From a virus (Duplodnaviria > Caudoviricetes): a stretch of 57,979 bases of DNA. Positions within the stretch are counted from its first letter, which is position 1. The number at the start of each line of letters is the position of its first letter. A model generated the notes under the pieces. The model searched no databases. It was given only the letters and a program-made list of their open reading frames with translations, and was not told where the DNA came from. The DNA lies in IMG/VR virus record IMGVR_UViG_3300029988_000010, positions 1-57,979 of that record; one strand, given 5' to 3'. The translations under genes and the position numbers were made by a program. This document shows, piece by piece, positions 1 to 57,979 of the stretch.

Positions 1-126
1 GCTCAAAGGCCTGGACGGAATACCACGCCGCGCGCTCTCGCGCGGAGGTGGCGGCGGCGGCGGCGGTGGCGGCGGTGGCGGTGGTGGCGGCGGTGGAGGT
101 GGCGGCGGTGGAGGTGGTGGCGGCGG
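1..126. repeat. Terminal direct repeat, left copy (circular contig overlap)
   Basis: Bases 1-126 equal 57840-57965; the two copies diverge from base 127/57966. Confidence 0.95.
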
Positions 127-335
127 TGGCGGCGGAGGTGGCGGAGGTGGCGGCGGTGGCGGAGGTGGCGGCGGTGGTGGTGGCGGCGGCGGTGGTGGCG
201 GAGGTGGCGGTGGCGGAGGTGGCGGCGGCGGAGGTGGCGGCGGTGGTGGAGGTGGCGGCGGTGGCTCGCCGAGCCAGTTACGCGCGGTCCTTCGACACGC
301 TCCTGCACGTGATCGACGCCGAACTCGCGGCCTAA
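1..335 (+). CDS. 3' part of hypothetical protein spanning the circular junction; Ala/Val/Glu low-complexity C-terminus
   Basis: Same frame as the ORF starting at ATG 57305; TAA at 333-335. Confidence 0.8.
   Translation, partial: SKAWTEYHAARSRAEVAAAAAVAAVAVVAAVEVAAVEVVAAVAAEVAEVAAVAEVAAVVVAAAVVAEVAVAEVAAAEVAAVVEVAAVARRASYARSFDTLLHVIDAELAA
42..263 (+). repeat. Cryptic trinucleotide repeat, 74 codons of G(C/T/A)G
   Basis: Every in-frame codon is GCG, GTG or GAG. Confidence 0.95.
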
Positions 336-341
336 GCGCTA

Positions 342-390
342 GGGCCGACCGGTGGGCTCGTTGCCTTCGGCCTCGCTCACCGGTCGGCCC
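342..390. repeat. Intergenic hairpin (16-bp arms), possible terminator or REP-like element
   Basis: GGGCCGACCGGTGGGC...GCTCACCGGTCGGCCC just after a stop codon. Confidence 0.7.
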
Positions 391-420
391 ATCCTTGTTT
401 GATCCAATCCCGGAATTTTC

Positions 421-915
421 ATGACCGATCTGTTCGACCAGACCACAACCATCAAGGCCCTGACGCTCTGGCAGCCGTGGGCGTCGCTGTTCGCCGCCGG
501 CGTCAAGCGCCACGAGACCCGCGATTGGGCGACGCCCTATCGCGGTCCCATCGCCATCCACGCCGGCCTGACGATCGACGTCGTCGGCGCGCCGCATGCT
601 TTGGTCGAGGCCGCGCTCGGCCGGAACTGGCGCGGGATCGTGCCGGTCGGCATGATCGTCGCCATCGGCGAACTCACGGCATGCGTCGAAGGCGCGAGAC
701 TCGCGCCGTCGCTGACCGAAGCTGACCGCGCGGCCGGCAACTTCGCCGTGGGCCGGTTCGCATGGCGCATCGACAACCTTCGCCCGCTTGCCAAGCCCAT
801 CCCAGCGACCGGCCGCCAAGGCATCTGGAACTGGCAACCGCCGCACGACATCGGCTCCAACCTCAGGCCGCCCGTCAACCACGCCGCGCAAGCCAAATAC
901 ATCGGGTGGGCGTGA
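421..915 (+). CDS. ASCH domain protein
   Basis: KALTLWQPWASL...KRHETRDW...YRGPIAIHAG and GRQGIW motifs. Confidence 0.85.
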   Translation: MTDLFDQTTTIKALTLWQPWASLFAAGVKRHETRDWATPYRGPIAIHAGLTIDVVGAPHALVEAALGRNWRGIVPVGMIVAIGELTACVEGARLAPSLTEADRAAGNFAVGRFAWRIDNLRPLAKPIPATGRQGIWNWQPPHDIGSNLRPPVNHAAQAKYIGWA

Positions 916-1328
916 TGAAGCCGTCTTCGCAGCAGCGCGACCTGATCAAGGCTGTCGGCGCGTACTTCCGGTCGACCAAGCGGCAGATCGAGCCGTCACT
1001 CATCCAGGCCGCCGCGCGCGAACCGCTCTACGGCAAACCGGAGTTACGCAACATCCAGGTCGCCCAGAACGTGCTGCGCACCTGCATGGAAGCCACGTTC
1101 AGCCAAATGCTTCCCTACTCGGACATCACTCCCATCGAGCTGTCGATCCGGCTGGCCAGCTACGCGATCAGCGTGCTGCCGATCGAGCGCCAAGGCGCCG
1201 CGATCGAGGCCATGATCGCCACCCTGCCGGCGGCGCACCGCAAGCGCGTGAGCGCCGGGATCATCATCAAGACCGAATGGGGATCGGCCGACGCCAGCAC
1301 CCCGAATGTTCCGGAAGGGAGAGGCTGA
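915..1328 (+). CDS. Hypothetical protein
   Basis: ATG overlaps upstream TGA (TGATG coupling). Confidence 0.7.
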   Translation: MKPSSQQRDLIKAVGAYFRSTKRQIEPSLIQAAAREPLYGKPELRNIQVAQNVLRTCMEATFSQMLPYSDITPIELSIRLASYAISVLPIERQGAAIEAMIATLPAAHRKRVSAGIIIKTEWGSADASTPNVPEGRG

Positions 1329-1330
1329 CC

Positions 1331-2239
1331 ATGAAGCCCGACATCTGCATCTATCACGCGCCATGCCAGGACGGCTTCACCGCCGCCTGGGCGATCTGGA
1401 AACGCTGGCCCGACGTCGAATTCGTGCCCGGCGTCTATGGCGCCGAGCCGCCGGACGTGATGGGCAAGCGCGTGCTGATCGTTGACTTCAGCTATAAGGC
1501 GCCAGTTCTACGCCGCATGGCCGAAAGCGCGGCCTTCATCGCGGTGCTCGACCACCACAAGAGCGCCCAGGCCGACCTCGCGGACTTCGTGGTCGACGCG
1601 ATCGACTGGCAGCCGCGCCACGAGGACCAGGGCCTCGCCGGCGGCGCCGGCCAAAACATCCAGGCACTGTTCGACATGAACAGGTCCGGCGCGATGCTGG
1701 CTTGGCGGTACGCCTTCCTGAGCAGCGCCCCGGCGATCGTCCGACATGTTCAGGATCGCGACCTTTGGCGGTTCGAATTGCCATGGACCCGCGAAATCGC
1801 CGCCGTCCTGTTCAGCCACGAATACACTTTCGAAGCATGGGATGCGATCGCCCGCGACCTCGAGGCGCCCCTGACGTGCGAGATCATCGCCGCGCAGGGC
1901 CAAGCCATCGAGCGCAAGCACCGCAAGGACGTCGCCGAGCTGCTGAAAATGACTACGCGGCCGATGGTGATCGGCGGCCAATGTGTCAAGGTCGCCTGCA
2001 TCCCCTACACCCTGAGCAGCGACGCCGCGAACACCCTGGCCGAAGGGGCGCCCTTCGGCGCCTGCTACTATGATAACGCCGACGGGCGGCGCGTCTTCTC
2101 GTTGAGATCGAAAGACGGCGGCGCGGACGTCTCTGAGATCGCCGTCCGCTATGGCGGCGGCGGCCACGCCCGCGCGGCCGGCTTCTCCATGCCACAGGGC
2201 TGGGAAGGCGATTACGACCCGCGCGGGGTGATGGTCTGA
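1331..2239 (+). CDS. DHH/DHHA1 phosphoesterase
   Basis: YHAPCQDG, VDFSY, LDHH, FSLRS and GGGGH motifs. Confidence 0.9.
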   Translation: MKPDICIYHAPCQDGFTAAWAIWKRWPDVEFVPGVYGAEPPDVMGKRVLIVDFSYKAPVLRRMAESAAFIAVLDHHKSAQADLADFVVDAIDWQPRHEDQGLAGGAGQNIQALFDMNRSGAMLAWRYAFLSSAPAIVRHVQDRDLWRFELPWTREIAAVLFSHEYTFEAWDAIARDLEAPLTCEIIAAQGQAIERKHRKDVAELLKMTTRPMVIGGQCVKVACIPYTLSSDAANTLAEGAPFGACYYDNADGRRVFSLRSKDGGADVSEIAVRYGGGGHARAAGFSMPQGWEGDYDPRGVMV

Positions 2240-2433
2240 TGGTCGTCTTCACCAATGAGATAGACCGGGTCGTCAGCGTGAACGTCGAGCGCCTCGGCCA
2301 ATTCGAGTTCCGTCCGGGGGTCTGGGCGCAAGGCGTCACGATCATCATCGAGGAGACGGATAACGAGCTGGCCGCCACCTTGACCAACGACGAGGCCCAA
2401 GCGTTGCTTGGCCAGTTGCGGGCGGTGCTGTGA
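2239..2433 (+). CDS. Hypothetical protein
   Basis: Translationally coupled at both ends. Confidence 0.6.
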   Translation: MVVFTNEIDRVVSVNVERLGQFEFRPGVWAQGVTIIIEETDNELAATLTNDEAQALLGQLRAVL

Positions 2434-2720
2434 TGGAGCCGCTCTGTCACGCCGTCTGCTGCACCGTCCGGCGCAAGCGCGGCCAGTTCATGTGCCTCAA
2501 CCACTGGCGGCGGCTGCCGCATGCCCTCCGCGACCAGATCAACGCCACGTGGCGCGCGTGGCAGGCCCGCGAGAACGACGGCTCGGCGCTCTGGCTCGCC
2601 TACGTCGAAGCCTGCGACGAAGCCCGGCGCTGGACCGCCGAGGGTGAAGGCCACATAGCCCAGTTCGAGGCCGACGCGCCGCGCATCCGGGCGCTCCACG
2701 CCCTGCGGGAGGCGCGGTGA
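2433..2720 (+). CDS. Hypothetical protein, possible Zn-binding (C-C/C-H)
   Basis: CHAVCC...MCLNHW; coupled start and stop. Confidence 0.65.
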   Translation: MEPLCHAVCCTVRRKRGQFMCLNHWRRLPHALRDQINATWRAWQARENDGSALWLAYVEACDEARRWTAEGEGHIAQFEADAPRIRALHALREAR

Positions 2721-3124
2721 TGACCCTGAGGCCCTGGCCCATATTCCGCGTCGAGGTCTATTCCTTCGAACCCTCCCTCTACACCGCCCCGACGCGGTCC
2801 AAGGCTCGCTGGCGCGCGTTCGAGGCCTTCCGGGAATACCGGTCGAGCGAGTCCTTCGTCGAGTTCCTGGAGCGCGGCGTGAAAATATCTAAGGTGGAGA
2901 CGCCTTTGGCCGACGACGGCTACGACAACGTCCGCGCCCAATACGGCGTCAGCCCGTCGATCGGCACAACCTACCGCCTCGACCATGAAGGCCCGAACTC
3001 TGGCCGGGAGGTCCTCTGCCTCTACCCGGGCAAGCACACCTGTATGATCCATTGCGCCTATGAGGGCGCGGGTCGCGCGATGATCGTGCATCCGATGAAC
3101 ATCCGACCGGCTGACGGCGCCTGA
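2720..3124 (+). CDS. Hypothetical protein
   Basis: Coupled ATG with GGAGG upstream. Confidence 0.65.
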   Translation: MTLRPWPIFRVEVYSFEPSLYTAPTRSKARWRAFEAFREYRSSESFVEFLERGVKISKVETPLADDGYDNVRAQYGVSPSIGTTYRLDHEGPNSGREVLCLYPGKHTCMIHCAYEGAGRAMIVHPMNIRPADGA

Positions 3125-3126
3125 CG

Positions 3127-3252
3127 ATGGCCGTGCCAGCCCCTCAGCCGCGGCCCCTCGACCCCGCCATCGTGCGGGTGATCGAAGCGCTTGCGCGTTG
3201 GCAGGCGCGGAAGGACTATGCCGCTACCCGAAAGCAGGAAACACCCCGATGA
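3127..3252 (+). CDS. 41-aa hypothetical protein (not in ORF track)
   Basis: MAVPAPQPRPLDPAIVRVIEALARWQARKDY...; its TGA overlaps the next ATG. Confidence 0.55.
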   Translation: MAVPAPQPRPLDPAIVRVIEALARWQARKDYAATRKQETPR

Positions 3253-3494
3253 TTGAATTTCTGACCGCAACCCAGGTCCGTCAACGGTTTGGCGGCATCA
3301 GCGACATGACGCTCTGGCGCTGGATGCACGATGAGCGGGTCGGCTTTCCGCGGCCCACGGTGATAAACCGGCGGCGCTACTTTCGCGAGTCCGACATTGC
3401 GGAATTTCAATCCCGCGCAACGGAATCCCCGGTGGGTTCAGAGGCCAGATCGCTGCCGCCTCAATCCCGCGAACTGGCCACTAAACGCCCCTGA
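3249..3494 (+). CDS. AlpA-family HTH protein, candidate excisionase/RDF
   Basis: FLTATQVRQRFGGISDMTLWRW...FPRP...RRYFRESDI; coupled to the integrase. Confidence 0.8.
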   Translation: MIEFLTATQVRQRFGGISDMTLWRWMHDERVGFPRPTVINRRRYFRESDIAEFQSRATESPVGSEARSLPPQSRELATKRP

Positions 3495-5137
3495 TGCGCG
3501 TCGCCCTCTACGCCCGCTACAGCAACGACCGCCAGAACGAGCGCTCGATCGAGGATCAGTTCGCGGTCTGCCGCCGCCACGCCGAGGCGCGCGGCTGGAC
3601 CGTGGTCGCCGGCTTCTCCGACGCGGCGATCAGCGGCGCGGCCATGGCCAACCGGCCGGGCATCCTGTCGCTGCTGGCCTGCGCGGCGGCCGGCGAATTC
3701 GACCGGGTGCTGGTGGAAGACACCGACCGCCTGGCCCGCGACCGCGAGCACGACGCCCACATCTTCAAGCGGCTGACCTACGCCCATGTGATCATCTCGA
3801 CCCTGACCTCCGACCACGTCACCGCGATCGAGAGCACCTTCAAGGGGCTGATGAACGAGCTCTACCTGGTCAACCTTAGCCAGAAGACCCGGCGCGGCAT
3901 GCGCGCCAACGCCGAGCAGGGGCTGGCCACCGGCAGTCGGCTCTACGGCTACCGCTCGGCGCCCGGCGGGGCGACGGCCATCGTCGAGGCGGAGGCGCAG
4001 GTGGTGCGGGAAATCTTCGCCCGCTTCGCCGCCGGCGAGACCGGCCGGGCCATCGCCGGCGACCTCAACGCCCGCGCCATCCCGTCGACCCGAGGCGGCG
4101 CCTGGACCGGCGTGCAGATCGTCGGCAACCGCAAGCGCGGCAACGGCGTACTCTACACCGAGCTTTACGCCGGGGTGAAGGTCTGGAACCGCATGACCGT
4201 GGTCAAGGACCCCGACACCGGCAAGCGGCTGCCGCGCATGCACCCACCGTCCGAGTGGAAACGCACCCCGGCCGAACCCCTGCGGATCGTGCCCCAGGCC
4301 CTCTGGGACGCCGTCCAGGGCCGCAAGGCGGTGGAGGGCGAGCTGCACCCCGGCCAGATCAGCGCGCGGCGTAGGGGCGTCCTCTCAGGCCTGCTGAAGT
4401 GTGGTTGCTGCGCCGCCAGCTACACCAGCTATTCCAAGACCCGCCTGGTCTGCGCCGCCAACCGCGAGAAGGGCGCGGCCGTCTGCGACAACAGCCACAT
4501 GGCCGACCGCGCCGCCATCGAGGACCGCGTCCTCACCGGCCTGCGCGCCCAGCTGGCCAGCCCGGAAGCCGCCGCCCTCTATGTCCGCGCCTACCATGCG
4601 GCCTACGCCGAAGCCGCGGCGGCCGAGCGCCGCGAACGCGCGCCGATCGAGAAGCGGATCGCCGAGCTGCACCGCATCGAAAACCGCTACTGCGACGATG
4701 TCGAGGCCGGCCGCGCCACACAGAAGGGCTATGAGCGCGCCATCGCCGCCGAACAGGAACGCGCGACCCTCGAGGCCAAGCTGGCGGCGATCGACGCCGC
4801 AGAGGGCGCGGGTAGCCCAGCCATCGCCCTGCATCCTTCCGCCCCGGCCCGCTACGCCCAGCTGATCGACCAGCTGCACGCCACCCTGGCCACGGCCGGG
4901 ACCGACCCCGACGCCCGGCCGCTGATCGACGCCGTCCAAGGCCTGATCATCCGCATCGACCTGCACCCCGACGCCGGCGCGCCCAACGGCTTTCGCATCA
5001 ACCTTGTCGGCGACCTCGCGAAGTTCCTGGACGCGCGCGCCGAACAGGCCCGCAGAGCCGTTGGGGGTAAGTTGGTAGCTGGGGGCGGCAACCGACATAC
5101 ACCCAGCCCAAGAATGCCGGTAGATATCGCCGCGTAG
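3494..5137 (+). CDS. Large serine recombinase (integrase)
   Basis: ALYARYS catalytic motif, DRLAR, YGY, Zn ribbon LSGLLKCGCC, coiled coil. Confidence 0.95.
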   Translation: MRVALYARYSNDRQNERSIEDQFAVCRRHAEARGWTVVAGFSDAAISGAAMANRPGILSLLACAAAGEFDRVLVEDTDRLARDREHDAHIFKRLTYAHVIISTLTSDHVTAIESTFKGLMNELYLVNLSQKTRRGMRANAEQGLATGSRLYGYRSAPGGATAIVEAEAQVVREIFARFAAGETGRAIAGDLNARAIPSTRGGAWTGVQIVGNRKRGNGVLYTELYAGVKVWNRMTVVKDPDTGKRLPRMHPPSEWKRTPAEPLRIVPQALWDAVQGRKAVEGELHPGQISARRRGVLSGLLKCGCCAASYTSYSKTRLVCAANREKGAAVCDNSHMADRAAIEDRVLTGLRAQLASPEAAALYVRAYHAAYAEAAAAERRERAPIEKRIAELHRIENRYCDDVEAGRATQKGYERAIAAEQERATLEAKLAAIDAAEGAGSPAIALHPSAPARYAQLIDQLHATLATAGTDPDARPLIDAVQGLIIRIDLHPDAGAPNGFRINLVGDLAKFLDARAEQARRAVGGKLVAGGGNRHTPSPRMPVDIAA

Positions 5138-5143
5138 CGGCAG

Positions 5144-5160
5144 CGCGCACGGCGTGCGCG
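5144..5160. repeat. 17-bp palindrome CGCGCACG(G/C)CGTGCGCG, first of 9 copies
   Basis: Other exact copies start at 10653, 22125, 27915, 29773, 33401, 42684, 47786 and 54475. Confidence 0.95.
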
Positions 5161-5245
5161 ACACTGAATCGAAAATGGCCGCGAGGGAAGCGGTTGAGGG
5201 CGCCGCTACACGCGCCTATGTTCCCGCCTTGTTCAGGTCGGACCT

Positions 5246-5557
5246 ATGCCCCGCGATCCCAACGCCCTTCACGTCTCGATCAGTCCGGAGATCGACCACG
5301 TTCCGTTCGGCGACTATGAGGGGCTGCTGTGGACGCTGGAGATCCAGTGCTGGTCGTGCAAGCGTGAAACCGTCTATGGCCCGGCCGAGGTCGCGGCCAT
5401 CTTCGGCGCGCATCGCACGACCGGCGACCTCAGCCGGCTCGGTCGCTGCCAGACGCCCGCATGCGGGCATAGCGCGCCCCACATGAAGACCGTGGTGATC
5501 GACCCGCCGGCGGACTACGTCGGCGGCTATCGCTCGCTACCGCCGCGCCGCGCATAA
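5246..5557 (+). CDS. Hypothetical Zn-ribbon-like protein
   Basis: CWSC and CQTPAC motifs. Confidence 0.65.
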   Translation: MPRDPNALHVSISPEIDHVPFGDYEGLLWTLEIQCWSCKRETVYGPAEVAAIFGAHRTTGDLSRLGRCQTPACGHSAPHMKTVVIDPPADYVGGYRSLPPRRA

Positions 5558-5588
5558 AAAAAGCCCCCGGCCGGGTTGGCCGAGGGCT
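5556..5588 (-). terminator. Rho-independent terminator ending the late operon
   Basis: A-run plus GCCCCCGGCC-loop-GGCCGAGGGC stem between convergent genes. Confidence 0.75.
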
Positions 5589-5622
5589 CAAGTCATCTGC
5601 GGGAGGGGAAGACCCGCGGATT

Positions 5623-6180
5623 TCAGCGAGGCTTGTCGATCGTCGAAGTTATGGTGGTCGACGACTTAACCTCGGGCGCGCGGTGGAAGTGATCGTTCGC
5701 CCATCCGCCGGCGAGGGCGAGGATGGCGGTGACGGCCGCAGCCAGCAGCGGCGTCAGCCAGCGGCTCAGCTTTTCGTCGTTCCGATCCTTGGTGACCGCG
5801 ACCTTCTCGTCGGCGCGGGACTTTTCGACCGCCAGTTCGCGGATCACGGCTGCGCGCTCAAGCGCGCGGATCTTATCGGCCTTCAGCTCGTCAACGATGG
5901 GCGTGATCTTGGCGACGGACTCGGCCAGGGTCGTGAACTGGGACTTGAGCGCCTCCTGCCCGTCCTTGATCTCGGTCAGCGCGCCGCCCAGGATGCCAAA
6001 CGCGGTCTGATCGTCAGCCTGGTGCTTGACGGCCGCGCCCTTGATTTCGGCCTGCTCGCTCCGGATGCCGCGCAAAATCTCAAGCATGGCCGCGTCGTCC
6101 TTTCCGCGCGACCGCGCTGACCGAGGTTTTGCAACAGACGGGTCCGGCTTGGACGCAGGCGATCGACCGCGGGCCGTCAT
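5623..6180 (-). CDS. Coiled-coil protein with C-terminal TM helix (lysis module)
   Basis: ATG overlaps the lipase stop; WLTPLLAAAVTAILALAGGW hydrophobic segment. Confidence 0.7.
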   Translation of the reverse strand: MTARGRSPASKPDPSVAKPRSARSRGKDDAAMLEILRGIRSEQAEIKGAAVKHQADDQTAFGILGGALTEIKDGQEALKSQFTTLAESVAKITPIVDELKADKIRALERAAVIRELAVEKSRADEKVAVTKDRNDEKLSRWLTPLLAAAVTAILALAGGWANDHFHRAPEVKSSTTITSTIDKPR

Positions 6181-7055
6181 GGAGCACCGCCATTTTTCGT
6201 GGCGCTGACGCTCCCTCCGGTCGTCGCTTGAGCGCGGCCGTTTCGCGCGGCGGCGATGGTTTCGAGGCGGCCGCGGTAGTTCCAGATCATGTGATCGTCG
6301 ACCGAGGTCACGTCGCGATCGAACAGGCCCTCGACGAAGGTCCAGAGGTCGATGGCGATCCGGGCCCAGAGGTTGCGGTCGCGCCGCAGGGCGACGGTGG
6401 GCGCCGCGCCTTTCAGCAGGCGCGGGTCGCCGGTATGGCGGAAGCCGGCCAGCGGCGGCGGCACGCCGGGCACCAGATCCCAATTGTCGACCAGGCGGTA
6501 GTGAGGACACTTGACCAGGGCGTCGAAGGCCTTGGTCGCCACGCGCGGGCTGCCGAAGGTGTAGCAGGCCGCCAGGGTGTCGCGCTCGAGGTCGGCCGCC
6601 GCCAGCTGCGCCAGGGCGCCGCCCAGGCTATGGCCGGTGATGTAGAGGCCCAGGTCCGGCGGCAAGGCGTTGACCCGCGCCCGGCACCAGGCCGCAATAT
6701 CGCCGTAGGCCTGCCAGAAGCCGGCGTGCACCGCGATCCCATCCCGGCCGGGCATGGGGATCAGCCGGGCGTCGAGATCGTAGCCCCAGTCGGCGAGGTC
6801 GGCCGTACCGCGGAATGACAGGATGGCCATCTCCGGCCCGTCGGCCAGGAACACCTGGATGTCGTCGGCGGTCAGGGCGGCGATGCGCCCAAAGCCGCCC
6901 GGCGCGATCATGGTGTTGATCGCCTCCGGGCGGGCATAGGCGTACTGGGCGAACCTGGCCATCAGCAGCGCCGTGCGGTCGCTGTAGGCGGCGCGCCAGG
7001 TCGGGGCCAGACGCGCGTCGTCTGGCCCGAGCGGCGCCATGGCGGGATCGGTCAT
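6177..7055 (-). CDS. Lipase class 3 (alpha/beta hydrolase)
   Basis: FRGT, VHAGF, ITGHSLGGALA, YTFGSPRV, DLVP motifs. Confidence 0.9.
   Translation of the reverse strand: MTDPAMAPLGPDDARLAPTWRAAYSDRTALLMARFAQYAYARPEAINTMIAPGGFGRIAALTADDIQVFLADGPEMAILSFRGTADLADWGYDLDARLIPMPGRDGIAVHAGFWQAYGDIAAWCRARVNALPPDLGLYITGHSLGGALAQLAAADLERDTLAACYTFGSPRVATKAFDALVKCPHYRLVDNWDLVPGVPPPLAGFRHTGDPRLLKGAAPTVALRRDRNLWARIAIDLWTFVEGLFDRDVTSVDDHMIWNYRGRLETIAAARNGRAQATTGGSVSATKNGGAP
6202..6235 (-). repeat. CAAG bulged-hairpin element (divergent), in lipase 3' end
   Basis: GCGCT-CAAGC...GTC-AGCGC followed by CACGAAAAA on the minus strand. Confidence 0.7.
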
Positions 7056-7159
7056 GGCTGCGTCAGCACCATGGACATGACCACCACGAAGGCGATCACG
7101 TTCACCGCGACCAACGCCCAGGCCATCGGCGGCACGCGCCAGCGGTCTCTATCCGTCAT
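7052..7159 (-). CDS. 35-aa single-TM peptide (not in ORF track)
   Basis: MTDRDRWRVPPMAWALVAVNVIAFVVVMSMVLTQP; GGAGGG SD; ATGA overlap with the lipase. Confidence 0.6.
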   Translation of the reverse strand: MTDRDRWRVPPMAWALVAVNVIAFVVVMSMVLTQP

Positions 7160-7201
7160 GCGAAGCCCTCCGCTGGCGTGAAGCCGGCCGCCGACCGCGA
7201 C

Positions 7202-7717
7202 CTATTTGGTCGCGGTCGTGGTGGTGGCCGAGCCGGGCGCGACGCCGTCGCGGACGATGCTGGTCGGCGCGGCGCTCGGCAGCACCGTGTGGTTCAGCGC
7301 GGTGGCGACGACATCGGCAGGATGGGCCGTGGTCGCCGCGGCGGCGAGGATGGCGGCGCAGCCGTTGGCGGCCTCGTCGCCGGTGGCGATGGCGACCGAC
7401 GGCGAGCTGACGCCCGTGCCGGAGCCAACCGACGTCGCCGACGCCGTCGCCTTGCTGTTCAGGTTGGAGAAGGTGTCCGGGCTGTCGGTCTGGCCGCAGG
7501 CTGTCACGGTATCCTGGGTCTGGCCTTGCGGAATGAAGCGCGGCGCGCGGTCGACGGTCACGCTGAACTGGCCGGCGGTGACGCCGCTGTTGGCGTTCAT
7601 GTTGATGGCCACGCCCTGCACCTTGACGGCGTCATGGCTGGTCAGGGTGGTGCAGCCGGACAGCGCGACGGCGCCGATGGCGAGGGCGGCGAGGGCCGCG
7701 ATCGAGGCAAGTTTCAT
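7202..7717 (-). CDS. Lipoprotein
   Basis: Signal peptide with LSGC lipobox; AAGGAG SD. Confidence 0.8.
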   Translation of the reverse strand: MKLASIAALAALAIGAVALSGCTTLTSHDAVKVQGVAINMNANSGVTAGQFSVTVDRAPRFIPQGQTQDTVTACGQTDSPDTFSNLNSKATASATSVGSGTGVSSPSVAIATGDEAANGCAAILAAAATTAHPADVVATALNHTVLPSAAPTSIVRDGVAPGSATTTTATK

Positions 7718-7727
7718 GGTAGGCTCC

Positions 7728-8024
7728 TTAGGGTTGACGGGGTTGAACGGTGAGGCTTGCATTGGGGCTGTGCGCCCGGTCGATGATCGCGACGCTGCCG
7801 TGTTCCGGCAGCACCGCGCAGAACGACGCCGAAGCGCCGATGGTGACCTGGCCGCAGCCGGCGGCCAGGCCGAGGGAGGCCGAGCGGATGCCGGTCGCGT
7901 CGGCCTGTTTCTCGATGTGGACGACGCCCACGCCGACGTAGAGGTAGCTGTGGCCGCCGATCGGGAGGCCGGCGCAGCCTGAGAGCAGGAGGCAGCCGGC
8001 GAGAGCAGGCGAGCGGGTGATCAC
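7728..8024 (-). CDS. Small lipoprotein (o-spanin candidate)
   Basis: LLLSGC lipobox; GTG coupled to the upstream stop. Confidence 0.6.
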   Translation of the reverse strand: MITRSPALAGCLLLSGCAGLPIGGHSYLYVGVGVVHIEKQADATGIRSASLGLAAGCGQVTIGASASFCAVLPEHGSVAIIDRAHSPNASLTVQPRQP

Positions 8025-8230
8025 CGCGATCCGCGCCTGCCGCAGCACGACGCGTCGGGCTCGGGAATCGAAATGCTGATCAGCATTCCGCGAGCCTGTT
8101 TCTCGGCTATCTCCCGCATGCGCTTGGCGTACCGAGCGCACTGGCAATCAGGCCTGCAAAACGGCCTGTCGTCCGGCCGCGTGGCGCGAAGGCGACGCTG
8201 CCTGGCATCGAGGACGATCTGAGAAGTCAT
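8021..8230 (-). CDS. Hypothetical protein
   Basis: Coupled at both ends. Confidence 0.5.
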   Translation of the reverse strand: MTSQIVLDARQRRLRATRPDDRPFCRPDCQCARYAKRMREIAEKQARGMLISISIPEPDASCCGRRGSR

Positions 8231-8694
8231 GTCCCGACCTTCGGACCTTCGCGGCCGTCCATTTCGTACCAGGTGAACTCGCCATCCTCGCCGACCGGGA
8301 AGTGAGCGCCGCACGTGGTGCAGAAGGTGCCGCTGTAGAAGAAGGGGTCGCGGGCATACGTCGCCGCGATCTCGCGGCTCATGGTCGTGATCTTGCCGCA
8401 GGCCTGATGGCGATAGGCGTCGCGGAACGGTCGCACGAAGCCCTTGGACCGTTCGGACTCTGAGAGAACGACGTAGTCTTTCTGTTGACCGTTCGGCTTC
8501 AGCTCGCGGTGATCGTCGGTCACGGGTCCGCCGCCCGCCAGTTCGACCGCGTGACGGTCGACCGGGATGGCTTCAGCCTTCCTCCGCGCATCCTCCCGGT
8601 CGCGCTCACGCTGGGCGCCCGCTTGGCGACGCAGGCTCGCCGCATCCTCTTCAAGGCGCGACGCTTCGGCATCTAGGTCGGCTGCTGATCGCAT
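8227..8694 (-). CDS. Hypothetical phage protein with HxxC/CxxC motifs
   Basis: YRHQACG...TFCTTCGAHFP. Confidence 0.75.
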   Translation of the reverse strand: MRSAADLDAEASRLEEDAASLRRQAGAQRERDREDARRKAEAIPVDRHAVELAGGGPVTDDHRELKPNGQQKDYVVLSESERSKGFVRPFRDAYRHQACGKITTMSREIAATYARDPFFYSGTFCTTCGAHFPVGEDGEFTWYEMDGREGPKVGT

Positions 8695-8696
8695 GG

Positions 8697-9044
8697 TCAG
8701 TCTTTCTTCCTGGTCTCGAAAATGAAGGCGCTCTGGTCGGCGCTGACGGCCATCGACATCAGCCACGCGCCATTGGCGTCGATCTCGGATACTGGGACCT
8801 CGGCTCTGCCGCCCGCGCGGTTCACGAGCACGATCAGCAGCTGCGTGCGCATGCCGTCGAGAAGGTCGGTGAGAACGTGGTTAGGGTCGGCATATTGGGT
8901 CTTGAGGGCCGTCTGGGCGTGGACGTTCGCGCCCTCGAGCGCGGCCAGATCGTTCAGGCACGCCTCGCAAAAGGTCGGGCCGCCGCACCGGGCCTTGTAG
9001 CCGTCGGCGCGGGGATAGACATGGCCATGGCCGGTGAGGTTCAT
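8697..9044 (-). CDS. Hypothetical phage protein
   Basis: GHGHVYPRADGYKARCGGPTFCEAC N-terminal motif. Confidence 0.7.
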   Translation of the reverse strand: MNLTGHGHVYPRADGYKARCGGPTFCEACLNDLAALEGANVHAQTALKTQYADPNHVLTDLLDGMRTQLLIVLVNRAGGRAEVPVSEIDANGAWLMSMAVSADQSAFIFETRKKD

Positions 9045-9703
9045 GCCGCCCTCGCCTTGGCCTGCGCCTGGGCGATCTGGTGTTCGATGATCAGCTCGGC
9101 CTGGAACTTGGTGACCGTGCTGCGATCGAGGATCACCGACAGGGTGTTGTTCTGGGCCTTGTAGCCGACCCCGCCGGCCGCCGTGGCGCCGGTGATGAAG
9201 GTTCCCTCGCCGTCGGTCGACCAGTTGGTCGAGCCCTCGCTGGCGACGCGGCCGTCGGCGACGAAGCCCTTGGTGTGGCTGATCGAATGGGTCTTGGACT
9301 GGCCGATGACGAAATGGGTGTTGAAGGCCGCCAGGTTCCGCGCCGCGTCGGCGGCGAGCAGCGCCTTTTCATGCGTCCCGCCGGCCTGGCTGAGGTCCAG
9401 GGTGATCAGCATGAGGATGTTGGGGTTGACGGTGTGGGCCATCAGGATGTCGTTCAACTCCGGATCGTCAAAGCCGAACATGTTGAGGAAAAGGCTGGTG
9501 GTCACCCGGCTGAGCAGGTGCTTGAGGATGTCGTGCACATCGTCCCGGCCGACATAGAACAGCACCACGTCGGCGCTGGCGTCCGGCGCGAAGGCCTTCT
9601 CCGGCGTGTATTGCGCCAGATCCTGCAGGGTGAAGGCCTGCAGGGTCGCGGTCGGGTCGGCGATGGCGTTGGACGCGGATAGCGCGACGGCGGTATCGGT
9701 CAT
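9041..9703 (-). CDS. Single-HKD phospholipase D family protein (Nuc-like)
   Basis: HTKGFVAD (HxKx4D) plus GSTN; start could be 9715. Confidence 0.85.
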   Translation of the reverse strand: MTDTAVALSASNAIADPTATLQAFTLQDLAQYTPEKAFAPDASADVVLFYVGRDDVHDILKHLLSRVTTSLFLNMFGFDDPELNDILMAHTVNPNILMLITLDLSQAGGTHEKALLAADAARNLAAFNTHFVIGQSKTHSISHTKGFVADGRVASEGSTNWSTDGEGTFITGATAAGGVGYKAQNNTLSVILDRSTVTKFQAELIIEHQIAQAQAKARAA

Positions 9704-9723
9704 GGATAACCCCATAGACAGGG

Positions 9724-9770
9724 CCCAAGGCCTCAAGCACCCCGGCGAAGGCCGGGGGATAGGCCTTGGG
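9724..9770 (+). repeat. CAAG bulged-hairpin element
   Basis: CCCAAGGCCT-CAAGCA-CCCCGGC GAAG GCCGGGG-GAT-AGGCCTTGGG. Confidence 0.9.
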
Positions 9771-9785
9771 ACAAAAATGTAAGGG

Positions 9786-10403
9786 CTAAACCCAGATCAG
9801 TTTTGCGGCCTTCAGCGCGGCCTTGCGGGCCGCGAGGTCGGTCAGGCCGCCGTTGACGGCGCGGGTGACGGCGACGACGTCGTCGGCGTCGGCCAGGGCG
9901 TTGCAGGCCTTGGCCAGCCAGAAATGCGCGGCGTCGGACGCGGCTACCGCCATCGAGGACGCGAGCTGATCGGGGTCGGCGAGCAGGTCGATGCCGGTGA
10001 AGACTTTTGCCTGGGCGTACCCCCCGCGAAAGGTGCGCATCAGGAAGCCGCGCCCGCGAAACCGCCAGCCGTCGCCGGTCCCGCTGCCGCCGTTGCCGTT
10101 GCGCCCGGCATAGACCAGGTTGGCCAGGGCCTGCGGATTGTGCGCGTAGGGTTGGGCGATGGCCTTGCTGAGGAAGCGGCCGGGCCAGACGCGAAGGATG
10201 TCGGCGACGCTGTAGTCCAGGTTCTCCTCGAACCGGGTGAAGCCCTCGCACTCGACGAACATCTGCGCCATCCAGTGCGCCACACGCAGCGGGGTGTCGA
10301 TCTCGCAGGCCGCCGCCTCGGGCGCGAGCACGCCGGCGAGCGTCGCCGCGTCGCAACGCGGCGCGAAAGCGGCGACGGACGCGGCGGTGATGACGGCGGT
10401 CAT
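9786..10403 (-). CDS. Endolysin, GH19 (chitinase-like)
   Basis: EENLDYS, GDGWRFRGRG and VTRAVNGG motifs. Confidence 0.9.
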   Translation of the reverse strand: MTAVITAASVAAFAPRCDAATLAGVLAPEAAACEIDTPLRVAHWMAQMFVECEGFTRFEENLDYSVADILRVWPGRFLSKAIAQPYAHNPQALANLVYAGRNGNGGSGTGDGWRFRGRGFLMRTFRGGYAQAKVFTGIDLLADPDQLASSMAVAASDAAHFWLAKACNALADADDVVAVTRAVNGGLTDLAARKAALKAAKLIWV

Positions 10404-10633
10404 TTGCTGGACGCACCCCGATCGATGATGGCGAACAGGCCAACAATCACTGGGCCGCTCAGGGTCGATATGTCGGCGACCGAAACGCCGCAACCGAGCG
10501 CGACGAGGTCGCCGACGGCGACGATGGCGATGCCATAGAGACAGAGCTTGTTGATCTCGATTGGAACCCAACGCGGTTTGGGCGCGGGCGCCGGGGTCGC
10601 GTCAATGGGCGCCGTGGGAGGCGTCGTCGGCAT
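10400..10633 (-). CDS. Putative holin
   Basis: 77 aa with two hydrophobic segments, coupled to the endolysin. Confidence 0.65.
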   Translation of the reverse strand: MPTTPPTAPIDATPAPAPKPRWVPIEINKLCLYGIAIVAVGDLVALGCGVSVADISTLSGPVIVGLFAIIDRGASSK

Positions 10634-10681
10634 GATTATCTCCGGGGTTAGACGCGCACGCCGTGCGCGAGGGTCACGGCG

Positions 10682-13600
10682 TCAGGCGCGCGCGGTGATG
10701 GTGATCTGGCCGTTGCTGCCGCCGTTGACGGCGATGGTCCCAGCGGCGCCGGTCGTATTGGTCGTGCCGCCCGTGGCCGTGCCGCCGGCGCCCGCCGCCG
10801 AGTTCGTCCCGCCGCCGCCGCCGTTGGCGGTCATCGCGGGGCTGGTGACGGTGGACGCGCCGCCGGCGGTCGCGGCGCCAATGCTTTCGTTGGTTCCGCG
10901 CACGCCCAGGCTCCAGGAAATGACGGTCGTGCCCGGCGTGACGGACAGGCCGGCATAGGTCGCGCTGCCGCCCTGGCCGCCGTCGTGGATGCTATAGGTG
11001 GTGCCGTGGATGAATTCATAGTAACAGCCGCCGTCGGCGCCGCTCAGGACGATGTCGACATGGGTATAGGAGCCGCCGGGCAGCGTGATGCTGCCGGAGC
11101 CGCCCGTGCGCGTCGCCGTAATCACGTCGCCCGGAACCGTCGATCCCGGCGCCGAAACGCTCCCGACCGTCTGGTTGGTGGCGATCACGGTGATCGAGCC
11201 GATCACCCCGTTGACCTGGTATGCCACGCCGACGTCATAGGTTTGCGCCGGGGAGACGGCGGTGATGTCGTAGGACGTGGTGGAGATCGGGTGCAGCCCG
11301 GCGGATGTCCACGCCATCCCGCCTGACACGCGATAGAAAAACGCCACGCCGGTCGCCGAGGGATTGTCCGACGCGCCGGTGATGATCAGCGCGGGGATCG
11401 ACTGCGAGGCGTTCGAGAGCGTGCCGCCGACAGCCGTCCAGGCGCTCCCGCTCGGCGCGGCGGCGCCGAGGGCGGCGGGCGTCATCGTATAGGGGTTGCA
11501 GCTGGCCAGGTCCTGGGCCGCCCGGCCCCACAGGTTGACGCTCTGGAACTTGACATAGACCGTCTGGCCGGCGGTCGGGGCGAGGTAGGGAAACTGGAAG
11601 ATCGCGTCGTCAAGCCGCACGAACGGCGCGCCAACGCTGTGGGCCGCGATCGGCGTATTCTGGAAGCCCCGCCGGATATAGGTCCCGAGCGAATAGCGGC
11701 CAGGATTGGTCAGGGTCGCGGCTTCGTAGCCGATCAGCTCCTGGTCGATCAGGCACAGGGTGCCCCCGTTGTCGACGGTCGCCAGCGAGGCGCCGGCCAG
11801 CTCGCCGCCGCTGGCGCCCAGGTCGACCCCCAGCGTGTGGCTCGTGTCCGGGTCCGTGGCGGTCGCAAGGCTGGTCGTCGCCGCGCCGAAGCGCCCGGGC
11901 GTGTTGATCGTGCCCACCTGCTGGTAGCTGGAACCGTCGACGCTGGTCCAGACGATGCAGCCGCCCCAGTAGGGACCGCCCGACACAGCCGCCCACACCT
12001 CGCCCTGCTGACCGGCCGTCAGCACCGACGGCGGGTTGAACAGGAGCGGCCCGGCGACGGCGCCCTGCGTGGCGGCGTAGTCGCCGATCGCGACACCCTG
12101 GACCAGTTGCGGCTGCGAGATGTAGAGCGCGTTCTCGCCGCTCGCGGTCCAGCTGTGCGCGCCGGCGTCGGACAGCACATCGACCGTCGCATAGAGGGCG
12201 GTCGCGGTCGGGACCTCGACGGTGATCGAAACAAGCCAGATGCCGCTGACCAGGCTTTCCACCATGGTCGCCGACAGGACGTAGGCGGAGCCTAGCACGG
12301 TGCCGGGCGTGAGGATCACGCCGGCGTTGAGATCGACCTCGATATAGCCGCCGTTGACGGCGCCGCTATCGGCCAGCGTGACCCGGGCGTTCTTGCGGAC
12401 ATCCTTCTGCAGGCAGACCCGGAAGGTGTAGTTCAATCCTTCGAAGCTGGCGATCGACTGGCTCAGGCCATGCACGCCCGCGCCGGCCGTCGCGACGATG
12501 GTCGATGCCAGCGACAGGCCGAACTGGTCGGTCGTGGAATTGGCGGTGATCGAGGCGTTGGTCTTGGTCCAGGCCGCGTTCGCCGGGCTGTCGGACCAGA
12601 GCAGCAGGTTGGCCTCGACACTGCCCGGGTCGACCAGCTGGTTGGCCAGATAGCCGGTTCCGGTCTGCATGCTGAACAGCGGCGTATTGCCGATGCCGGC
12701 CAGATAATCCTCGCAGATGAAGCTCAGGCCGTACTTCTCGTCCTCGTCGATCTGGACGATCCGCACCGGATAACCATCGAGCCCGAGTCCGGGGTCGGTG
12801 AGTTCGACCAGGTCGCCCGGCTCCAGCAGCGCATACATCCAGCCGAGCTTGAATTTGTACTGGGCCCGGACATAGAGGGTTCGCTGCAGGTAGAGCTGCG
12901 CCGCGATCGCCGCGACGTCGGGATCGCAGATCACATGGACCGTGGTCGGGTCCTGCCGGCGTTCGCCATATTGGTCGACGTTCGCGGCGTCCGAGGCCAG
13001 GGCGATGGCCATGTTGTACTGATTTGTGCGGTCCAGATATTCGAGCTGGACGACGTTATAGGCGTCGGTCTGGTCCTCGATGTCGACCTCGAGCACCGGC
13101 GCGCCGGGACTGTCCTGCACAAAGTCGTCGTCGAGCGCATAGACCGCCGCGCTCGGCGGGGTGTAGGTCTTGCCGTTGCCGGTGAGCGGCGTGTCGCCGT
13201 AGGGGATGAACTTCAGCAGGCCTTCCGACCAGACGCAGGTCGAGTTGGTGGCCAGCAGCACCTCGGTCAGAAAGTCCGACGCGCTGCGCTCCTGGTCGAT
13301 CAACGGCGACAGCACCAGGCCGGCGGCGAGGCAATAGTCCTGATACTGGGCCATCGACCCGAGCAGCCCGCTGGACGGCCACAGCGGCACGCCCGTGCGC
13401 GCGTTCTGCAAAAAGTCGGCGACGACCAGCGAGGGATCGACGTCATAGGCCCCGGACGAGGTCGCGATCGGGCCGTAGCCCGTGGTGCGGATGACCTCGA
13501 AACTGTGGTTCGGCGGCGCCGCGTCGCCATCGAGGGCGTAGTTGGAGGCGTAGACGATCGCCAGGCCCGAATAGCCGATGGCGTGGTCGGGGTGGGCGGC

Positions 13601-14050
13601 GGTCAGATAGGTCCAGACCGCCTGGCCGACGTCGCCGGTGTTCATGTTCAGCTTGGCCTGGCTCAGCGCATAGGTCGCGCCGTGGGGGCCGCTCAGGCCG
13701 CCGCCGGTCGTGGGAATGCCCTGGCCGCTCGTCGGGCCGCCGCCGTTGGTGTAGATGTTGGCGTCGACATAGACCACGTCGATGCCGTCGATCGGCCCCT
13801 CGCACACCGCCATGATGATGGTGGCGGAATAGCTGTAGCCGGTTGTCGCGCCGCCGCCCTTGCCGCCGCCCTTGCCGCCGTTCTGGGCCTTGGACGTGAA
13901 GTCCAGATAGTCCATCAGGTTGCAGGCGCAGCGGAAGGTGCCCCAGCCGAGCGGGATCTGCAGGCCCATTGACGAGGTCTGGACCTGGACGCCGGCGTAG
14001 CGGGTGATCGCGTTCGAGGCTGTCCTACCGGCCATGGAGAAGCCCACCAT
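10682..14050 (-). CDS. Tail tip / host-specificity protein (GTA-like)
   Basis: Follows DUF2163 and NlpC genes; LEPGDLV motif; Gly-rich C-terminus; start may be 14035. Confidence 0.85.
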   Translation of the reverse strand: MVGFSMAGRTASNAITRYAGVQVQTSSMGLQIPLGWGTFRCACNLMDYLDFTSKAQNGGKGGGKGGGATTGYSYSATIIMAVCEGPIDGIDVVYVDANIYTNGGGPTSGQGIPTTGGGLSGPHGATYALSQAKLNMNTGDVGQAVWTYLTAAHPDHAIGYSGLAIVYASNYALDGDAAPPNHSFEVIRTTGYGPIATSSGAYDVDPSLVVADFLQNARTGVPLWPSSGLLGSMAQYQDYCLAAGLVLSPLIDQERSASDFLTEVLLATNSTCVWSEGLLKFIPYGDTPLTGNGKTYTPPSAAVYALDDDFVQDSPGAPVLEVDIEDQTDAYNVVQLEYLDRTNQYNMAIALASDAANVDQYGERRQDPTTVHVICDPDVAAIAAQLYLQRTLYVRAQYKFKLGWMYALLEPGDLVELTDPGLGLDGYPVRIVQIDEDEKYGLSFICEDYLAGIGNTPLFSMQTGTGYLANQLVDPGSVEANLLLWSDSPANAAWTKTNASITANSTTDQFGLSLASTIVATAGAGVHGLSQSIASFEGLNYTFRVCLQKDVRKNARVTLADSGAVNGGYIEVDLNAGVILTPGTVLGSAYVLSATMVESLVSGIWLVSITVEVPTATALYATVDVLSDAGAHSWTASGENALYISQPQLVQGVAIGDYAATQGAVAGPLLFNPPSVLTAGQQGEVWAAVSGGPYWGGCIVWTSVDGSSYQQVGTINTPGRFGAATTSLATATDPDTSHTLGVDLGASGGELAGASLATVDNGGTLCLIDQELIGYEAATLTNPGRYSLGTYIRRGFQNTPIAAHSVGAPFVRLDDAIFQFPYLAPTAGQTVYVKFQSVNLWGRAAQDLASCNPYTMTPAALGAAAPSGSAWTAVGGTLSNASQSIPALIITGASDNPSATGVAFFYRVSGGMAWTSAGLHPISTTSYDITAVSPAQTYDVGVAYQVNGVIGSITVIATNQTVGSVSAPGSTVPGDVITATRTGGSGSITLPGGSYTHVDIVLSGADGGCYYEFIHGTTYSIHDGGQGGSATYAGLSVTPGTTVISWSLGVRGTNESIGAATAGGASTVTSPAMTANGGGGGTNSAAGAGGTATGGTTNTTGAAGTIAVNGGSNGQITITARA

Positions 14051-14059
14051 AGACAGGGG

Positions 14060-14146
14060 CCCAGGCCCTCAAGTAGCGAAGCGGTAGGGCCTGGGACAAA
14101 AACACAGGGGCCCAAGGCCTCAAGCAGCGAAGCGGTAGGCCTTGGG
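14060..14146 (+). repeat. Two tandem CAAG bulged-hairpin elements
   Basis: 14060-14095 and 14111-14146, each 10-bp stem-CAAG(T/C)A-GCGAAGC-GGT-stem, then ACAAAAA. Confidence 0.95.
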
Positions 14147-14158
14147 ACAAAAATGAGA

Positions 14159-14605
14159 TCACGAGGCCTTGGCCCAAAAGCTAAAATACATCCGCTCGCG
14201 GGCTTTCAGGCCCACGTCGCCATCGAGATCGCCCAGGATCACCGCGCCGTCGGGGCGGCTCGCGTGGACGATCTGCGGCCACGTCGTGACGATGGCGCCA
14301 TGGCTGAAGGCGCGGCCGAAGCGGAACAGCACCACGTCGCCGGGTTGAACCTGGTCGCGGGTGATCTCGCCGGCGAGCCTGCGGATGATCGCCAGGTAGC
14401 GCTCGACCTCGCGGTGCAGGTGCCAGTCTGGCGGATAGTCGCCGGTGTCGAATGGGGGCACCAGGCCGACATTCTCATAGATGGCCAGCACCAGCTGGGC
14501 GCAGTCGACGCCGATCCGCTTCAGCTTGGCGCGATGATGATAGGGCGTGCGCAGCCATGTGATGGCCTCGGCGACGACGGCCGCTCTACCCTCAGCCTCG
14601 GTCAT
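14159..14605 (-). CDS. NlpC/P60 tail peptidase
   Basis: WLRTPY...GVDC...PGDVVLF...HGAI. Confidence 0.9.
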   Translation of the reverse strand: MTEAEGRAAVVAEAITWLRTPYHHRAKLKRIGVDCAQLVLAIYENVGLVPPFDTGDYPPDWHLHREVERYLAIIRRLAGEITRDQVQPGDVVLFRFGRAFSHGAIVTTWPQIVHASRPDGAVILGDLDGDVGLKARERMYFSFWAKAS

Positions 14606-15489
14606 CAGACGCCGTTCCCCGTGATCGCGGGCGGCGTGAACGGCTGGCCGCGGAAGTGGATCAGGTTCGATTGCGCCGAGCAGTCGGCCATGGTCAGCAG
14701 GCAGCCGCGCGCGGCGGTGAAGGTGTCGCCGCTCGCGGGCGCATAGGGCAGCGGGAACGCCACCGACATCGCACCCGAAGCGTGGGCGTAGGCCTGCACG
14801 GCCCGGCTGACACCCTCGTTGGCGCCCGAGGTGAAGGTGATCACCCCCTTGGTGAAATAGCCGTCGGCCTCGGTCAGGTTGGTGTTGAAGGCGGTCTTGG
14901 TCGCCCCGGTCGCGACCACGCCGCTGACCGGCGACGCAGTCAGCCCGCAGTCGGCGTCGTAGTGCGTGTTGAGACACCCTGCCTGGAACACGTCCGGGCC
15001 CATGTTGACGTTCAACAGGACCGTCCAGGCCGACACTGTCATCGTGAACTTGGCCCGGGAGATATCCTTCAGCTGCGTCACCCGGCCGGAGAAGGCGATG
15101 GTCGCCCCGACGATGGTGTAGGGAAAGGACCAGTTGGCCAGGAAGCCGCGATAGAGGATCACCGTGGCGCCATCGAAGCCGCGGCCCTGGGCGAAGGGGA
15201 TCAACGGCGCACCATTGATCAGGTCATCCACCGTGGCCGAGATATTGACGTCGAGCGTCGCGACTTCCAGCCCGAGCTTGGTGGTGATCTTGCCGCGATC
15301 GATCCCTGGACCGGCCAGATAGGTGTGGCCGTTGAAGGTCAGCGGCGTGTTGATCCCGGCGCCATGCCAGTAGATCGTCGTGCCGCCATTCAGCTTGATC
15401 GCCCACAAGTCGACCATCTGGAAGTCGACGCCGCTGTCGAGCAGCGCCAGCGTCGCGCCGGAGATCCCGTTATCGATGGGCGTCTTCAT
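14605..15489 (-). CDS. DUF2163/BR0599-like tail hub protein
   Basis: C-terminal GC...C...N..HFRGQPF motif and position. Confidence 0.85.
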   Translation of the reverse strand: MKTPIDNGISGATLALLDSGVDFQMVDLWAIKLNGGTTIYWHGAGINTPLTFNGHTYLAGPGIDRGKITTKLGLEVATLDVNISATVDDLINGAPLIPFAQGRGFDGATVILYRGFLANWSFPYTIVGATIAFSGRVTQLKDISRAKFTMTVSAWTVLLNVNMGPDVFQAGCLNTHYDADCGLTASPVSGVVATGATKTAFNTNLTEADGYFTKGVITFTSGANEGVSRAVQAYAHASGAMSVAFPLPYAPASGDTFTAARGCLLTMADCSAQSNLIHFRGQPFTPPAITGNGV

Positions 15490-15491
15490 GA

Positions 15492-16718
15492 TCAGGGCCG
15501 CAGACTGGTGAATTTGAGGCTCTTGCCGGTCCACAGGGTGTTGACGACCCGGTCGAAGCTCAGGTCGTCCTGCAGGAAGCGGCAGCCGAAGTAGAAGTAG
15601 CCTGACCAGGTCAGGGCGTGGCCGGCGGCCGGGGCGGTGGCGAAGGTCACGACCCCGTTCGGTCCGATGGTATAGGCCCCGGCGGCGGACCCGTTGTCGA
15701 GGATGGTCGGGCCATAGACGCCATAGACCGCCTCGCTGAAGCTGTTGATCTGCCTCAGCAGCTGGAATGACAGGGTCGAGCCGTCGCCGGTCCCGAACGC
15801 CGCCGGGCTGGACGCCGGGACCTGGCAGTCGGTCGGGTCGACGAACAGGAAGGGTCCGAACTGGCCCTGGGCGACGTTGAAGAATTCCCACAGCAGCGCC
15901 AGATCTTCCTCGCTCGGCGCCTGCTGCAGCACACCGTAGCTGTGCTCGAACTGCCAGAGCGGCGACGGCCAGTAGCTGGTGCGCCGCTCGCGGCCCGAGG
16001 CGGTGCGGATCACCTCGGTCGACCACATCGGCGCCTTGGTCACCTTGGGCGAGCGCCCAGGGAGCCAGGGGAGCACCGGCAAGCCGGCGACGCCGCCCCA
16101 GATGCCGGGATCGGCCGCGGCCGCCGTCGCCACATAGGCGCCCGGCGTCCCGCCCGGCTCGAGCTGGGCGCCGCAGATCAGGATGCTTTCGGTGCCGGCG
16201 GCCGAATATGACACCGTCCCGGCGGCGTTGCAGACGTAGGTCGTGCACTCCCAGGTATCGACCGACGGGTCCTGCAGGCCGATCGAGAACCGGAACCAGC
16301 CCGATCCTTCGGGAAACTCCTCGGCCGCGACATTGGCGACCGCGCCGGAGGTCGTCAGCCCGGTGATCGCGCCGGTGGACAGATTGAGGGTCGCGTAGGC
16401 GAAGACCGCGCCGCTGGTGTCGCCGAGCTTCAGGACGACATAGCCGACCGATCCGGCCTTGACGTAGCGGCTGAAGGTATAGGCGAGCGCGGGCTCCTGG
16501 ACGGTGACGGCCTGGAAGTCCGCATGCAACGCGCCGCCGGCCGCCGCCGTCATCGTCTGCGCCGTCGAGCCGCCGAAGGGGTCGGTCGAGCCGGACGCGC
16601 TGTCGGCGGCGCCGCTCTTGGTCCAGGCGGCGTCCGTCCCGTCGTTCGAATAGGTCAGCAGGTTCCCACGCGGCAGCTGGGTCAGCGCGTTCGGCGGATT
16701 GAAGGGGGTGATGGTCAA
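15492..16718 (-). CDS. DUF2460-like distal tail protein with added N-terminal beta domain
   Basis: SGRERR, FLFVDP, GTGDG and CRF motifs; follows the tape measure. Confidence 0.8.
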   Translation of the reverse strand: MTITPFNPPNALTQLPRGNLLTYSNDGTDAAWTKSGAADSASGSTDPFGGSTAQTMTAAAGGALHADFQAVTVQEPALAYTFSRYVKAGSVGYVVLKLGDTSGAVFAYATLNLSTGAITGLTTSGAVANVAAEEFPEGSGWFRFSIGLQDPSVDTWECTTYVCNAAGTVSYSAAGTESILICGAQLEPGGTPGAYVATAAAADPGIWGGVAGLPVLPWLPGRSPKVTKAPMWSTEVIRTASGRERRTSYWPSPLWQFEHSYGVLQQAPSEEDLALLWEFFNVAQGQFGPFLFVDPTDCQVPASSPAAFGTGDGSTLSFQLLRQINSFSEAVYGVYGPTILDNGSAAGAYTIGPNGVVTFATAPAAGHALTWSGYFYFGCRFLQDDLSFDRVVNTLWTGKSLKFTSLRP

Positions 16719-16729
16719 GGTTTGTCCCG

Positions 16730-19630
16730 TCAGAACGGCATATTGCTGCCGGGCTTGGCCCGATTGCCTTCGCGGATCGCTTGGCGCACCTGGTTCGCGG
16801 CCTCGTGACGATGCTCTTTCAGCGCAGCCCTGAAATCGTCGGGCGAACTGCCGTCCGTGGCGGCGTGATAGTGGTAGTCACCGTTCATATTGATGGTGTG
16901 GCCACCGCCCCCACCGGTGCCATCGCCATCACCCCTACCCGGACCAGCGGCGACAGCATTCATCAGCGCCGTGTTGTCGGCCTTGGGGATGATGCGCTCA
17001 CCCGCGTGGATCTGGGCGATCATGTCGGTTGGCAGGACGTTGGTGCCAACATCGAGGCTTGCGAGACCCTTGTAGGCTGCGACACCCGAGAACGCGACTG
17101 CCGCCGCCGCTGGCGCCAGGATGGGACCGACGATTGGGATTCCAACGACGGCCTTATACGCGCCGCCAGCCGCTTGAGCGGCGTCGGCCATGATCGCCGG
17201 ACCGGCCGTCGCCGCCGTGATCGCCTTGGATGTGGTGGCGGCCGTGGCGTCAGAGGTAACCCTGGCGGCATTGCCGGCGGCGGTGGCGGCTGTCTGCGCA
17301 GTCTGGCTAGTTACAACGGCCGCCGTCTTCTGCGTCTGCGTCAGCAGGTGGATCAGCAGGCCACCCTTCTCGGTCGCCGCGTCGGAGGCGCCGATCTCGG
17401 CATTCAGCAGCGCGTGCTCGGTCCAATACCGGACGTCCGCTTCAATCTCCTTCGTCGCCGTTTCCAGCGCCAACCGCTCCAGGATCTGGCCGAGTGTTTC
17501 GCGACCGCCCATGATGCCGGAAACGAGTTCATTTTCCGCCGAGAGGATTTCCGAGTTGGCTTCCTTCCATGCCTTCGCGGAATTATCCGCCGTCTGGCGC
17601 GCCAGTTCGCTGAGTTTCGCGGCCTTGGCCACTTCCGCCGCGATGATGGCGTCGCCAGCCTGTTTGGTGGCGTCAACTTCATCCTTTTTCGCCGCCTTGT
17701 ATTCAGCCGTACCCTCCGCCGCGAGGGCTTCAATGAATTTGTCGGTCGCGATCCGTATGGCGAGGATACGGTTGGCGGCATCCTCGGCGTCCTTTTCCTG
17801 CTGATCGATCAGGGCCTTGATCTGGACGGTGGCCTGGGCCTTGCTGAGAACGCCCTTCTTTTCGGCGTCCTCGACATCCTTGATCTGTTGGTCGGTCGCT
17901 TCCTTCTGCCGCGAAGCCTTTTGCTGGATTTCGTCGATATCGTGCGTGTCCGCGTCCTGGCGCGCCGCGATCTCGTCGCGGATGCCTTGGATCGCCTGCT
18001 CGTGGGTGAGCTGGTCGACCTTTATGCGGATCGCCGCCTGGTCCTTCGACGTCAGCCCCATAGCCTGGGCGAGGCCCTGGATTTCCGACCAATAGGCCAG
18101 TTCCGACGCCTTCATGTCGGTAATCATGGTATTGTGGGAGGCTTCTTCCTTGTCAAACTCCTCCTGCAGCGCCTGCATGTCGGACTCGTCGCCGGCACCG
18201 CTGTCGGCCTTCGCCTTGGGCGTCTTCGGCGTGTCCGACTTGGCCGCCTGGGCGCGCGCCGCGGCGGCTTCCTGCTCGTAGAGCGCCTTGTTGGTCGGGT
18301 CGGCGGCCACCGCCTTGTTCAGATTGTCGTTGATCTCCTGCAACGTGATCTTGAGCTTTTCGCCACTGGTGCGCGAGGCCTCGAACTGCTCGTGCAGCTT
18401 GGCCGCCGCCGCGACGCCGTCGGTCTGGACCTGGGCGTCGTGACCGTGAATCTGCGCGAGCCGCTCGGCCGCCGCCTCGTTCTGCTGGACGACGGCCAGC
18501 TGTTTCTGCGCGGCGGCGAGCTCCGCGTCGAGGTTAGGATTGCGTCCCGCGCCACCTTCGCCCGCGATCAGACGCTGATAATTGCCGATCTGCTCCTGGA
18601 TGGCGTGCATCTGATCGGCATTGGAATTGCGCCCGACCGACTTCATGTCGTCCCAGACGCCCGCGACAGTGGCGCCGAGAGTCCGCCATGCGGTCTCCAG
18701 GAAGCCCAGATTCTCCGGCGCCTGCTTGCCGAGGTAGTTGTAGACATCCTCGGCGAGGGCGTGTTCGGCCTCTTCCTTGCGGCCCTGGTCCTCAAGCTGC
18801 TGGATGTACTGGACCTGGGCCGTGGTCAGCTGGTGATAGTGCTCCTGATACTCCTGGGCGAACTTGGCGACGCCGGAGTCCATCTTCTCGAACTCGGCGT
18901 TGAACTTGTCCGCGCTCTCCCCGGTCAGCTGGCTCATCCGGGTGGAGTCGGCCCCGATCAAGGCCAGGGTCTGGCCGGTGAACTTGCCGCTGGCGGCCAG
19001 GTTCATCAGCTCCTTGGTCGCCGTCCCGACGCCCTCATGGGCGAAATTCGCCAGGGTCTGGGCCGTGACCTGGATCTGCGAGATGGTGACGCCGGAAATC
19101 CCGTTGGTCGCCTCCAACGAATTGTTGAATTTGGCGACCTCCTCGGAACCCTGTTCGGCGGCGATGCCGAAGGCGACCATCGGCGCCGCGACCGCCACCA
19201 CGCCAGCGGCGACCAGCAGGAATTCGGGCGTCAGCAGGCCGAGCTTGCCGGCGAGGATGGTCGCCGACCCCGCCATGCGGTTGAAGTTGCCGCGGGACAG
19301 CTCGCGCGCCATCACCAGGCTTTCGCGCGTGATCCCCGCCATGCCGGAATGCACGCCGCCGAGCGCCTCCTCGGCGACCTTGGCGCCGCCGGCCATGCCA
19401 CGCAGCTCGCCGTTGATCAGGGCGACCTGGGCTTTGGCGCGCGCCACGCCGTCGGCGGCGGCCAACATCGCAACGCGCTGCGCATCCGTCGCCGGGACCG
19501 TATCCTTGGTCGCCCTGACGAGATCGTTCAGGTCCTTCTGGTAGGCCTTTTGCGCCGCCGACGCCTGCGCGAGCCCGACTGTCAGTCCGGCGACATCGGC
19601 GGTGATCGAGACGGCGACGTTGTTGGGCAT
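16730..19630 (-). CDS. Tape measure protein
   Basis: Long Ala-rich helical ORF after the chaperones; IHAGERIIP C-terminal motif. Confidence 0.9.
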   Translation of the reverse strand: MPNNVAVSITADVAGLTVGLAQASAAQKAYQKDLNDLVRATKDTVPATDAQRVAMLAAADGVARAKAQVALINGELRGMAGGAKVAEEALGGVHSGMAGITRESLVMARELSRGNFNRMAGSATILAGKLGLLTPEFLLVAAGVVAVAAPMVAFGIAAEQGSEEVAKFNNSLEATNGISGVTISQIQVTAQTLANFAHEGVGTATKELMNLAASGKFTGQTLALIGADSTRMSQLTGESADKFNAEFEKMDSGVAKFAQEYQEHYHQLTTAQVQYIQQLEDQGRKEEAEHALAEDVYNYLGKQAPENLGFLETAWRTLGATVAGVWDDMKSVGRNSNADQMHAIQEQIGNYQRLIAGEGGAGRNPNLDAELAAAQKQLAVVQQNEAAAERLAQIHGHDAQVQTDGVAAAAKLHEQFEASRTSGEKLKITLQEINDNLNKAVAADPTNKALYEQEAAAARAQAAKSDTPKTPKAKADSGAGDESDMQALQEEFDKEEASHNTMITDMKASELAYWSEIQGLAQAMGLTSKDQAAIRIKVDQLTHEQAIQGIRDEIAARQDADTHDIDEIQQKASRQKEATDQQIKDVEDAEKKGVLSKAQATVQIKALIDQQEKDAEDAANRILAIRIATDKFIEALAAEGTAEYKAAKKDEVDATKQAGDAIIAAEVAKAAKLSELARQTADNSAKAWKEANSEILSAENELVSGIMGGRETLGQILERLALETATKEIEADVRYWTEHALLNAEIGASDAATEKGGLLIHLLTQTQKTAAVVTSQTAQTAATAAGNAARVTSDATAATTSKAITAATAGPAIMADAAQAAGGAYKAVVGIPIVGPILAPAAAAVAFSGVAAYKGLASLDVGTNVLPTDMIAQIHAGERIIPKADNTALMNAVAAGPGRGDGDGTGGGGGHTINMNGDYHYHAATDGSSPDDFRAALKEHRHEAANQVRQAIREGNRAKPGSNMPF

Positions 19631-19650
19631 GGTGAGTTCCCCGCGCGGGT

Positions 19651-19950
19651 TCAGTCCGTCACGTCCGGCAGCGGGCTTTCCCACTCGCCATCGTCGTCAT
19701 CATCGCCACCGGCGCCTGAGGCGCACCCGGTGCGCTCGGGCGGGGCCCACCACTTCATGCCGCGGAAGTAGTCGGCGACCAGCTGGTCGGCCGGCGGTCG
19801 TTCCGCCAGCTGCCATTCCATCTCTTCGTAGAGCGGCCAGGTCAGGTTGGCCCACCAATAGTCCCGGGTGTGGCCGAAGTAGCGGCAGGCGTTGAGAACC
19901 ACGCCCTCCCAGTTTGGGTCGGGGACTAGGTCGCCCCGGTCGCTTCCCCC
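19651..19950 (-). CDS. Tail assembly chaperone extension (GT-like) via -1 frameshift
   Basis: GGGGGAA at 19944-19950; the -1 frame is open to TGA at 19651. Confidence 0.75.
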   Translation of the reverse strand, partial: GGSDRGDLVPDPNWEGVVLNACRYFGHTRDYWWANLTWPLYEEMEWQLAERPPADQLVADYFRGMKWWAPPERTGCASGAGGDDDDDGEWESPLPDVTD

Positions 19951-20390
19951 GGCTCTTCGTCCGTTTCGACGTCGTCAGCCGACGCCTCCCGGATCACGAA
20001 CAGGCCAGACTGACGGCGCACCGTGAGCCACGCCAGCTGCCGGTCGAATTCGGTCATCGGCCAGGAGTCCAGCTCGTCCCGCGTCAGGTCGGGATGAGCC
20101 GCGCTCAGGCCGACAAACAGCGGCCCCATCACCAGGCGGTCGAAATCCTCGTTGGCGAGCGACGTGAACACACCGCCCATCGCCGCCATGTTGCGACTTC
20201 CCGCGCCTTCACCGCCATCGTCCGCCGGCGCAACGGCGATCGCCGCGTTGATCAGCCCCTGCAGCTCCAGCAATTCCTTGCGGCACTTCTTCAGGTCGCG
20301 CCAGACCAGCTGCGGGATCGGCCATGATTTGGCGTTCAATGTGACGAAGGCGGTCGTCTCTACCGGTAGCCCTTGAGCGGGGTCGGTCAT
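19926..20390 (-). CDS. Tail assembly chaperone (G-like)
   Basis: Position and slippery site at its 3' end. Confidence 0.8.
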   Translation of the reverse strand: MTDPAQGLPVETTAFVTLNAKSWPIPQLVWRDLKKCRKELLELQGLINAAIAVAPADDGGEGAGSRNMAAMGGVFTSLANEDFDRLVMGPLFVGLSAAHPDLTRDELDSWPMTEFDRQLAWLTVRRQSGLFVIREASADDVETDEEPGEATGAT

Positions 20391-20405
20391 CGTCTCTCCT
20401 TTGCG

Positions 20406-20834
20406 CTAGCGCGCGTATTTGTTTGAGTGTTTCGCCCGGTGCTCGGACATCTTGTGGTTCGCACCGTCGATCATTTCGGGGTGATCGATCGACTGGGTGA
20501 CGATCTTGCCGAAGCTGCCGGTGACCACACCGGCCTTGTCGGTGATCAGGATCAGGTCGCTGGACAGGTCGAGGTTGCCGAGCCGCGCCAGGACGCCCAG
20601 CAGGGCGCGCCGGTTGGCGCGGATGTCCCGCACGTTGTCGCAGGCGATCGGCGCTTGCCGATCGAGCACCCGGTGGCCGCAGATCTTGCGGCCCACATGG
20701 CGGCGGATGTGATCGACCTCCAGCTGCGAGAGCTGGAAATCGGCCATGATCTGCTCGACCGGCACGCCGTTGGCCAGGTTCTGAAACACCAGCCGCCGCA
20801 TCCGGCCGAGCGCTCGGCGATCGTCTTCGGTCAT
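20406..20834 (-). CDS. Hypothetical protein with possible HTH, inserted in the tail module
   Basis: LANGVPVEQIMADFQLSQLEVDHIRR; AGGA SD. Confidence 0.65.
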   Translation of the reverse strand: MTEDDRRALGRMRRLVFQNLANGVPVEQIMADFQLSQLEVDHIRRHVGRKICGHRVLDRQAPIACDNVRDIRANRRALLGVLARLGNLDLSSDLILITDKAGVVTGSFGKIVTQSIDHPEMIDGANHKMSEHRAKHSNKYAR

Positions 20835-20842
20835 ATTTTCCT

Positions 20843-20962
20843 GCCCTATCGCTCGCTGGCGCTCGCTGCTTGAGGGCGTATTTGCGCGCCCTAGCGACTG
20901 CTTGCGCTCGCTGCTTGAGAGCGCATGGCGCGGACTCAAGCAGCGAAGCGGTAGTCCGCGCC
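20843..20962. repeat. Cluster of three CAAG elements (two on -, one on +)
   Basis: 20843-20877, 20884-20924 and 20927-20962. Confidence 0.9.
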
Positions 20963-20969
20963 TTGAAGG

Positions 20970-21728
20970 TTAAGCCGCGTCCGCGAACGTGGCCGTGCCG
21001 AGGGAGCCATTGGTCCCGACGAAGGCCATGTAGTCGAGCGAGGAGCTGCCGAAGCCGCTCTTTTTCAGTGAGTGGCTGTAGCCGCCGGCGATGCAGTTGG
21101 TGAACACGAAGATGTCCTGCTGGGCGCCCCAGGGCAGCACGTGCACCGCCTGGAACTGGCCGGTCAGGCCTTGCGGCTGGTTGTTCATGGCGATGGTCGC
21201 GCCGGTCGTGGTGATCGAATAGGCGTAGGAGATGGCGTAGCTGACGCCCTCATCGCCGGCCGCGAAGGTGTAGACGCCGGCGGTGACCATATAGGACTTG
21301 CCGGCCACCGGCGCCGAGGCGACGCAGGTCAGGATCGCGCCCGTGGTCGGATTGACCACGCCCAGATCGAACAGGAAGGTCGCCGAGTTGACGACGGTCC
21401 CGGTGTAGGGCGACGACGCGGCGACGGCGACGAGCTCGCCATCGGCCTCGAGGTAGGAACCGGAGGCCTGGGTGTCGCCGAGCATGATGTCGGAGAGGAT
21501 GCGCGGCTGGGTCTTGCCCATCTCGACCTTGCCGCTGACGTCCATCTCGCCGGCGCCGACGGCCAAGGCCATCTGATATTCGCCGAACAGGCTCTCGGTC
21601 TTGCGCTTGAAGTCGATCGACTGGCTTTGCGGCACGAAGGCGCGCGCCGGCGTCGGGTTGTTTTGATTGGCGGTGGCGAAAACGCGGCCGGCGCCGAAGG
21701 TGGGTTTGCCGGAAAGGGGTTGGACCAT
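20970..21728 (-). CDS. Major tail tube protein
   Basis: Size, position and beta-rich composition; leader shared with the MCP gene. Confidence 0.8.
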   Translation of the reverse strand: MVQPLSGKPTFGAGRVFATANQNNPTPARAFVPQSQSIDFKRKTESLFGEYQMALAVGAGEMDVSGKVEMGKTQPRILSDIMLGDTQASGSYLEADGELVAVAASSPYTGTVVNSATFLFDLGVVNPTTGAILTCVASAPVAGKSYMVTAGVYTFAAGDEGVSYAISYAYSITTTGATIAMNNQPQGLTGQFQAVHVLPWGAQQDIFVFTNCIAGGYSHSLKKSGFGSSSLDYMAFVGTNGSLGTATFADAA

Positions 21729-21733
21729 GGCGG

Positions 21734-21792
21734 GGCTCCATCAAAGGGAAAGGCGCGCTTCACAGCGGGCCGCGGCAGCCTTGCCCAAGGGC
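21734..21792 (-). promoter_or_regulatory. Conserved 5' leader of the tail tube gene
   Basis: Near-identical to 31727-31784. Confidence 0.85.
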
Positions 21793-21821
21793 CGAAAGGG
21801 CGGTGAGCCGCGGGAAGCGGA

Positions 21822-22067
21822 TCAGGCGGCAGGCTTGTCGGCGACCGGCTGCGCGGCGACCTTCGCGTCGACCCGCGCCTTGGCCGGCTTGGCCGGTTTG
21901 GCGGCGGCGGCGGGCGCACCGGGTGCGCCGGACTCGAGCCGCTTGATCAGCGCCGGCAGGGCCGTGACGACCTGGTTGTAGGCATCGGTGGCCCGGCCGA
22001 GCGCGCCGGTCGCCAGATGCTCGCGGAACCATTCGTTGACGGTTTCGGCGTGGGGGGTCTTGGACAT
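21822..22067 (-). CDS. Hypothetical protein with Ala/Lys/Pro-rich tail
   Basis: Fills the gap in the operon. Confidence 0.6.
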   Translation of the reverse strand: MSKTPHAETVNEWFREHLATGALGRATDAYNQVVTALPALIKRLESGAPGAPAAAAKPAKPAKARVDAKVAAQPVADKPAA

Positions 22068-22112
22068 CGTGAGGTTCCCTGGCTTCGCGCCACATCAGCG
22101 CGGTGAAAATCC

Positions 22113-22150
22113 GCGCTCAAGCAGCGCGCACGGCGTGCGCGCGTTAGCGC
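22113..22150 (+). repeat. CAAG element whose inner hairpin is the 17-bp palindrome
   Basis: GCGCT-CAAGCA-GCGCGCACGGCGTGCGCGC-GTT-AGCGC. Confidence 0.9.
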
Positions 22151-22171
22151 CACGCAAAAACTCGCTTCCCG

Positions 22172-22804
22172 TCAGGGAAGCGTGATCCGGATCGGCAGCT
22201 TGGCGAGCGCCTGAGGGTCCAGGTCGCCAGGCGAGGAGTCGGTGCGGCCTTCGATGCGGCACCAGTACACCAGTCCGCCCAGGGTGAACTTGGGATCGCC
22301 GTAGTCGCCATCGGGGGCGAAGCTCTGGCGCACCATCCGTTCAAGAGCGGTCAGCCCGGTGTCCGGCGCCAGGTCGGGGTTCTGGCCGGCGTTGCAGTAG
22401 ATCCAGCCCTCGCACTCCAGCGTGGTGACCATAAAGGTTTCCTGGTCCTCGTCGGTGGCCCCAATGCGGCGCAGGAACAGGGCGGGCTGGGCGGCAACCT
22501 CCGACCAGTGTTGGACGCGCCGCCCGAATGTCTGGAACCCGGCGATGAACGCGGCGTCGGTCGCCGCGGAGGCCAGAGGGTCCGACAGGGTAATCGTCGC
22601 CGCGTCGGGATCGAGCGACAGGATGGTCACGCCCTTCACGGCGCCGGGACCGAATACAGGCAGTCCGGGGAACAGGCCATCAAAGTTGCTGACGTCGGTT
22701 AGGACCGCGCTGGCCGCCGCCGCATTCGCGGTCAGACCCACGGCGCAGGTCGCCTGCCAATGCGCCAACAGCGCGGCCATCGGCGTTTCGAAGTCAATGT
22801 TCAT
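22172..22804 (-). CDS. Tail terminator/completion-like protein
   Basis: Position; QPALF and TLGGLVYWCRIEG motifs. Confidence 0.6.
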   Translation of the reverse strand: MNIDFETPMAALLAHWQATCAVGLTANAAAASAVLTDVSNFDGLFPGLPVFGPGAVKGVTILSLDPDAATITLSDPLASAATDAAFIAGFQTFGRRVQHWSEVAAQPALFLRRIGATDEDQETFMVTTLECEGWIYCNAGQNPDLAPDTGLTALERMVRQSFAPDGDYGDPKFTLGGLVYWCRIEGRTDSSPGDLDPQALAKLPIRITLP

Positions 22805-22816
22805 AACAGTCCTCGC

Positions 22817-22846
22817 GCACGACCGCGCGTCGCGCTGCTTGAGTGC
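22817..22846 (-). repeat. CAAG element
   Basis: GCACT-CAAGCA-GCGCG A CGCGC-GGT-CGTGC on the minus strand. Confidence 0.8.
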
Positions 22847-23352
22847 TAGGCGTTGGCCTTCGCCACGGCCGCCTCGACGACGGCGTTGAGCCGGGCGGTG
22901 ATCTCCGGCTGCATCGCCGCCAGCGGCCCGCGCTCGAAGGCGCGTTCGGTGATATCGACGGTGCGCGAATAGGCCTCGACCAGCACGGTCTGCGGCGCCG
23001 AGAGCTTCAGCGACCAGTAATGGTCGAGCTTCATCGCGTGCGACCGGACCTTGGTCGGACGATGCGCGCCGTATTCTTCCGCCGCCGCCTTGGCGAAGTC
23101 CTGCGAGCCCTTGGCGCCCTCGATGTCGACGTAGCCGGTGATCCGGGTCGGATCGGTGAACAGCCGCAGCCGCTCCGAGCTGCGCAGCTTGCCGGTCAGG
23201 CTGGGCGTCGCGGCCTCGACGCGGGCGAGCAGCTCCGCGGAGAGCTGGTCGATCGCCGTCTTCAGGTCGTCGTAAAGGGCGTCGGGGAACTGCTCGAACC
23301 GTAGCCCGACTTGGCGGATGCCAGTGACGTCAATGTGGATCAGATCGGTCAT
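22846..23352 (-). CDS. HK97 gp10-like neck/tail completion protein
   Basis: TPSLTGKLRSS and EYG motifs. Confidence 0.7.
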   Translation of the reverse strand: MTDLIHIDVTGIRQVGLRFEQFPDALYDDLKTAIDQLSAELLARVEAATPSLTGKLRSSERLRLFTDPTRITGYVDIEGAKGSQDFAKAAAEEYGAHRPTKVRSHAMKLDHYWSLKLSAPQTVLVEAYSRTVDITERAFERGPLAAMQPEITARLNAVVEAAVAKANA

Positions 23353-23358
23353 ACTTAC

Positions 23359-23428
23359 GTTGCCCTATCGCTCGCATTCGCTCGCTGCTTGAGGGCGACC
23401 GGCTCAGGCAGGCCGAAGGCCGGTCAGG
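23359..23428. repeat. CAAG element (-, 23359-23399) plus degenerate inverted copy (+, about 23401-23428)
   Basis: GTCGCCCT-CAAGCA-GCGAGC GAAT GCGAGC-GAT-AGGGCAAC; T-CAGGCA-GGCC GAA GGCC-GGT. Confidence 0.85.
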
Positions 23429-24341
23429 CGAGCGTCGGGACGCGGAAATCGTCCAGCGCGGCCTCGATGTCGGGCGGGAACTGGCCAGACTGACCGGGCG
23501 CGTTGCCGAACCACCAGCGCCGCGTCCCCAGCGCTGGAGAATCCTGCTGGATCAGCGACGGGTCACGCCCCTTGGCGGCGAACCGCGCCGTGATCAGCCG
23601 CAGGCAGATGCCAATCAGGTCATCGGGAATATCCAGGGTCGCATAGACGAAGGCAAGCGCCTGACCCTCGTCGGCGGGGTTGAAGGTGTAGACGCCGGCG
23701 GCGACGCTGAACTGACCCTGCGCCGGGCCTTCCGCAACCTGCGTCAGCGGCGCACCGCTCGCGTAGGCGACGGACTGGGCGCAGGAGAAGGTTTCGGCCT
23801 GGGCGACCGTGACCTGGTAGGGCGCCGAGACAGGAACCGTGCCGGCCTCGGTGACCAGGGCCCCGAAGCCAGCGGTATAGGTCACGGTGACGGGCAGCGC
23901 CTCCCAGAGGGTGGCCACCCCGGTGAAGGGGTTGAGGCGCAGCAGCTGGCCGGTCTCGAGGTTGACCCGATAGTCCGTGCCCGCGTTGAGCGTCTGGGTG
24001 GTCGCGGGCGTGGTCGCCGATCTTGGCGCCAGGGTCTGGATCACCGAGACGACCGCCAGCGCCGGCCAGCGGGTCAGCTGCAGCTGGGCGAAACCGCCGG
24101 GCGTCTGATAGGGATAGGCGTCCTGCTCGATGTCGAACGCGTCCTGCAGATACTCCGGCGCGAAGCTCCGCTTGCAGTGCCGCTCGATCGCGCGGGACAC
24201 CTGGGCGATCGCGCGGGTCAGCCAGGCGTCGTTCGAGGTGTCGCTCGCCTTGAGCTCCAACTCATCCTTCACCGTCCCCAGGTCGGTCAGGTTAGTGCTG
24301 GCGGCCGGGCCGAGCACCGTCGTGACGACGCTGTAGCCCAT
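23424..24341 (-). CDS. Head-tail connector/adaptor (gp6-like) with inserted domain
   Basis: LTDLGTVKDEL...AIERHCKRSF...VTYTAGF...IPDDL. Confidence 0.8.
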   Translation of the reverse strand: MGYSVVTTVLGPAASTNLTDLGTVKDELELKASDTSNDAWLTRAIAQVSRAIERHCKRSFAPEYLQDAFDIEQDAYPYQTPGGFAQLQLTRWPALAVVSVIQTLAPRSATTPATTQTLNAGTDYRVNLETGQLLRLNPFTGVATLWEALPVTVTYTAGFGALVTEAGTVPVSAPYQVTVAQAETFSCAQSVAYASGAPLTQVAEGPAQGQFSVAAGVYTFNPADEGQALAFVYATLDIPDDLIGICLRLITARFAAKGRDPSLIQQDSPALGTRRWWFGNAPGQSGQFPPDIEAALDDFRVPTLA

Positions 24342-25181
24342 CTATTTCACCCCCGCCGCGAGCGCCCAGGCCCGCACGTAATCCACCGTCATATCCCCGC
24401 CTTGCCATCCGGCGGCCGGCAGGTTGTTGTTCCAGCTGCCCGGACCGACGGCCAAGGCCAGCAGGATATACATGTGGGTGTGGAAGCCCGGGTTGGGGAT
24501 CGAATAGGTCGCGACGTCGTCGATGAAGAAGGTGAGGACCGTGGGAGTCCAGAGCACGCCGTAGATATGGTCGACGCTTCCGTCGACGCCCTTGCACTCG
24601 TTGGCGTTGCTGCTGGTGACGGTGTTCTCGGCCCATTGATTGGCCGGCGGCGTCGCGAGATGCCAGGACTGGAAGGCCGACCCTGGCGTCGAACCGAGCG
24701 CCTCAAGGATGTCGATCTCCATATTGGCGTCGAGCGGCGTGTTGCGGCCCAGCAGGAAGAAGGCGGGCCACATGCCGGGCGCGACCTCAGCCCGCAGCTT
24801 AGCTTCGAAATAGCCGTAGGTCTGGCTGAACGACCAGTAGGTGGTCAGCGCGCCGGAGGTCCAGGCCTTGCCGCCATTCACCGGCAGCGAAGGTTTGGCG
24901 CAGGGCCGCGCCTGGATCAGCAGCTGATCGTCGGTGACGATCCAGGGCGTGACGCCGTTGTAGCCGGGTCCGGAGAAGATCTGCAGGTCGCCGTTGCCAT
25001 ATTCCCGCGACGACGGTGCGTTCGGCTCGCCATACCAGAACTCGCTGGTCCAGACCGCCGCCTTGGCGTTTAGCGGGGCGGTGAAGTCTTCCTCGAACGT
25101 CAGCGCCCCGAGCACGGTCGCGCGATTAAGCGCGGTCCCGGCGGCGCTGAAGGGCGAGCTGGAATAGGTTTGAGCGACCAT
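24342..25181 (-). CDS. Glycoside hydrolase family 16
   Basis: YGYFEA, GMWPAFFL, EIDILE (ExDxxE), VDYVRAW. Confidence 0.9.
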   Translation of the reverse strand: MVAQTYSSSPFSAAGTALNRATVLGALTFEEDFTAPLNAKAAVWTSEFWYGEPNAPSSREYGNGDLQIFSGPGYNGVTPWIVTDDQLLIQARPCAKPSLPVNGGKAWTSGALTTYWSFSQTYGYFEAKLRAEVAPGMWPAFFLLGRNTPLDANMEIDILEALGSTPGSAFQSWHLATPPANQWAENTVTSSNANECKGVDGSVDHIYGVLWTPTVLTFFIDDVATYSIPNPGFHTHMYILLALAVGPGSWNNNLPAAGWQGGDMTVDYVRAWALAAGVK

Positions 25182-25192
25182 CGGGCTTCTCC

Positions 25193-25455
25193 CTACTGCA
25201 CGCCGCGGAGCAGCTGTCCGGTGCAGAACCGGTTCGCGGCCGGCAGCACCCCGGAGGCGGTCAGGTTGTAGACATCGACGTCGGCGTTATCGTTCGACGG
25301 CACATGGGTCTGGCTTTGCACCAGGCCGGTATCCAGCAGGCTGTCCCAGCTGCAAACGATGACATCGCCGGCGCGCGCCCATACTCAACCGTCATCGCAT
25401 CGCCCTTCCAGTCCGCGCCGGGAACGCTGTTGTTCCAAGGCGCCGGAACAACCGA
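25193..25455 (-). pseudogene. Two fused gene remnants (GH16 C-terminus plus an unrelated C-terminus)
   Basis: 25455-25372 encodes PAPWNNSVPGADWKGDAMTVEYGRA; another frame gives a start-less 59-codon tail ending at TAG 25193. Confidence 0.7.
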
Positions 25456-27360
25456 CTAGGAACTCAGCGCGCCAATGGCGACGCCGAAATTATGCAGGCA
25501 GGTTCGCATGTTAAGCGCGTCGTTCTGGTTTGTGTTGACGTTGAAGGCGCCCCCAAAATGGAAGGCCATCAGGTTGTTGACGCCGGCCAGCAGCCCGCTG
25601 GCGTAGCCGAGCTGAAGGTTGCGGTTTTGGAATGCGGCTGACGTATCAGTCCCAGTCGGGCCGGCTACGCCGTCCTTAAATGCCGCCCAAGCGCCTGACG
25701 CGGTCCTGTTCCACATGATGTGGCCCGGCGCTGCGGCTGCTGCTGACATCGTTTTTGGCGACCCATAGTTCGGCTGGCCTTGGAAGTAGCCAGCGCCGTT
25801 GATGCCGATCGCCGACCCCGCACATCCAACGTCATACGAACTGGTGGCTCCAGCGCCGGGATTGGCGGTCAGGAACCATGCTCCCATGTGCATAGAATTC
25901 TGGGAGGCCTTCAGCGCCGGGGCCGTGGACAAGTTGATGCCGGTGCTCAGGTAATCCGACGTCGATCCATCGCCCGACCAGCCGGAATTGGCGGTGAAGA
26001 TGGGGCTTCCGGTCCGGGAGAGCTTGTAGTTGGCGACGGTGTAGCCAGAAACGCCACCGCCAGGGGTCGTTAGAGACAGCAACGTCGTGTCGTTGTCCGG
26101 CCCCGCGAGCATGTAGAGGGCGTCGAGGTACTGAAGGAGGCCGAACGATTTCAGCGCCGCGTAGAGCGTGTCGATCTCGTTGCGATACACCGACATGACG
26201 CCAGTCGGGATATTCGGCGCGCGGTTGATGAAGGTCGAGGTTTCGGACTGTTCGGATAGGGGTGCGCCAACCCCATGGAAGCCGTGGAGATAGGCGGCGC
26301 GCGAGAGCGGCTTCTGCACAGAGCCGTCCGGGGTAAGGCGGCAGGTGAATTGGCTGCTCGCGTCGCGGTTCCAGACCCCGTGGTAGAGAACGTTGTTGGC
26401 CGGATCGTTGATGAAGTTGCCCATGTCACGGACGTAGCCGGGGTTATCCATGCCAACCATCCACTCATCGAAGGACATCGGCTTGCCGCTGGCGCGCGCA
26501 AAATCGGCGATATACCGGATGCCGTAAGGGTTGGCGGCATAGCCGAGCACCGCTGGCGCGTAGGACATGGTGTCGAAAGTCTGATTGTAGGCCGCCGAAG
26601 AGGCGACGTAGTAGGCATCGATGCTGATCACATCGACGTAGGCGTTGCCGGGGTAATAGCCTTCCGTTCCCGTCTGGCCGGTAGGATCGAACACGGTCCC
26701 GACGCTGTCGGTGCTCTGTAACGGAACACACCAGACGGCCTTCAGCCGGGGGCTGATATTGCGCATCAGCGCCGCGACGTGCTGGAACGCGGCGATGTAC
26801 TGCCCGGCGGTCGTCGCGTTGGTGACGGCCCACGGCCACGTTGGGGTGCCGTACCCAAATCCGGCCTCATGGCCTAACCGGACGAAGATATCGCCATTCG
26901 GTTGGTGGGCCTCAATTTGCTCGAACATAGCCGTGTACTGCTGGTCGAACGTTCCAGCGGAGACGGCGGTCATCGCCTGGGTGTTGGTCGCCAGCGGGAT
27001 CGCCCAAATGAGCGGGATGCCCGGATAGGCCGCGCACTGGCTTTCCACCTGACCGATGCACTGGTCAAAGGTGCCGACGTTATTTTGGTACGGTGTCGAC
27101 CCACCAAGACCGTACTGACCAAAGGCGTGGATCATGTCCGGCGCTTGGCCGGTGAAGGCCTGCCACACTGCCATGTCGGCGAGGGTGATGCACCGAACCG
27201 CTGTCAGAAGCGGGCGCTTGGCCAGCCTGTATCCCTGCACCGCGTTCGCGATGGAATAGGCATCCTTGGCCACGGGTCCGTCAACCTGCGCCAGCGCGCT
27301 CGACGCATAGGCCGCGATGGGGGCGGCGCAGAGGCCCACTAGAAGGTCGCGCCGCTTCAT
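25456..27360 (-). CDS. GH26-like glycoside hydrolase with C-terminal beta-rich domain and Tat-like signal
   Basis: VRLGHE, YPGNAYVDVISIDAY, KPMSFDEW; MKRRDLL N-terminus. Confidence 0.8.
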   Translation of the reverse strand: MKRRDLLVGLCAAPIAAYASSALAQVDGPVAKDAYSIANAVQGYRLAKRPLLTAVRCITLADMAVWQAFTGQAPDMIHAFGQYGLGGSTPYQNNVGTFDQCIGQVESQCAAYPGIPLIWAIPLATNTQAMTAVSAGTFDQQYTAMFEQIEAHQPNGDIFVRLGHEAGFGYGTPTWPWAVTNATTAGQYIAAFQHVAALMRNISPRLKAVWCVPLQSTDSVGTVFDPTGQTGTEGYYPGNAYVDVISIDAYYVASSAAYNQTFDTMSYAPAVLGYAANPYGIRYIADFARASGKPMSFDEWMVGMDNPGYVRDMGNFINDPANNVLYHGVWNRDASSQFTCRLTPDGSVQKPLSRAAYLHGFHGVGAPLSEQSETSTFINRAPNIPTGVMSVYRNEIDTLYAALKSFGLLQYLDALYMLAGPDNDTTLLSLTTPGGGVSGYTVANYKLSRTGSPIFTANSGWSGDGSTSDYLSTGINLSTAPALKASQNSMHMGAWFLTANPGAGATSSYDVGCAGSAIGINGAGYFQGQPNYGSPKTMSAAAAAPGHIMWNRTASGAWAAFKDGVAGPTGTDTSAAFQNRNLQLGYASGLLAGVNNLMAFHFGGAFNVNTNQNDALNMRTCLHNFGVAIGALSS

Positions 27361-27896
27361 TGGGTGAAGCTCCCTGCGACGGTTCCGGAGGCGTAGGAGC
27401 CAAGCGACGCGCCGCAGTCGAGGCGATACTCTACGAAGGCCTGGGCTTCGTAGAGGTCCTCACTGACGCCCTGACCGCTCAAGCTCAGGGATTCGATCTG
27501 GGCGCCGAAGACGGTCAGCGGGACCCAGGTCGCGCCCGCATTGAACGACCGCTCGACAGGGCAAACGGCCGACATGGCCGCGGCGGGAATCGTGAGGTGA
27601 AAGGTTCGCCCCGCGACCGGCGTGAAGGCCGCTGACGCGGAGGCCGAAGCGATCGAGAAGGCCACCGTGCTCGCATTGGCGGGGAACGCGTTCAGCTGCA
27701 CGACGGCGGCGCTCTGGGTCTGCCCGAACGAGTCGGTGTAGGTCGCCGGCGGCGACCCGCTGGCGGTCTGCGCCGATGCGGCCAGCGGCGCGAAGGCGGC
27801 GATGCCCGCCAGGACGGCGAGGATCAGCAACATCCCCCGTCCGCGATGGAGGGCGGCCGGTAGGCTGGCGCGGCGGTTATGGGGCATGGGCTGCAT
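27357..27896 (-). CDS. Hypothetical beta-rich protein with signal-peptide-like segment
   Basis: AAGGA SD; LLILAVLAGIAAFAPLAASA-Q. Confidence 0.7.
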   Translation of the reverse strand: MQPMPHNRRASLPAALHRGRGMLLILAVLAGIAAFAPLAASAQTASGSPPATYTDSFGQTQSAAVVQLNAFPANASTVAFSIASASASAAFTPVAGRTFHLTIPAAAMSAVCPVERSFNAGATWVPLTVFGAQIESLSLSGQGVSEDLYEAQAFVEYRLDCGASLGSYASGTVAGSFTQ

Positions 27897-27975
27897 CAGG
27901 TCAGTCCTTAAGCGCGCGCACGGCGTGCGCGCCACGGCATGGCCGTTGTTGAAGGGGTCGCGCCAGGGGCGCCGG

Positions 27976-29130
27976 CTATCGCCACACCCCGCCCGGGGCG
28001 CCCTGGTTCTGCCAGTCGGTCATCGACTGGTAGAAGACCTCGAGGTTGATGTCGGGCCAGCGGACCATCAGCTCGGCGTGGCCGATGGCGACGCGGTTGG
28101 CGAGGTAGAGGCTGTTGCCGGCCTCGCGCCACTTACGCCAGAAGGCGATGTCCTCATCGACGTGGCCGTCGTTCCAGGTGCCGTCGGGCGCCGGGGTTGA
28201 ATGGAACCAGGGCTTGGGCAGCTGCCGCAGCTTTTCGGTGCGGATCAGGGTCAGGCCGAAGTGGGCGGTGGCCACCGGCTGCAGGTCCGGCTCGAAATCG
28301 GCGCGCGACAGGGTCGGGGCGTTGTCGCCCTCCGGCCCCTCGACGGTGAACAGCGCCGTCTCCAGGTGGCGCGAGGACTGGATCGGCGCGATCGCGTCGG
28401 CCTCCGGGTGCAGCATCATCAGCTGCATCAGCTGCGCCACGTGGGCCGGCGAGAAGATCGAGTCGTAGTCCAGGGTCAGGATCGCATCGGGGTTGTCTTC
28501 CTCGATGATCCGCTCGAACACCTTGGTCAGCGACTGGCCCCAGAAGGCCCCGCCGTGCTTGCGGAACTTGACCTGGCACGGCACCATCGCCTCGATGGCG
28601 CAGAAAAGGTTGTCCATGAAGCCGAGGCGCGGCACGCTCATGGCGCCCGAGACGACGATCTCCGACACGAACGGCTTGTGGGCCTCCAGGTTCAGGGAAA
28701 TGTCGAGGTCGGCGCAGTCGCCGAGCTCGGATCGCCAGGGCCGGATGATGACCAGGCCTTGAGCCGCCAGCAGCTTGCGCAGGGTGTCACGGTCGAACAG
28801 GGCCTTGTGGAAGTCGTCGGCGTCGGTCTGGCCGCCCAGCAGCCAGCCCTGGTGCGGGGCGGGGTGGCCCTCCAGGTAGGATTGGGCGATCTTGGCGAAG
28901 TCCGGCACGGCGATGCGCAGACGACCGCCCTTTTTCAGGGCGCGGGTCCAGTCCTGAAGCACCGCCGCGACCTGGCCATGCGGGAAATGCTCCAGCACAT
29001 GGCTGGCGTAGATCTCGTCGACGGTCTCGTCGGCATAGGGCAGCGGGTAGATTTCCGAGCCGTGGTCGTGGCCCAAGGGCGTGAAGCCAGGCGCGGACGT
29101 GGGGCCGGCGCCGAGGTCGAGTTTAAGCAT
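27976..29130 (-). CDS. SAM methyltransferase fused to a GT-A glycosyltransferase-like domain
   Basis: LDLGAG, SHVLEH, LKKGG..VPD; then LDYD, HFGLTLI, EDIAFW, IGH. Confidence 0.8.
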   Translation of the reverse strand: MLKLDLGAGPTSAPGFTPLGHDHGSEIYPLPYADETVDEIYASHVLEHFPHGQVAAVLQDWTRALKKGGRLRIAVPDFAKIAQSYLEGHPAPHQGWLLGGQTDADDFHKALFDRDTLRKLLAAQGLVIIRPWRSELGDCADLDISLNLEAHKPFVSEIVVSGAMSVPRLGFMDNLFCAIEAMVPCQVKFRKHGGAFWGQSLTKVFERIIEEDNPDAILTLDYDSIFSPAHVAQLMQLMMLHPEADAIAPIQSSRHLETALFTVEGPEGDNAPTLSRADFEPDLQPVATAHFGLTLIRTEKLRQLPKPWFHSTPAPDGTWNDGHVDEDIAFWRKWREAGNSLYLANRVAIGHAELMVRWPDINLEVFYQSMTDWQNQGAPGGVWR

Positions 29131-29157
29131 GTCGGGGAAGTTCCTCTGTCGGGAGGC

Positions 29158-29259
29158 GCGCTCAAGCAGCGCGAAGCGCGGTAGCGCGGGGATGCGCTCA
29201 AGCAGCGCGAAGCGCGGTAGCGCGGGGATGCGCTCAAGCAGCGCGAAGCGCGGTAGCGC
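29158..29259 (+). repeat. Three tandem CAAG elements (36-bp period)
   Basis: GCGCTCAAGCAGCGCGAAGCGCGGTAGCGC three times, separated by GGGGAT. Confidence 0.95.
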
Positions 29260-29349
29260 AAAAAGGATGGGGGTCGATGGGGACCGGACCGACACCCGGT
29301 CCCCATCTGGTCAGCGCTGACGTCTGGTCCGGGTGTCGGCCCGGATGGT

Positions 29350-29595
29350 TTACTCGGCGACCTTTTCCGCGGCGGCCTTGGCGCCCTTTTCGGGCTTGGG
29401 CGTCATGGCGGCCTTGGCGGCGTCAGCCGCTTCCGCCGCGGCGGCGTCTTCGGCTTCGGCGCAGGCCTGGACCTCGTCGAGCAGCACCTTGGCCGTCGCG
29501 ATCGAGCGGCGGATGTGGTGGATCTCGACGCCGCCGTGAGCGGGTAGCAGCTGAGCCGCGAGCGCGGCGACGTGGTCGGGTTTATGTTTGGGCAT
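29350..29595 (-). CDS. Hypothetical protein
   Basis: AAAGGA SD; Ala/Glu/Lys-rich. Confidence 0.65.
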   Translation of the reverse strand: MPKHKPDHVAALAAQLLPAHGGVEIHHIRRSIATAKVLLDEVQACAEAEDAAAAEAADAAKAAMTPKPEKGAKAAAEKVAE

Positions 29596-29616
29596 GGCGC
29601 GTCGGTCCTTTGACGA

Positions 29617-29758
29617 TCCCTTCTCCCTGAGGGAGAAGGAGGGGCCCGCGCCCGTAGGGCGTGGGAGGTTGAGGGGTTACGGACGGTCGGGGTTAGCCCG
29701 GCGGCGCCGTAACCCCTCAACCGGCCCTTTGGGCCACCGTCTCCCAATGGGAGAGGGA
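29617..29758. repeat. Composite palindromic repeat (RIME/REP-like)
   Basis: CTCCC/GGGAG terminal hairpins; perfect 16-bp inverted repeat 29667-29682/29707-29722. Confidence 0.8.
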
Positions 29759-29808
29759 GTGACCCCGCGTGACGCGCACGCCGTGCGCGTCACGCGGTCA
29801 GGCGCGGC

Positions 29809-30273
29809 CTAGCCCTCGACGAGGGACAGGACGTTGGCCTTGGCGGCGGTGATCGGCGCCTGTTCGTTGCGGTAGCCGTTCGCCGTGACCTGGAAGGTCT
29901 GGGTCGTGGTCGGCGAGATGACGATGTTGAGGTAGCGTTTCCGCTGCCGCGTGTCGGTGTTGAACTTGTAGTTGTTCTGGCCCGAGGTCTTGCCGATGCC
30001 GACCACGAAATCGACGTTGGTCGCCGTGGCGGAGCCGCCGCGGAAACCGACGCAGTCGGCGAAGGTGGAGGCGACCGTGGTGTCGCTTTCCTGCATTTTC
30101 AGCACCGACGGCGAGCCGGCCTGGGTCGAGGCGGACTGGGTGGTCGCCGAGATGTCGATGGTGACGTAGTCCAGGCCCAGAGTGTCGATGTTGGACGAGG
30201 TGTAGGTGCCCGCATTGGTCGCGGAGCCGGCGCTTTGGGTCGCGTCCAGCAGCAGTTTAGCCTGAGGAAGCAT
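29809..30273 (-). CDS. Putative capsid decoration/cement protein
   Basis: Directly after the MCP gene; Ser/Thr-rich beta composition; AAAGGA SD. Confidence 0.6.
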   Translation of the reverse strand: MLPQAKLLLDATQSAGSATNAGTYTSSNIDTLGLDYVTIDISATTQSASTQAGSPSVLKMQESDTTVASTFADCVGFRGGSATATNVDFVVGIGKTSGQNNYKFNTDTRQRKRYLNIVISPTTTQTFQVTANGYRNEQAPITAAKANVLSLVEG

Positions 30274-30290
30274 GGGAAGGGTCCTTTCTT

Positions 30291-30395
30291 GCGCTACCGC
30301 GCGCCTGGGGCGCGCAAGTTGAGCGCGGATGGGGTTGGAAAAGGAGGGCGAACCAGGGGCCCAAGCCCTCAAGCAGCGAAGCGATAGGGCTTGGG
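30291..30395. repeat. Inverted pair of CAAG elements
   Basis: 30291-30326 (-, CAACTT variant) and 30360-30395 (+). Confidence 0.9.
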
Positions 30396-30406
30396 ACAGA
30401 GACTCC

Positions 30407-31720
30407 TTACGGGCTTTTCGCGGCGACCAGCGGACCGGCGGCGGTCGTCGAGCCGAGGTCGTGGTTGTTGATGTCGAAGCGCTCGGTGCCCAGCAGGCCG
30501 ATCTGGTCGTTCTCGAAGTAGCGGTGATCGGACCGACGGATGGTCACGCCGCGGCGCTCGCCCATGGCCGAGGACTTGGCCAGGTCGCCGAAGTAGAACA
30601 TCGGAAGGCCCGAGCCGGGGGTGACGATCGGCAGCTGTTGACTGATCACGACCGGGAAGCCGAGCAGGCGCGGCGTCAGCGGATCGGCCAGGGTGAGGGT
30701 GGTGTTGCCGCCGGCCTTGGCCAGGACGGTGCCGACAGCGGAATAGAACATCTGCTGGCTCATGTACCACTTGGCGCTCTTGATCGCGTATTGCGGCAGC
30801 ACGCCCATGACGCCGGTGAAGTCGGCCACCGTCAGCGAGGTCAGCGATGCCGAGGAGGTCTGGTACTGGCCAGCGGTATGAGTACCGTCGCCGAACAGGG
30901 TGCTCAGCCCGCGAATGCCGCCGTAGGACGATGTGCCGTCCCCACTGAAGCCGGAGGCGTCCTCCTTGGCCGCGAAGGCGTAGGCGATTTCTCCCACCAG
31001 CCAGTCGGCGATCGAGACGACCGCATCCTCGGCGATTTCGTTGGACATCCGGGTCAGGGCGCCCAGCTTCTTGGCGGTCAGGTTGATGGCGTCCCACTGG
31101 GCCTGGGACTCGGTCGTCGCCTGGTTTTCACCAGTGAAGTAGGCGGTCAGGCCACCGACGCGGCGGGGCCAGTTCAGGGTGTCGCTGCCCATCGGGATGA
31201 CGGTGCATTCCTTGCGGAACACGCCGAATTCTTCGCGAAGCACGATGATGTTGGCGAGCAGCTCTTCCGGAACCAGGAAGCCACCGGCGCTATCGACGCC
31301 TTCGCCCTGAGCCTTGGTCAGCGGCACGCCGCGCGATTTGCACCAGTCGATCGCCTCGGCGTTGCCGAAGATCGTCGCCTTGAACCACATGCCGGCGGTG
31401 TAGGCCTGGTCGACGGCGCGGACGGTCTGGCCGCCGATCTCGCGGTCCTTGAAGTTCTTCAAGGAGCCGTACAGCTTGTGGGCGCTGGCGGGCGCCGAGG
31501 GGGTCAGCCGGTCCTGGCCCGCCACCGGGGTGGCGAGGCTGGCGGCGACCTTTTCGGCCTCCTCGACGCGGCCGAGCTGCAGCTGCAGATCGGCGATCTT
31601 CTCCTTCAGGGCGTCATAGACGTCCTGCTTGAACCCATCGGCTTCGGACTTGCCGGCCATGGACTCCAGTTCGTCCGCGGCCTTGCTCAGCTGCTGCCGC
31701 AGTTCGTGCTTCTTCGCCAT
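30407..31720 (-). CDS. Major capsid protein, HK97 fold, with delta domain
   Basis: GGFLVPEE, LTAKKL, GDG, LLGFPV, YFGD, ERFD. Confidence 0.95.
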   Translation of the reverse strand: MAKKHELRQQLSKAADELESMAGKSEADGFKQDVYDALKEKIADLQLQLGRVEEAEKVAASLATPVAGQDRLTPSAPASAHKLYGSLKNFKDREIGGQTVRAVDQAYTAGMWFKATIFGNAEAIDWCKSRGVPLTKAQGEGVDSAGGFLVPEELLANIIVLREEFGVFRKECTVIPMGSDTLNWPRRVGGLTAYFTGENQATTESQAQWDAINLTAKKLGALTRMSNEIAEDAVVSIADWLVGEIAYAFAAKEDASGFSGDGTSSYGGIRGLSTLFGDGTHTAGQYQTSSASLTSLTVADFTGVMGVLPQYAIKSAKWYMSQQMFYSAVGTVLAKAGGNTTLTLADPLTPRLLGFPVVISQQLPIVTPGSGLPMFYFGDLAKSSAMGERRGVTIRRSDHRYFENDQIGLLGTERFDINNHDLGSTTAAGPLVAAKSP

Positions 31721-31726
31721 AATCTA

Positions 31727-31784
31727 GGCTCCATCTGAGGGAATGGCGCGCTTCACAGCGGGCCGGTTCGCCTTGCCCAAGGGC
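31727..31784 (-). promoter_or_regulatory. Conserved 5' leader of the major capsid gene
   Basis: Near-identical to 21734-21792. Confidence 0.85.
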
Positions 31785-31845
31785 GTGTTGGGGGCAGAGC
31801 GACGCGCGGGGCGGCGCTCTGATCTTGGTTGTCGGGACCTGAGTT

Positions 31846-31883
31846 GCACTACCGCGCGAACGCGGACCGCACCGCTTGAGCGC
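31846..31883 (-). repeat. CAAG element (divergent)
   Basis: GCGCT-CAAGCG...GC-GGT-AGTGC right after the protease stop. Confidence 0.75.
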
Positions 31884-31884
31884 G

Positions 31885-33324
31885 TCAGTCGTTGCTCGGC
31901 AGCGAGGCCTTGAGCTCGCGGGCTTCTTTCAGCCGGCGCTGCTCGGGGGTCATGTCGTCGGGAATGACCGTGGCTTCCGGCTCGGCGGGGAGGCTGTCGG
32001 ACGGCGCCGGTTCGTCGGGGGGCATTTCCTCGTCGTCGGCGAGGATGGACTTGATGCACTCTGCCGCGGCGGCGTGGCTGTCCATCGCCTGCTGGTGCAG
32101 GTCCAGGGCCTTCACCAGCGTTTCCTTCGTCGCCGCCGAAATGCGACGGCCGGCCTTGGCGCGGAGCGCGGCTTTGGCGGCGGGGCTCATCCGCGCCTCA
32201 TAGTGGTCGAGAACGGTGCGCACGCTGGTCTTGACGCCGTCGGGAATGTCCGTATCCGGCAGCCGCGAGGCGGCGGCGCGCAGGCCGCCAGCGTCAGCCT
32301 TTAGCACGTCGCCGTGCAGATGGGCGAAGGGCAGCTTGTAGGACCCGCGCAGCTTCGGCGCGGATGCGTCGTAGGCCAGGAAACCCTTGCGGGCGATGGC
32401 CGGGTCGAAATCAGCGCCCCCGGCATGCTCAAAGATCGACGCGGCGGCGGCAGGACCATCCCAGCTGTCGCCGGACTCATCCAGCGGCAGATCCGTGGCC
32501 GCGGCGCACTTCCAGTCCGCAGCGTCGTCGCCCGCGGCGCGGAGCACGAAGCGGTCGTCGATGACCAGGGCCTCGGTTGGGTCCTGAAGCCAGCGCTTCA
32601 GTCCATCGCGGGCCCGTTCGGCCGCTTCCGCGCTGATAGTCCCCTTGGCCTGCAGATAATAGCGCGTCGGCGCCGTTCCCTTGGCCTGGGTGCGAAGGGC
32701 TTCCAGATCCTTGCGGGGCAGGAACACGGTATCGCCGTTGTCCAGCACCTTTTCCGCCCATTCCACCAGCGGCCAGGTGTCGACGCCCAGGCTGCGCGCC
32801 TCGCCAAGGGCGTTGGGGTTGCAGGGCACCGGGCAGACCGAGATTTCCAGCAGGGTCTGTTTCTTGAAGTCGATGCCGTAGGGGCGGTTCTTGTCGGCGC
32901 TGAAGGCCCATTCCTTCGGCAGGAAGCCGACGGAGACGGCGTTCATGAACTTGCCCTTCAGCAGCCGGTAGATGGTGTCGGCGAAGGGGTAGATGTCGGC
33001 GCTGGCGAATTCGATGTCGCCGACCAGCTTGTCGCCTTCCACGGCCACGTAGGGGCTCCGGCCGATCGGCGGCTCCCAGCTCATGTGGCTGAACAGCGCG
33101 ACCGGGTTGCGCTTGAAGAGGCTGGTGTCCCAGCCCTTGGGATCGATGCTGTCGTCGGAGTGGTCGACAGTGGCGTCGCTGAAGACGAAGCGCATGGTGC
33201 GGGCGTCTTCAGCGCCCTGCTGCTGGGGTTCAGTCGTGGAGAACCGGAACACGGTCCCATCCGGACGTTGGCCATCCTTGGCCGCGGCGCGGAAGTCGTC
33301 CGTGGAGAGGAGCTTCATGGGCAT
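31885..33324 (-). CDS. HK97-type prohead protease with C-terminal extension
   Basis: NPVALFSH, AVSVGF, LLEISVCPVPCNPNA. Confidence 0.9.
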   Translation of the reverse strand: MPMKLLSTDDFRAAAKDGQRPDGTVFRFSTTEPQQQGAEDARTMRFVFSDATVDHSDDSIDPKGWDTSLFKRNPVALFSHMSWEPPIGRSPYVAVEGDKLVGDIEFASADIYPFADTIYRLLKGKFMNAVSVGFLPKEWAFSADKNRPYGIDFKKQTLLEISVCPVPCNPNALGEARSLGVDTWPLVEWAEKVLDNGDTVFLPRKDLEALRTQAKGTAPTRYYLQAKGTISAEAAERARDGLKRWLQDPTEALVIDDRFVLRAAGDDAADWKCAAATDLPLDESGDSWDGPAAAASIFEHAGGADFDPAIARKGFLAYDASAPKLRGSYKLPFAHLHGDVLKADAGGLRAAASRLPDTDIPDGVKTSVRTVLDHYEARMSPAAKAALRAKAGRRISAATKETLVKALDLHQQAMDSHAAAAECIKSILADDEEMPPDEPAPSDSLPAEPEATVIPDDMTPEQRRLKEARELKASLPSND

Positions 33325-33345
33325 GGCGACCCTTATCCTTACGTT

Positions 33346-33438
33346 GCGCTACCGCGCGCCAGAGGCGCGCTGCTTGAGCGCGTTTTACGTTGCGCTACCG
33401 CGCGCACGGCGTGCGCGGCGTGCGCGGCGCCTAAGCGC
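33346..33438 (-). repeat. Two tandem CAAG elements (second degenerate, contains the 17-mer)
   Basis: Both end GCGGTAGCGCAACGTAA on the minus strand. Confidence 0.9.
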
Positions 33439-33440
33439 GG

Positions 33441-34487
33441 TTAGGGCGCGACCAGGACGGCGAGGCTGCCGTTGTTGGTGTTGTCGCCCATGTCGTGGAT
33501 GACGGCGTCGAAACGCTCGGTGGCGAGGATCGCGAGCTGGTCCTCGATCATATAGCGGTCCTCGCTGCGGGCGATGGTCAGGCCGCGGCGCTGGCCGAGG
33601 ACGGCGGCGGCGTACATGTCGCCGAAAGCCATCATCGGCAGCCCGGAAGTCACCGTGGCGGAGAGCGGGAGCGCCTGGGTCAACACGACCGGGAAGCCGT
33701 TGAAATAGGGGGTGGCGATGTTGTCGAGCGGACCGGTGTAAAGGTAGCCGCCGGCATTCGCGAGACGGATCACGGTCTGGGCGAAGGCCGTGACACTCAT
33801 GAACCAGGCCGCGCGGGGGATGGCCGAGGCGCGGACGCCTTCCACGAGCCTGGCCATGTCGCCGGCCTGCAGGGAGCCGAACGCGTCCGCGCTCGCCGCC
33901 TGCCGGGCTTGGCCGTGAGCGCCGTCGTTGGCGATCGTTCCGATGCCCTTCATGCCGCCATACGCCGAGGTGCCGTCGCCGCTGAAGGCGCATTGATCCT
34001 CTTTCACGGCCAACGCCCAAGCCAGTTCGTTGGCGACGTAGTCGACCATGTCGACGATCGAGTCCTCGGCCAGCTCGTTCGAAAGGCGCACCAGGGCGCC
34101 AAGCTTCTTCGCGGTGAGCTTGACCTCGTCCATATTGGTGTTGGTGTTCGCCGCGGGGCTGTTTTCGGCGAAGAAGAAGGCCTGGGCCGCGCCGATGCGG
34201 CGCGGGAAAGACGACGAGTCCGAGCCCATCGGCCACTTACAGGCGCGCCGCCGGAAGGCGCCGTAGCTGTCGCGCAAGTCGAGGATGGCGTTTTCGAGCG
34301 CCTCGGGGACCAGGAAGCCGCCGCCGGAGCCAATGCCTTCGGACGCGGCCTTGACGATCGCCACGCCCTTCTTGTCGCACCAGTCGCGCGAGGCCTTACG
34401 GCCGTAGACCGTGGCCAACAGCCATTTGCCGGCACGCTCGTAGCGCGCCTCGACATCCGGACCGAAGCCTGGAAATGCTCGCCTCAT
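33441..34487 (-). CDS. Second capsid-family protein (MCP paralog without delta domain)
   Basis: GGFLVPE, PMGSD, LTAKKLGAL, FSGDGTS.YGG, ERFD shared with the MCP. Confidence 0.9.
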   Translation of the reverse strand: MRRAFPGFGPDVEARYERAGKWLLATVYGRKASRDWCDKKGVAIVKAASEGIGSGGGFLVPEALENAILDLRDSYGAFRRRACKWPMGSDSSSFPRRIGAAQAFFFAENSPAANTNTNMDEVKLTAKKLGALVRLSNELAEDSIVDMVDYVANELAWALAVKEDQCAFSGDGTSAYGGMKGIGTIANDGAHGQARQAASADAFGSLQAGDMARLVEGVRASAIPRAAWFMSVTAFAQTVIRLANAGGYLYTGPLDNIATPYFNGFPVVLTQALPLSATVTSGLPMMAFGDMYAAAVLGQRRGLTIARSEDRYMIEDQLAILATERFDAVIHDMGDNTNNGSLAVLVAP

Positions 34488-34514
34488 TGGGAATTTCCTC
34501 GCATTGGGCGGGAC

Positions 34515-35840
34515 TCAGTCGTCGGGTGCGGTGTCGGGATCGAGCGGGCCAGCGCCGGGATCACCCAGACCGCCCGGCGCGGGTTGGCCGGTGATATCGC
34601 TGCCCGGGCCCGTCTCGGCGCCGGCGGGCTCGAACCCGAGCGGCGCCATGTTGGTCGGCTGGTAGAGCTTGTCGCCGTCCGGATCGTCCGGCAGGCCCTC
34701 GGCGCGGCGCGCCTCGTTCGGCTTGAGGAACATGCCGGTGATGCCGGCGCGGTAGGCCTGGTAGCGGGTCATCAGCGACGCGCGGATCAGGCCGGCGACG
34801 TCGAACTCGACGAACACGCCGTCCGCCGCCAGGTCGAAGGTCTGCGACAGCTTGGCTTCCCAGCGGCCGAGGTCACTGGAAACGACGTCGTTGGCGTATT
34901 CCTGGTTCATCTCGGGGATCGACGAACCCGCGCCGCGCTCGACGATGCCCAGCTTGTGCATCGGCATGCGGTAGAGGCGGGCGATTTCCTGGACCTGGAA
35001 GCCGCGGGCGGCGATCAGCTCGGCCTCGGCGGCCGTCATGCCGATCGGGACCCACTTCAGGCCCTGTTCCAGCACCGCCGTGTCGCCGGCGTTGCGCAGA
35101 CCCTGCTTGCGGGTCTTCCAGTCCTGGGACAGGCGCTCAGCGGCGTCCTTGGTCAGCTTCTGGTCGGTCGTCAGCACCCCGCCGAGGTTTGTGCTGTTGG
35201 CGGAGAGGCGACCCGACAGCTCCTGTTGCGACAGCGCCAGGCCGATCGCTTCGCGGGCGAGACCGATGCGCGAGGCGCCGTAGAGCGAGGTGTCGAGCGC
35301 CATCCAGCGCAGGTGAAAGATGTCCTCCGACGGGATCATCATCGGCATGGACGCCAGCACGGCGGTCTCATGCAGCCCGCGCCGCGCGACCTGGTAGAAG
35401 ACCTGGCCGCCGGGCGCTTCGTAGATCCACACCCGGTCGGGATTGATCGGCACCAGCGCCGTCGGCCGGCCGCGACCGTCGCGCAGGATCACCGCATAAG
35501 CATTCCCGCGCAGCAGGATGGAGACCTGCATCTGCTCGACGAATTCGAAGCGGCTCTGGTAGTCGTTCGGCTGCTGGAGCAGGCGCTCAATCGGATGGTC
35601 GGCGACAATCCGGCGGCCGCCGTTCGGCAACGACGCGTAGACGTGGACCGGAAGCTTGGCGACGTCCTCCGCGCGGATGGAAACGCAGGCCTGGACCGTC
35701 GAGACCTGCAGCGAGCTCAGCTGGGTGACCGACATGCCGCCCGAGCTGGACGACCGGGGACCATATTCCGCCCACCAGTCGTCGATCGACATGGCGCTCT
35801 TGCCGCGGATCGCGCTGATGACGCTCGACCAGTAACCCAT
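34515..35840 (-). CDS. Portal protein, HK97 family
   Basis: LLRGNAY, IFHLR, VLEQG, EIARLY, PNEARR. Confidence 0.95.
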   Translation of the reverse strand: MGYWSSVISAIRGKSAMSIDDWWAEYGPRSSSSGGMSVTQLSSLQVSTVQACVSIRAEDVAKLPVHVYASLPNGGRRIVADHPIERLLQQPNDYQSRFEFVEQMQVSILLRGNAYAVILRDGRGRPTALVPINPDRVWIYEAPGGQVFYQVARRGLHETAVLASMPMMIPSEDIFHLRWMALDTSLYGASRIGLAREAIGLALSQQELSGRLSANSTNLGGVLTTDQKLTKDAAERLSQDWKTRKQGLRNAGDTAVLEQGLKWVPIGMTAAEAELIAARGFQVQEIARLYRMPMHKLGIVERGAGSSIPEMNQEYANDVVSSDLGRWEAKLSQTFDLAADGVFVEFDVAGLIRASLMTRYQAYRAGITGMFLKPNEARRAEGLPDDPDGDKLYQPTNMAPLGFEPAGAETGPGSDITGQPAPGGLGDPGAGPLDPDTAPDD

Positions 35841-35853
35841 CGCGCGCGACCTC

Positions 35854-37683
35854 TTAGACAAAAAGAAGGCCGTGCTCCTCGTAGGCGGAACGGACCGCTT
35901 CGGGGTTGGTGGCCATGATGGTCACGGCGTTGAACAGGGCCATCGCGGGGTCGATCTTGGCGTCGCCGGCGTTCTGCTTGGTCGCGCGGATCGCCGTGGC
36001 GGTCGGCTCGATTTTCAAATTGCCGATGCACCAGTCCATCAGCGCCTGGTCGGCGTGGCGGAGCGTGCCGTTGGTCAGCTTCCGCTCGGCGGTTTTCAGC
36101 GCGTTCATCATGGCGTAGCCCTGGGCGGCGCCAATGACGTAGTCGCGACCGGTTTCCTTGTTTTCCTCGACGATGCCGACCTCGGCCAGGGCGTCGATCA
36201 GCTCGCCGAGCCCGGCGGGGTCAACCGCGACGCAACAGAGGATGCCGGCGTCGCGGATCTGGACAATCAGGTCGATAATCTCGGCCAGGTCGATGTTTTC
36301 GATGACACCGTCGAGTTCGTCGAGATCGGTGGACAGTTCGCCGCCAACTTCAGGCGCGCCCTGGAAGGTCAGCTCGCCGGCCCGTTCAAAATCCTCAAGA
36401 AGGCTGGCGATGGTCTGGCGCCGCGACAGCACGATCCGGTGCGCCCAGGCGTGCGACCAGGATAGCCAGCGCTTGACGCGTTTCTTTGTCCCAAGGCCTA
36501 TCGCTTCGCCGCTTGAAACGTCCGGCGCCGCGCCAGCGGGGGCATCGGCAGCGATCTCGACCTCGATCGACTCGCGGCCGAGGACGGTCATGCCGTAGAG
36601 GTCGTCGCGGCCGCCGCCGTCCAGGCCGACCACGACCACTTCGCAGCGATCGAGGATGTCGGCCAGGGTGAGCCGCACCTTGGTGCGCTTCCAGAAATCG
36701 GCGCCGACCCAGTTGTCCGACCGGGCGCCCATGCCCGGCTCCACGTTCAGATGCTTGGCGAAGAAGCCCACCAGGGACTTGGAGCCTTCGCGCTGGGCCT
36801 TGGCGTATTCGTCGAGCAGGAATTCCTTGTCGACCGACAGGCCGAGGTTGGGGTTGGTGACGTAGAAGTTCTCGGGCTTCTTGTAGGCGCCCGATTTGAT
36901 CATGTCCTCCGGGAATTCGTAGAGGACGCCGAGGGAGCGTGGGGCGATCAGCTTGCCGTCGCGGATGTCGCGGAACCGGCGTAGCCAGTCGAGGAAGACG
37001 CCCGCCGGCGGGTCGTCGCTCTGGGTTGAGAGGGCGATCACGAAGCCTTCGGGGCGGCTGGCCAAGCCGCCGGTCGCTTCGCGGAGCATGTTGCGGGCGT
37101 TCGCGCGCCTTCCGAACAGCCACAACTCATCGATCAGGACGAATGAGGCCTTCTTGCCTGAGACGGTCTCGGAATCGGCGGCGACAACCTGGAGGGTCGC
37201 CTCGGTGATGCGGTGGGTGATCGTCCGGGTGTGGTCCTGGACCCGTAGAAGGTTCCGCAACTCCGGGTCCTCGGCGATCATATCCTTTGCCGGGCCGAAG
37301 CTGTTGTTCGCGACCTCTTTCGTCGGCGCCAGGATCAGCAGCTCGGCCGAGTGGCGCCAGTTGCGGATCAGGGCCGTCAGCATGATGCCGGCGGCGATGG
37401 TCGATTTGGAATTCTTCTTGCTGATCAGCAGGAAGAACTCGCGGATCAGGCGCCGCGCCGCCGTGGCGTCGTAGGCGCCGAAAATGGCGGCGACGAACTC
37501 GAAGACGAAGTCCTCGCAGGCGTCGCCGAAGGAGGGCTTGCCCGGCGCATCGACGATCTTCAGCGACTTGAAGACGTTGAGCGCGGCGGCGGCCTCGTCC
37601 GGAAAGATCGGCGGCGGGATCAGCGACTGCCGGGCGACGATCCGCTCGCGCCAGTCGAGGCAGGCGGTCGAGTGGGTTTGCAT
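35854..37683 (-). CDS. terL: Terminase large subunit
   Basis: ISKKNSKST Walker A, LIDE Walker B, GLDGG and KIDP nuclease motifs. Confidence 0.95.
   Translation of the reverse strand: MQTHSTACLDWRERIVARQSLIPPPIFPDEAAAALNVFKSLKIVDAPGKPSFGDACEDFVFEFVAAIFGAYDATAARRLIREFFLLISKKNSKSTIAAGIMLTALIRNWRHSAELLILAPTKEVANNSFGPAKDMIAEDPELRNLLRVQDHTRTITHRITEATLQVVAADSETVSGKKASFVLIDELWLFGRRANARNMLREATGGLASRPEGFVIALSTQSDDPPAGVFLDWLRRFRDIRDGKLIAPRSLGVLYEFPEDMIKSGAYKKPENFYVTNPNLGLSVDKEFLLDEYAKAQREGSKSLVGFFAKHLNVEPGMGARSDNWVGADFWKRTKVRLTLADILDRCEVVVVGLDGGGRDDLYGMTVLGRESIEVEIAADAPAGAAPDVSSGEAIGLGTKKRVKRWLSWSHAWAHRIVLSRRQTIASLLEDFERAGELTFQGAPEVGGELSTDLDELDGVIENIDLAEIIDLIVQIRDAGILCCVAVDPAGLGELIDALAEVGIVEENKETGRDYVIGAAQGYAMMNALKTAERKLTNGTLRHADQALMDWCIGNLKIEPTATAIRATKQNAGDAKIDPAMALFNAVTIMATNPEAVRSAYEEHGLLFV
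36485..36516 (-). repeat. Partial CAAG element in frame inside terL
   Basis: T-CAAGCG-GCGAAGC-GAT-AGGCCTTGGG-ACAAA on the minus strand. Confidence 0.85.
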
Positions 37684-37687
37684 CAGC

Positions 37688-37713
37688 GGCCTCAAGCAGC
37701 GAAGCGACGGGCC
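37688..37713 (+). repeat. CAAG element between terS and terL
   Basis: GGCCT-CAAGCA-GCGAAGC-GAC-GGGCC. Confidence 0.9.
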
Positions 37714-37718
37714 GGAGG

Positions 37719-38195
37719 TTAGTTGAACAGCTTGGGCGCTTCAGGCGGCGCGAACTTGCCGCCGGCGGCGACCACGTTCTCGGCCTCTTCCTGGCGCGCT
37801 TCCTTCTTGCCCATCCTGATCGCCGCCGGCGCGCGCGGTGCGTTTTGCTCTCGCGCCTTCAGGGCCGCCGAGGCGCCCTGTTTGTCGATCTCCGCCTTGT
37901 AGGCCTTGATCGCTGAGACGTTCCCCTTGCGCGCCGCGTGGGCCAGCAACTCGATCGCCTCGGCCTTGCGCAGGGTCGGCCCCTCGGTCAGCTCCGATCC
38001 AAAATATTTCACCAGCGTGGGGACACTGATCCGAAGGACGACCGCAATCTCCTCCTGGCTCATATTCCCCGCGCGTAAATCCCTAACCCTTTCATAGACT
38101 TCCTCGGCGAACACCAGCTTACGTCGGCCCCGCTTGCTCGGAAGGTCCCGCAGCGGCAGCCCGAACAAGTCTTTCGGCTCGGAAATTTCGGTCAT
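37719..38195 (-). CDS. terS: Terminase small subunit (HTH)
   Basis: MSQEEIAVVLRISVPTLVKYF HTH; directly upstream of terL. Confidence 0.8.
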   Translation of the reverse strand: MTEISEPKDLFGLPLRDLPSKRGRRKLVFAEEVYERVRDLRAGNMSQEEIAVVLRISVPTLVKYFGSELTEGPTLRKAEAIELLAHAARKGNVSAIKAYKAEIDKQGASAALKAREQNAPRAPAAIRMGKKEARQEEAENVVAAGGKFAPPEAPKLFN

Positions 38196-38198
38196 GTC

Positions 38199-38275
38199 GA
38201 AAAAATCTGCGCGTGCGATCCATCGCGGTTGGCGGCGCGGGATGAGGTTGGAGCTATACCCCCTAGGGGGATAGC
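38199..38275. other. Candidate cos/packaging region
   Basis: Palindrome GCTAT-A-CCCCCTAGGGGG-ATAGC at 38253-38275 in the HNH-terS gap. Confidence 0.55.
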
Positions 38276-38301
38276 GATGGGCCATCCTTAGAGGAGGGCC
38301 A

Positions 38302-38628
38302 TCAGCGCCTTGCGGCGCGGGCGACGGCGGTCTTGGCGGTGTGGTGGGAGCCGCAGAGGCACTGGCCATTCATGGGGTCGAAGGGCGCGCCGCCATCGCG
38401 GCGTTCGATGATGTGGTCGGCGAACATGCGGGCGCCGGGTTCGCGCTTCCAGCAGCGTTTGCCGTTGTCGATCGCTTCACAGCGGCGACCGCCGCGGGCG
38501 ATCACCGCCTCGCGCCACTCGGCATATTCAGCCGTCGAGAAGATGTCGTCGGCGACCTTGGGTGGCGTGGCGACGCGGCGGCTATTGAACGTGCCGAGGC
38601 TGGACCGGAAGGTCGAGAGTTTCGCCAT
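38302..38628 (-). CDS. HNH endonuclease (terminase-associated)
   Basis: ADHII...GG...NGQCLCGSHHTAKT. Confidence 0.9.
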   Translation of the reverse strand: MAKLSTFRSSLGTFNSRRVATPPKVADDIFSTAEYAEWREAVIARGGRRCEAIDNGKRCWKREPGARMFADHIIERRDGGAPFDPMNGQCLCGSHHTAKTAVARAARR

Positions 38629-38813
38629 CGGTGAACCACAGCTTCGCACTTGAGACCCGGCGTCTTGCCCGGTATCTCGGGGATCGGCCTGCCCGCTGGG
38701 CACGTATTCCGAGAGCGCATTCGCTCGCAGCCGGTCGTCCCGCCGCATCAGCGGCATTGACCGCAGAGAAGCGGACGATTCGCCCAACGCCGCAAGACGC
38801 CATGTAAGATCGT
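38629..38813 (-). promoter_or_regulatory. Late promoter/structured leader region
   Basis: Non-coding gap between the NusG paralog and HNH, with inverted repeats. Confidence 0.55.
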
Positions 38814-39383
38814 TCAGCTCGCCGCCTTCAACTGGCTGACCGGCAGCACGACGCCGCGCCCGTGCGGGCCTTCCATGATCACATGCACCCGCTCGCCCTT
38901 GGGCGTGGCGACAACCTTGGCGAAGAAGCCGATCCAGGTCCCGGATGTCACCTTCGCGCGGTCACCCTTCTTCGGTCGGTAGATGGGTTTGGCGCAGCGC
39001 GTCTCGTCGAACGCGCCCTCAAGATCGCCGAGTTGGAGATCCAGGATCATCCGGAACGGCATCGGCAGTGGCCGCGTGACGCCATCGTCGCAAGCATAGC
39101 CGAGGAAGCCGTGCACCTCGTCCACGTCAAGCACCTGGCGCTGGTCGCCCAGGTCGATCAGCACGAACAGATAACCGCAGATCAGCGGCCTCACCACCTT
39201 GCACCGGCCGAGCGTTCCGCGACGATTGCCCCACCGCACGTCGATTGGCATGAACACCGAAACCCCAGCCTGCTGGAGCTTGTTCGCGGCGATGAACTGC
39301 CGCTGCGGATTGCAGCGAACCGCGAACCAGCCGCTCGCCGCCGCCTGTCGCCGCCTGATCGCCGTCACTGCCGCCCCCGTCAT
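38814..39383 (-). CDS. NusG/RfaH-family antiterminator in the lambda Q position
   Basis: WFAV, PLICGYLFV (NGN) and GDRAKVTSGTWIGF (KOW). Confidence 0.9.
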   Translation of the reverse strand: MTGAAVTAIRRRQAAASGWFAVRCNPQRQFIAANKLQQAGVSVFMPIDVRWGNRRGTLGRCKVVRPLICGYLFVLIDLGDQRQVLDVDEVHGFLGYACDDGVTRPLPMPFRMILDLQLGDLEGAFDETRCAKPIYRPKKGDRAKVTSGTWIGFFAKVVATPKGERVHVIMEGPHGRGVVLPVSQLKAAS

Positions 39384-40435
39384 CGTCCGTCCCCCAGGTT
39401 TGCTGGCGATAGTGTTGATTCAGGATCGCGCACGGTGATCGCCAGCTTCGGCCACACCGGATTGTTGTTCAGCGTACGCAACTTCGCCGCCGCGAAGGTC
39501 GACCACGCCGTGATCGTCCGACTGGCCTGGTCCCAGGCCGATCGGTCGAGGTAGGACCGGGCGAACTCCTCGCCCTGCATGGTCACGACGGTTTTGCGGA
39601 TGGTTTCGTCGGCAAAGGTCGCCAGCTCAGGCAGCCCCCAACGTTCAGCGCGCGTCGCGCCGAGCCAGTTTTCCCACCGATCTTCGGCCAGCCAGCGTTC
39701 CATCGGCCGGCAGTGTCGGCGCTTCACCTCGCCGCTTTCGGTCAGGTAGCGCCGACAAGCCTTGGCCAGCGCCGGTTCGCCGCCTTCACACCGCAAAGCC
39801 GCCTTCTGCCAGGCCGGCCACGCCAACGGTTTCGCCACCCGATCCGGATCGGTCTTGCCCCACAGATCGGCGATCTCATTGAAAGCCGCGCGTTCGCCCC
39901 CGGGCGCATCTGCACGCACGCCCGGTGAGGGTTCTATGAGGGTTATTGGGGGTTCATCTATATAACCACCCGCCAAATTGGCGGGTGGTGAGGCTGTTTT
40001 TGGCGGGTGGTGAGCGCCATTTTTGGCGGGTGGAGAGTCGGTTTCACCACCCGCCATATTGGCGGGTGGACAGGCCGTTTCGCCATCATCCTCCGCCATC
40101 TCCACCACGGCCGCGCCGCCCTGCCGCGAAGCCTTCAACGCGGCCCGATCCTCCTCATGCCGATGCAGCCGATATCGCCGATCCTTCATGCGACCACGCC
40201 CGTCCCGCTCGGCGGTGCGGGTGATCCAGCCCTCGGCGACCAACCACGACAGATGCCGCTCCAACGTCCGCATCGGCAGCGAAGTGAATTCGCAGAGCCG
40301 CTCGTTCGACGGAAAACAGGTCCAGTCCTCGCCTGCGTGATCGGTCGCGTGGTCCGCCAGGGCGACCAGCACGAACTTGGCCCCGCTGGAGTCCAGCGGC
40401 TGCCCGAACGCCCAAGTCAGCGCCGCGTTGCTCAT
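39380..40435 (-). CDS. Replication initiator with N-terminal wHTH (lambda O-like)
   Basis: AKFVLVALAD...CFPS...TLERHLSWL; internal iterons. Confidence 0.85.
   Translation of the reverse strand: MSNAALTWAFGQPLDSSGAKFVLVALADHATDHAGEDWTCFPSNERLCEFTSLPMRTLERHLSWLVAEGWITRTAERDGRGRMKDRRYRLHRHEEDRAALKASRQGGAAVVEMAEDDGETACPPANMAGGETDSPPAKNGAHHPPKTASPPANLAGGYIDEPPITLIEPSPGVRADAPGGERAAFNEIADLWGKTDPDRVAKPLAWPAWQKAALRCEGGEPALAKACRRYLTESGEVKRRHCRPMERWLAEDRWENWLGATRAERWGLPELATFADETIRKTVVTMQGEEFARSYLDRSAWDQASRTITAWSTFAAAKLRTLNNNPVWPKLAITVRDPESTLSPANLGDGR
39965..40070. repeat. Iterons, probable replication origin
   Basis: TTGGCGGGTGG at 39978, 40000, 40023 and 40059; inverted copies at 39966 and 40047. Confidence 0.85.
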
Positions 40436-42117
40436 GCCGCCTCACCCTTGGTCCCAGGACCTTGGGCGAGGTAGCGCTCCACCAGCCGTTCGATCGCGCT
40501 CATATCCGAGGTCCGCGCCGGCGTCGCCAGCGCGCCGTCAACGACGCCGTGGGCCTGGCTGGCCTTCAGGCCGAGCACCTCGACCATTTCCGGATCGGAG
40601 CCGTCGTCGGCGATCAGATAGACCAGGGTCACCGGTTCGGGCCAGCATCCTTGCCCCTCGCGATTGATGCGCCCGACGTTCTGTTTGTGCACCGCCGGCG
40701 ACCAGTCCAGCTCGCCGATCACCGCGACCTTGCAGACCTGCTGCAGGCCGTCCAACCCCTCGCCCGACCGCAGCGAGATGATCATCACCCGCGCCCGGCC
40801 CGACACGAATTCGGCCTTGGCGGCGTGCTTCTGCAGCGGCGTTTCCGACCCCGTGTAGAGCGCGGGGTTCAGGTCGGCTAACGACGCCATCCAGATGTCG
40901 TAGACGTCGCGATGCCAGCCAAACAACACCACCTGTTCGCCCGCCTCGGCGAACACCCGCACATAGGCCGCGACCGACCTGGCCTTCGCCACGCCCGTCT
41001 CGTGCCGCAGCAACATGTCCAGCTTGCGCACCGCCTCGCCGCGCTCATGGAAGGTCCCGCTCTTGGCGGTCACCGCCAGCTGGTGGGCGAGCGCCTGGAC
41101 GCTCTCCAGCTGGCGCACATCGTGGTCGATCACCTGGACGATGGTGTTCGGTTCGGGCGCCGAGCCGCGCTTGCGCACCATGGCGTGCTGCTCGACCATG
41201 TAGGAATTCAGCGCCGGCGGGTCGCGGATGACGAAGCCGCCTCCGCACCACTCCCGGACGAAATCATCCCATTCGCCCAGCACCTCCGGCCGGATGAACC
41301 TCATCAGCCGCCACAGCTCGTCGCCATAGTTGAAGATCGGCGTCCCGCTCAGCGCCAGCTTCATGCGGCAGCAATCGATCAGCGCCCGCGCCGCCGAGCC
41401 TTTGGCGGTCGCCTCGCCGTTGCGCAGTGCATGCGCCTCGTCGAACACCGCCAGACCGGTCCCAAGCACGCCCAGGTAATCGATCCAGCCCGCGAGGTTG
41501 GAATAGCTGAAGATCCGCACGTCCACCGGCGGCAGCGGGTGCGGCTTGGTCGTCGCCACCACATGGGTCGATAGGGTGGTGAACTCAGCCAGCTTCTGCG
41601 CCCATTGCAGGCGAAGATGGGTTGGACAGACCACGGTCGCCGGCAGCGCCCCTGGCAGCATCATGCAGGCCCCGCCGGTGTAGGTCTTACCCTCACCGAC
41701 GTCGTCGGCCACCAGCAGGCCGCCGAACATGGCCAGCAGCTCGGCGGAGCGCGCCTGATGCATCCGCACCTGCTGTCCAGGCTTCAACAGCTCAAACAGC
41801 GGCGGCGTGTAATCCGCCGCCATGATGCGGCCGACCTCGGCCTGGGTGTGTTCGAACTGGCGCTTACCGTCCGCCAACGCCAGGGCGGCGTCGTCGCTCA
41901 TCCGCAGCGGATAGCGGCTGATGAACCACGCCAGGTCCGCCGCGGCCTGGGCGTCGCGACCCAGGCGGAACGGCCCGCGCGACGCCTTCGGCAGTTGCGG
42001 AAACACCGCCTTGATCCTGATGGCGACGTGCGGCTCCAACTCGCCGACCATCCATGCGCCGCGATCCAGAGCGAGCGATCCATAGGTGCGGGGCCCCCCG
42101 CCTGGAAGACTCGTCAT
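40432..42117 (-). CDS. SNF2-like helicase
   Basis: ADDVGEGKT, DEAH, LSGTP, GEGLDGLQ, QNVGRINR. Confidence 0.9.
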   Translation of the reverse strand: MTSLPGGGPRTYGSLALDRGAWMVGELEPHVAIRIKAVFPQLPKASRGPFRLGRDAQAAADLAWFISRYPLRMSDDAALALADGKRQFEHTQAEVGRIMAADYTPPLFELLKPGQQVRMHQARSAELLAMFGGLLVADDVGEGKTYTGGACMMLPGALPATVVCPTHLRLQWAQKLAEFTTLSTHVVATTKPHPLPPVDVRIFSYSNLAGWIDYLGVLGTGLAVFDEAHALRNGEATAKGSAARALIDCCRMKLALSGTPIFNYGDELWRLMRFIRPEVLGEWDDFVREWCGGGFVIRDPPALNSYMVEQHAMVRKRGSAPEPNTIVQVIDHDVRQLESVQALAHQLAVTAKSGTFHERGEAVRKLDMLLRHETGVAKARSVAAYVRVFAEAGEQVVLFGWHRDVYDIWMASLADLNPALYTGSETPLQKHAAKAEFVSGRARVMIISLRSGEGLDGLQQVCKVAVIGELDWSPAVHKQNVGRINREGQGCWPEPVTLVYLIADDGSDPEMVEVLGLKASQAHGVVDGALATPARTSDMSAIERLVERYLAQGPGTKGEAA

Positions 42118-42494
42118 AGCCACGACCTCCCCAGTTCGACCACGAACAGCCGCTTGCCGGCGATCTCGCGCGGCATGTCCATCGCGCGCCCCGTGGCCAG
42201 GATGATCGAGCCGACCACACCATGTTCGGCATAGCGGCAGAGCTGACGCAGCGTCGCACTGGCCGTCGCCCCGTTGTGCTTGACCTCGACCACGACGCCG
42301 CCTTCGATCAGGAAGTCGGGCCGGTCCCGAGCACTCAACCGCGCCTCGCGGGTCACCTGCGCCGGCAGGAACACCGCCAGCAGAGCCCGCTCGATGTCCT
42401 CTTGCGCTTCAGCCTCGGTGGACAGCCGGAACCGTCCGCTGTTCAGCGCCGCCAGCGCGCGCAGCGCTACGTCGGGGTTTTCGAGCGCGGTCAC
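42114..42494 (-). CDS. PD-(D/E)xK nuclease-like protein
   Basis: RPDFL...VEVK...QLCRY. Confidence 0.7.
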   Translation of the reverse strand: MTALENPDVALRALAALNSGRFRLSTEAEAQEDIERALLAVFLPAQVTREARLSARDRPDFLIEGGVVVEVKHNGATASATLRQLCRYAEHGVVGSIILATGRAMDMPREIAGKRLFVVELGRSWL

Positions 42495-42781
42495 AGCGGA
42501 CGCCTCGTCAGCCAGTGGTCGACGATCACCTGTCTGGCGATCCGCCGCGCCGCATAGCGCCGCTGGCGCCAGGCGTTCAGCGCATGGGGCCCGCGCAACC
42601 ACGCCAGCACGCCGCCGAGGGCGCGGCGACGGTCGCGCGCCGCCTCGGCCCGTTCCATGCGGTCCAGTTCGATGTCCAGCAACCGCGCACGGCGTGCGCG
42701 CTGCGCTGCGGCGGTATGATGCGGATAGCGACGCTCGAAGTCGGCGAGGCGGAGACCCAAGGCTTGGCGCGGACAGATCAT
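42491..42781 (-). CDS. Hypothetical protein
   Basis: Coupled at both ends; contains a 17-mer palindrome. Confidence 0.5.
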   Translation of the reverse strand: MICPRQALGLRLADFERRYPHHTAAAQRARRARLLDIELDRMERAEAARDRRRALGGVLAWLRGPHALNAWRQRRYAARRIARQVIVDHWLTRRPL

Positions 42782-43929
42782 GCGGCCAGAACCAGCTCCG
42801 GCGCGCGGAAATTGACCGGTTCCAGATTGCGCAGCGGCATGATCACCACATGCTCATCCGGCGCCGACTCGGACCCTTCCAGCGCGAACGGCGAGTGACC
42901 GCCATCCGGCAGCCACAGGGTCACCGTCTTGCCGCGCACGGCGTTCAGGGCATGCAGCAGGTAGCGCAGATTGACCGGAACCTCGGCCGCGATGCCGGGC
43001 GCTTCGCCGATGTCGGCCGCGACGGCGTCGTCCAGCATCTTGGCCAGCACCTGGGCGCGACCGGCGTCAAACGACAGCATACCGTGAGCCCCCCCCCGCG
43101 CCGCCAGCGCCGAAACCAGGCCGACCGCGCGCAACAGCGCATGGCGCGACAGTTGAACCTGGGTCAGCGCGCTGCGATCCGGCAAAATCCGCCGCCACGG
43201 CGGAAACGTGCCGTCTATGGTCTTGGACGAAACCACCATGTCCTCGGCGGTCATCCGCATCTTGCAGCCGGCGTTCAGGCTGAAATCCACCGCCACGTCG
43301 CCGCGCCCGGCCATGTCGAGCCAAAGGCCCAGCGTCCGGGTCGGCACGATCGGACGATGGTCGCCCAGTTGGGCGCTCAGCGCCGCGAGCGTTTCACCGC
43401 CCGGCATGGCGGCCAGCCGATGGCCGTCGGTCGCCACGAAGGCGCCGCCGTCGATGCAGACGCCGTTGAGATAATAGCGCGTCTCCTCGCGCGAGATGAA
43501 CGGCTGCACGCGCCGCAGGGCGTCGCCGGCCTGGGCGTCGAGCGCCGCATGGGCCAGATCGCCGTCGACCACCATCTCCGGCATGTCGGATGCCGCCAGA
43601 CCGCGAAACCGCGCCTTGCCGCCGTTCCAGGTCAGCACGACGCCCTCGCCGTCGATCACCAGTTCGATCGCGTCACTGCGCGGCAGCAGACGCGCGATGG
43701 CCAGCAACCGCCGCGGATCGATGGCGATCTCGCCCTCGCCGCCAACCGGCTCGACCGTCGCCGTCACGTCCAGCTGAACATCGAGATCAGTCCCGGTCAG
43801 GACCACATGGCCGGCCGTCTCGCGGCGCAGCCGGATGCAACCCAGGATCGGGATGCTGTTGCGATGCTCCACGACCGGCAACACGCGCATCAGCGCTACC
43901 GCCAGCGTTCTGGCGCTCGTCCTAAACAT
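42778..43929 (-). CDS. dnaN: DNA polymerase III beta-clamp homolog
   Basis: RNSIPIL, GTDLD, EETRYYLNGV, ATDGHRL, IDGTFP, VIMPLR. Confidence 0.9.
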   Translation of the reverse strand: MFRTSARTLAVALMRVLPVVEHRNSIPILGCIRLRRETAGHVVLTGTDLDVQLDVTATVEPVGGEGEIAIDPRRLLAIARLLPRSDAIELVIDGEGVVLTWNGGKARFRGLAASDMPEMVVDGDLAHAALDAQAGDALRRVQPFISREETRYYLNGVCIDGGAFVATDGHRLAAMPGGETLAALSAQLGDHRPIVPTRTLGLWLDMAGRGDVAVDFSLNAGCKMRMTAEDMVVSSKTIDGTFPPWRRILPDRSALTQVQLSRHALLRAVGLVSALAARGGAHGMLSFDAGRAQVLAKMLDDAVAADIGEAPGIAAEVPVNLRYLLHALNAVRGKTVTLWLPDGGHSPFALEGSESAPDEHVVIMPLRNLEPVNFRAPELVLAA

Positions 43930-45487
43930 CGCTTTCATCTCCATGATCAAAGGGTGCGGTCACCGCTTCAGCCCCGTCGGTCCGATCTTGCGTCCGCTCC
44001 CGACGCGTGATTTTCCCTGGCTGGCTGGCTGGCTGGCTGGCTGGCGCGAACAGCGGCCCAGAAAAGAGGGGCGAGCCCTCGCCGGCGGCGCCGCCCGGGT
44101 CCTTGGCGATCTTGCCGCGCAGCATCTCCTGGGTGGTCAGCGCGCCGGCGCCGCGCGCCCAGGCCACGCGCCGTCGGATGGAGTCGGCGTGCTTAGCTTC
44201 ACGCTCGATGATGATCGCGTCGCAGCCCTCGACCATCGCGGCGAGCGCCGTCGTGCCGCTTCCGCCGAACGGGTCCAGCACCACGCCGCCCTTGGGCGTG
44301 ATCAGCCGCACCAGCCAGGCCATCAAATCGACCGGCTTGACCGTCGGATGGTCCGACCCCAGCCGGTCCTCGACGTCCGCCTTGGCCGAGTAAAAGAACC
44401 GCGCGGCGGAGCCGCTGTCGCCATGATGATGCGTCGCGACCCGGTCGCGCAACCCATAGATATCACCAGAAGTGGGGCTGGACGGTTCGCTTCCGCGAAC
44501 CGGCGCGAACGCGCCGGCTTCGGCGGGAAAGGTTTCGACAACTTCAGCCGAGCCGTCGTGCAGCACGTTGGCCGGCCAGCGACCGACTTGGCTTGGCGGA
44601 TTAACTTTGCCCGAGAGGCCCCAGCCCTCAGCGGGCGTCTGAGTACCCCACGCCGCGGGATTTCCTTCGACCCGGCACCCGTCGATGTTCAATCCGCCCG
44701 TCCCATGCGCCAGCACGGTCCGCGCCACGCCGCCGATCAGCGGCTTTCGCGCCAGGCAGATCGGTTCCAGCGCCGGCTTTAGCGCCGTCCCCCAGCCGTC
44801 GAAGACCCGCGCCTCCGGCGTCGCCGCCGCGTCGTTGCCGGGCTGGTATTCGCGGTCGCTGGTCTTTTCCCAGCCCCCCTTGGCCTGTTCAACGCCCGGG
44901 ATAATCCGCTTGACCGCCGACCCGCGAGCGAGCTTCTCGCCTTCCTCGCCGAGGTAGGCGTCGATGGCCTTGGCGACATTGTGCGACTTCGGAAAGCCGG
45001 ACCCATAGATCCACGCCAGCATGCCGCCGAACTGGCTTTCGTCGATGCACCGCGCGAACAGCCGGAACTGTTCCGGACTCAGCGAGTCGACAAACGCCCG
45101 GATCAGCGGGTCGCTGGCGACCAGCTCCAGCAGCATGTCGCGGATTTCAAACCCGGCGTCCTCGATGGCGCAGGCCAGCCGGTGATAGGTGCGCGTGCCG
45201 CCGAACGCGACCACGTGACCGCCCGGCTTCAGCACCCGATAGACCTCGCGCCAGAACTCCACCGCGAACGCCGTCTCGCCCGTGTCCCAGCGCTGTCCCA
45301 TGAAACCGGCGCTGGCGCGGCTGTAGGGTCCGGAGTCCCCACAGGCCGCCGCGTCATCCGCGCCGAACCGCTTGCCGATCGACACGAGCGCGTAGGGCGG
45401 ATCGGTCACCACGGCGTCGATCGACGCGTCGGCGAGCACCTTCAGCACCTCGCGGCTGTCGCCCTGGTAGACGTCGACCCGGCTCAC
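43922..45487 (-). CDS. DNA N4-C/N6-A methyltransferase (beta class)
   Basis: DPPY, HPTVKP, LDPFGGSGTT. Confidence 0.9.
   Translation of the reverse strand: MSRVDVYQGDSREVLKVLADASIDAVVTDPPYALVSIGKRFGADDAAACGDSGPYSRASAGFMGQRWDTGETAFAVEFWREVYRVLKPGGHVVAFGGTRTYHRLACAIEDAGFEIRDMLLELVASDPLIRAFVDSLSPEQFRLFARCIDESQFGGMLAWIYGSGFPKSHNVAKAIDAYLGEEGEKLARGSAVKRIIPGVEQAKGGWEKTSDREYQPGNDAAATPEARVFDGWGTALKPALEPICLARKPLIGGVARTVLAHGTGGLNIDGCRVEGNPAAWGTQTPAEGWGLSGKVNPPSQVGRWPANVLHDGSAEVVETFPAEAGAFAPVRGSEPSSPTSGDIYGLRDRVATHHHGDSGSAARFFYSAKADVEDRLGSDHPTVKPVDLMAWLVRLITPKGGVVLDPFGGSGTTALAAMVEGCDAIIIEREAKHADSIRRRVAWARGAGALTTQEMLRGKIAKDPGGAAGEGSPLFSGPLFAPASQPASQPGKITRRERTQDRTDGAEAVTAPFDHGDESDV
44017..44044. repeat. 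(CTGG)7 simple sequence repeat
   Basis: Seven perfect tetramers in the MTase 3' end. Confidence 0.95.
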
Positions 45488-45753
45488 GCCCGCACGTCCC
45501 AGAACCGCGGGCCGGAGCGATAGGGGACCCAGCTGCGCGGCCCTGTGCGGCCAAAGAAAACGATGCGCTGCGTCACGCGGCTTCGAACCACCTCCGCCCC
45601 GGCGGCGGTCAGCCGACCGCGCCAATCCACCCACCCGCGCAACCGGCAGGACAGGCGAGCCACCTCTCGCGGCGCGGTATCGCGGGGCGATCCAAGCTCA
45701 GGCCGCGCCAGCGCCTCGACGAGCACGCGCATCTGATCGATTGTCGGCGTCAT
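45484..45753 (-). CDS. Hypothetical protein
   Basis: Coupled at both ends. Confidence 0.55.
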   Translation of the reverse strand: MTPTIDQMRVLVEALARPELGSPRDTAPREVARLSCRLRGWVDWRGRLTAAGAEVVRSRVTQRIVFFGRTGPRSWVPYRSGPRFWDVRA

Positions 45754-46595
45754 GCCGTCCCCTTCGCGGGCTGCAGCACGGCGCGGAACGCCGCCTCATC
45801 GAACGGCGTCAGCGGCAGCCGCGCCTCGGTCCCGTCGAACGAGCATCGCGGCTCAGCCAGGTTCACCCCGCGCAGCAAGCCGGCGAACTGGAAAGGCTGC
45901 CCGCATGCCTCACAGCGAATGCGCAACTCGGCCATGTAGCCGGTCACCGGACCGCCCTCCCCAGCGGTCATCCGCGTGACATCGACGTTGGCGGCGAACT
46001 TCGCGTGGTCGCAGCTCATGCGCCCCCCCCCCACGTCATTGGGCGCGAGCATGGCGTGCCAGGCGCGCAGCTGCGCCATCTTGGCTGCGGCGCGGGCCTT
46101 GATCCGCTCGCGATCCAGACCATAGGCCTCGGTCACCGCATAGATGGGCGCGGGCAGTCGCCGAAGTCGCCCCTCCAGCCAATCCCGGTTGACGCGACCC
46201 GTGGTCGGCTCGCGGCCGTCCAGCCCCTGGATGATGGCGCGAGCGACCGCCTGACTGGCCATGCTCAGCCGACGGGTCAGGCCGATCAACAACCCGTCAT
46301 GGGCCGTCGGCCGTCCCCAGTCCTCGATCTGACTGGAGACCTTCAGCCCAAAATGCCGCTCCACCAGGACGACGTTGGCGACCACGTCGGCCAGCTCGTC
46401 CTCGAGCCAGACCGTGTATGTCTTGCCGCCGGCCGCGCGCGCGTCGGCGCGGTTGGTCAGGAACTCCATCGCCGCTTCGGCGCACTCAGCCAGCTCCTCC
46501 GACAGCTTGCCGAGATGTTTCAAGTCGATCGGCCGGGTGATCGGGACCCAGGGGTTCGGCGCGGCGAAGACGATAGGGTCAGAACCGCCGGTCAT
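45750..46595 (-). CDS. MazG-like protein read through a G10 tract into a CxxC protein (probably two genes)
   Basis: KLSEELAE...LEDELADV MazG-like motif; internal ATG at 46019. Confidence 0.6.
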   Translation of the reverse strand: MTGGSDPIVFAAPNPWVPITRPIDLKHLGKLSEELAECAEAAMEFLTNRADARAAGGKTYTVWLEDELADVVANVVLVERHFGLKVSSQIEDWGRPTAHDGLLIGLTRRLSMASQAVARAIIQGLDGREPTTGRVNRDWLEGRLRRLPAPIYAVTEAYGLDRERIKARAAAKMAQLRAWHAMLAPNDVGGGRMSCDHAKFAANVDVTRMTAGEGGPVTGYMAELRIRCEACGQPFQFAGLLRGVNLAEPRCSFDGTEARLPLTPFDEAAFRAVLQPAKGTA

Positions 46596-46945
46596 CAGTT
46601 CACCCCGCCGCGAGGCGCGAAGGCGTCCAGCGCCTGGTCGATCGCCTGATGAAGAGCTTTCCCAAAAAGCGAATAGGCGGCTGCCCGATCACCGTCGGTC
46701 GGCATGGCCGCGATCAGACCGCCAACAGCCATCGCCGCGCCCTTCAGGTGAGCGACGTCGAAGCCTCCGTTGCGCTCCAGCAGAGCGCCGAACACCGATT
46801 GCACGGCGCCCAGCGTCAAGTTGTAGGCGACCACTTCCTCAGACTCACCCTTAAGCCGGGGCTCATGAAACGCAGCGATGCGCCGCAGGTAGCGCGCCGC
46901 TATTTCGGACGTGGCCCGTTGCTCGGCCTCTCCCGCGATTTCCAT
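46595..46945 (-). CDS. Hypothetical protein
   Basis: TAATG coupling; GGAGG SD. Confidence 0.6.
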   Translation of the reverse strand: MEIAGEAEQRATSEIAARYLRRIAAFHEPRLKGESEEVVAYNLTLGAVQSVFGALLERNGGFDVAHLKGAAMAVGGLIAAMPTDGDRAAAYSLFGKALHQAIDQALDAFAPRGGVN

Positions 46946-47679
46946 TATTCGGCCTCCCCAGCCGCTCGCCACAGCGTGTCGCGCATCACACCGCCGGACG
47001 GCGCGTCGTTGGTCACCTGGCCCTGGTGCTTGAGCAGGCTCAGCGACTGGCTGACCGTCAGCTCCTTGGCGTCCAGGCAGGTGGCGAGCGTCTGTGCCGT
47101 CGCCGCGCTGCGGTTTTCCAGAAAGGCCATGATGCGCTCACCCAAGCCGCCGACTGTCGTCGGCGGGGGGGGCGACGGGGACGCCATGCGGCCGAGTGAA
47201 TGCGCGACGGGAGGGCGCTCCGGCGGCGCGGCGATCGGCAAATGGGGCGCCTCCGACGGAGCCGGGCGAGGCTTGACGGGAATCTGACGCGCCGCCGCGA
47301 TGACCTTTGGTGCGACGCTCAGGTCCGGGCCTGGCTTGGCCGGGGCCTTGGACGCCCGATGGTCCAGCCGCTTGCCGGTCAGCCACGGTCGTGGCGCCGG
47401 CAGCGGCAGGCCGTGCGTCGAGGCCAGTCGCGTCACCGCGTTATAGACGCCGCTGGCGTTTGAGCTGTAGCCGAGCGCCTCGCCGACTTGTCGATAGCTC
47501 AGGCCTAGATCGACAGTGCAGACGTAGGCGGTCAGCGCACGGGCGGTGTTGAGCGTCTTGGCCCAGCGGTTGCGTTGACCCTCGCCATACAGCGCGGCCT
47601 TATCCACGGCCATGACCCGCGCCACGGCTGCGGCGACCCGGCTGACCTGGTGGTTGATTTGAATGTCGCCCCCCCCCAT
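46945..47679 (-). CDS. DnaA C-terminal-like HTH plus C-terminal wHTH protein
   Basis: AR..AYV....GLSYRQVGEALG; Pro-rich linker. Confidence 0.6.
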   Translation of the reverse strand: MGGGDIQINHQVSRVAAAVARVMAVDKAALYGEGQRNRWAKTLNTARALTAYVCTVDLGLSYRQVGEALGYSSNASGVYNAVTRLASTHGLPLPAPRPWLTGKRLDHRASKAPAKPGPDLSVAPKVIAAARQIPVKPRPAPSEAPHLPIAAPPERPPVAHSLGRMASPSPPPPTTVGGLGERIMAFLENRSAATAQTLATCLDAKELTVSQSLSLLKHQGQVTNDAPSGGVMRDTLWRAAGEAE

Positions 47680-47683
47680 CGGA

Positions 47684-48082
47684 TCAGTCCCGCTCGCCGG
47701 TGCGGCTTCGCCAGCCCTGCGCCTCGGTGTTTCGTAGGTCGGTCAGCAACCGGTCCAGCGCCTCGGCGCAGGCCACGAGCGCCGGCGCGCACGCCGTGCG
47801 CGTTTCGGCATTGATGTCGCGGCTGCAGAACACCCGCGCCAACGCCAAGAAGGCCCTGGCCATCTCCCGCGCCGACCACGCCTCAATCGGGAAGTTGTCC
47901 GGCTGCAGATGCCGGATGTCGGCGGTGACCGCCGCCAGCATCTCACTGGCGGCGACCATGGTCGCGCCGGCCATCGTGACGGTGGCCGACCGACCGCGGG
48001 CCACCGCCGCAACCCAGTCGGCGCGGATTTGGCGCGGTGATCGCAGCGGGCCGCCTCGGGCGTTGTGCGCGCGGCGCGTCAT
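47684..48082 (-). CDS. Hypothetical protein
   Basis: GGAGG SD; ATGA coupling. Confidence 0.6.
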   Translation of the reverse strand: MTRRAHNARGGPLRSPRQIRADWVAAVARGRSATVTMAGATMVAASEMLAAVTADIRHLQPDNFPIEAWSAREMARAFLALARVFCSRDINAETRTACAPALVACAEALDRLLTDLRNTEAQGWRSRTGERD

Positions 48083-48624
48083 GGCCGCGCCTCCTCCGAC
48101 AGGCCGGGACGCATCTCGCGGTTTTCCCCCGAAAGGGCCGCATGCCAGTTGGCCAGCGCCGCGGCGGTGGAGATGCAATGGTGCTTGGCCTTGGCCGCGT
48201 TGCCGACGATCGCCGCCGCCAGCGCCTTCCCGGCCAGATAGCCGATCAGCCAGAACCAATCCTCCGGCGTCTTCCCGGCGTCATGAGCCGAGCCCCAACG
48301 TTCGCGCTGGTGCGCCGCCTCCACCACCACGCCGTCGGCGAAGTGGATAACCTCAGGCGTGTTCAGCCGCGCGCGCAGCCGTTCGACTTCGCCGACCAGC
48401 GGGTCGGCGAACCCGAGCACCACATAGCCCGCGCGCAGGCCGATGAAGTCGCGCAGGATGTAGCCGATACGCCGCACCTCGACCTCGCCGCCAGGGTGCT
48501 CCTCCAGCACCAGCTCGTCGCCGACCCGAAAGCCGCGATCGTCCTCGCGGACGTCGAAACCCTTGTCGCCCGCGCGGATGGCTTGGAAGAAGACCGGCCA
48601 GGTTTTCAGGTGATGGCTCGTCAC
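48079..48624 (-). CDS. DUF3850/ASCH-like protein
   Basis: HHLKTWP.FFQAI..GDKGFDVR.DDRGF.VGD.L.L.E. Confidence 0.8.
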   Translation of the reverse strand: MTSHHLKTWPVFFQAIRAGDKGFDVREDDRGFRVGDELVLEEHPGGEVEVRRIGYILRDFIGLRAGYVVLGFADPLVGEVERLRARLNTPEVIHFADGVVVEAAHQRERWGSAHDAGKTPEDWFWLIGYLAGKALAAAIVGNAAKAKHHCISTAAALANWHAALSGENREMRPGLSEEARP

Positions 48625-48860
48625 GGCCAGACGCCTCCGTATTTGCGGAACAGAGCGACCCACGCCGGCGCGGGCCGGGCGACCACGACCGCCAGGTCAG
48701 GGAAGGCGACCCACTCGACCTCCAGCACCGCGGCATTCAGGTCCAGCGACCCCAGCGCGGTTTCGAACGCCGGTGAGCGGTCGGCCAGGTCCGCCGCCTT
48801 TTCCAGGAAGGCCTGCAAAGCGGCGAAATCGCCGCGCAGCTTGGTGTCGCGGAGGGTCAT
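48621..48860 (-). CDS. Hypothetical protein
   Basis: GAGGAG SD; coupled to the next gene. Confidence 0.6.
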   Translation of the reverse strand: MTLRDTKLRGDFAALQAFLEKAADLADRSPAFETALGSLDLNAAVLEVEWVAFPDLAVVVARPAPAWVALFRKYGGVWP

Positions 48861-48952
48861 GACGGTGGCTCCTCATCGCGGGAGGCGAAGTTCACGCCTC
48901 CCGCGACTCGCTCTCCAACCGCGGCTGTCAGACGCACAACGGAGAGATCGGG

Positions 48953-49186
48953 ATGAAAGAAGATGACCTTGAGCGCGTGGAGGACGAGCTTCCCGTAACG
49001 ACGGAGGAACGGCTGCTGGGATTGGAGCTGCTCGTCACCGCGCTGGCTCGGACCGATGCGGGACGCTTGGCCCGGGCGCGACTTGTGGAGGGCGGCGGCG
49101 GCGCCGGAGCCATGACGCTGAGGTCCGCCACCGAGGCCGATATGGCCAGGGTGCTCGACCGCATCATCCGGCTGCTGGAGCCTTAG
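48953..49186 (+). CDS. Small acidic hypothetical protein, antisense to the operon
   Basis: GGAG SD; helical-looking sequence. Confidence 0.5.
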   Translation: MKEDDLERVEDELPVTTEERLLGLELLVTALARTDAGRLARARLVEGGGGAGAMTLRSATEADMARVLDRIIRLLEP

Positions 49187-49278
49187 CCAACGCCCCAGTT
49201 GGATGGTCGCGCCGACATTGCCGGCCCGCGACTGCGCACATAGGCGTTCGAAGACCGCCGCGCGCGCCCGGACGCCGC

Positions 49279-49518
49279 TCATGACGCCCTCCCGGCCCGC
49301 AATACGGCGGGATCGGCGTGACGGAGCGTGCCGGGTTCACCGGCGTCCAGGTTACCGGCTCTCAGACCAGGCGTTGGCGGTGGCGGTGTCATTGCGGCAA
49401 AGAGCGTTCGCTGCTCTTCAGCCCCGTAACGACGAGACTCGATCTTACTGAGGTCCGTCCGCCGGATGGCGAAGAAGCCGCAGATTTCATCGACGGTGAA
49501 GCGGCGTGCGTGGCTCAT
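49279..49518 (-). CDS. Hypothetical protein
   Basis: GGGAG SD. Confidence 0.45.
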   Translation of the reverse strand: MSHARRFTVDEICGFFAIRRTDLSKIESRRYGAEEQRTLFAAMTPPPPTPGLRAGNLDAGEPGTLRHADPAVLRAGRAS

Positions 49519-50004
49519 GCCACACTCCCGCGCATCGCGCTAAGGCGGCCAGCCATCACAGCCGCCGGTTGGCTTTCGGGCTCCGCGCGCGCGGAGCGAT
49601 TATAGGGCCGCGAGCCGGTCATTTTGCCGCACCCACAAACAAGGCGCGCAAATTGCCCGGTTTCGGCACGGGCCGCGCCATCAGCGTCCGCGCGATCCCC
49701 ATCTTGGGTATCGATCCCGCTTGCCAACGGACGGCGCCGGGCAACCGGTAGGCGCAAGTAAGCTTTGCGATAGGGGGAATGCCGATGATTGCCGCCGACG
49801 ATTGCGCGCCCGTGGGCCGCGCCAGAACACCCGCCGAAACCGAAGCGCTGACGGCGCTGTTCCTCGATGCCGCGAAGAGGTTGGGGTTGCCGATCGGGAG
49901 GCGACCAGCGGCAAACGATGCAGCGCCCAAGCTCGTGGCGATGCTTGAGGAAATTCGTGACGACCTCGCTTGGGCGCTCGAATACGCCGACGAGTTGGCC
50001 GCGT

Positions 50005-50265
50005 TCATTGCACCGGCTCCGCGATCAGATCCCGCGCTGTAAGCGGAAGCCCGTTTTTCTCAGCGTGATCCAGGATGCGCGCCTGAAACTCAGCAGGCAC
50101 CAAGCCGCCCGTGCCGCCCTTGGACTTGCGCCGGTCCCATTTGCGAATCGCGGCCTCGCCGCGACCGCACAGTTGCGCCAATGTCAGAGAACCCAGGACG
50201 CGCCTGGCTTTTCTGGAAGGCGAAAGCGCTTCGTCAGCGTTGCCATTGTGGACGATTTGTCGCAT
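50005..50265 (-). CDS. Cro-like regulator
   Basis: LAQLCGRGEAAIRKW...GGTGGLVP; divergent from cI. Confidence 0.8.
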   Translation of the reverse strand: MRQIVHNGNADEALSPSRKARRVLGSLTLAQLCGRGEAAIRKWDRRKSKGGTGGLVPAEFQARILDHAEKNGLPLTARDLIAEPVQ

Positions 50266-50349
50266 ACAACGATCCGTTGCTAACTTATTGTCTCGCTTGG
50301 CTGGACTGATTTGGGCTCATTCGTCAATATCACTGCGACAACGCGTCCA
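50249..50349. promoter_or_regulatory. Candidate operators GCGAC-N5-GTCCA (50249-50263 on -, 50335-50349 on +)
   Basis: A third copy lies at 51722-51736; TTGACG on the minus strand at 50322-50327. Confidence 0.65.
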
Positions 50350-50364
50350 CCGATATTGCTGTCC

Positions 50365-50955
50365 ATGGACACACTCATGGACTGGCGAGCCGTCGCAGCG
50401 CGGTTGGACACAATGGGGCGCGGGGCACGCACGCGGCTTGCGGCGGCGCTCGACATGGATCGAAGCCAGTTGGCGCGGCTCCTTCGAACGCGCGCCTTTC
50501 CTAAACTTGATCAGGCCGCGATCATCGAACAATTCCTGTCTGGCGCGCCGGCCAATGACACTGGCCTTGGACCGCGCCGGATCGAACCGCAGTCGGTCCC
50601 GCTCTATGGTCTGGCGGCTGGCTCGGACCCTGACCGCATCAATATGGGCGAGGCCTTGGACTGGCTCGCTCTGCCGCGAGGCATGCGCCTGCACGGCGAG
50701 TTTTTCTTCATCCAGCAGGTCGGTGGCTCAATGGAGCCGCGCATCTGGTCAGGTGAGCGGAAGCTTGTGCAGCGCGGCGTCGCGCCAGGACGGCTGCAGG
50801 ACGCGCTGATCGAATTCCGGGACGGGTCAGCGACGATCAAGACCTATAGCCACGAGAAAGACGGCGTGACCTTTTGCCGCCAGTACAATCCGGACAAGGA
50901 AGTCCGCTATGAGGGAACGACCGTAAAGGCGCTGCACGCTGTGCTGGGGCTTTAG
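50365..50955 (+). CDS. CI-like repressor (HTH plus S24 peptidase)
   Basis: LAAALDMDRSQLARL HTH; GGSMEP and TIK catalytic dyad. Confidence 0.9.
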   Translation: MDTLMDWRAVAARLDTMGRGARTRLAAALDMDRSQLARLLRTRAFPKLDQAAIIEQFLSGAPANDTGLGPRRIEPQSVPLYGLAAGSDPDRINMGEALDWLALPRGMRLHGEFFFIQQVGGSMEPRIWSGERKLVQRGVAPGRLQDALIEFRDGSATIKTYSHEKDGVTFCRQYNPDKEVRYEGTTVKALHAVLGL

Positions 50956-51019
50956 CGCGTCACGAAGGCCCCCCAACATGCACCTAGCGCCTTCCACTTA
51001 AAGGCCACCGGCGCATGCG

Positions 51020-51583
51020 CTAGGGCCGATCGGCATCCGTCACATATACCGTGTTTTCGCCTGCAACGGCATTGATCTCTTTCACCAGTCCGCCGCCCTG
51101 CATGTCCATATCGGGGTGGGGCTTGATGCCGAGCAGCAACATGGTGAGCGGCCCAGGATCGTCGGGTCCACTATAGGACGTTTGCCATGTCACGACCGCC
51201 TCTATAGCCCACGGCCCCGCCGGGACGCCGGCGAAGACGAAATTGCCTTGGGCATCGCAGGTTACTTGGCGAAGGTAGTCAGCGAAGTGGGGATCGGCGT
51301 TGTCGGCGGCGGTGAAACCCTGCCGGTCCGCAGCCAAAAATTCCCGCCCGTAGGCATTAAGCGGCACAAGTATCACCGTCGTGCCGGCGCAGGTTTTTAC
51401 GTCCCCACCTCGGGTTTTCATGAAGGCCTGCCCCCGGATCGTCGCAGGTCCAGGCCCCGACCACGGCTGGAAATCGGCCGGTAAGAACGGCGTCTGGATA
51501 TGAAAGGTCGCGGCGTCGGCCCGCGGGAATGCGAAACACGCCACCACGGCGCCGACAGCTAACGGAACGAATATCGACCTCAT
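51020..51583 (-). CDS. Exported beta-sandwich protein (moron-like)
   Basis: Signal peptide; CDAQGNFVFAGVPAGPW. Confidence 0.75.
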   Translation of the reverse strand: MRSIFVPLAVGAVVACFAFPRADAATFHIQTPFLPADFQPWSGPGPATIRGQAFMKTRGGDVKTCAGTTVILVPLNAYGREFLAADRQGFTAADNADPHFADYLRQVTCDAQGNFVFAGVPAGPWAIEAVVTWQTSYSGPDDPGPLTMLLLGIKPHPDMDMQGGGLVKEINAVAGENTVYVTDADRP

Positions 51584-51712
51584 CGACCGCACTCCCCCAA
51601 TTCCTTGCTAGCCAACGGTTAACCCGCCGTCGTGCCACGTCAAGACGGCCGCGCGATCGGCGACGCGCTCTCGAGTCCACAACATCGTCGCGGCAATATG
51701 CGACAATTCGTG

Positions 51713-51742
51713 TTGACAAGCGCGACGAATAGTCCATTTCAT
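51713..51742 (+). promoter_or_regulatory. Early rightward promoter with overlapping operator
   Basis: TTGACA at 51713-51718; GCGACGAATAGTCCA at 51722-51736. Confidence 0.65.
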
Positions 51743-51820
51743 CCCCTACCCGCTTCGACGTGATGCGGGTCACGACGCCTTCCGCCGGGCTTGGCGCGAG
51801 GCGCAAGGGAGATGCGCCGG

Positions 51821-52036
51821 ATGCCAACCGCCAACCGCCCCTACCTGATCTGGGACGCCGATCGCGGCGTCTACATCATCCCGTTCCGCTCAACCCCGGC
51901 CGAGGGCGCCCCACCGCAGACGCTCGCGTGGCACTCCAAGTCGCGGACGCTGCTCTCGATGCGCGGATGGGTCCTTGTCGGCTTCGCCGCCTGCTGGATC
52001 GTCGCCGCCATTTTCCTGATGGGCGCGCTGTCATGA
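51821..52036 (+). CDS. Small membrane protein
   Basis: GGGAG SD; C-terminal hydrophobic helix. Confidence 0.55.
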   Translation: MPTANRPYLIWDADRGVYIIPFRSTPAEGAPPQTLAWHSKSRTLLSMRGWVLVGFAACWIVAAIFLMGALS

Positions 52037-52410
52037 CCGACCGCGCGCCCGTCACGTCGCCGATCCGCGACATCGCCTTTGCGCTGATCCAGCGCAGTCT
52101 GGGCGAGCGCCCGGCCCTCGACAGGCTGGTGCTCGACCATCGCGTGATGCCGATGGTCGACGCCGTGATCGACATCGAGGAGCGCTTTGGCATCGACCTG
52201 GAGGCGGACGAAATCTTCCGCCGCGGGCTGACCCTCGCCGGGCTGCTGGATTTGGTCGAGGCCCGCGCGGCGCGCGGGGACCGCGCGCAATGTCAGGACT
52301 CCCGCGAGCCCCGCCCCACCGCGCAGCTGTTCACCCTCGCAGACTTCCGACGCCTCGGCCCCGCAACTGTGAGGCGCTCAACCCTTCATCCAGAGAAAGC
52401 CAGATCATGA
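52033..52410 (+). CDS. Acyl carrier protein-like protein lacking the DSL serine
   Basis: VIDIEERFGIDLEADEI...TLAGLLDLV. Confidence 0.6.
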   Translation: MTDRAPVTSPIRDIAFALIQRSLGERPALDRLVLDHRVMPMVDAVIDIEERFGIDLEADEIFRRGLTLAGLLDLVEARAARGDRAQCQDSREPRPTAQLFTLADFRRLGPATVRRSTLHPEKARS

Positions 52411-52700
52411 TCAAGGAATCCATCAACCTCCTCGGGCGCCGCGCGATCGACAGGGTCACCAAGTTTAAGGGAACCGTCACCTCCGTATGTTTCGATCTGT
52501 TCGGCTGCGTCCAGATCGCGTTGACGCCGCCCGCAAACACCAAGGGCGAGCTTCCCGATGGCCGATGGTTCGACGTCAACCGGCTGACAGTCTTTGCGCG
52601 CGACATTGAGGCAATGCCTGTTCCCGACTTCGACGCCAAGGCGCGGGAGCCGGCTGACTATGGACATGGCGCCGCCGAAAAGCCGGCGATGGCGCGCTGA
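52407..52700 (+). CDS. Hypothetical phage protein
   Basis: LLGRRAIDRVTKFKGTVT...LFGC.Q...WFD; coupled. Confidence 0.7.
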   Translation: MIKESINLLGRRAIDRVTKFKGTVTSVCFDLFGCVQIALTPPANTKGELPDGRWFDVNRLTVFARDIEAMPVPDFDAKAREPADYGHGAAEKPAMAR

Positions 52701-54799
52701 TGACCGATCAGCTCTCCCCCCTCGCCGTCCAGAACGCGCCGCTGCTGCGGGCCATCGCCTCGGGCACCTACGGCTCCCGCGCCGAACTGGCTGGCGCGGC
52801 GGACATCGTCGTCAACAATCTCAACCGCAAGCTGGAAAGCCTGCTGGCCGAGGGGTTGATCGTCTCCTGCGGCGACGCGACCTATGAGGTCGAACTGACC
52901 GATCTGGCGCGGCGCGCGCTGGCGGCCGTCGACGTGTTCGATGGCGCTCCAGCGACGGTCAACCAGCTCGCCGAACAGACGCTGATCCCGCTGGAGCTGC
53001 TCGACTTCAGTCCGTTCAATCCCCGCCGCGACGCGAGCCAATCCGACCTGCCGGCGCTAGCCGCGTCCATCGCCGACAAGGGCGTGATGCAGCCGATCAT
53101 GGTGCGGCCGATCCGCGCTCTCGGCCGCGAGGTTCGGTTCGAGATCATCATGGGTGAGCGGAGGGTGCGCGCCTCGCGTCTGGCGGTCGAACAGGGCTTG
53201 GTGAAACCGACCTTCGCCATACCCGCCCAGGTCCGCGACATGACCGACGACGAGGCTTTCGAAGCCGCCGGCGTCGAGAACTTGCATCGCGAGGATTTCC
53301 ACTGGCTGGACGAGGCGGAATGGTATCTCGGCCTCGCCGAACGCGGGCGATCTGCGGCGCAGATCATCCGCCTGATCGGCGAAGGCGGCCGCAAGAAGCG
53401 CACCATCCAGCAGTTCATCCAGGTCGCCCGCGAACTGGACGAAGACGCCAAGCGCCGAGCACGGCTGCCCGAGGGCGATCTGCGGCGCCTGTCGCTGGAG
53501 CAGGCCCGGTTCATGGTCGGCAACCGCCGCGAACGCCCGGCGCTGGAGCTATCGCCGAAGATGGCGCTGGCGATGGTCGAGCTGATCTTCTCCCGGCGCG
53601 AAGGCGAGTTGAAGGTCGGCGACGGCGTCATCGTCACCCCGTTGCACAAGCGTCCCCAAGGCGGCGCGCTGACCATTCTGGCGGACCGAAGCCTGACCCG
53701 CTTCACCGTGGCGCCCGGCGGCGTCATCGAGGCGCGCACGGCCTACACCGTCGACCTCGACAAGTGGCTGACCCAGATCGGCTTCATCACCGATCCCGCC
53801 AAGGCGCTCCACCAGGTCCGCGCCGCCGCCGTCGGCGAGCTGGCCGCGGCCCGCGTATCCGACGGGCAGTACCTGACGCCCGAACTTAACCCGCCGGAAC
53901 GTGTCGAACCGTCCGCGAGCCTCATGGGTGACGATGACGAACAGGTCGCGGAGGACGACGACGGCTTCCTGGATGATGATGACGCCTATGAAGCCGCCAT
54001 GGGCGACTTCCGCGCCAGAATCGACGATCTGGACGCCACCCCCTCAACCACTTATCCCGACGGCGGCGCGGCGCCCATAGTCGCGGTCGCACCTCTGATC
54101 CAAGTCGCGCCGGCCCACGCCCTGGTGATCAGCGAGCTGGCGCACGCGCTCCAGCGCCAGACCGAAACCGTCACCCCAGAGTCAGCTGGCGCCGCGCCGA
54201 GCGTGGCGATCCGCAACAGCTACTACAAGGACCCCATCGCCCAGGCGATGATCCACGACCGCCTGCTGATGTTCCTGACCCAGGGACCAAGCACCTATGC
54301 GGCCCTGACGCCCCGCGCCTATGCGTGGCTCGATCAGATCGGCGTCGATACTGACGAGGCCGGGCGCTTCGACATCAGCGACGACTCGCTGCGGTTCCAG
54401 CAGCTGCAACTGGGGCTGCCTGCCGGCCGCCATACCTACATGACCGAATGGCTACGCCCGGCTGAGCCGGAGGCCGCGCACGCCGTGCGCGACACGGAAG
54501 AACCGCTCAGCCCGGCGCAGGGCTCGCCCCACGGACCTGGCGGTTTCGTCGGCGACGCCTTCAGCCAGCAGCTGCGCGAGTCCGCCGACTCGGCGAGCGC
54601 CCAGACCCCGGTCGCGCCGACCTCGGTCCCGGCCGGAGTCCTGCAACGCCTGCTCGCCGCCGCGCGCGAAGCCAAGCGGCTGGTCGAACTGGGCACGACG
54701 ACGCGGCTCAAGACCGAAAGCGCCGAGCCCGGGCTGGCCATGCTCGCCGGCGCGATGGGTGACGCCGAGCGCGCGCTCGCGCCCAAGGCGGCGTCATGA
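52700..54799 (+). CDS. ParB/RepB/Spo0J-domain protein with N-terminal wHTH
   Basis: NPRR, LAASIADKGVMQPIMVR, GERRVRA, ENLHREDF. Confidence 0.85.
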   Translation: MTDQLSPLAVQNAPLLRAIASGTYGSRAELAGAADIVVNNLNRKLESLLAEGLIVSCGDATYEVELTDLARRALAAVDVFDGAPATVNQLAEQTLIPLELLDFSPFNPRRDASQSDLPALAASIADKGVMQPIMVRPIRALGREVRFEIIMGERRVRASRLAVEQGLVKPTFAIPAQVRDMTDDEAFEAAGVENLHREDFHWLDEAEWYLGLAERGRSAAQIIRLIGEGGRKKRTIQQFIQVARELDEDAKRRARLPEGDLRRLSLEQARFMVGNRRERPALELSPKMALAMVELIFSRREGELKVGDGVIVTPLHKRPQGGALTILADRSLTRFTVAPGGVIEARTAYTVDLDKWLTQIGFITDPAKALHQVRAAAVGELAAARVSDGQYLTPELNPPERVEPSASLMGDDDEQVAEDDDGFLDDDDAYEAAMGDFRARIDDLDATPSTTYPDGGAAPIVAVAPLIQVAPAHALVISELAHALQRQTETVTPESAGAAPSVAIRNSYYKDPIAQAMIHDRLLMFLTQGPSTYAALTPRAYAWLDQIGVDTDEAGRFDISDDSLRFQQLQLGLPAGRHTYMTEWLRPAEPEAAHAVRDTEEPLSPAQGSPHGPGGFVGDAFSQQLRESADSASAQTPVAPTSVPAGVLQRLLAAAREAKRLVELGTTTRLKTESAEPGLAMLAGAMGDAERALAPKAAS

Positions 54800-55116
54800 G
54801 CGACCTGCGCCTCGCGGAATTGCAACGCCTCGGCTCATGCGCGGTCTGCGGCAAGCAGCAGCTGGCGAGCGCCTTGCCATTGTTCTACGTCGTGGAAATC
54901 TCCCGAGCGGGCTTTGACGCCGGGGCCGTTCGGCGCGCCGCCGGCCTGGAGATGCAGATCGGCGCGCTCGCCTCGGTGATGGGTCCCGACGAAACGCTGG
55001 CCAAGGTCATCGACGGCCCGCACCGCGTGTTCGTCCACGAAACCTGCGCCGGCGATGTCGGGCATCTGCTCTGCCTCATCCCCGCTGAAACGTCAGACGA
55101 AGCGGTCGAGCCGTGA
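54796..55116 (+). CDS. Hypothetical protein (CxxC...HxxC)
   Basis: Coupled at both ends. Confidence 0.6.
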   Translation: MSDLRLAELQRLGSCAVCGKQQLASALPLFYVVEISRAGFDAGAVRRAAGLEMQIGALASVMGPDETLAKVIDGPHRVFVHETCAGDVGHLLCLIPAETSDEAVEP

Positions 55117-57077
55117 CCGCCCGCAAGCTCCTCGTCGCCGACCTCCTCTGCGGCGCCGGCGGTTCCTCCACCGGCTGCGAGCGCGCCTTGGCGGACCTCG
55201 GCCGCGAGATGGAGCTGGTTTGCGTCAACCACTGGCCCACAGCCATCGAGACGCACCGCCGCATGCATCCCCGCGCGCGACACTACGTGCAGGACATCGC
55301 GACCGTGCGCCCGCACCTGCTGGTGCCGGAGGGCTATCTCGACCTGCTGATGGCCTCGCCCACCTGCACCCACCATTCGGTGGCGCGCGGCGGCAAGCCG
55401 ACCTCCGACCAGCAGCGCAGCGACCCCTGGCACATCATCACCTGGCTGACCGAGCTGCGGGTCAAGCGGATCATCATCGAGAATGTCTGGGAATTCGTAA
55501 AATGGGGTCCGGTCGATCCCAAGACGATGAAGCCGATCAAGGAGCGCGAGGGCGAATACTTCCGCGCCTGGATCGACACCCTTTGTCGCCTGCGATTCGA
55601 GCCGGAATGGCGCAAGCTAAACGCCGCCGACTATGGCGATGCCACCACCCGCCAGCGCTTCATCCTCATGGCCCGCAGCGACGGGCGGCGGGTGGTCTAT
55701 CCGGCGACGACCCACATGAAACACCCGCCGAAAGGGGTCGCGCTCGCGCCGACACTGACGTCCTGGCGCCCCGCGCGGGAGATCATCGACTTTTCGATCC
55801 GGGGGCGGTCGATCTTCAACCGCAAGAAAGACCTCGCACCCAAGACCATGGCCCGGATCTACGCCGGCGCGGTCAAGTTCGGTTGGCCCGCGCCCTATCT
55901 GGTGATCCTGCGCAACCACATGGCCGCGCGGGGGCTGGATCTGCCGGTCCCGACCATCGCCGCGAACGGGCTGCATATCGGGCTCGCCGAACCGGTGATC
56001 GTCAACCTCAAGGGCCGATCGACCGTTTCGGACGTCAACGAGCCGCTGCCGACGCAGACCGCCCATGCGGGCCACCTGTTCGCGGCCGAGGCGCTCATCC
56101 TGTCGACCCATAGCGGCGCGCCCCGGTCGGCGACCGATCCGCTTCCGGCGCTTACCACAGGCGGGGCCGGAGACGCCAACCACCCTGGCTGCGCGCGGCC
56201 GATGTTGGTCCAGCCCTTCATCGCCACAGTTGCGCACGGGACGGAGGATGGCGACACAGAGGGCCGGCGCTCTCACAGCCTCGACGATCCCCTCGGTGTC
56301 CAGCACGCTGGCGGCGGAACGTTCGCGCTCATTGAGCCCTTCATCCTGTCGCAGGCGTCGGGCGGCTCCCCGCGCGCGATTTCCGAGCCAAGCCCCTCGA
56401 CGCCGACCCATGGCGCTGCCGCGCTGATCGCGGCCTACTATTCGACGGGCGGCGCCGCGAACGTGCGAACCGACGCCGAGCCGCTAAGCCCGATCACCAC
56501 CAGAGACCGCCTGAGCCTGATCGTGCCGGTGACGCACACCCAACGCGGCAACCAGGCGCGCGACACCGCCGATCCGCTGCCGACGATGACCACGGCCAAG
56601 GGCGGCGAGTTCGCCATGGTCCTGCCGGTCACCCATCACGACAGCAGCGACCGGGTGCGCGACGACGGTGAGCCTCTTCCGACCGTGACCGGCGCCAACC
56701 GCGGCGAACTGGCCTTCATCACCGCCCAGCATGGTGAACGCGCCGGCCAGCCGCCGCGCGTGCACAGTGTTGGGGCGCCGACGCCGACGGTCGCGGCGAC
56801 AGGCCATGTCGATCTCGTTGAAGGCATCGTTGTCGACGGTGTCCGCTACGACATCCTGTTCCGCATGCTGGAGCCGCACGAGCTGGCGGCGGCGATGGGC
56901 TTCACCTCCGAAGATCAGGCCTACGAATTCGCCGGCACCAAGACCGACCAGATCAAGCAGATCGGCAACGCCGTAGCCGTCTCGATGATGAAGGCCTGCG
57001 TCGGCGCGATCATGGCCGACGCCGCGCCACGCAAGCGGCCAGCGTCGCCCGAAGCCCTCAGCGAGGAAGCCGCGTGA
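55113..57077 (+). CDS. DNA cytosine-5 methyltransferase with repetitive variable region
   Basis: DLLCGAGG, SPTC, ENV, R.R.I, QIGNAV. Confidence 0.9.
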   Translation: MTARKLLVADLLCGAGGSSTGCERALADLGREMELVCVNHWPTAIETHRRMHPRARHYVQDIATVRPHLLVPEGYLDLLMASPTCTHHSVARGGKPTSDQQRSDPWHIITWLTELRVKRIIIENVWEFVKWGPVDPKTMKPIKEREGEYFRAWIDTLCRLRFEPEWRKLNAADYGDATTRQRFILMARSDGRRVVYPATTHMKHPPKGVALAPTLTSWRPAREIIDFSIRGRSIFNRKKDLAPKTMARIYAGAVKFGWPAPYLVILRNHMAARGLDLPVPTIAANGLHIGLAEPVIVNLKGRSTVSDVNEPLPTQTAHAGHLFAAEALILSTHSGAPRSATDPLPALTTGGAGDANHPGCARPMLVQPFIATVAHGTEDGDTEGRRSHSLDDPLGVQHAGGGTFALIEPFILSQASGGSPRAISEPSPSTPTHGAAALIAAYYSTGGAANVRTDAEPLSPITTRDRLSLIVPVTHTQRGNQARDTADPLPTMTTAKGGEFAMVLPVTHHDSSDRVRDDGEPLPTVTGANRGELAFITAQHGERAGQPPRVHSVGAPTPTVAATGHVDLVEGIVVDGVRYDILFRMLEPHELAAAMGFTSEDQAYEFAGTKTDQIKQIGNAVAVSMMKACVGAIMADAAPRKRPASPEALSEEAA

Positions 57078-57289
57078 TGCGCCAGGAATTCCTTCGCGAG
57101 GCCGGCGCGGCCATCGAACGCGCCCACAACTGGCTGCGCCATGCCGAGCTGGCGCGCGAGATCGGTCGCCCGTGGGCCGACTGCCTCGACTTCGCCCGCC
57201 TCTGCCTCACCGAGGCGACCGAGTACGTCGCCCACGCCCAACGGATCGACGCCCGCGCGCCCATCCATTCCATCCAGCAGCGCCTCTAA
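57077..57289 (+). CDS. Hypothetical protein
   Basis: TGATG coupling. Confidence 0.55.
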   Translation: MRQEFLREAGAAIERAHNWLRHAELAREIGRPWADCLDFARLCLTEATEYVAHAQRIDARAPIHSIQQRL

Positions 57290-57304
57290 CCAAAAGGGAA
57301 AACC

Positions 57305-57979
57305 ATGTCCAGTTCAACCACCATCAGCCTCGCCGACGTCACCCCGGAAATCGCCGCCGATAGCATCATGGCCTTCGCCCGCGAGGGCCGTTTGGTCCAA
57401 GGCCGATGGCACGGCCGGGGCGGCGGCGACGACGGAGCGGGCCGCGAGATCGCTTGCCTGCTCGGCTCGATCCATCCCGATATTAACGGGACCGGCGACT
57501 GCCCCGCATCGCTGATGCCGCGCTGGATGGCGCACCTGACCGTGCGCCTGTTCGACGGCGTTCCAGCGGCCACCGTGCGTCACTACGGCGAGGCCTACGC
57601 CACACGCATGCATCGCTGGGGCGCTCTCGATGGCGCCGGCTGGGAGCGCATCCGCAAGGCCTTCATCAGCGAGGTCATGTCCGGCGCGATGAAGCGCGCC
57701 GAGGAATTGGCGAAGGGCCACACGTCGCCACTGCTGACCGAGATCCGCACGGTCACCGACGAACTGCTGGCGATGCTCATGGGCGGTGTCGCGACTTGGT
57801 CAGAATACCGCGCCCTTCGAGATCGCGCCGCCAAACTGCGCTCAAAGGCCTGGACGGAATACCACGCCGCGCGCTCTCGCGCGGAGGTGGCGGCGGCGGC
57901 GGCGGTGGCGGCGGTGGCGGTGGTGGCGGCGGTGGAGGTGGCGGCGGTGGAGGTGGTGGCGGCGGCGGAGGTGGCGGCG
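57305..57979 (+). CDS. 5' part of junction-spanning hypothetical protein
   Basis: AAGGGA SD; open to the window end and continues in frame to 335. Confidence 0.8.
   Translation, partial: MSSSTTISLADVTPEIAADSIMAFAREGRLVQGRWHGRGGGDDGAGREIACLLGSIHPDINGTGDCPASLMPRWMAHLTVRLFDGVPAATVRHYGEAYATRMHRWGALDGAGWERIRKAFISEVMSGAMKRAEELAKGHTSPLLTEIRTVTDELLAMLMGGVATWSEYRALRDRAAKLRSKAWTEYHAARSRAEVAAAAAVAAVAVVAAVEVAAVEVVAAAEVAA
57840..57965. repeat. Terminal direct repeat, right copy
   Basis: Identical to 1-126. Confidence 0.95.

Follow-up and report, generated by a model that had tools for sequence, protein, structure and literature searches.

REP elements of the gamma- and betaproteobacteria, which are accompanied by RAYT transposases, are defined by a conserved GTAG just outside the 5' end of a palindrome, and they occur in hundreds of copies. 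In phage T7, bulged RNase III hairpins punctuate a polycistronic operon; these sites lie in one orientation and do not belong to a host-wide family. The integron attC site carries the consensus boxes RYYYAAC ... GTTRRRY at the base of its hairpin, and an intrinsic terminator combines a GC-rich hairpin with a T run behind it on the transcribed strand. The sequence GCGAAGC forms a DNA mini-hairpin of exceptional stability, and mini-hairpins of this type mark G4-type priming sites and RSF1010 ssiA, as stated in PMC13037366; the tip of the N4 P1 hairpin promoter is the same mini-hairpin according to the methods of PMC13434306. The ops12 and ops9 sequences given in the methods of PMC5995543 contain GCGGTAG as ops positions 2-8.

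The hairpins described here were found in the late operon of a virus (Duplodnaviria; Caudoviricetes; IMG/VR record IMGVR_UViG_3300029988_000010), of which the whole stretch of 57,979 nt was analysed (hereafter the window). The phage is a temperate siphovirus, and its host is probably a member of the Caulobacteraceae in peat. Like REP, BIME and REPIN sequences, the element is a short imperfect palindrome (about 30-40 nt) in extragenic spacers, is dispersed in tens of copies of variable number, both single and clustered, is probably co-transcribed with its neighbours and contains a GTAG. In contrast to them, its GTAG is part of the hairpin's 3' side, its arrays are mostly direct rather than inverted pairs, its copies number 15-35 rather than hundreds, and an A-rich tail belongs to the unit.

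An earlier note on this DNA had listed about 21 bulged hairpins. The repeat itself is real, but the solid copies are fewer. A strict scan (TCAAGCA with at most one mismatch, GNTA and an outer stem of at least 4 bp) returned 12 copies, at 9724, 14060, 14111, 20927, 22113, 29157, 29194, 29229 and 30360 on the plus strand and at 20843, 23362 and 33346 on the minus strand. The expected number was 0.09 (mean of 200 first-order Markov simulations, with a maximum of 2), and the copies are far above chance expectation. The covariance model R1, trained on 145 copies from other genomes only and on none from the window, detected 14 copies at E<0.05 and four weaker matches at E 0.05-0.3 (36490 minus, 22108 plus, 6197 minus and 20899 minus), and all its matches in the window were confined to 6.2-37.7 kb. 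Among the sites listed previously, 31846 and 33392 are degenerate by eye and were missed by R1, and 23401 has no paired outer stem. The copies, together with one neighbouring gene, are as follows.

6197 to 6240, minus strand: weak, doubtful copy (R1 13.9 bits, E 0.11)
9724 to 9770, plus strand: copy with 9-bp outer stem CCCAAGGCC and GATA, the inner hairpin 18 nt long; antisense relative to the minus-strand genes; strict scan (R1 18.3 bits, E 0.0071)
14060 to 14095, plus strand: copy with 9-bp stem CCCAGGCCC, the variant CAAGTA and inner GCGAAGC; antisense; strict scan (R1 36.1 bits, E 8e-08)
14111 to 14146, plus strand: copy with 9-bp stem CCCAAGGCC and inner GCGAAGC; antisense, in tandem with 14060; strict scan (R1 43.9 bits, E 5.7e-10)
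20838 to 20882, minus strand: sense copy immediately before the AGGAAAAT-ATG of the following gene, with GATA and a 4-bp stem, GCCC; strict scan (R1 40.3 bits, E 5.6e-09)
20899 to 20929, minus strand: degenerate, weak copy, listed previously as 20884 (R1 12.6 bits, E 0.26)
20927 to 20962, plus strand: copy with 9-bp stem GGCGCGGAC and inner GCGAAGC; antisense, just 3' of a stop codon; strict scan (R1 43.3 bits, E 8.4e-10)
22113 to 22150, plus strand: antisense copy with 4-bp stem GCGC and GTTA, the inner hairpin 19 nt long; strict scan (R1 partial match only, 14.6 bits, E 0.074)
22812 to 22851, minus strand: sense copy preceding GAGGA...ATG, GGTA being replaced by GGTC (R1 16.5 bits, E 0.022)
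23357 to 23401, minus strand: sense copy with 4-bp stem GCCC and GATA, upstream of a start codon; strict scan (R1 34.9 bits, E 1.7e-07)
29153 to 29264, plus strand: three tandem copies with a 36-nt period, GCGC stems and inner GCGCGAAGCGC; antisense; strict scan (R1 36.2, 26.0 and 39.8 bits)
30286 to 30331, minus strand: sense copy preceding AAGAAAGGA...ATG, TCAAGCA being replaced by TCAACTT (R1 16.7 bits, E 0.019)
30360 to 30395, plus strand: copy with 9-bp stem CCCAAGCCC; antisense, about 12 nt 3' of the capsid gene stop codon; strict scan (R1 43.2 bits, E 8.8e-10)
31846 to 31883, minus strand: degenerate sense copy with CAAGCG and one G-T stem pair; by eye only, not in R1 at E<=10
33341 to 33386, minus strand: sense copy upstream of the protease gene, its stems GCGC and its inner hairpin 17 nt long; strict scan (R1 36.4 bits, E 6.9e-08)
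33392 to 33438, minus strand: degenerate sense copy with TTAGGCG; by eye only, not in R1
36490 to 36525, minus strand: truncated copy without the left outer stem, within the terminase large-subunit reading frame (R1 15.2 bits, E 0.051)
37683 to 37718, plus strand: copy at the beginning of the terminase large-subunit gene, with GGCC stems, GGTA being replaced by GACG (R1 28.1 bits, E 1.4e-05)
38814 to 39383, minus strand: gene of a NusG paralog, encoded just upstream of the late operon

The layout claimed before (outer stem, T, CAAGCA, inner hairpin, GRT, A, outer stem) matches the window sequence exactly; the order read in the phage is outer stem, T, CAAGCA, inner hairpin, G(G/A/T)T, A and the complementary outer stem. 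Across the strict-scan copies the outer stems vary and remain paired through compensatory changes, and the inner hairpins are interchangeable, as the same note had held. The unit consists of an outer stem of at least 5 bp that is free in sequence, a conserved core T-CAAGCA-(mini-hairpin, usually GCGAAGC)-G(G/A)T-A, and an A-rich tail of about 8-10 nt; the 20-nt core reads CTCAAG(C/T)AGCGAAGCG(G/A)TAG. Its description as structure-selected holds up: the 5-bp outer stem covaried strongly in the 145 copies, all of them from outside the window, at three pairs (CG76/GC41/UA20; CG85/GC50; GC104/CG16), and 0 of 500 shuffles scored as high, with slid controls far lower. In the same alignment the two final pairs of the 3' stem involve the A and G of GTAG. 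The long-stem copies are predicted to fold stably, and for copy 14111 the fold z was -3.9 as RNA and -3.7 as DNA.

A search of Rfam 15 gave 0 matches at the gathering score in the window, and nothing relevant at E<=10 or E<=1 among phage copies and host arrays. A literature text search likewise gave no hits; both results are in accord with the view that the element is not a named family, and the family is apparently undescribed. An attC identity was rejected because the stem base of the element is free sequence and its conserved parts are TCAAGCA and GRTAG. An intrinsic terminator was likewise rejected, since the tail 3' of the copies is 46-61% A and 5-10% T and the T run of the opposite strand precedes the hairpin. 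Classical REP/RAYT membership was rejected because the GTAG lies within the 3' stem and no RAYT gene accompanies the element consistently: the Y1 transposase (PF01797, RAYT) was found in 2 of 5 copy-rich genomes, in a genome search of limited sensitivity, and in none of the phage proteins. Reverse transcriptase genes were present in 1 of 6 genomes and had no consistent link to the element.

The search of alphaproteobacterial chromosomes that had been proposed revealed the 20-nt core dispersed at ordinary operon junctions. Stretches containing the core numbered 81 in IMG/VR and more than 120 among bacteria, and some chromosomes of Caulobacterales and Sphingomonadales carry 15-35 dispersed copies in the spacers of ordinary operons. 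Five whole genomes contained 17, 15, 33, 7 and 35 dispersed copies, compared with 0-1 for reversed-pattern controls. The distribution is patchy: the core occurred in 11 of 301 genomes sampled from one class, and loci titled Caulobacter, Brevundimonas or Caulobacteraceae led to six genomes, which had 0, 1, 1, 35, 1 and 2 copies. The copies were intergenic in the 24 loci fetched, singly or in direct arrays with a period of 33-40 nt, and their neighbours were housekeeping genes (sucA-sucB, flgB-flgC, thiC, infB, RNase R, folB, dapB, holC, rpsA and aroA; names partly read from translations and partly Pfam matches), as were the genes flanked by inverted copies (Pfam). Among 40 other element-bearing virus records searched, 26 were proviruses by class. 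The core is nearly identical across alphaproteobacterial orders and occurs also in contigs binned as Actinomycetota; such sameness is not typical of REP-like elements, counts against that nature and hints that a conserved reader may exist.

Comparison of related genomes demonstrated that the element is gained, lost and duplicated between related species. The sucA-sucB spacer contained 2, 1 or 0 copies among nine genomes; one orthologous site was filled or empty by a segment of 89 nt and another differed by one 36-nt tandem unit (flank identity 92-95% for both), and no target-site duplication was seen at the one clean filled/empty pair. Orthologous cores differed at 0/40, 1/20, 2/20 and 3/20 positions, and this drift implies that individual copies are under little constraint.

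Of the two possibilities raised in the earlier note, a REP/BIME-like mini-element or a phage control signal, the former fits best with the dispersed chromosomal copies, the filled and empty sites and the near absence from MCP relatives. We therefore consider it probable, although with modest confidence, that the hairpins are copies of a REP-like short interspersed repeat family carried by some bacteria, which accumulated in one temperate siphovirus, rather than a device of the phage's own making. The same repeat is scattered through the chromosomes of related bacteria, which makes a phage-specific control signal improbable, and the hairpins are probably not such a signal; a dedicated control function in this phage may exist, but it found no support in our tests. 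Those who look for motifs in viral contigs should note that a conspicuous "phage regulatory motif" can turn out to be a host-type repeat that has accumulated in a single prophage. The apparently undescribed family of tiny structured repeats extends over several alphaproteobacterial orders, contigs binned as Actinomycetota and their prophages, and combines clear covariation with a transcription-strand bias. A mobilising enzyme was not found in the searches for Y1 transposase and reverse transcriptase, which counts against the REP-like reading.

According to this interspersed-repeat explanation, the phage would have accumulated 14-18 copies at the gene junctions of its 32-kb late operon, while its relatives have essentially none. 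Judging from the placement of copies relative to stops and starts, the element would be transcribed as a stable stem-loop: sense copies would stand directly upstream of the ribosome-binding site, with the A-rich tail as an unstructured leader, and antisense long-stem copies just 3' of stop codons. In the manner of REP elements, the copies may jointly insulate cistrons and make segments of the polycistronic mRNA more stable, and the conserved core may be what the element requires in order to spread or to be recognised by some partner.

Bulged hairpins with stable predicted folds at the gene junctions of a long operon could also be processing sites of the late polycistronic mRNA, like the T7 RNase III sites, where the loop would direct cleavage and leave hairpin-protected ends. 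We find this improbable. Both orientations occur within one operon, MCP relatives do without the element, and the same element is found in host 3' UTRs, in 5' leaders and upstream of a tRNA (in one case a tRNA-Ser 14 nt downstream of the copy). Moreover, in contrast to the T7 sites, the element has a conserved loop and is common to host chromosomes, and RNase III is not known to require such a conserved loop.

The GCGAAGC-type mini-hairpin atop a longer hairpin recalls the G4 origin, RSF1010 ssiA and N4 P1 sites, and the presence of both orientations in the phage would suit a single-stranded-DNA signal, that is, a primase entry site or a G4/N4-like hairpin promoter at which the mini-hairpin bars SSB and marks the site. 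However, those sites number one to three per replicon and have a dedicated primase or virion polymerase, whereas the element is dispersed in tens of copies, and no primase or giant virion RNA polymerase was detected among 30 phage proteins searched. In a complete chromosome the orientation of copies tracks genes and not the replichore, and some host sites make no sense for priming or promoters, for instance one between the stop codon of glnA (a name read from the translation) and its terminator. Such a signal is thus very improbable.

Another possibility is that a NusG-family factor loads or pauses at the element, whose 3' half on the coding strand, GCGGTAG, would act in an ops-like manner, so that the phage paralog would be recruited repeatedly and render RNA polymerase termination-resistant over 32 kb. 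The paralog matched Pfam NusG at 2.2e-08 and, both below cut-off, NCBIfam UpxY at 1.1e-12 and RfaH at 1.1e-08; its best solved relative was RfaH (2e-07). We compared the element with GGCGGTAGnnTG on the non-template strand, considering G5, T6, C3:G8 and the T11/G12 pause. GCGGTAG covers the bases G5 and T6, which RfaH reads, as well as the pair C3:G8 (PMC5995543). GCGGTAG also stands in the E. coli waaQ leader, and in copies with GCGC stems it is followed by CG as well. The element resembles ops/JUMPStart in its coding-strand placement, both in leaders and inside operons, and could likewise form a small non-template-strand hairpin. It also carries the exceptionally stable GCGAAGC, and host copies are biased toward the coding strand. 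The phage carries the paralog gene adjoining its late operon, and the copies are confined to the operon downstream of it. A protein query with positive control found this gene in 0 of 8 MCP relatives, and the MCP-relative loci searched are essentially without elements.

Several observations nevertheless render this possibility unlikely. Positions 2-8 of ops were matched in 109 of the 145 copies, but the other 36 have A at the G5 position; the pause bases T11 and G12 have no counterpart, a variable stem and then A standing there; and the element has an extra mini-hairpin and a larger covarying outer stem, which spans about 28 nt as opposed to the published 10-11 nt bubble. The ops-reading RfaH residues named in PMC5995543 (K10, H20, R23, Q24 and R73) align to non-conserved a, a, e, a and e in the paralog family. 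Among 34 viral loci with relatives of the paralog (24-44% identity, 502 kb) there was one match to the element, at E 0.03, and none better, and the phage protein gave no match in three of four copy-rich bacterial genomes and a weak one in the fourth. Co-occurrence with an RfaH-type reader bearing the ops-contact residues was not found in the paralog loci or the copy-rich genomes. In addition, orthologous cores drift, and antisense orientation is seen in half of the phage copies, or in 9 of 14 if the solid ones are counted. It is even less likely that the core is a widespread cousin of ops instead of a selfish passenger, with GCGAAGC and the C-GGTA-G loop of the coding strand read on paused RNA polymerase by alphaproteobacterial NusG-family factors, and that the phage paralog and about a dozen sites drive the late operon. 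If a phage-borne RfaH-like antitermination system with distributed reloading sites did exist here, it would be the first.

MCP relatives gave one weak match in 38 loci (294 kb), and the capsid junctions, whose comparison among related phages had been proposed, were empty in 35 of 35. The caveat that scarce early spacer explains the confinement did not stand: by crude GC3-based gene calls the late region has 1.6 kb of intergenic space and the remaining genome 4.3 kb, so that scarcity does not account for it, and confinement despite more spacer elsewhere is not what random colonisation predicts and counts against the REP-like reading. With about one copy per 4 kb, the phage exceeds the density of the richest genomes checked roughly 30-fold, and this too counts against a REP-like reading. 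Together with the ops-like core and the rare phage NusG paralog next to it, the 30-fold late-operon enrichment bears on the transcription of long operons and on the spread of repeats without RAYT. Between co-directional genes the ratio of sense to antisense copies was 26:7 in bacterial loci and 26:11 in viral loci, and the sense share outside this phage was 70-86%, compared with 5 of 14 solid phage copies by R1, a further point against the REP-like reading. Two phage junctions each pair one antisense and one sense copy.

The earlier note had described a bulged hairpin (an outer stem ending in T, CAAGCA, an inner hairpin, GRT, and then A and the other half of the outer stem), and this layout was confirmed in the window. 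A strict pattern scan revealed 12 copies of the element, whereas 200 Markov simulations gave 0.09 copies on average and never more than 2. In addition, we searched the window, with the filters off, using a covariance model (R1) trained on alignment A1, which holds 145 copies from other genomes only. Of the approximately 21 copies that had been proposed, R1 supported 14 at E<0.05, with another 4 scoring E 0.05-0.3, and every one of these lies within 6,197-37,718. The copies at 31846 and 33392 are degenerate and were missed by R1, and the outer stem is absent at 23401. In A1 the outer stem comprises 5 bp, and the two positions further out are unpaired. Three outer-stem pairs covaried (CG76/GC41/UA20, CG85/GC50 and GC104/CG16) and the core-adjacent C-G and T-A pairs were fixed, whereas the inner part is invariant because the search was constructed that way. 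The observed covariation values were reached by none of 500 shuffles and slid controls were far lower, which bears out the claim that the structure is under selection. The mismatch counts (13 G-T vs 8 A-C) did not decide which strand is selected, and fold energies separated neither RNA from DNA nor sense from antisense copies. The first five bases 3' of the stem were 46-61% A and 5-10% T. These results indicate that the feature is real and structured.

In IMG/VR, the window constitutes a complete virus record of 57,979 bp. Its G+C content is about 67%, and GC3 frame analysis placed every gene between 6.2 and about 49 kb on the minus strand.

Main phage genes of the window (PHROG matches, except for the integrase, which was identified with Pfam)
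35854-37695, large terminase
34515-35861, portal
31885-33324, protease
30407-31720, minus strand, major capsid protein (phrog_10)
16730-19684, tape measure
10682-14050, tail protein
3494-5137, serine integrase

A SNF2 helicase, a Pol III beta clamp (42778-43950) and DNA methylases are also encoded (Pfam). Gene content and gene strand together show that the phage is a temperate siphovirus whose late operon spans about 32 kb of the minus strand. The phrog_10 family (major head protein) was matched by a second gene as well, at 33441-34487 (-), with the protease gene lying between the two. At 52700-54799 (+), 43922-45634 (-) and 55113-57077 (+) the phage encodes a large protein with a ParB-N domain and two large DNA methylases, of the N6/N4 and C5 types. 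A tRNA search of the window found none, and an INPHARED search revealed no near phage. The phage DNA was detected in peat metagenome sequencing runs; the listed runs containing it were peat-metagenome DNA only, with no RNA run among them.

The enrichment of the element in the phage is about 30-fold and restricted to the late operon. It had been suggested that this confinement might partly reflect scarce intergenic space in the early operons. However, according to our gene calls, which are crude, spacer amounts to 1.6 kb in the late region and to 4.3 kb elsewhere in the genome, and thus the confinement does not result from a lack of room elsewhere. Nine of the 14 solid copies lie on the plus strand, antisense to the genes. 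Sense copies stand directly 5' of Shine-Dalgarno-like sequences and start codons, and antisense long-stem copies directly 3' of stop codons; read along the minus strand, an identical stretch of 12 bases, start codon included, follows both of the antisense copies 9724 and 14060. When contigs from four sequencing runs were compared with 19.5-38.5 kb, no version with any copy cleanly excised was found. A near-perfect hairpin, about 58 nt long (29665-29725, in a 213-nt spacer), is unrelated to the element and surfaced only through spurious microRNA-like Rfam matches.

The element is not restricted to phages: 81 IMG/VR stretches contained the 19-mer TCAAGCAGCGAAGCGRTAG, and so did at least 120 bacterial stretches. 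The bacterial titles among the matches listed included Erythrobacter, Porphyrobacter, Asticcacaulis, Caulobacter, Brevundimonas, several Rhodobacterales and some Actinomycetota MAGs. The search of alphaproteobacterial chromosomes proposed in the earlier note showed the element to be dispersed there: whole-genome counts with up to 2 mismatches were 17, 15, 1, 33 and 7, and reversed-pattern controls gave 0. A peat Caulobacteraceae MAG contained 35 copies (control 1), and five other genomes in the same search contained 0-2. When one class was sampled evenly, a copy was present in 11 of 301 genomes. The host inner hairpin was almost always GCGAAGC; host matches with longer inserts (3/25 and 6/17) did not exceed the reversed-pattern control, and the long-stem 36-mer had no match in genome_contigs. 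A terminase large-subunit query did not match the copy-rich peat MAG G367.

In 24 chromosomal loci fetched for context, the copies occupied spacers of ordinary genes. According to names read from translations, they lay between sucA and sucB and between flgB and flgC, 5' of thiC, infB, RNase R, folB, dapB and holC, and between glnA and its terminator; Pfam placed others next to rpsA, aroA, a Bax1-I protein and an alpha-amylase, and a tRNA-Ser begins 14 nt downstream of one copy. Genes flanked by inverted copies were housekeeping genes. Between co-directional genes, sense copies outnumbered antisense ones 26:7 in bacterial and 26:11 in viral loci, and where over-long ORF calls span the copy the ratios were 36:3 and 37:9. 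Copy orientation was independent of position in one complete chromosome. Close to an element array in a peat Caulobacteraceae MAG (L348:5318-5457) there is a match to the Caulobacter sRNA CC3664 (50.2 bits, E 9.7e-06, below the gathering score).

Comparison of relatives revealed turnover of the copies. Genome G004 has two copies in its sucA-sucB spacer and G308 has one, but seven relatives have none, and the element invariably stands just 5' of the conserved ribosome-binding site; the copy common to both genomes is a CAAGCC variant, and the additional G004 copy is the consensus. In a genome pair with flanks 92-95% identical, an 89-nt core-containing segment was present or absent at one site, with no clear target duplication, and a second site differed by one 36-nt tandem unit. 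Orthologous cores differed at 0/40, 1/20, 2/20 and 3/20 positions, so individual copies are little constrained. In the Asticcacaulis-like genomes G311 and G306 (L330:525-626, L336, L338-L340) the core is embedded in a repeated unit of about 90 nt flanked by inverted repeats CCTCCCC...GGGGAGG, and the 89-nt difference equals one such unit.

Filled and empty junctions were also compared among related phages. We found 37 viral loci with a capsid protein 67-86% identical to that of the window. In addition, a capsid relative with 82% identity occurs in a MAG titled Caulobacteraceae. The element was at neither capsid junction in the 35 loci examined, one relative having a variant hairpin at the junction position, and R1 gave a single weak match (E 0.02) over 38 capsid-relative loci totalling 294 kb. 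This near-absence implies that the accumulation is specific to the lineage of the window phage.

No Rfam family matched the element, in agreement with the earlier statement that it is not a named family. The core string was found in no paper, and literature searches on phage and Caulobacter intergenic repeats and on REP sequences in the host genera yielded nothing relevant among the papers listed. Of five copy-rich genomes, two contained a Y1 (RAYT-type) transposase, which was absent from the phage. Retroposition, in which the A-rich tail would be of the PNPase type, was not supported, as a reverse transcriptase occurred in 1/6 copy-rich and 2/6 copy-poor genomes. A role as a leaderless promoter was ruled out by the broad TAG-to-start distance (3-37 nt), by the lack of a start within 40 nt for about half of the copies and by copies in 3' UTRs. 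Of the two alternatives offered earlier, a REP-like element or a phage control signal, the first is the better fit: the element belongs to a REP-like family of interspersed hairpins in bacteria, which is patchily distributed and apparently undescribed. We conclude that this prophage-type phage has either been heavily colonised by the element or has amplified it in the late operon.

A control signal related to ops, the RfaH recognition site, and served by a NusG paralog of the phage is kept as a minority possibility. The paralog, encoded at 38814-39383 (-), matches Pfam NusG (2.2e-08) as well as NCBIfam UpxY (1.1e-12) and RfaH (1.1e-08), the last two below cut-off. Its closest solved relative is RfaH, and it is missing from eight capsid relatives (protein query, positive control run). 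The GCGGTAG of the element equals ops positions 2-8, according to PMC5995543, and also occurs in the E. coli waaQ leader. However, the pause bases of ops are absent from the element, the ops-contacting RfaH residues are not conserved across the paralog family, and the majority of solid phage copies are antisense. Moreover, 34 viral loci with paralog relatives contained no convincing element, and the phage protein query had no match in 3 of 4 copy-rich bacterial genomes. Only 14 homologues of the paralog were found among 5.8 billion proteins, and a single-protein query of viral_contigs revealed no close relatives. The Pfam NusG genome searches overlooked the window's own gene, and therefore their zeros carry no weight for divergent paralogs. 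Between the paralog and terminase genes lies an HNH-endonuclease-like frame (38302-38787, minus strand) with a cysteine/histidine motif read from the sequence. A second NusG-like gene was present in a single bacterial genome, G002 (locus L216 / L288, G002:C1:15927-17016), and an element copy lies about 290 nt past the 3' end of this gene, on the opposite strand.
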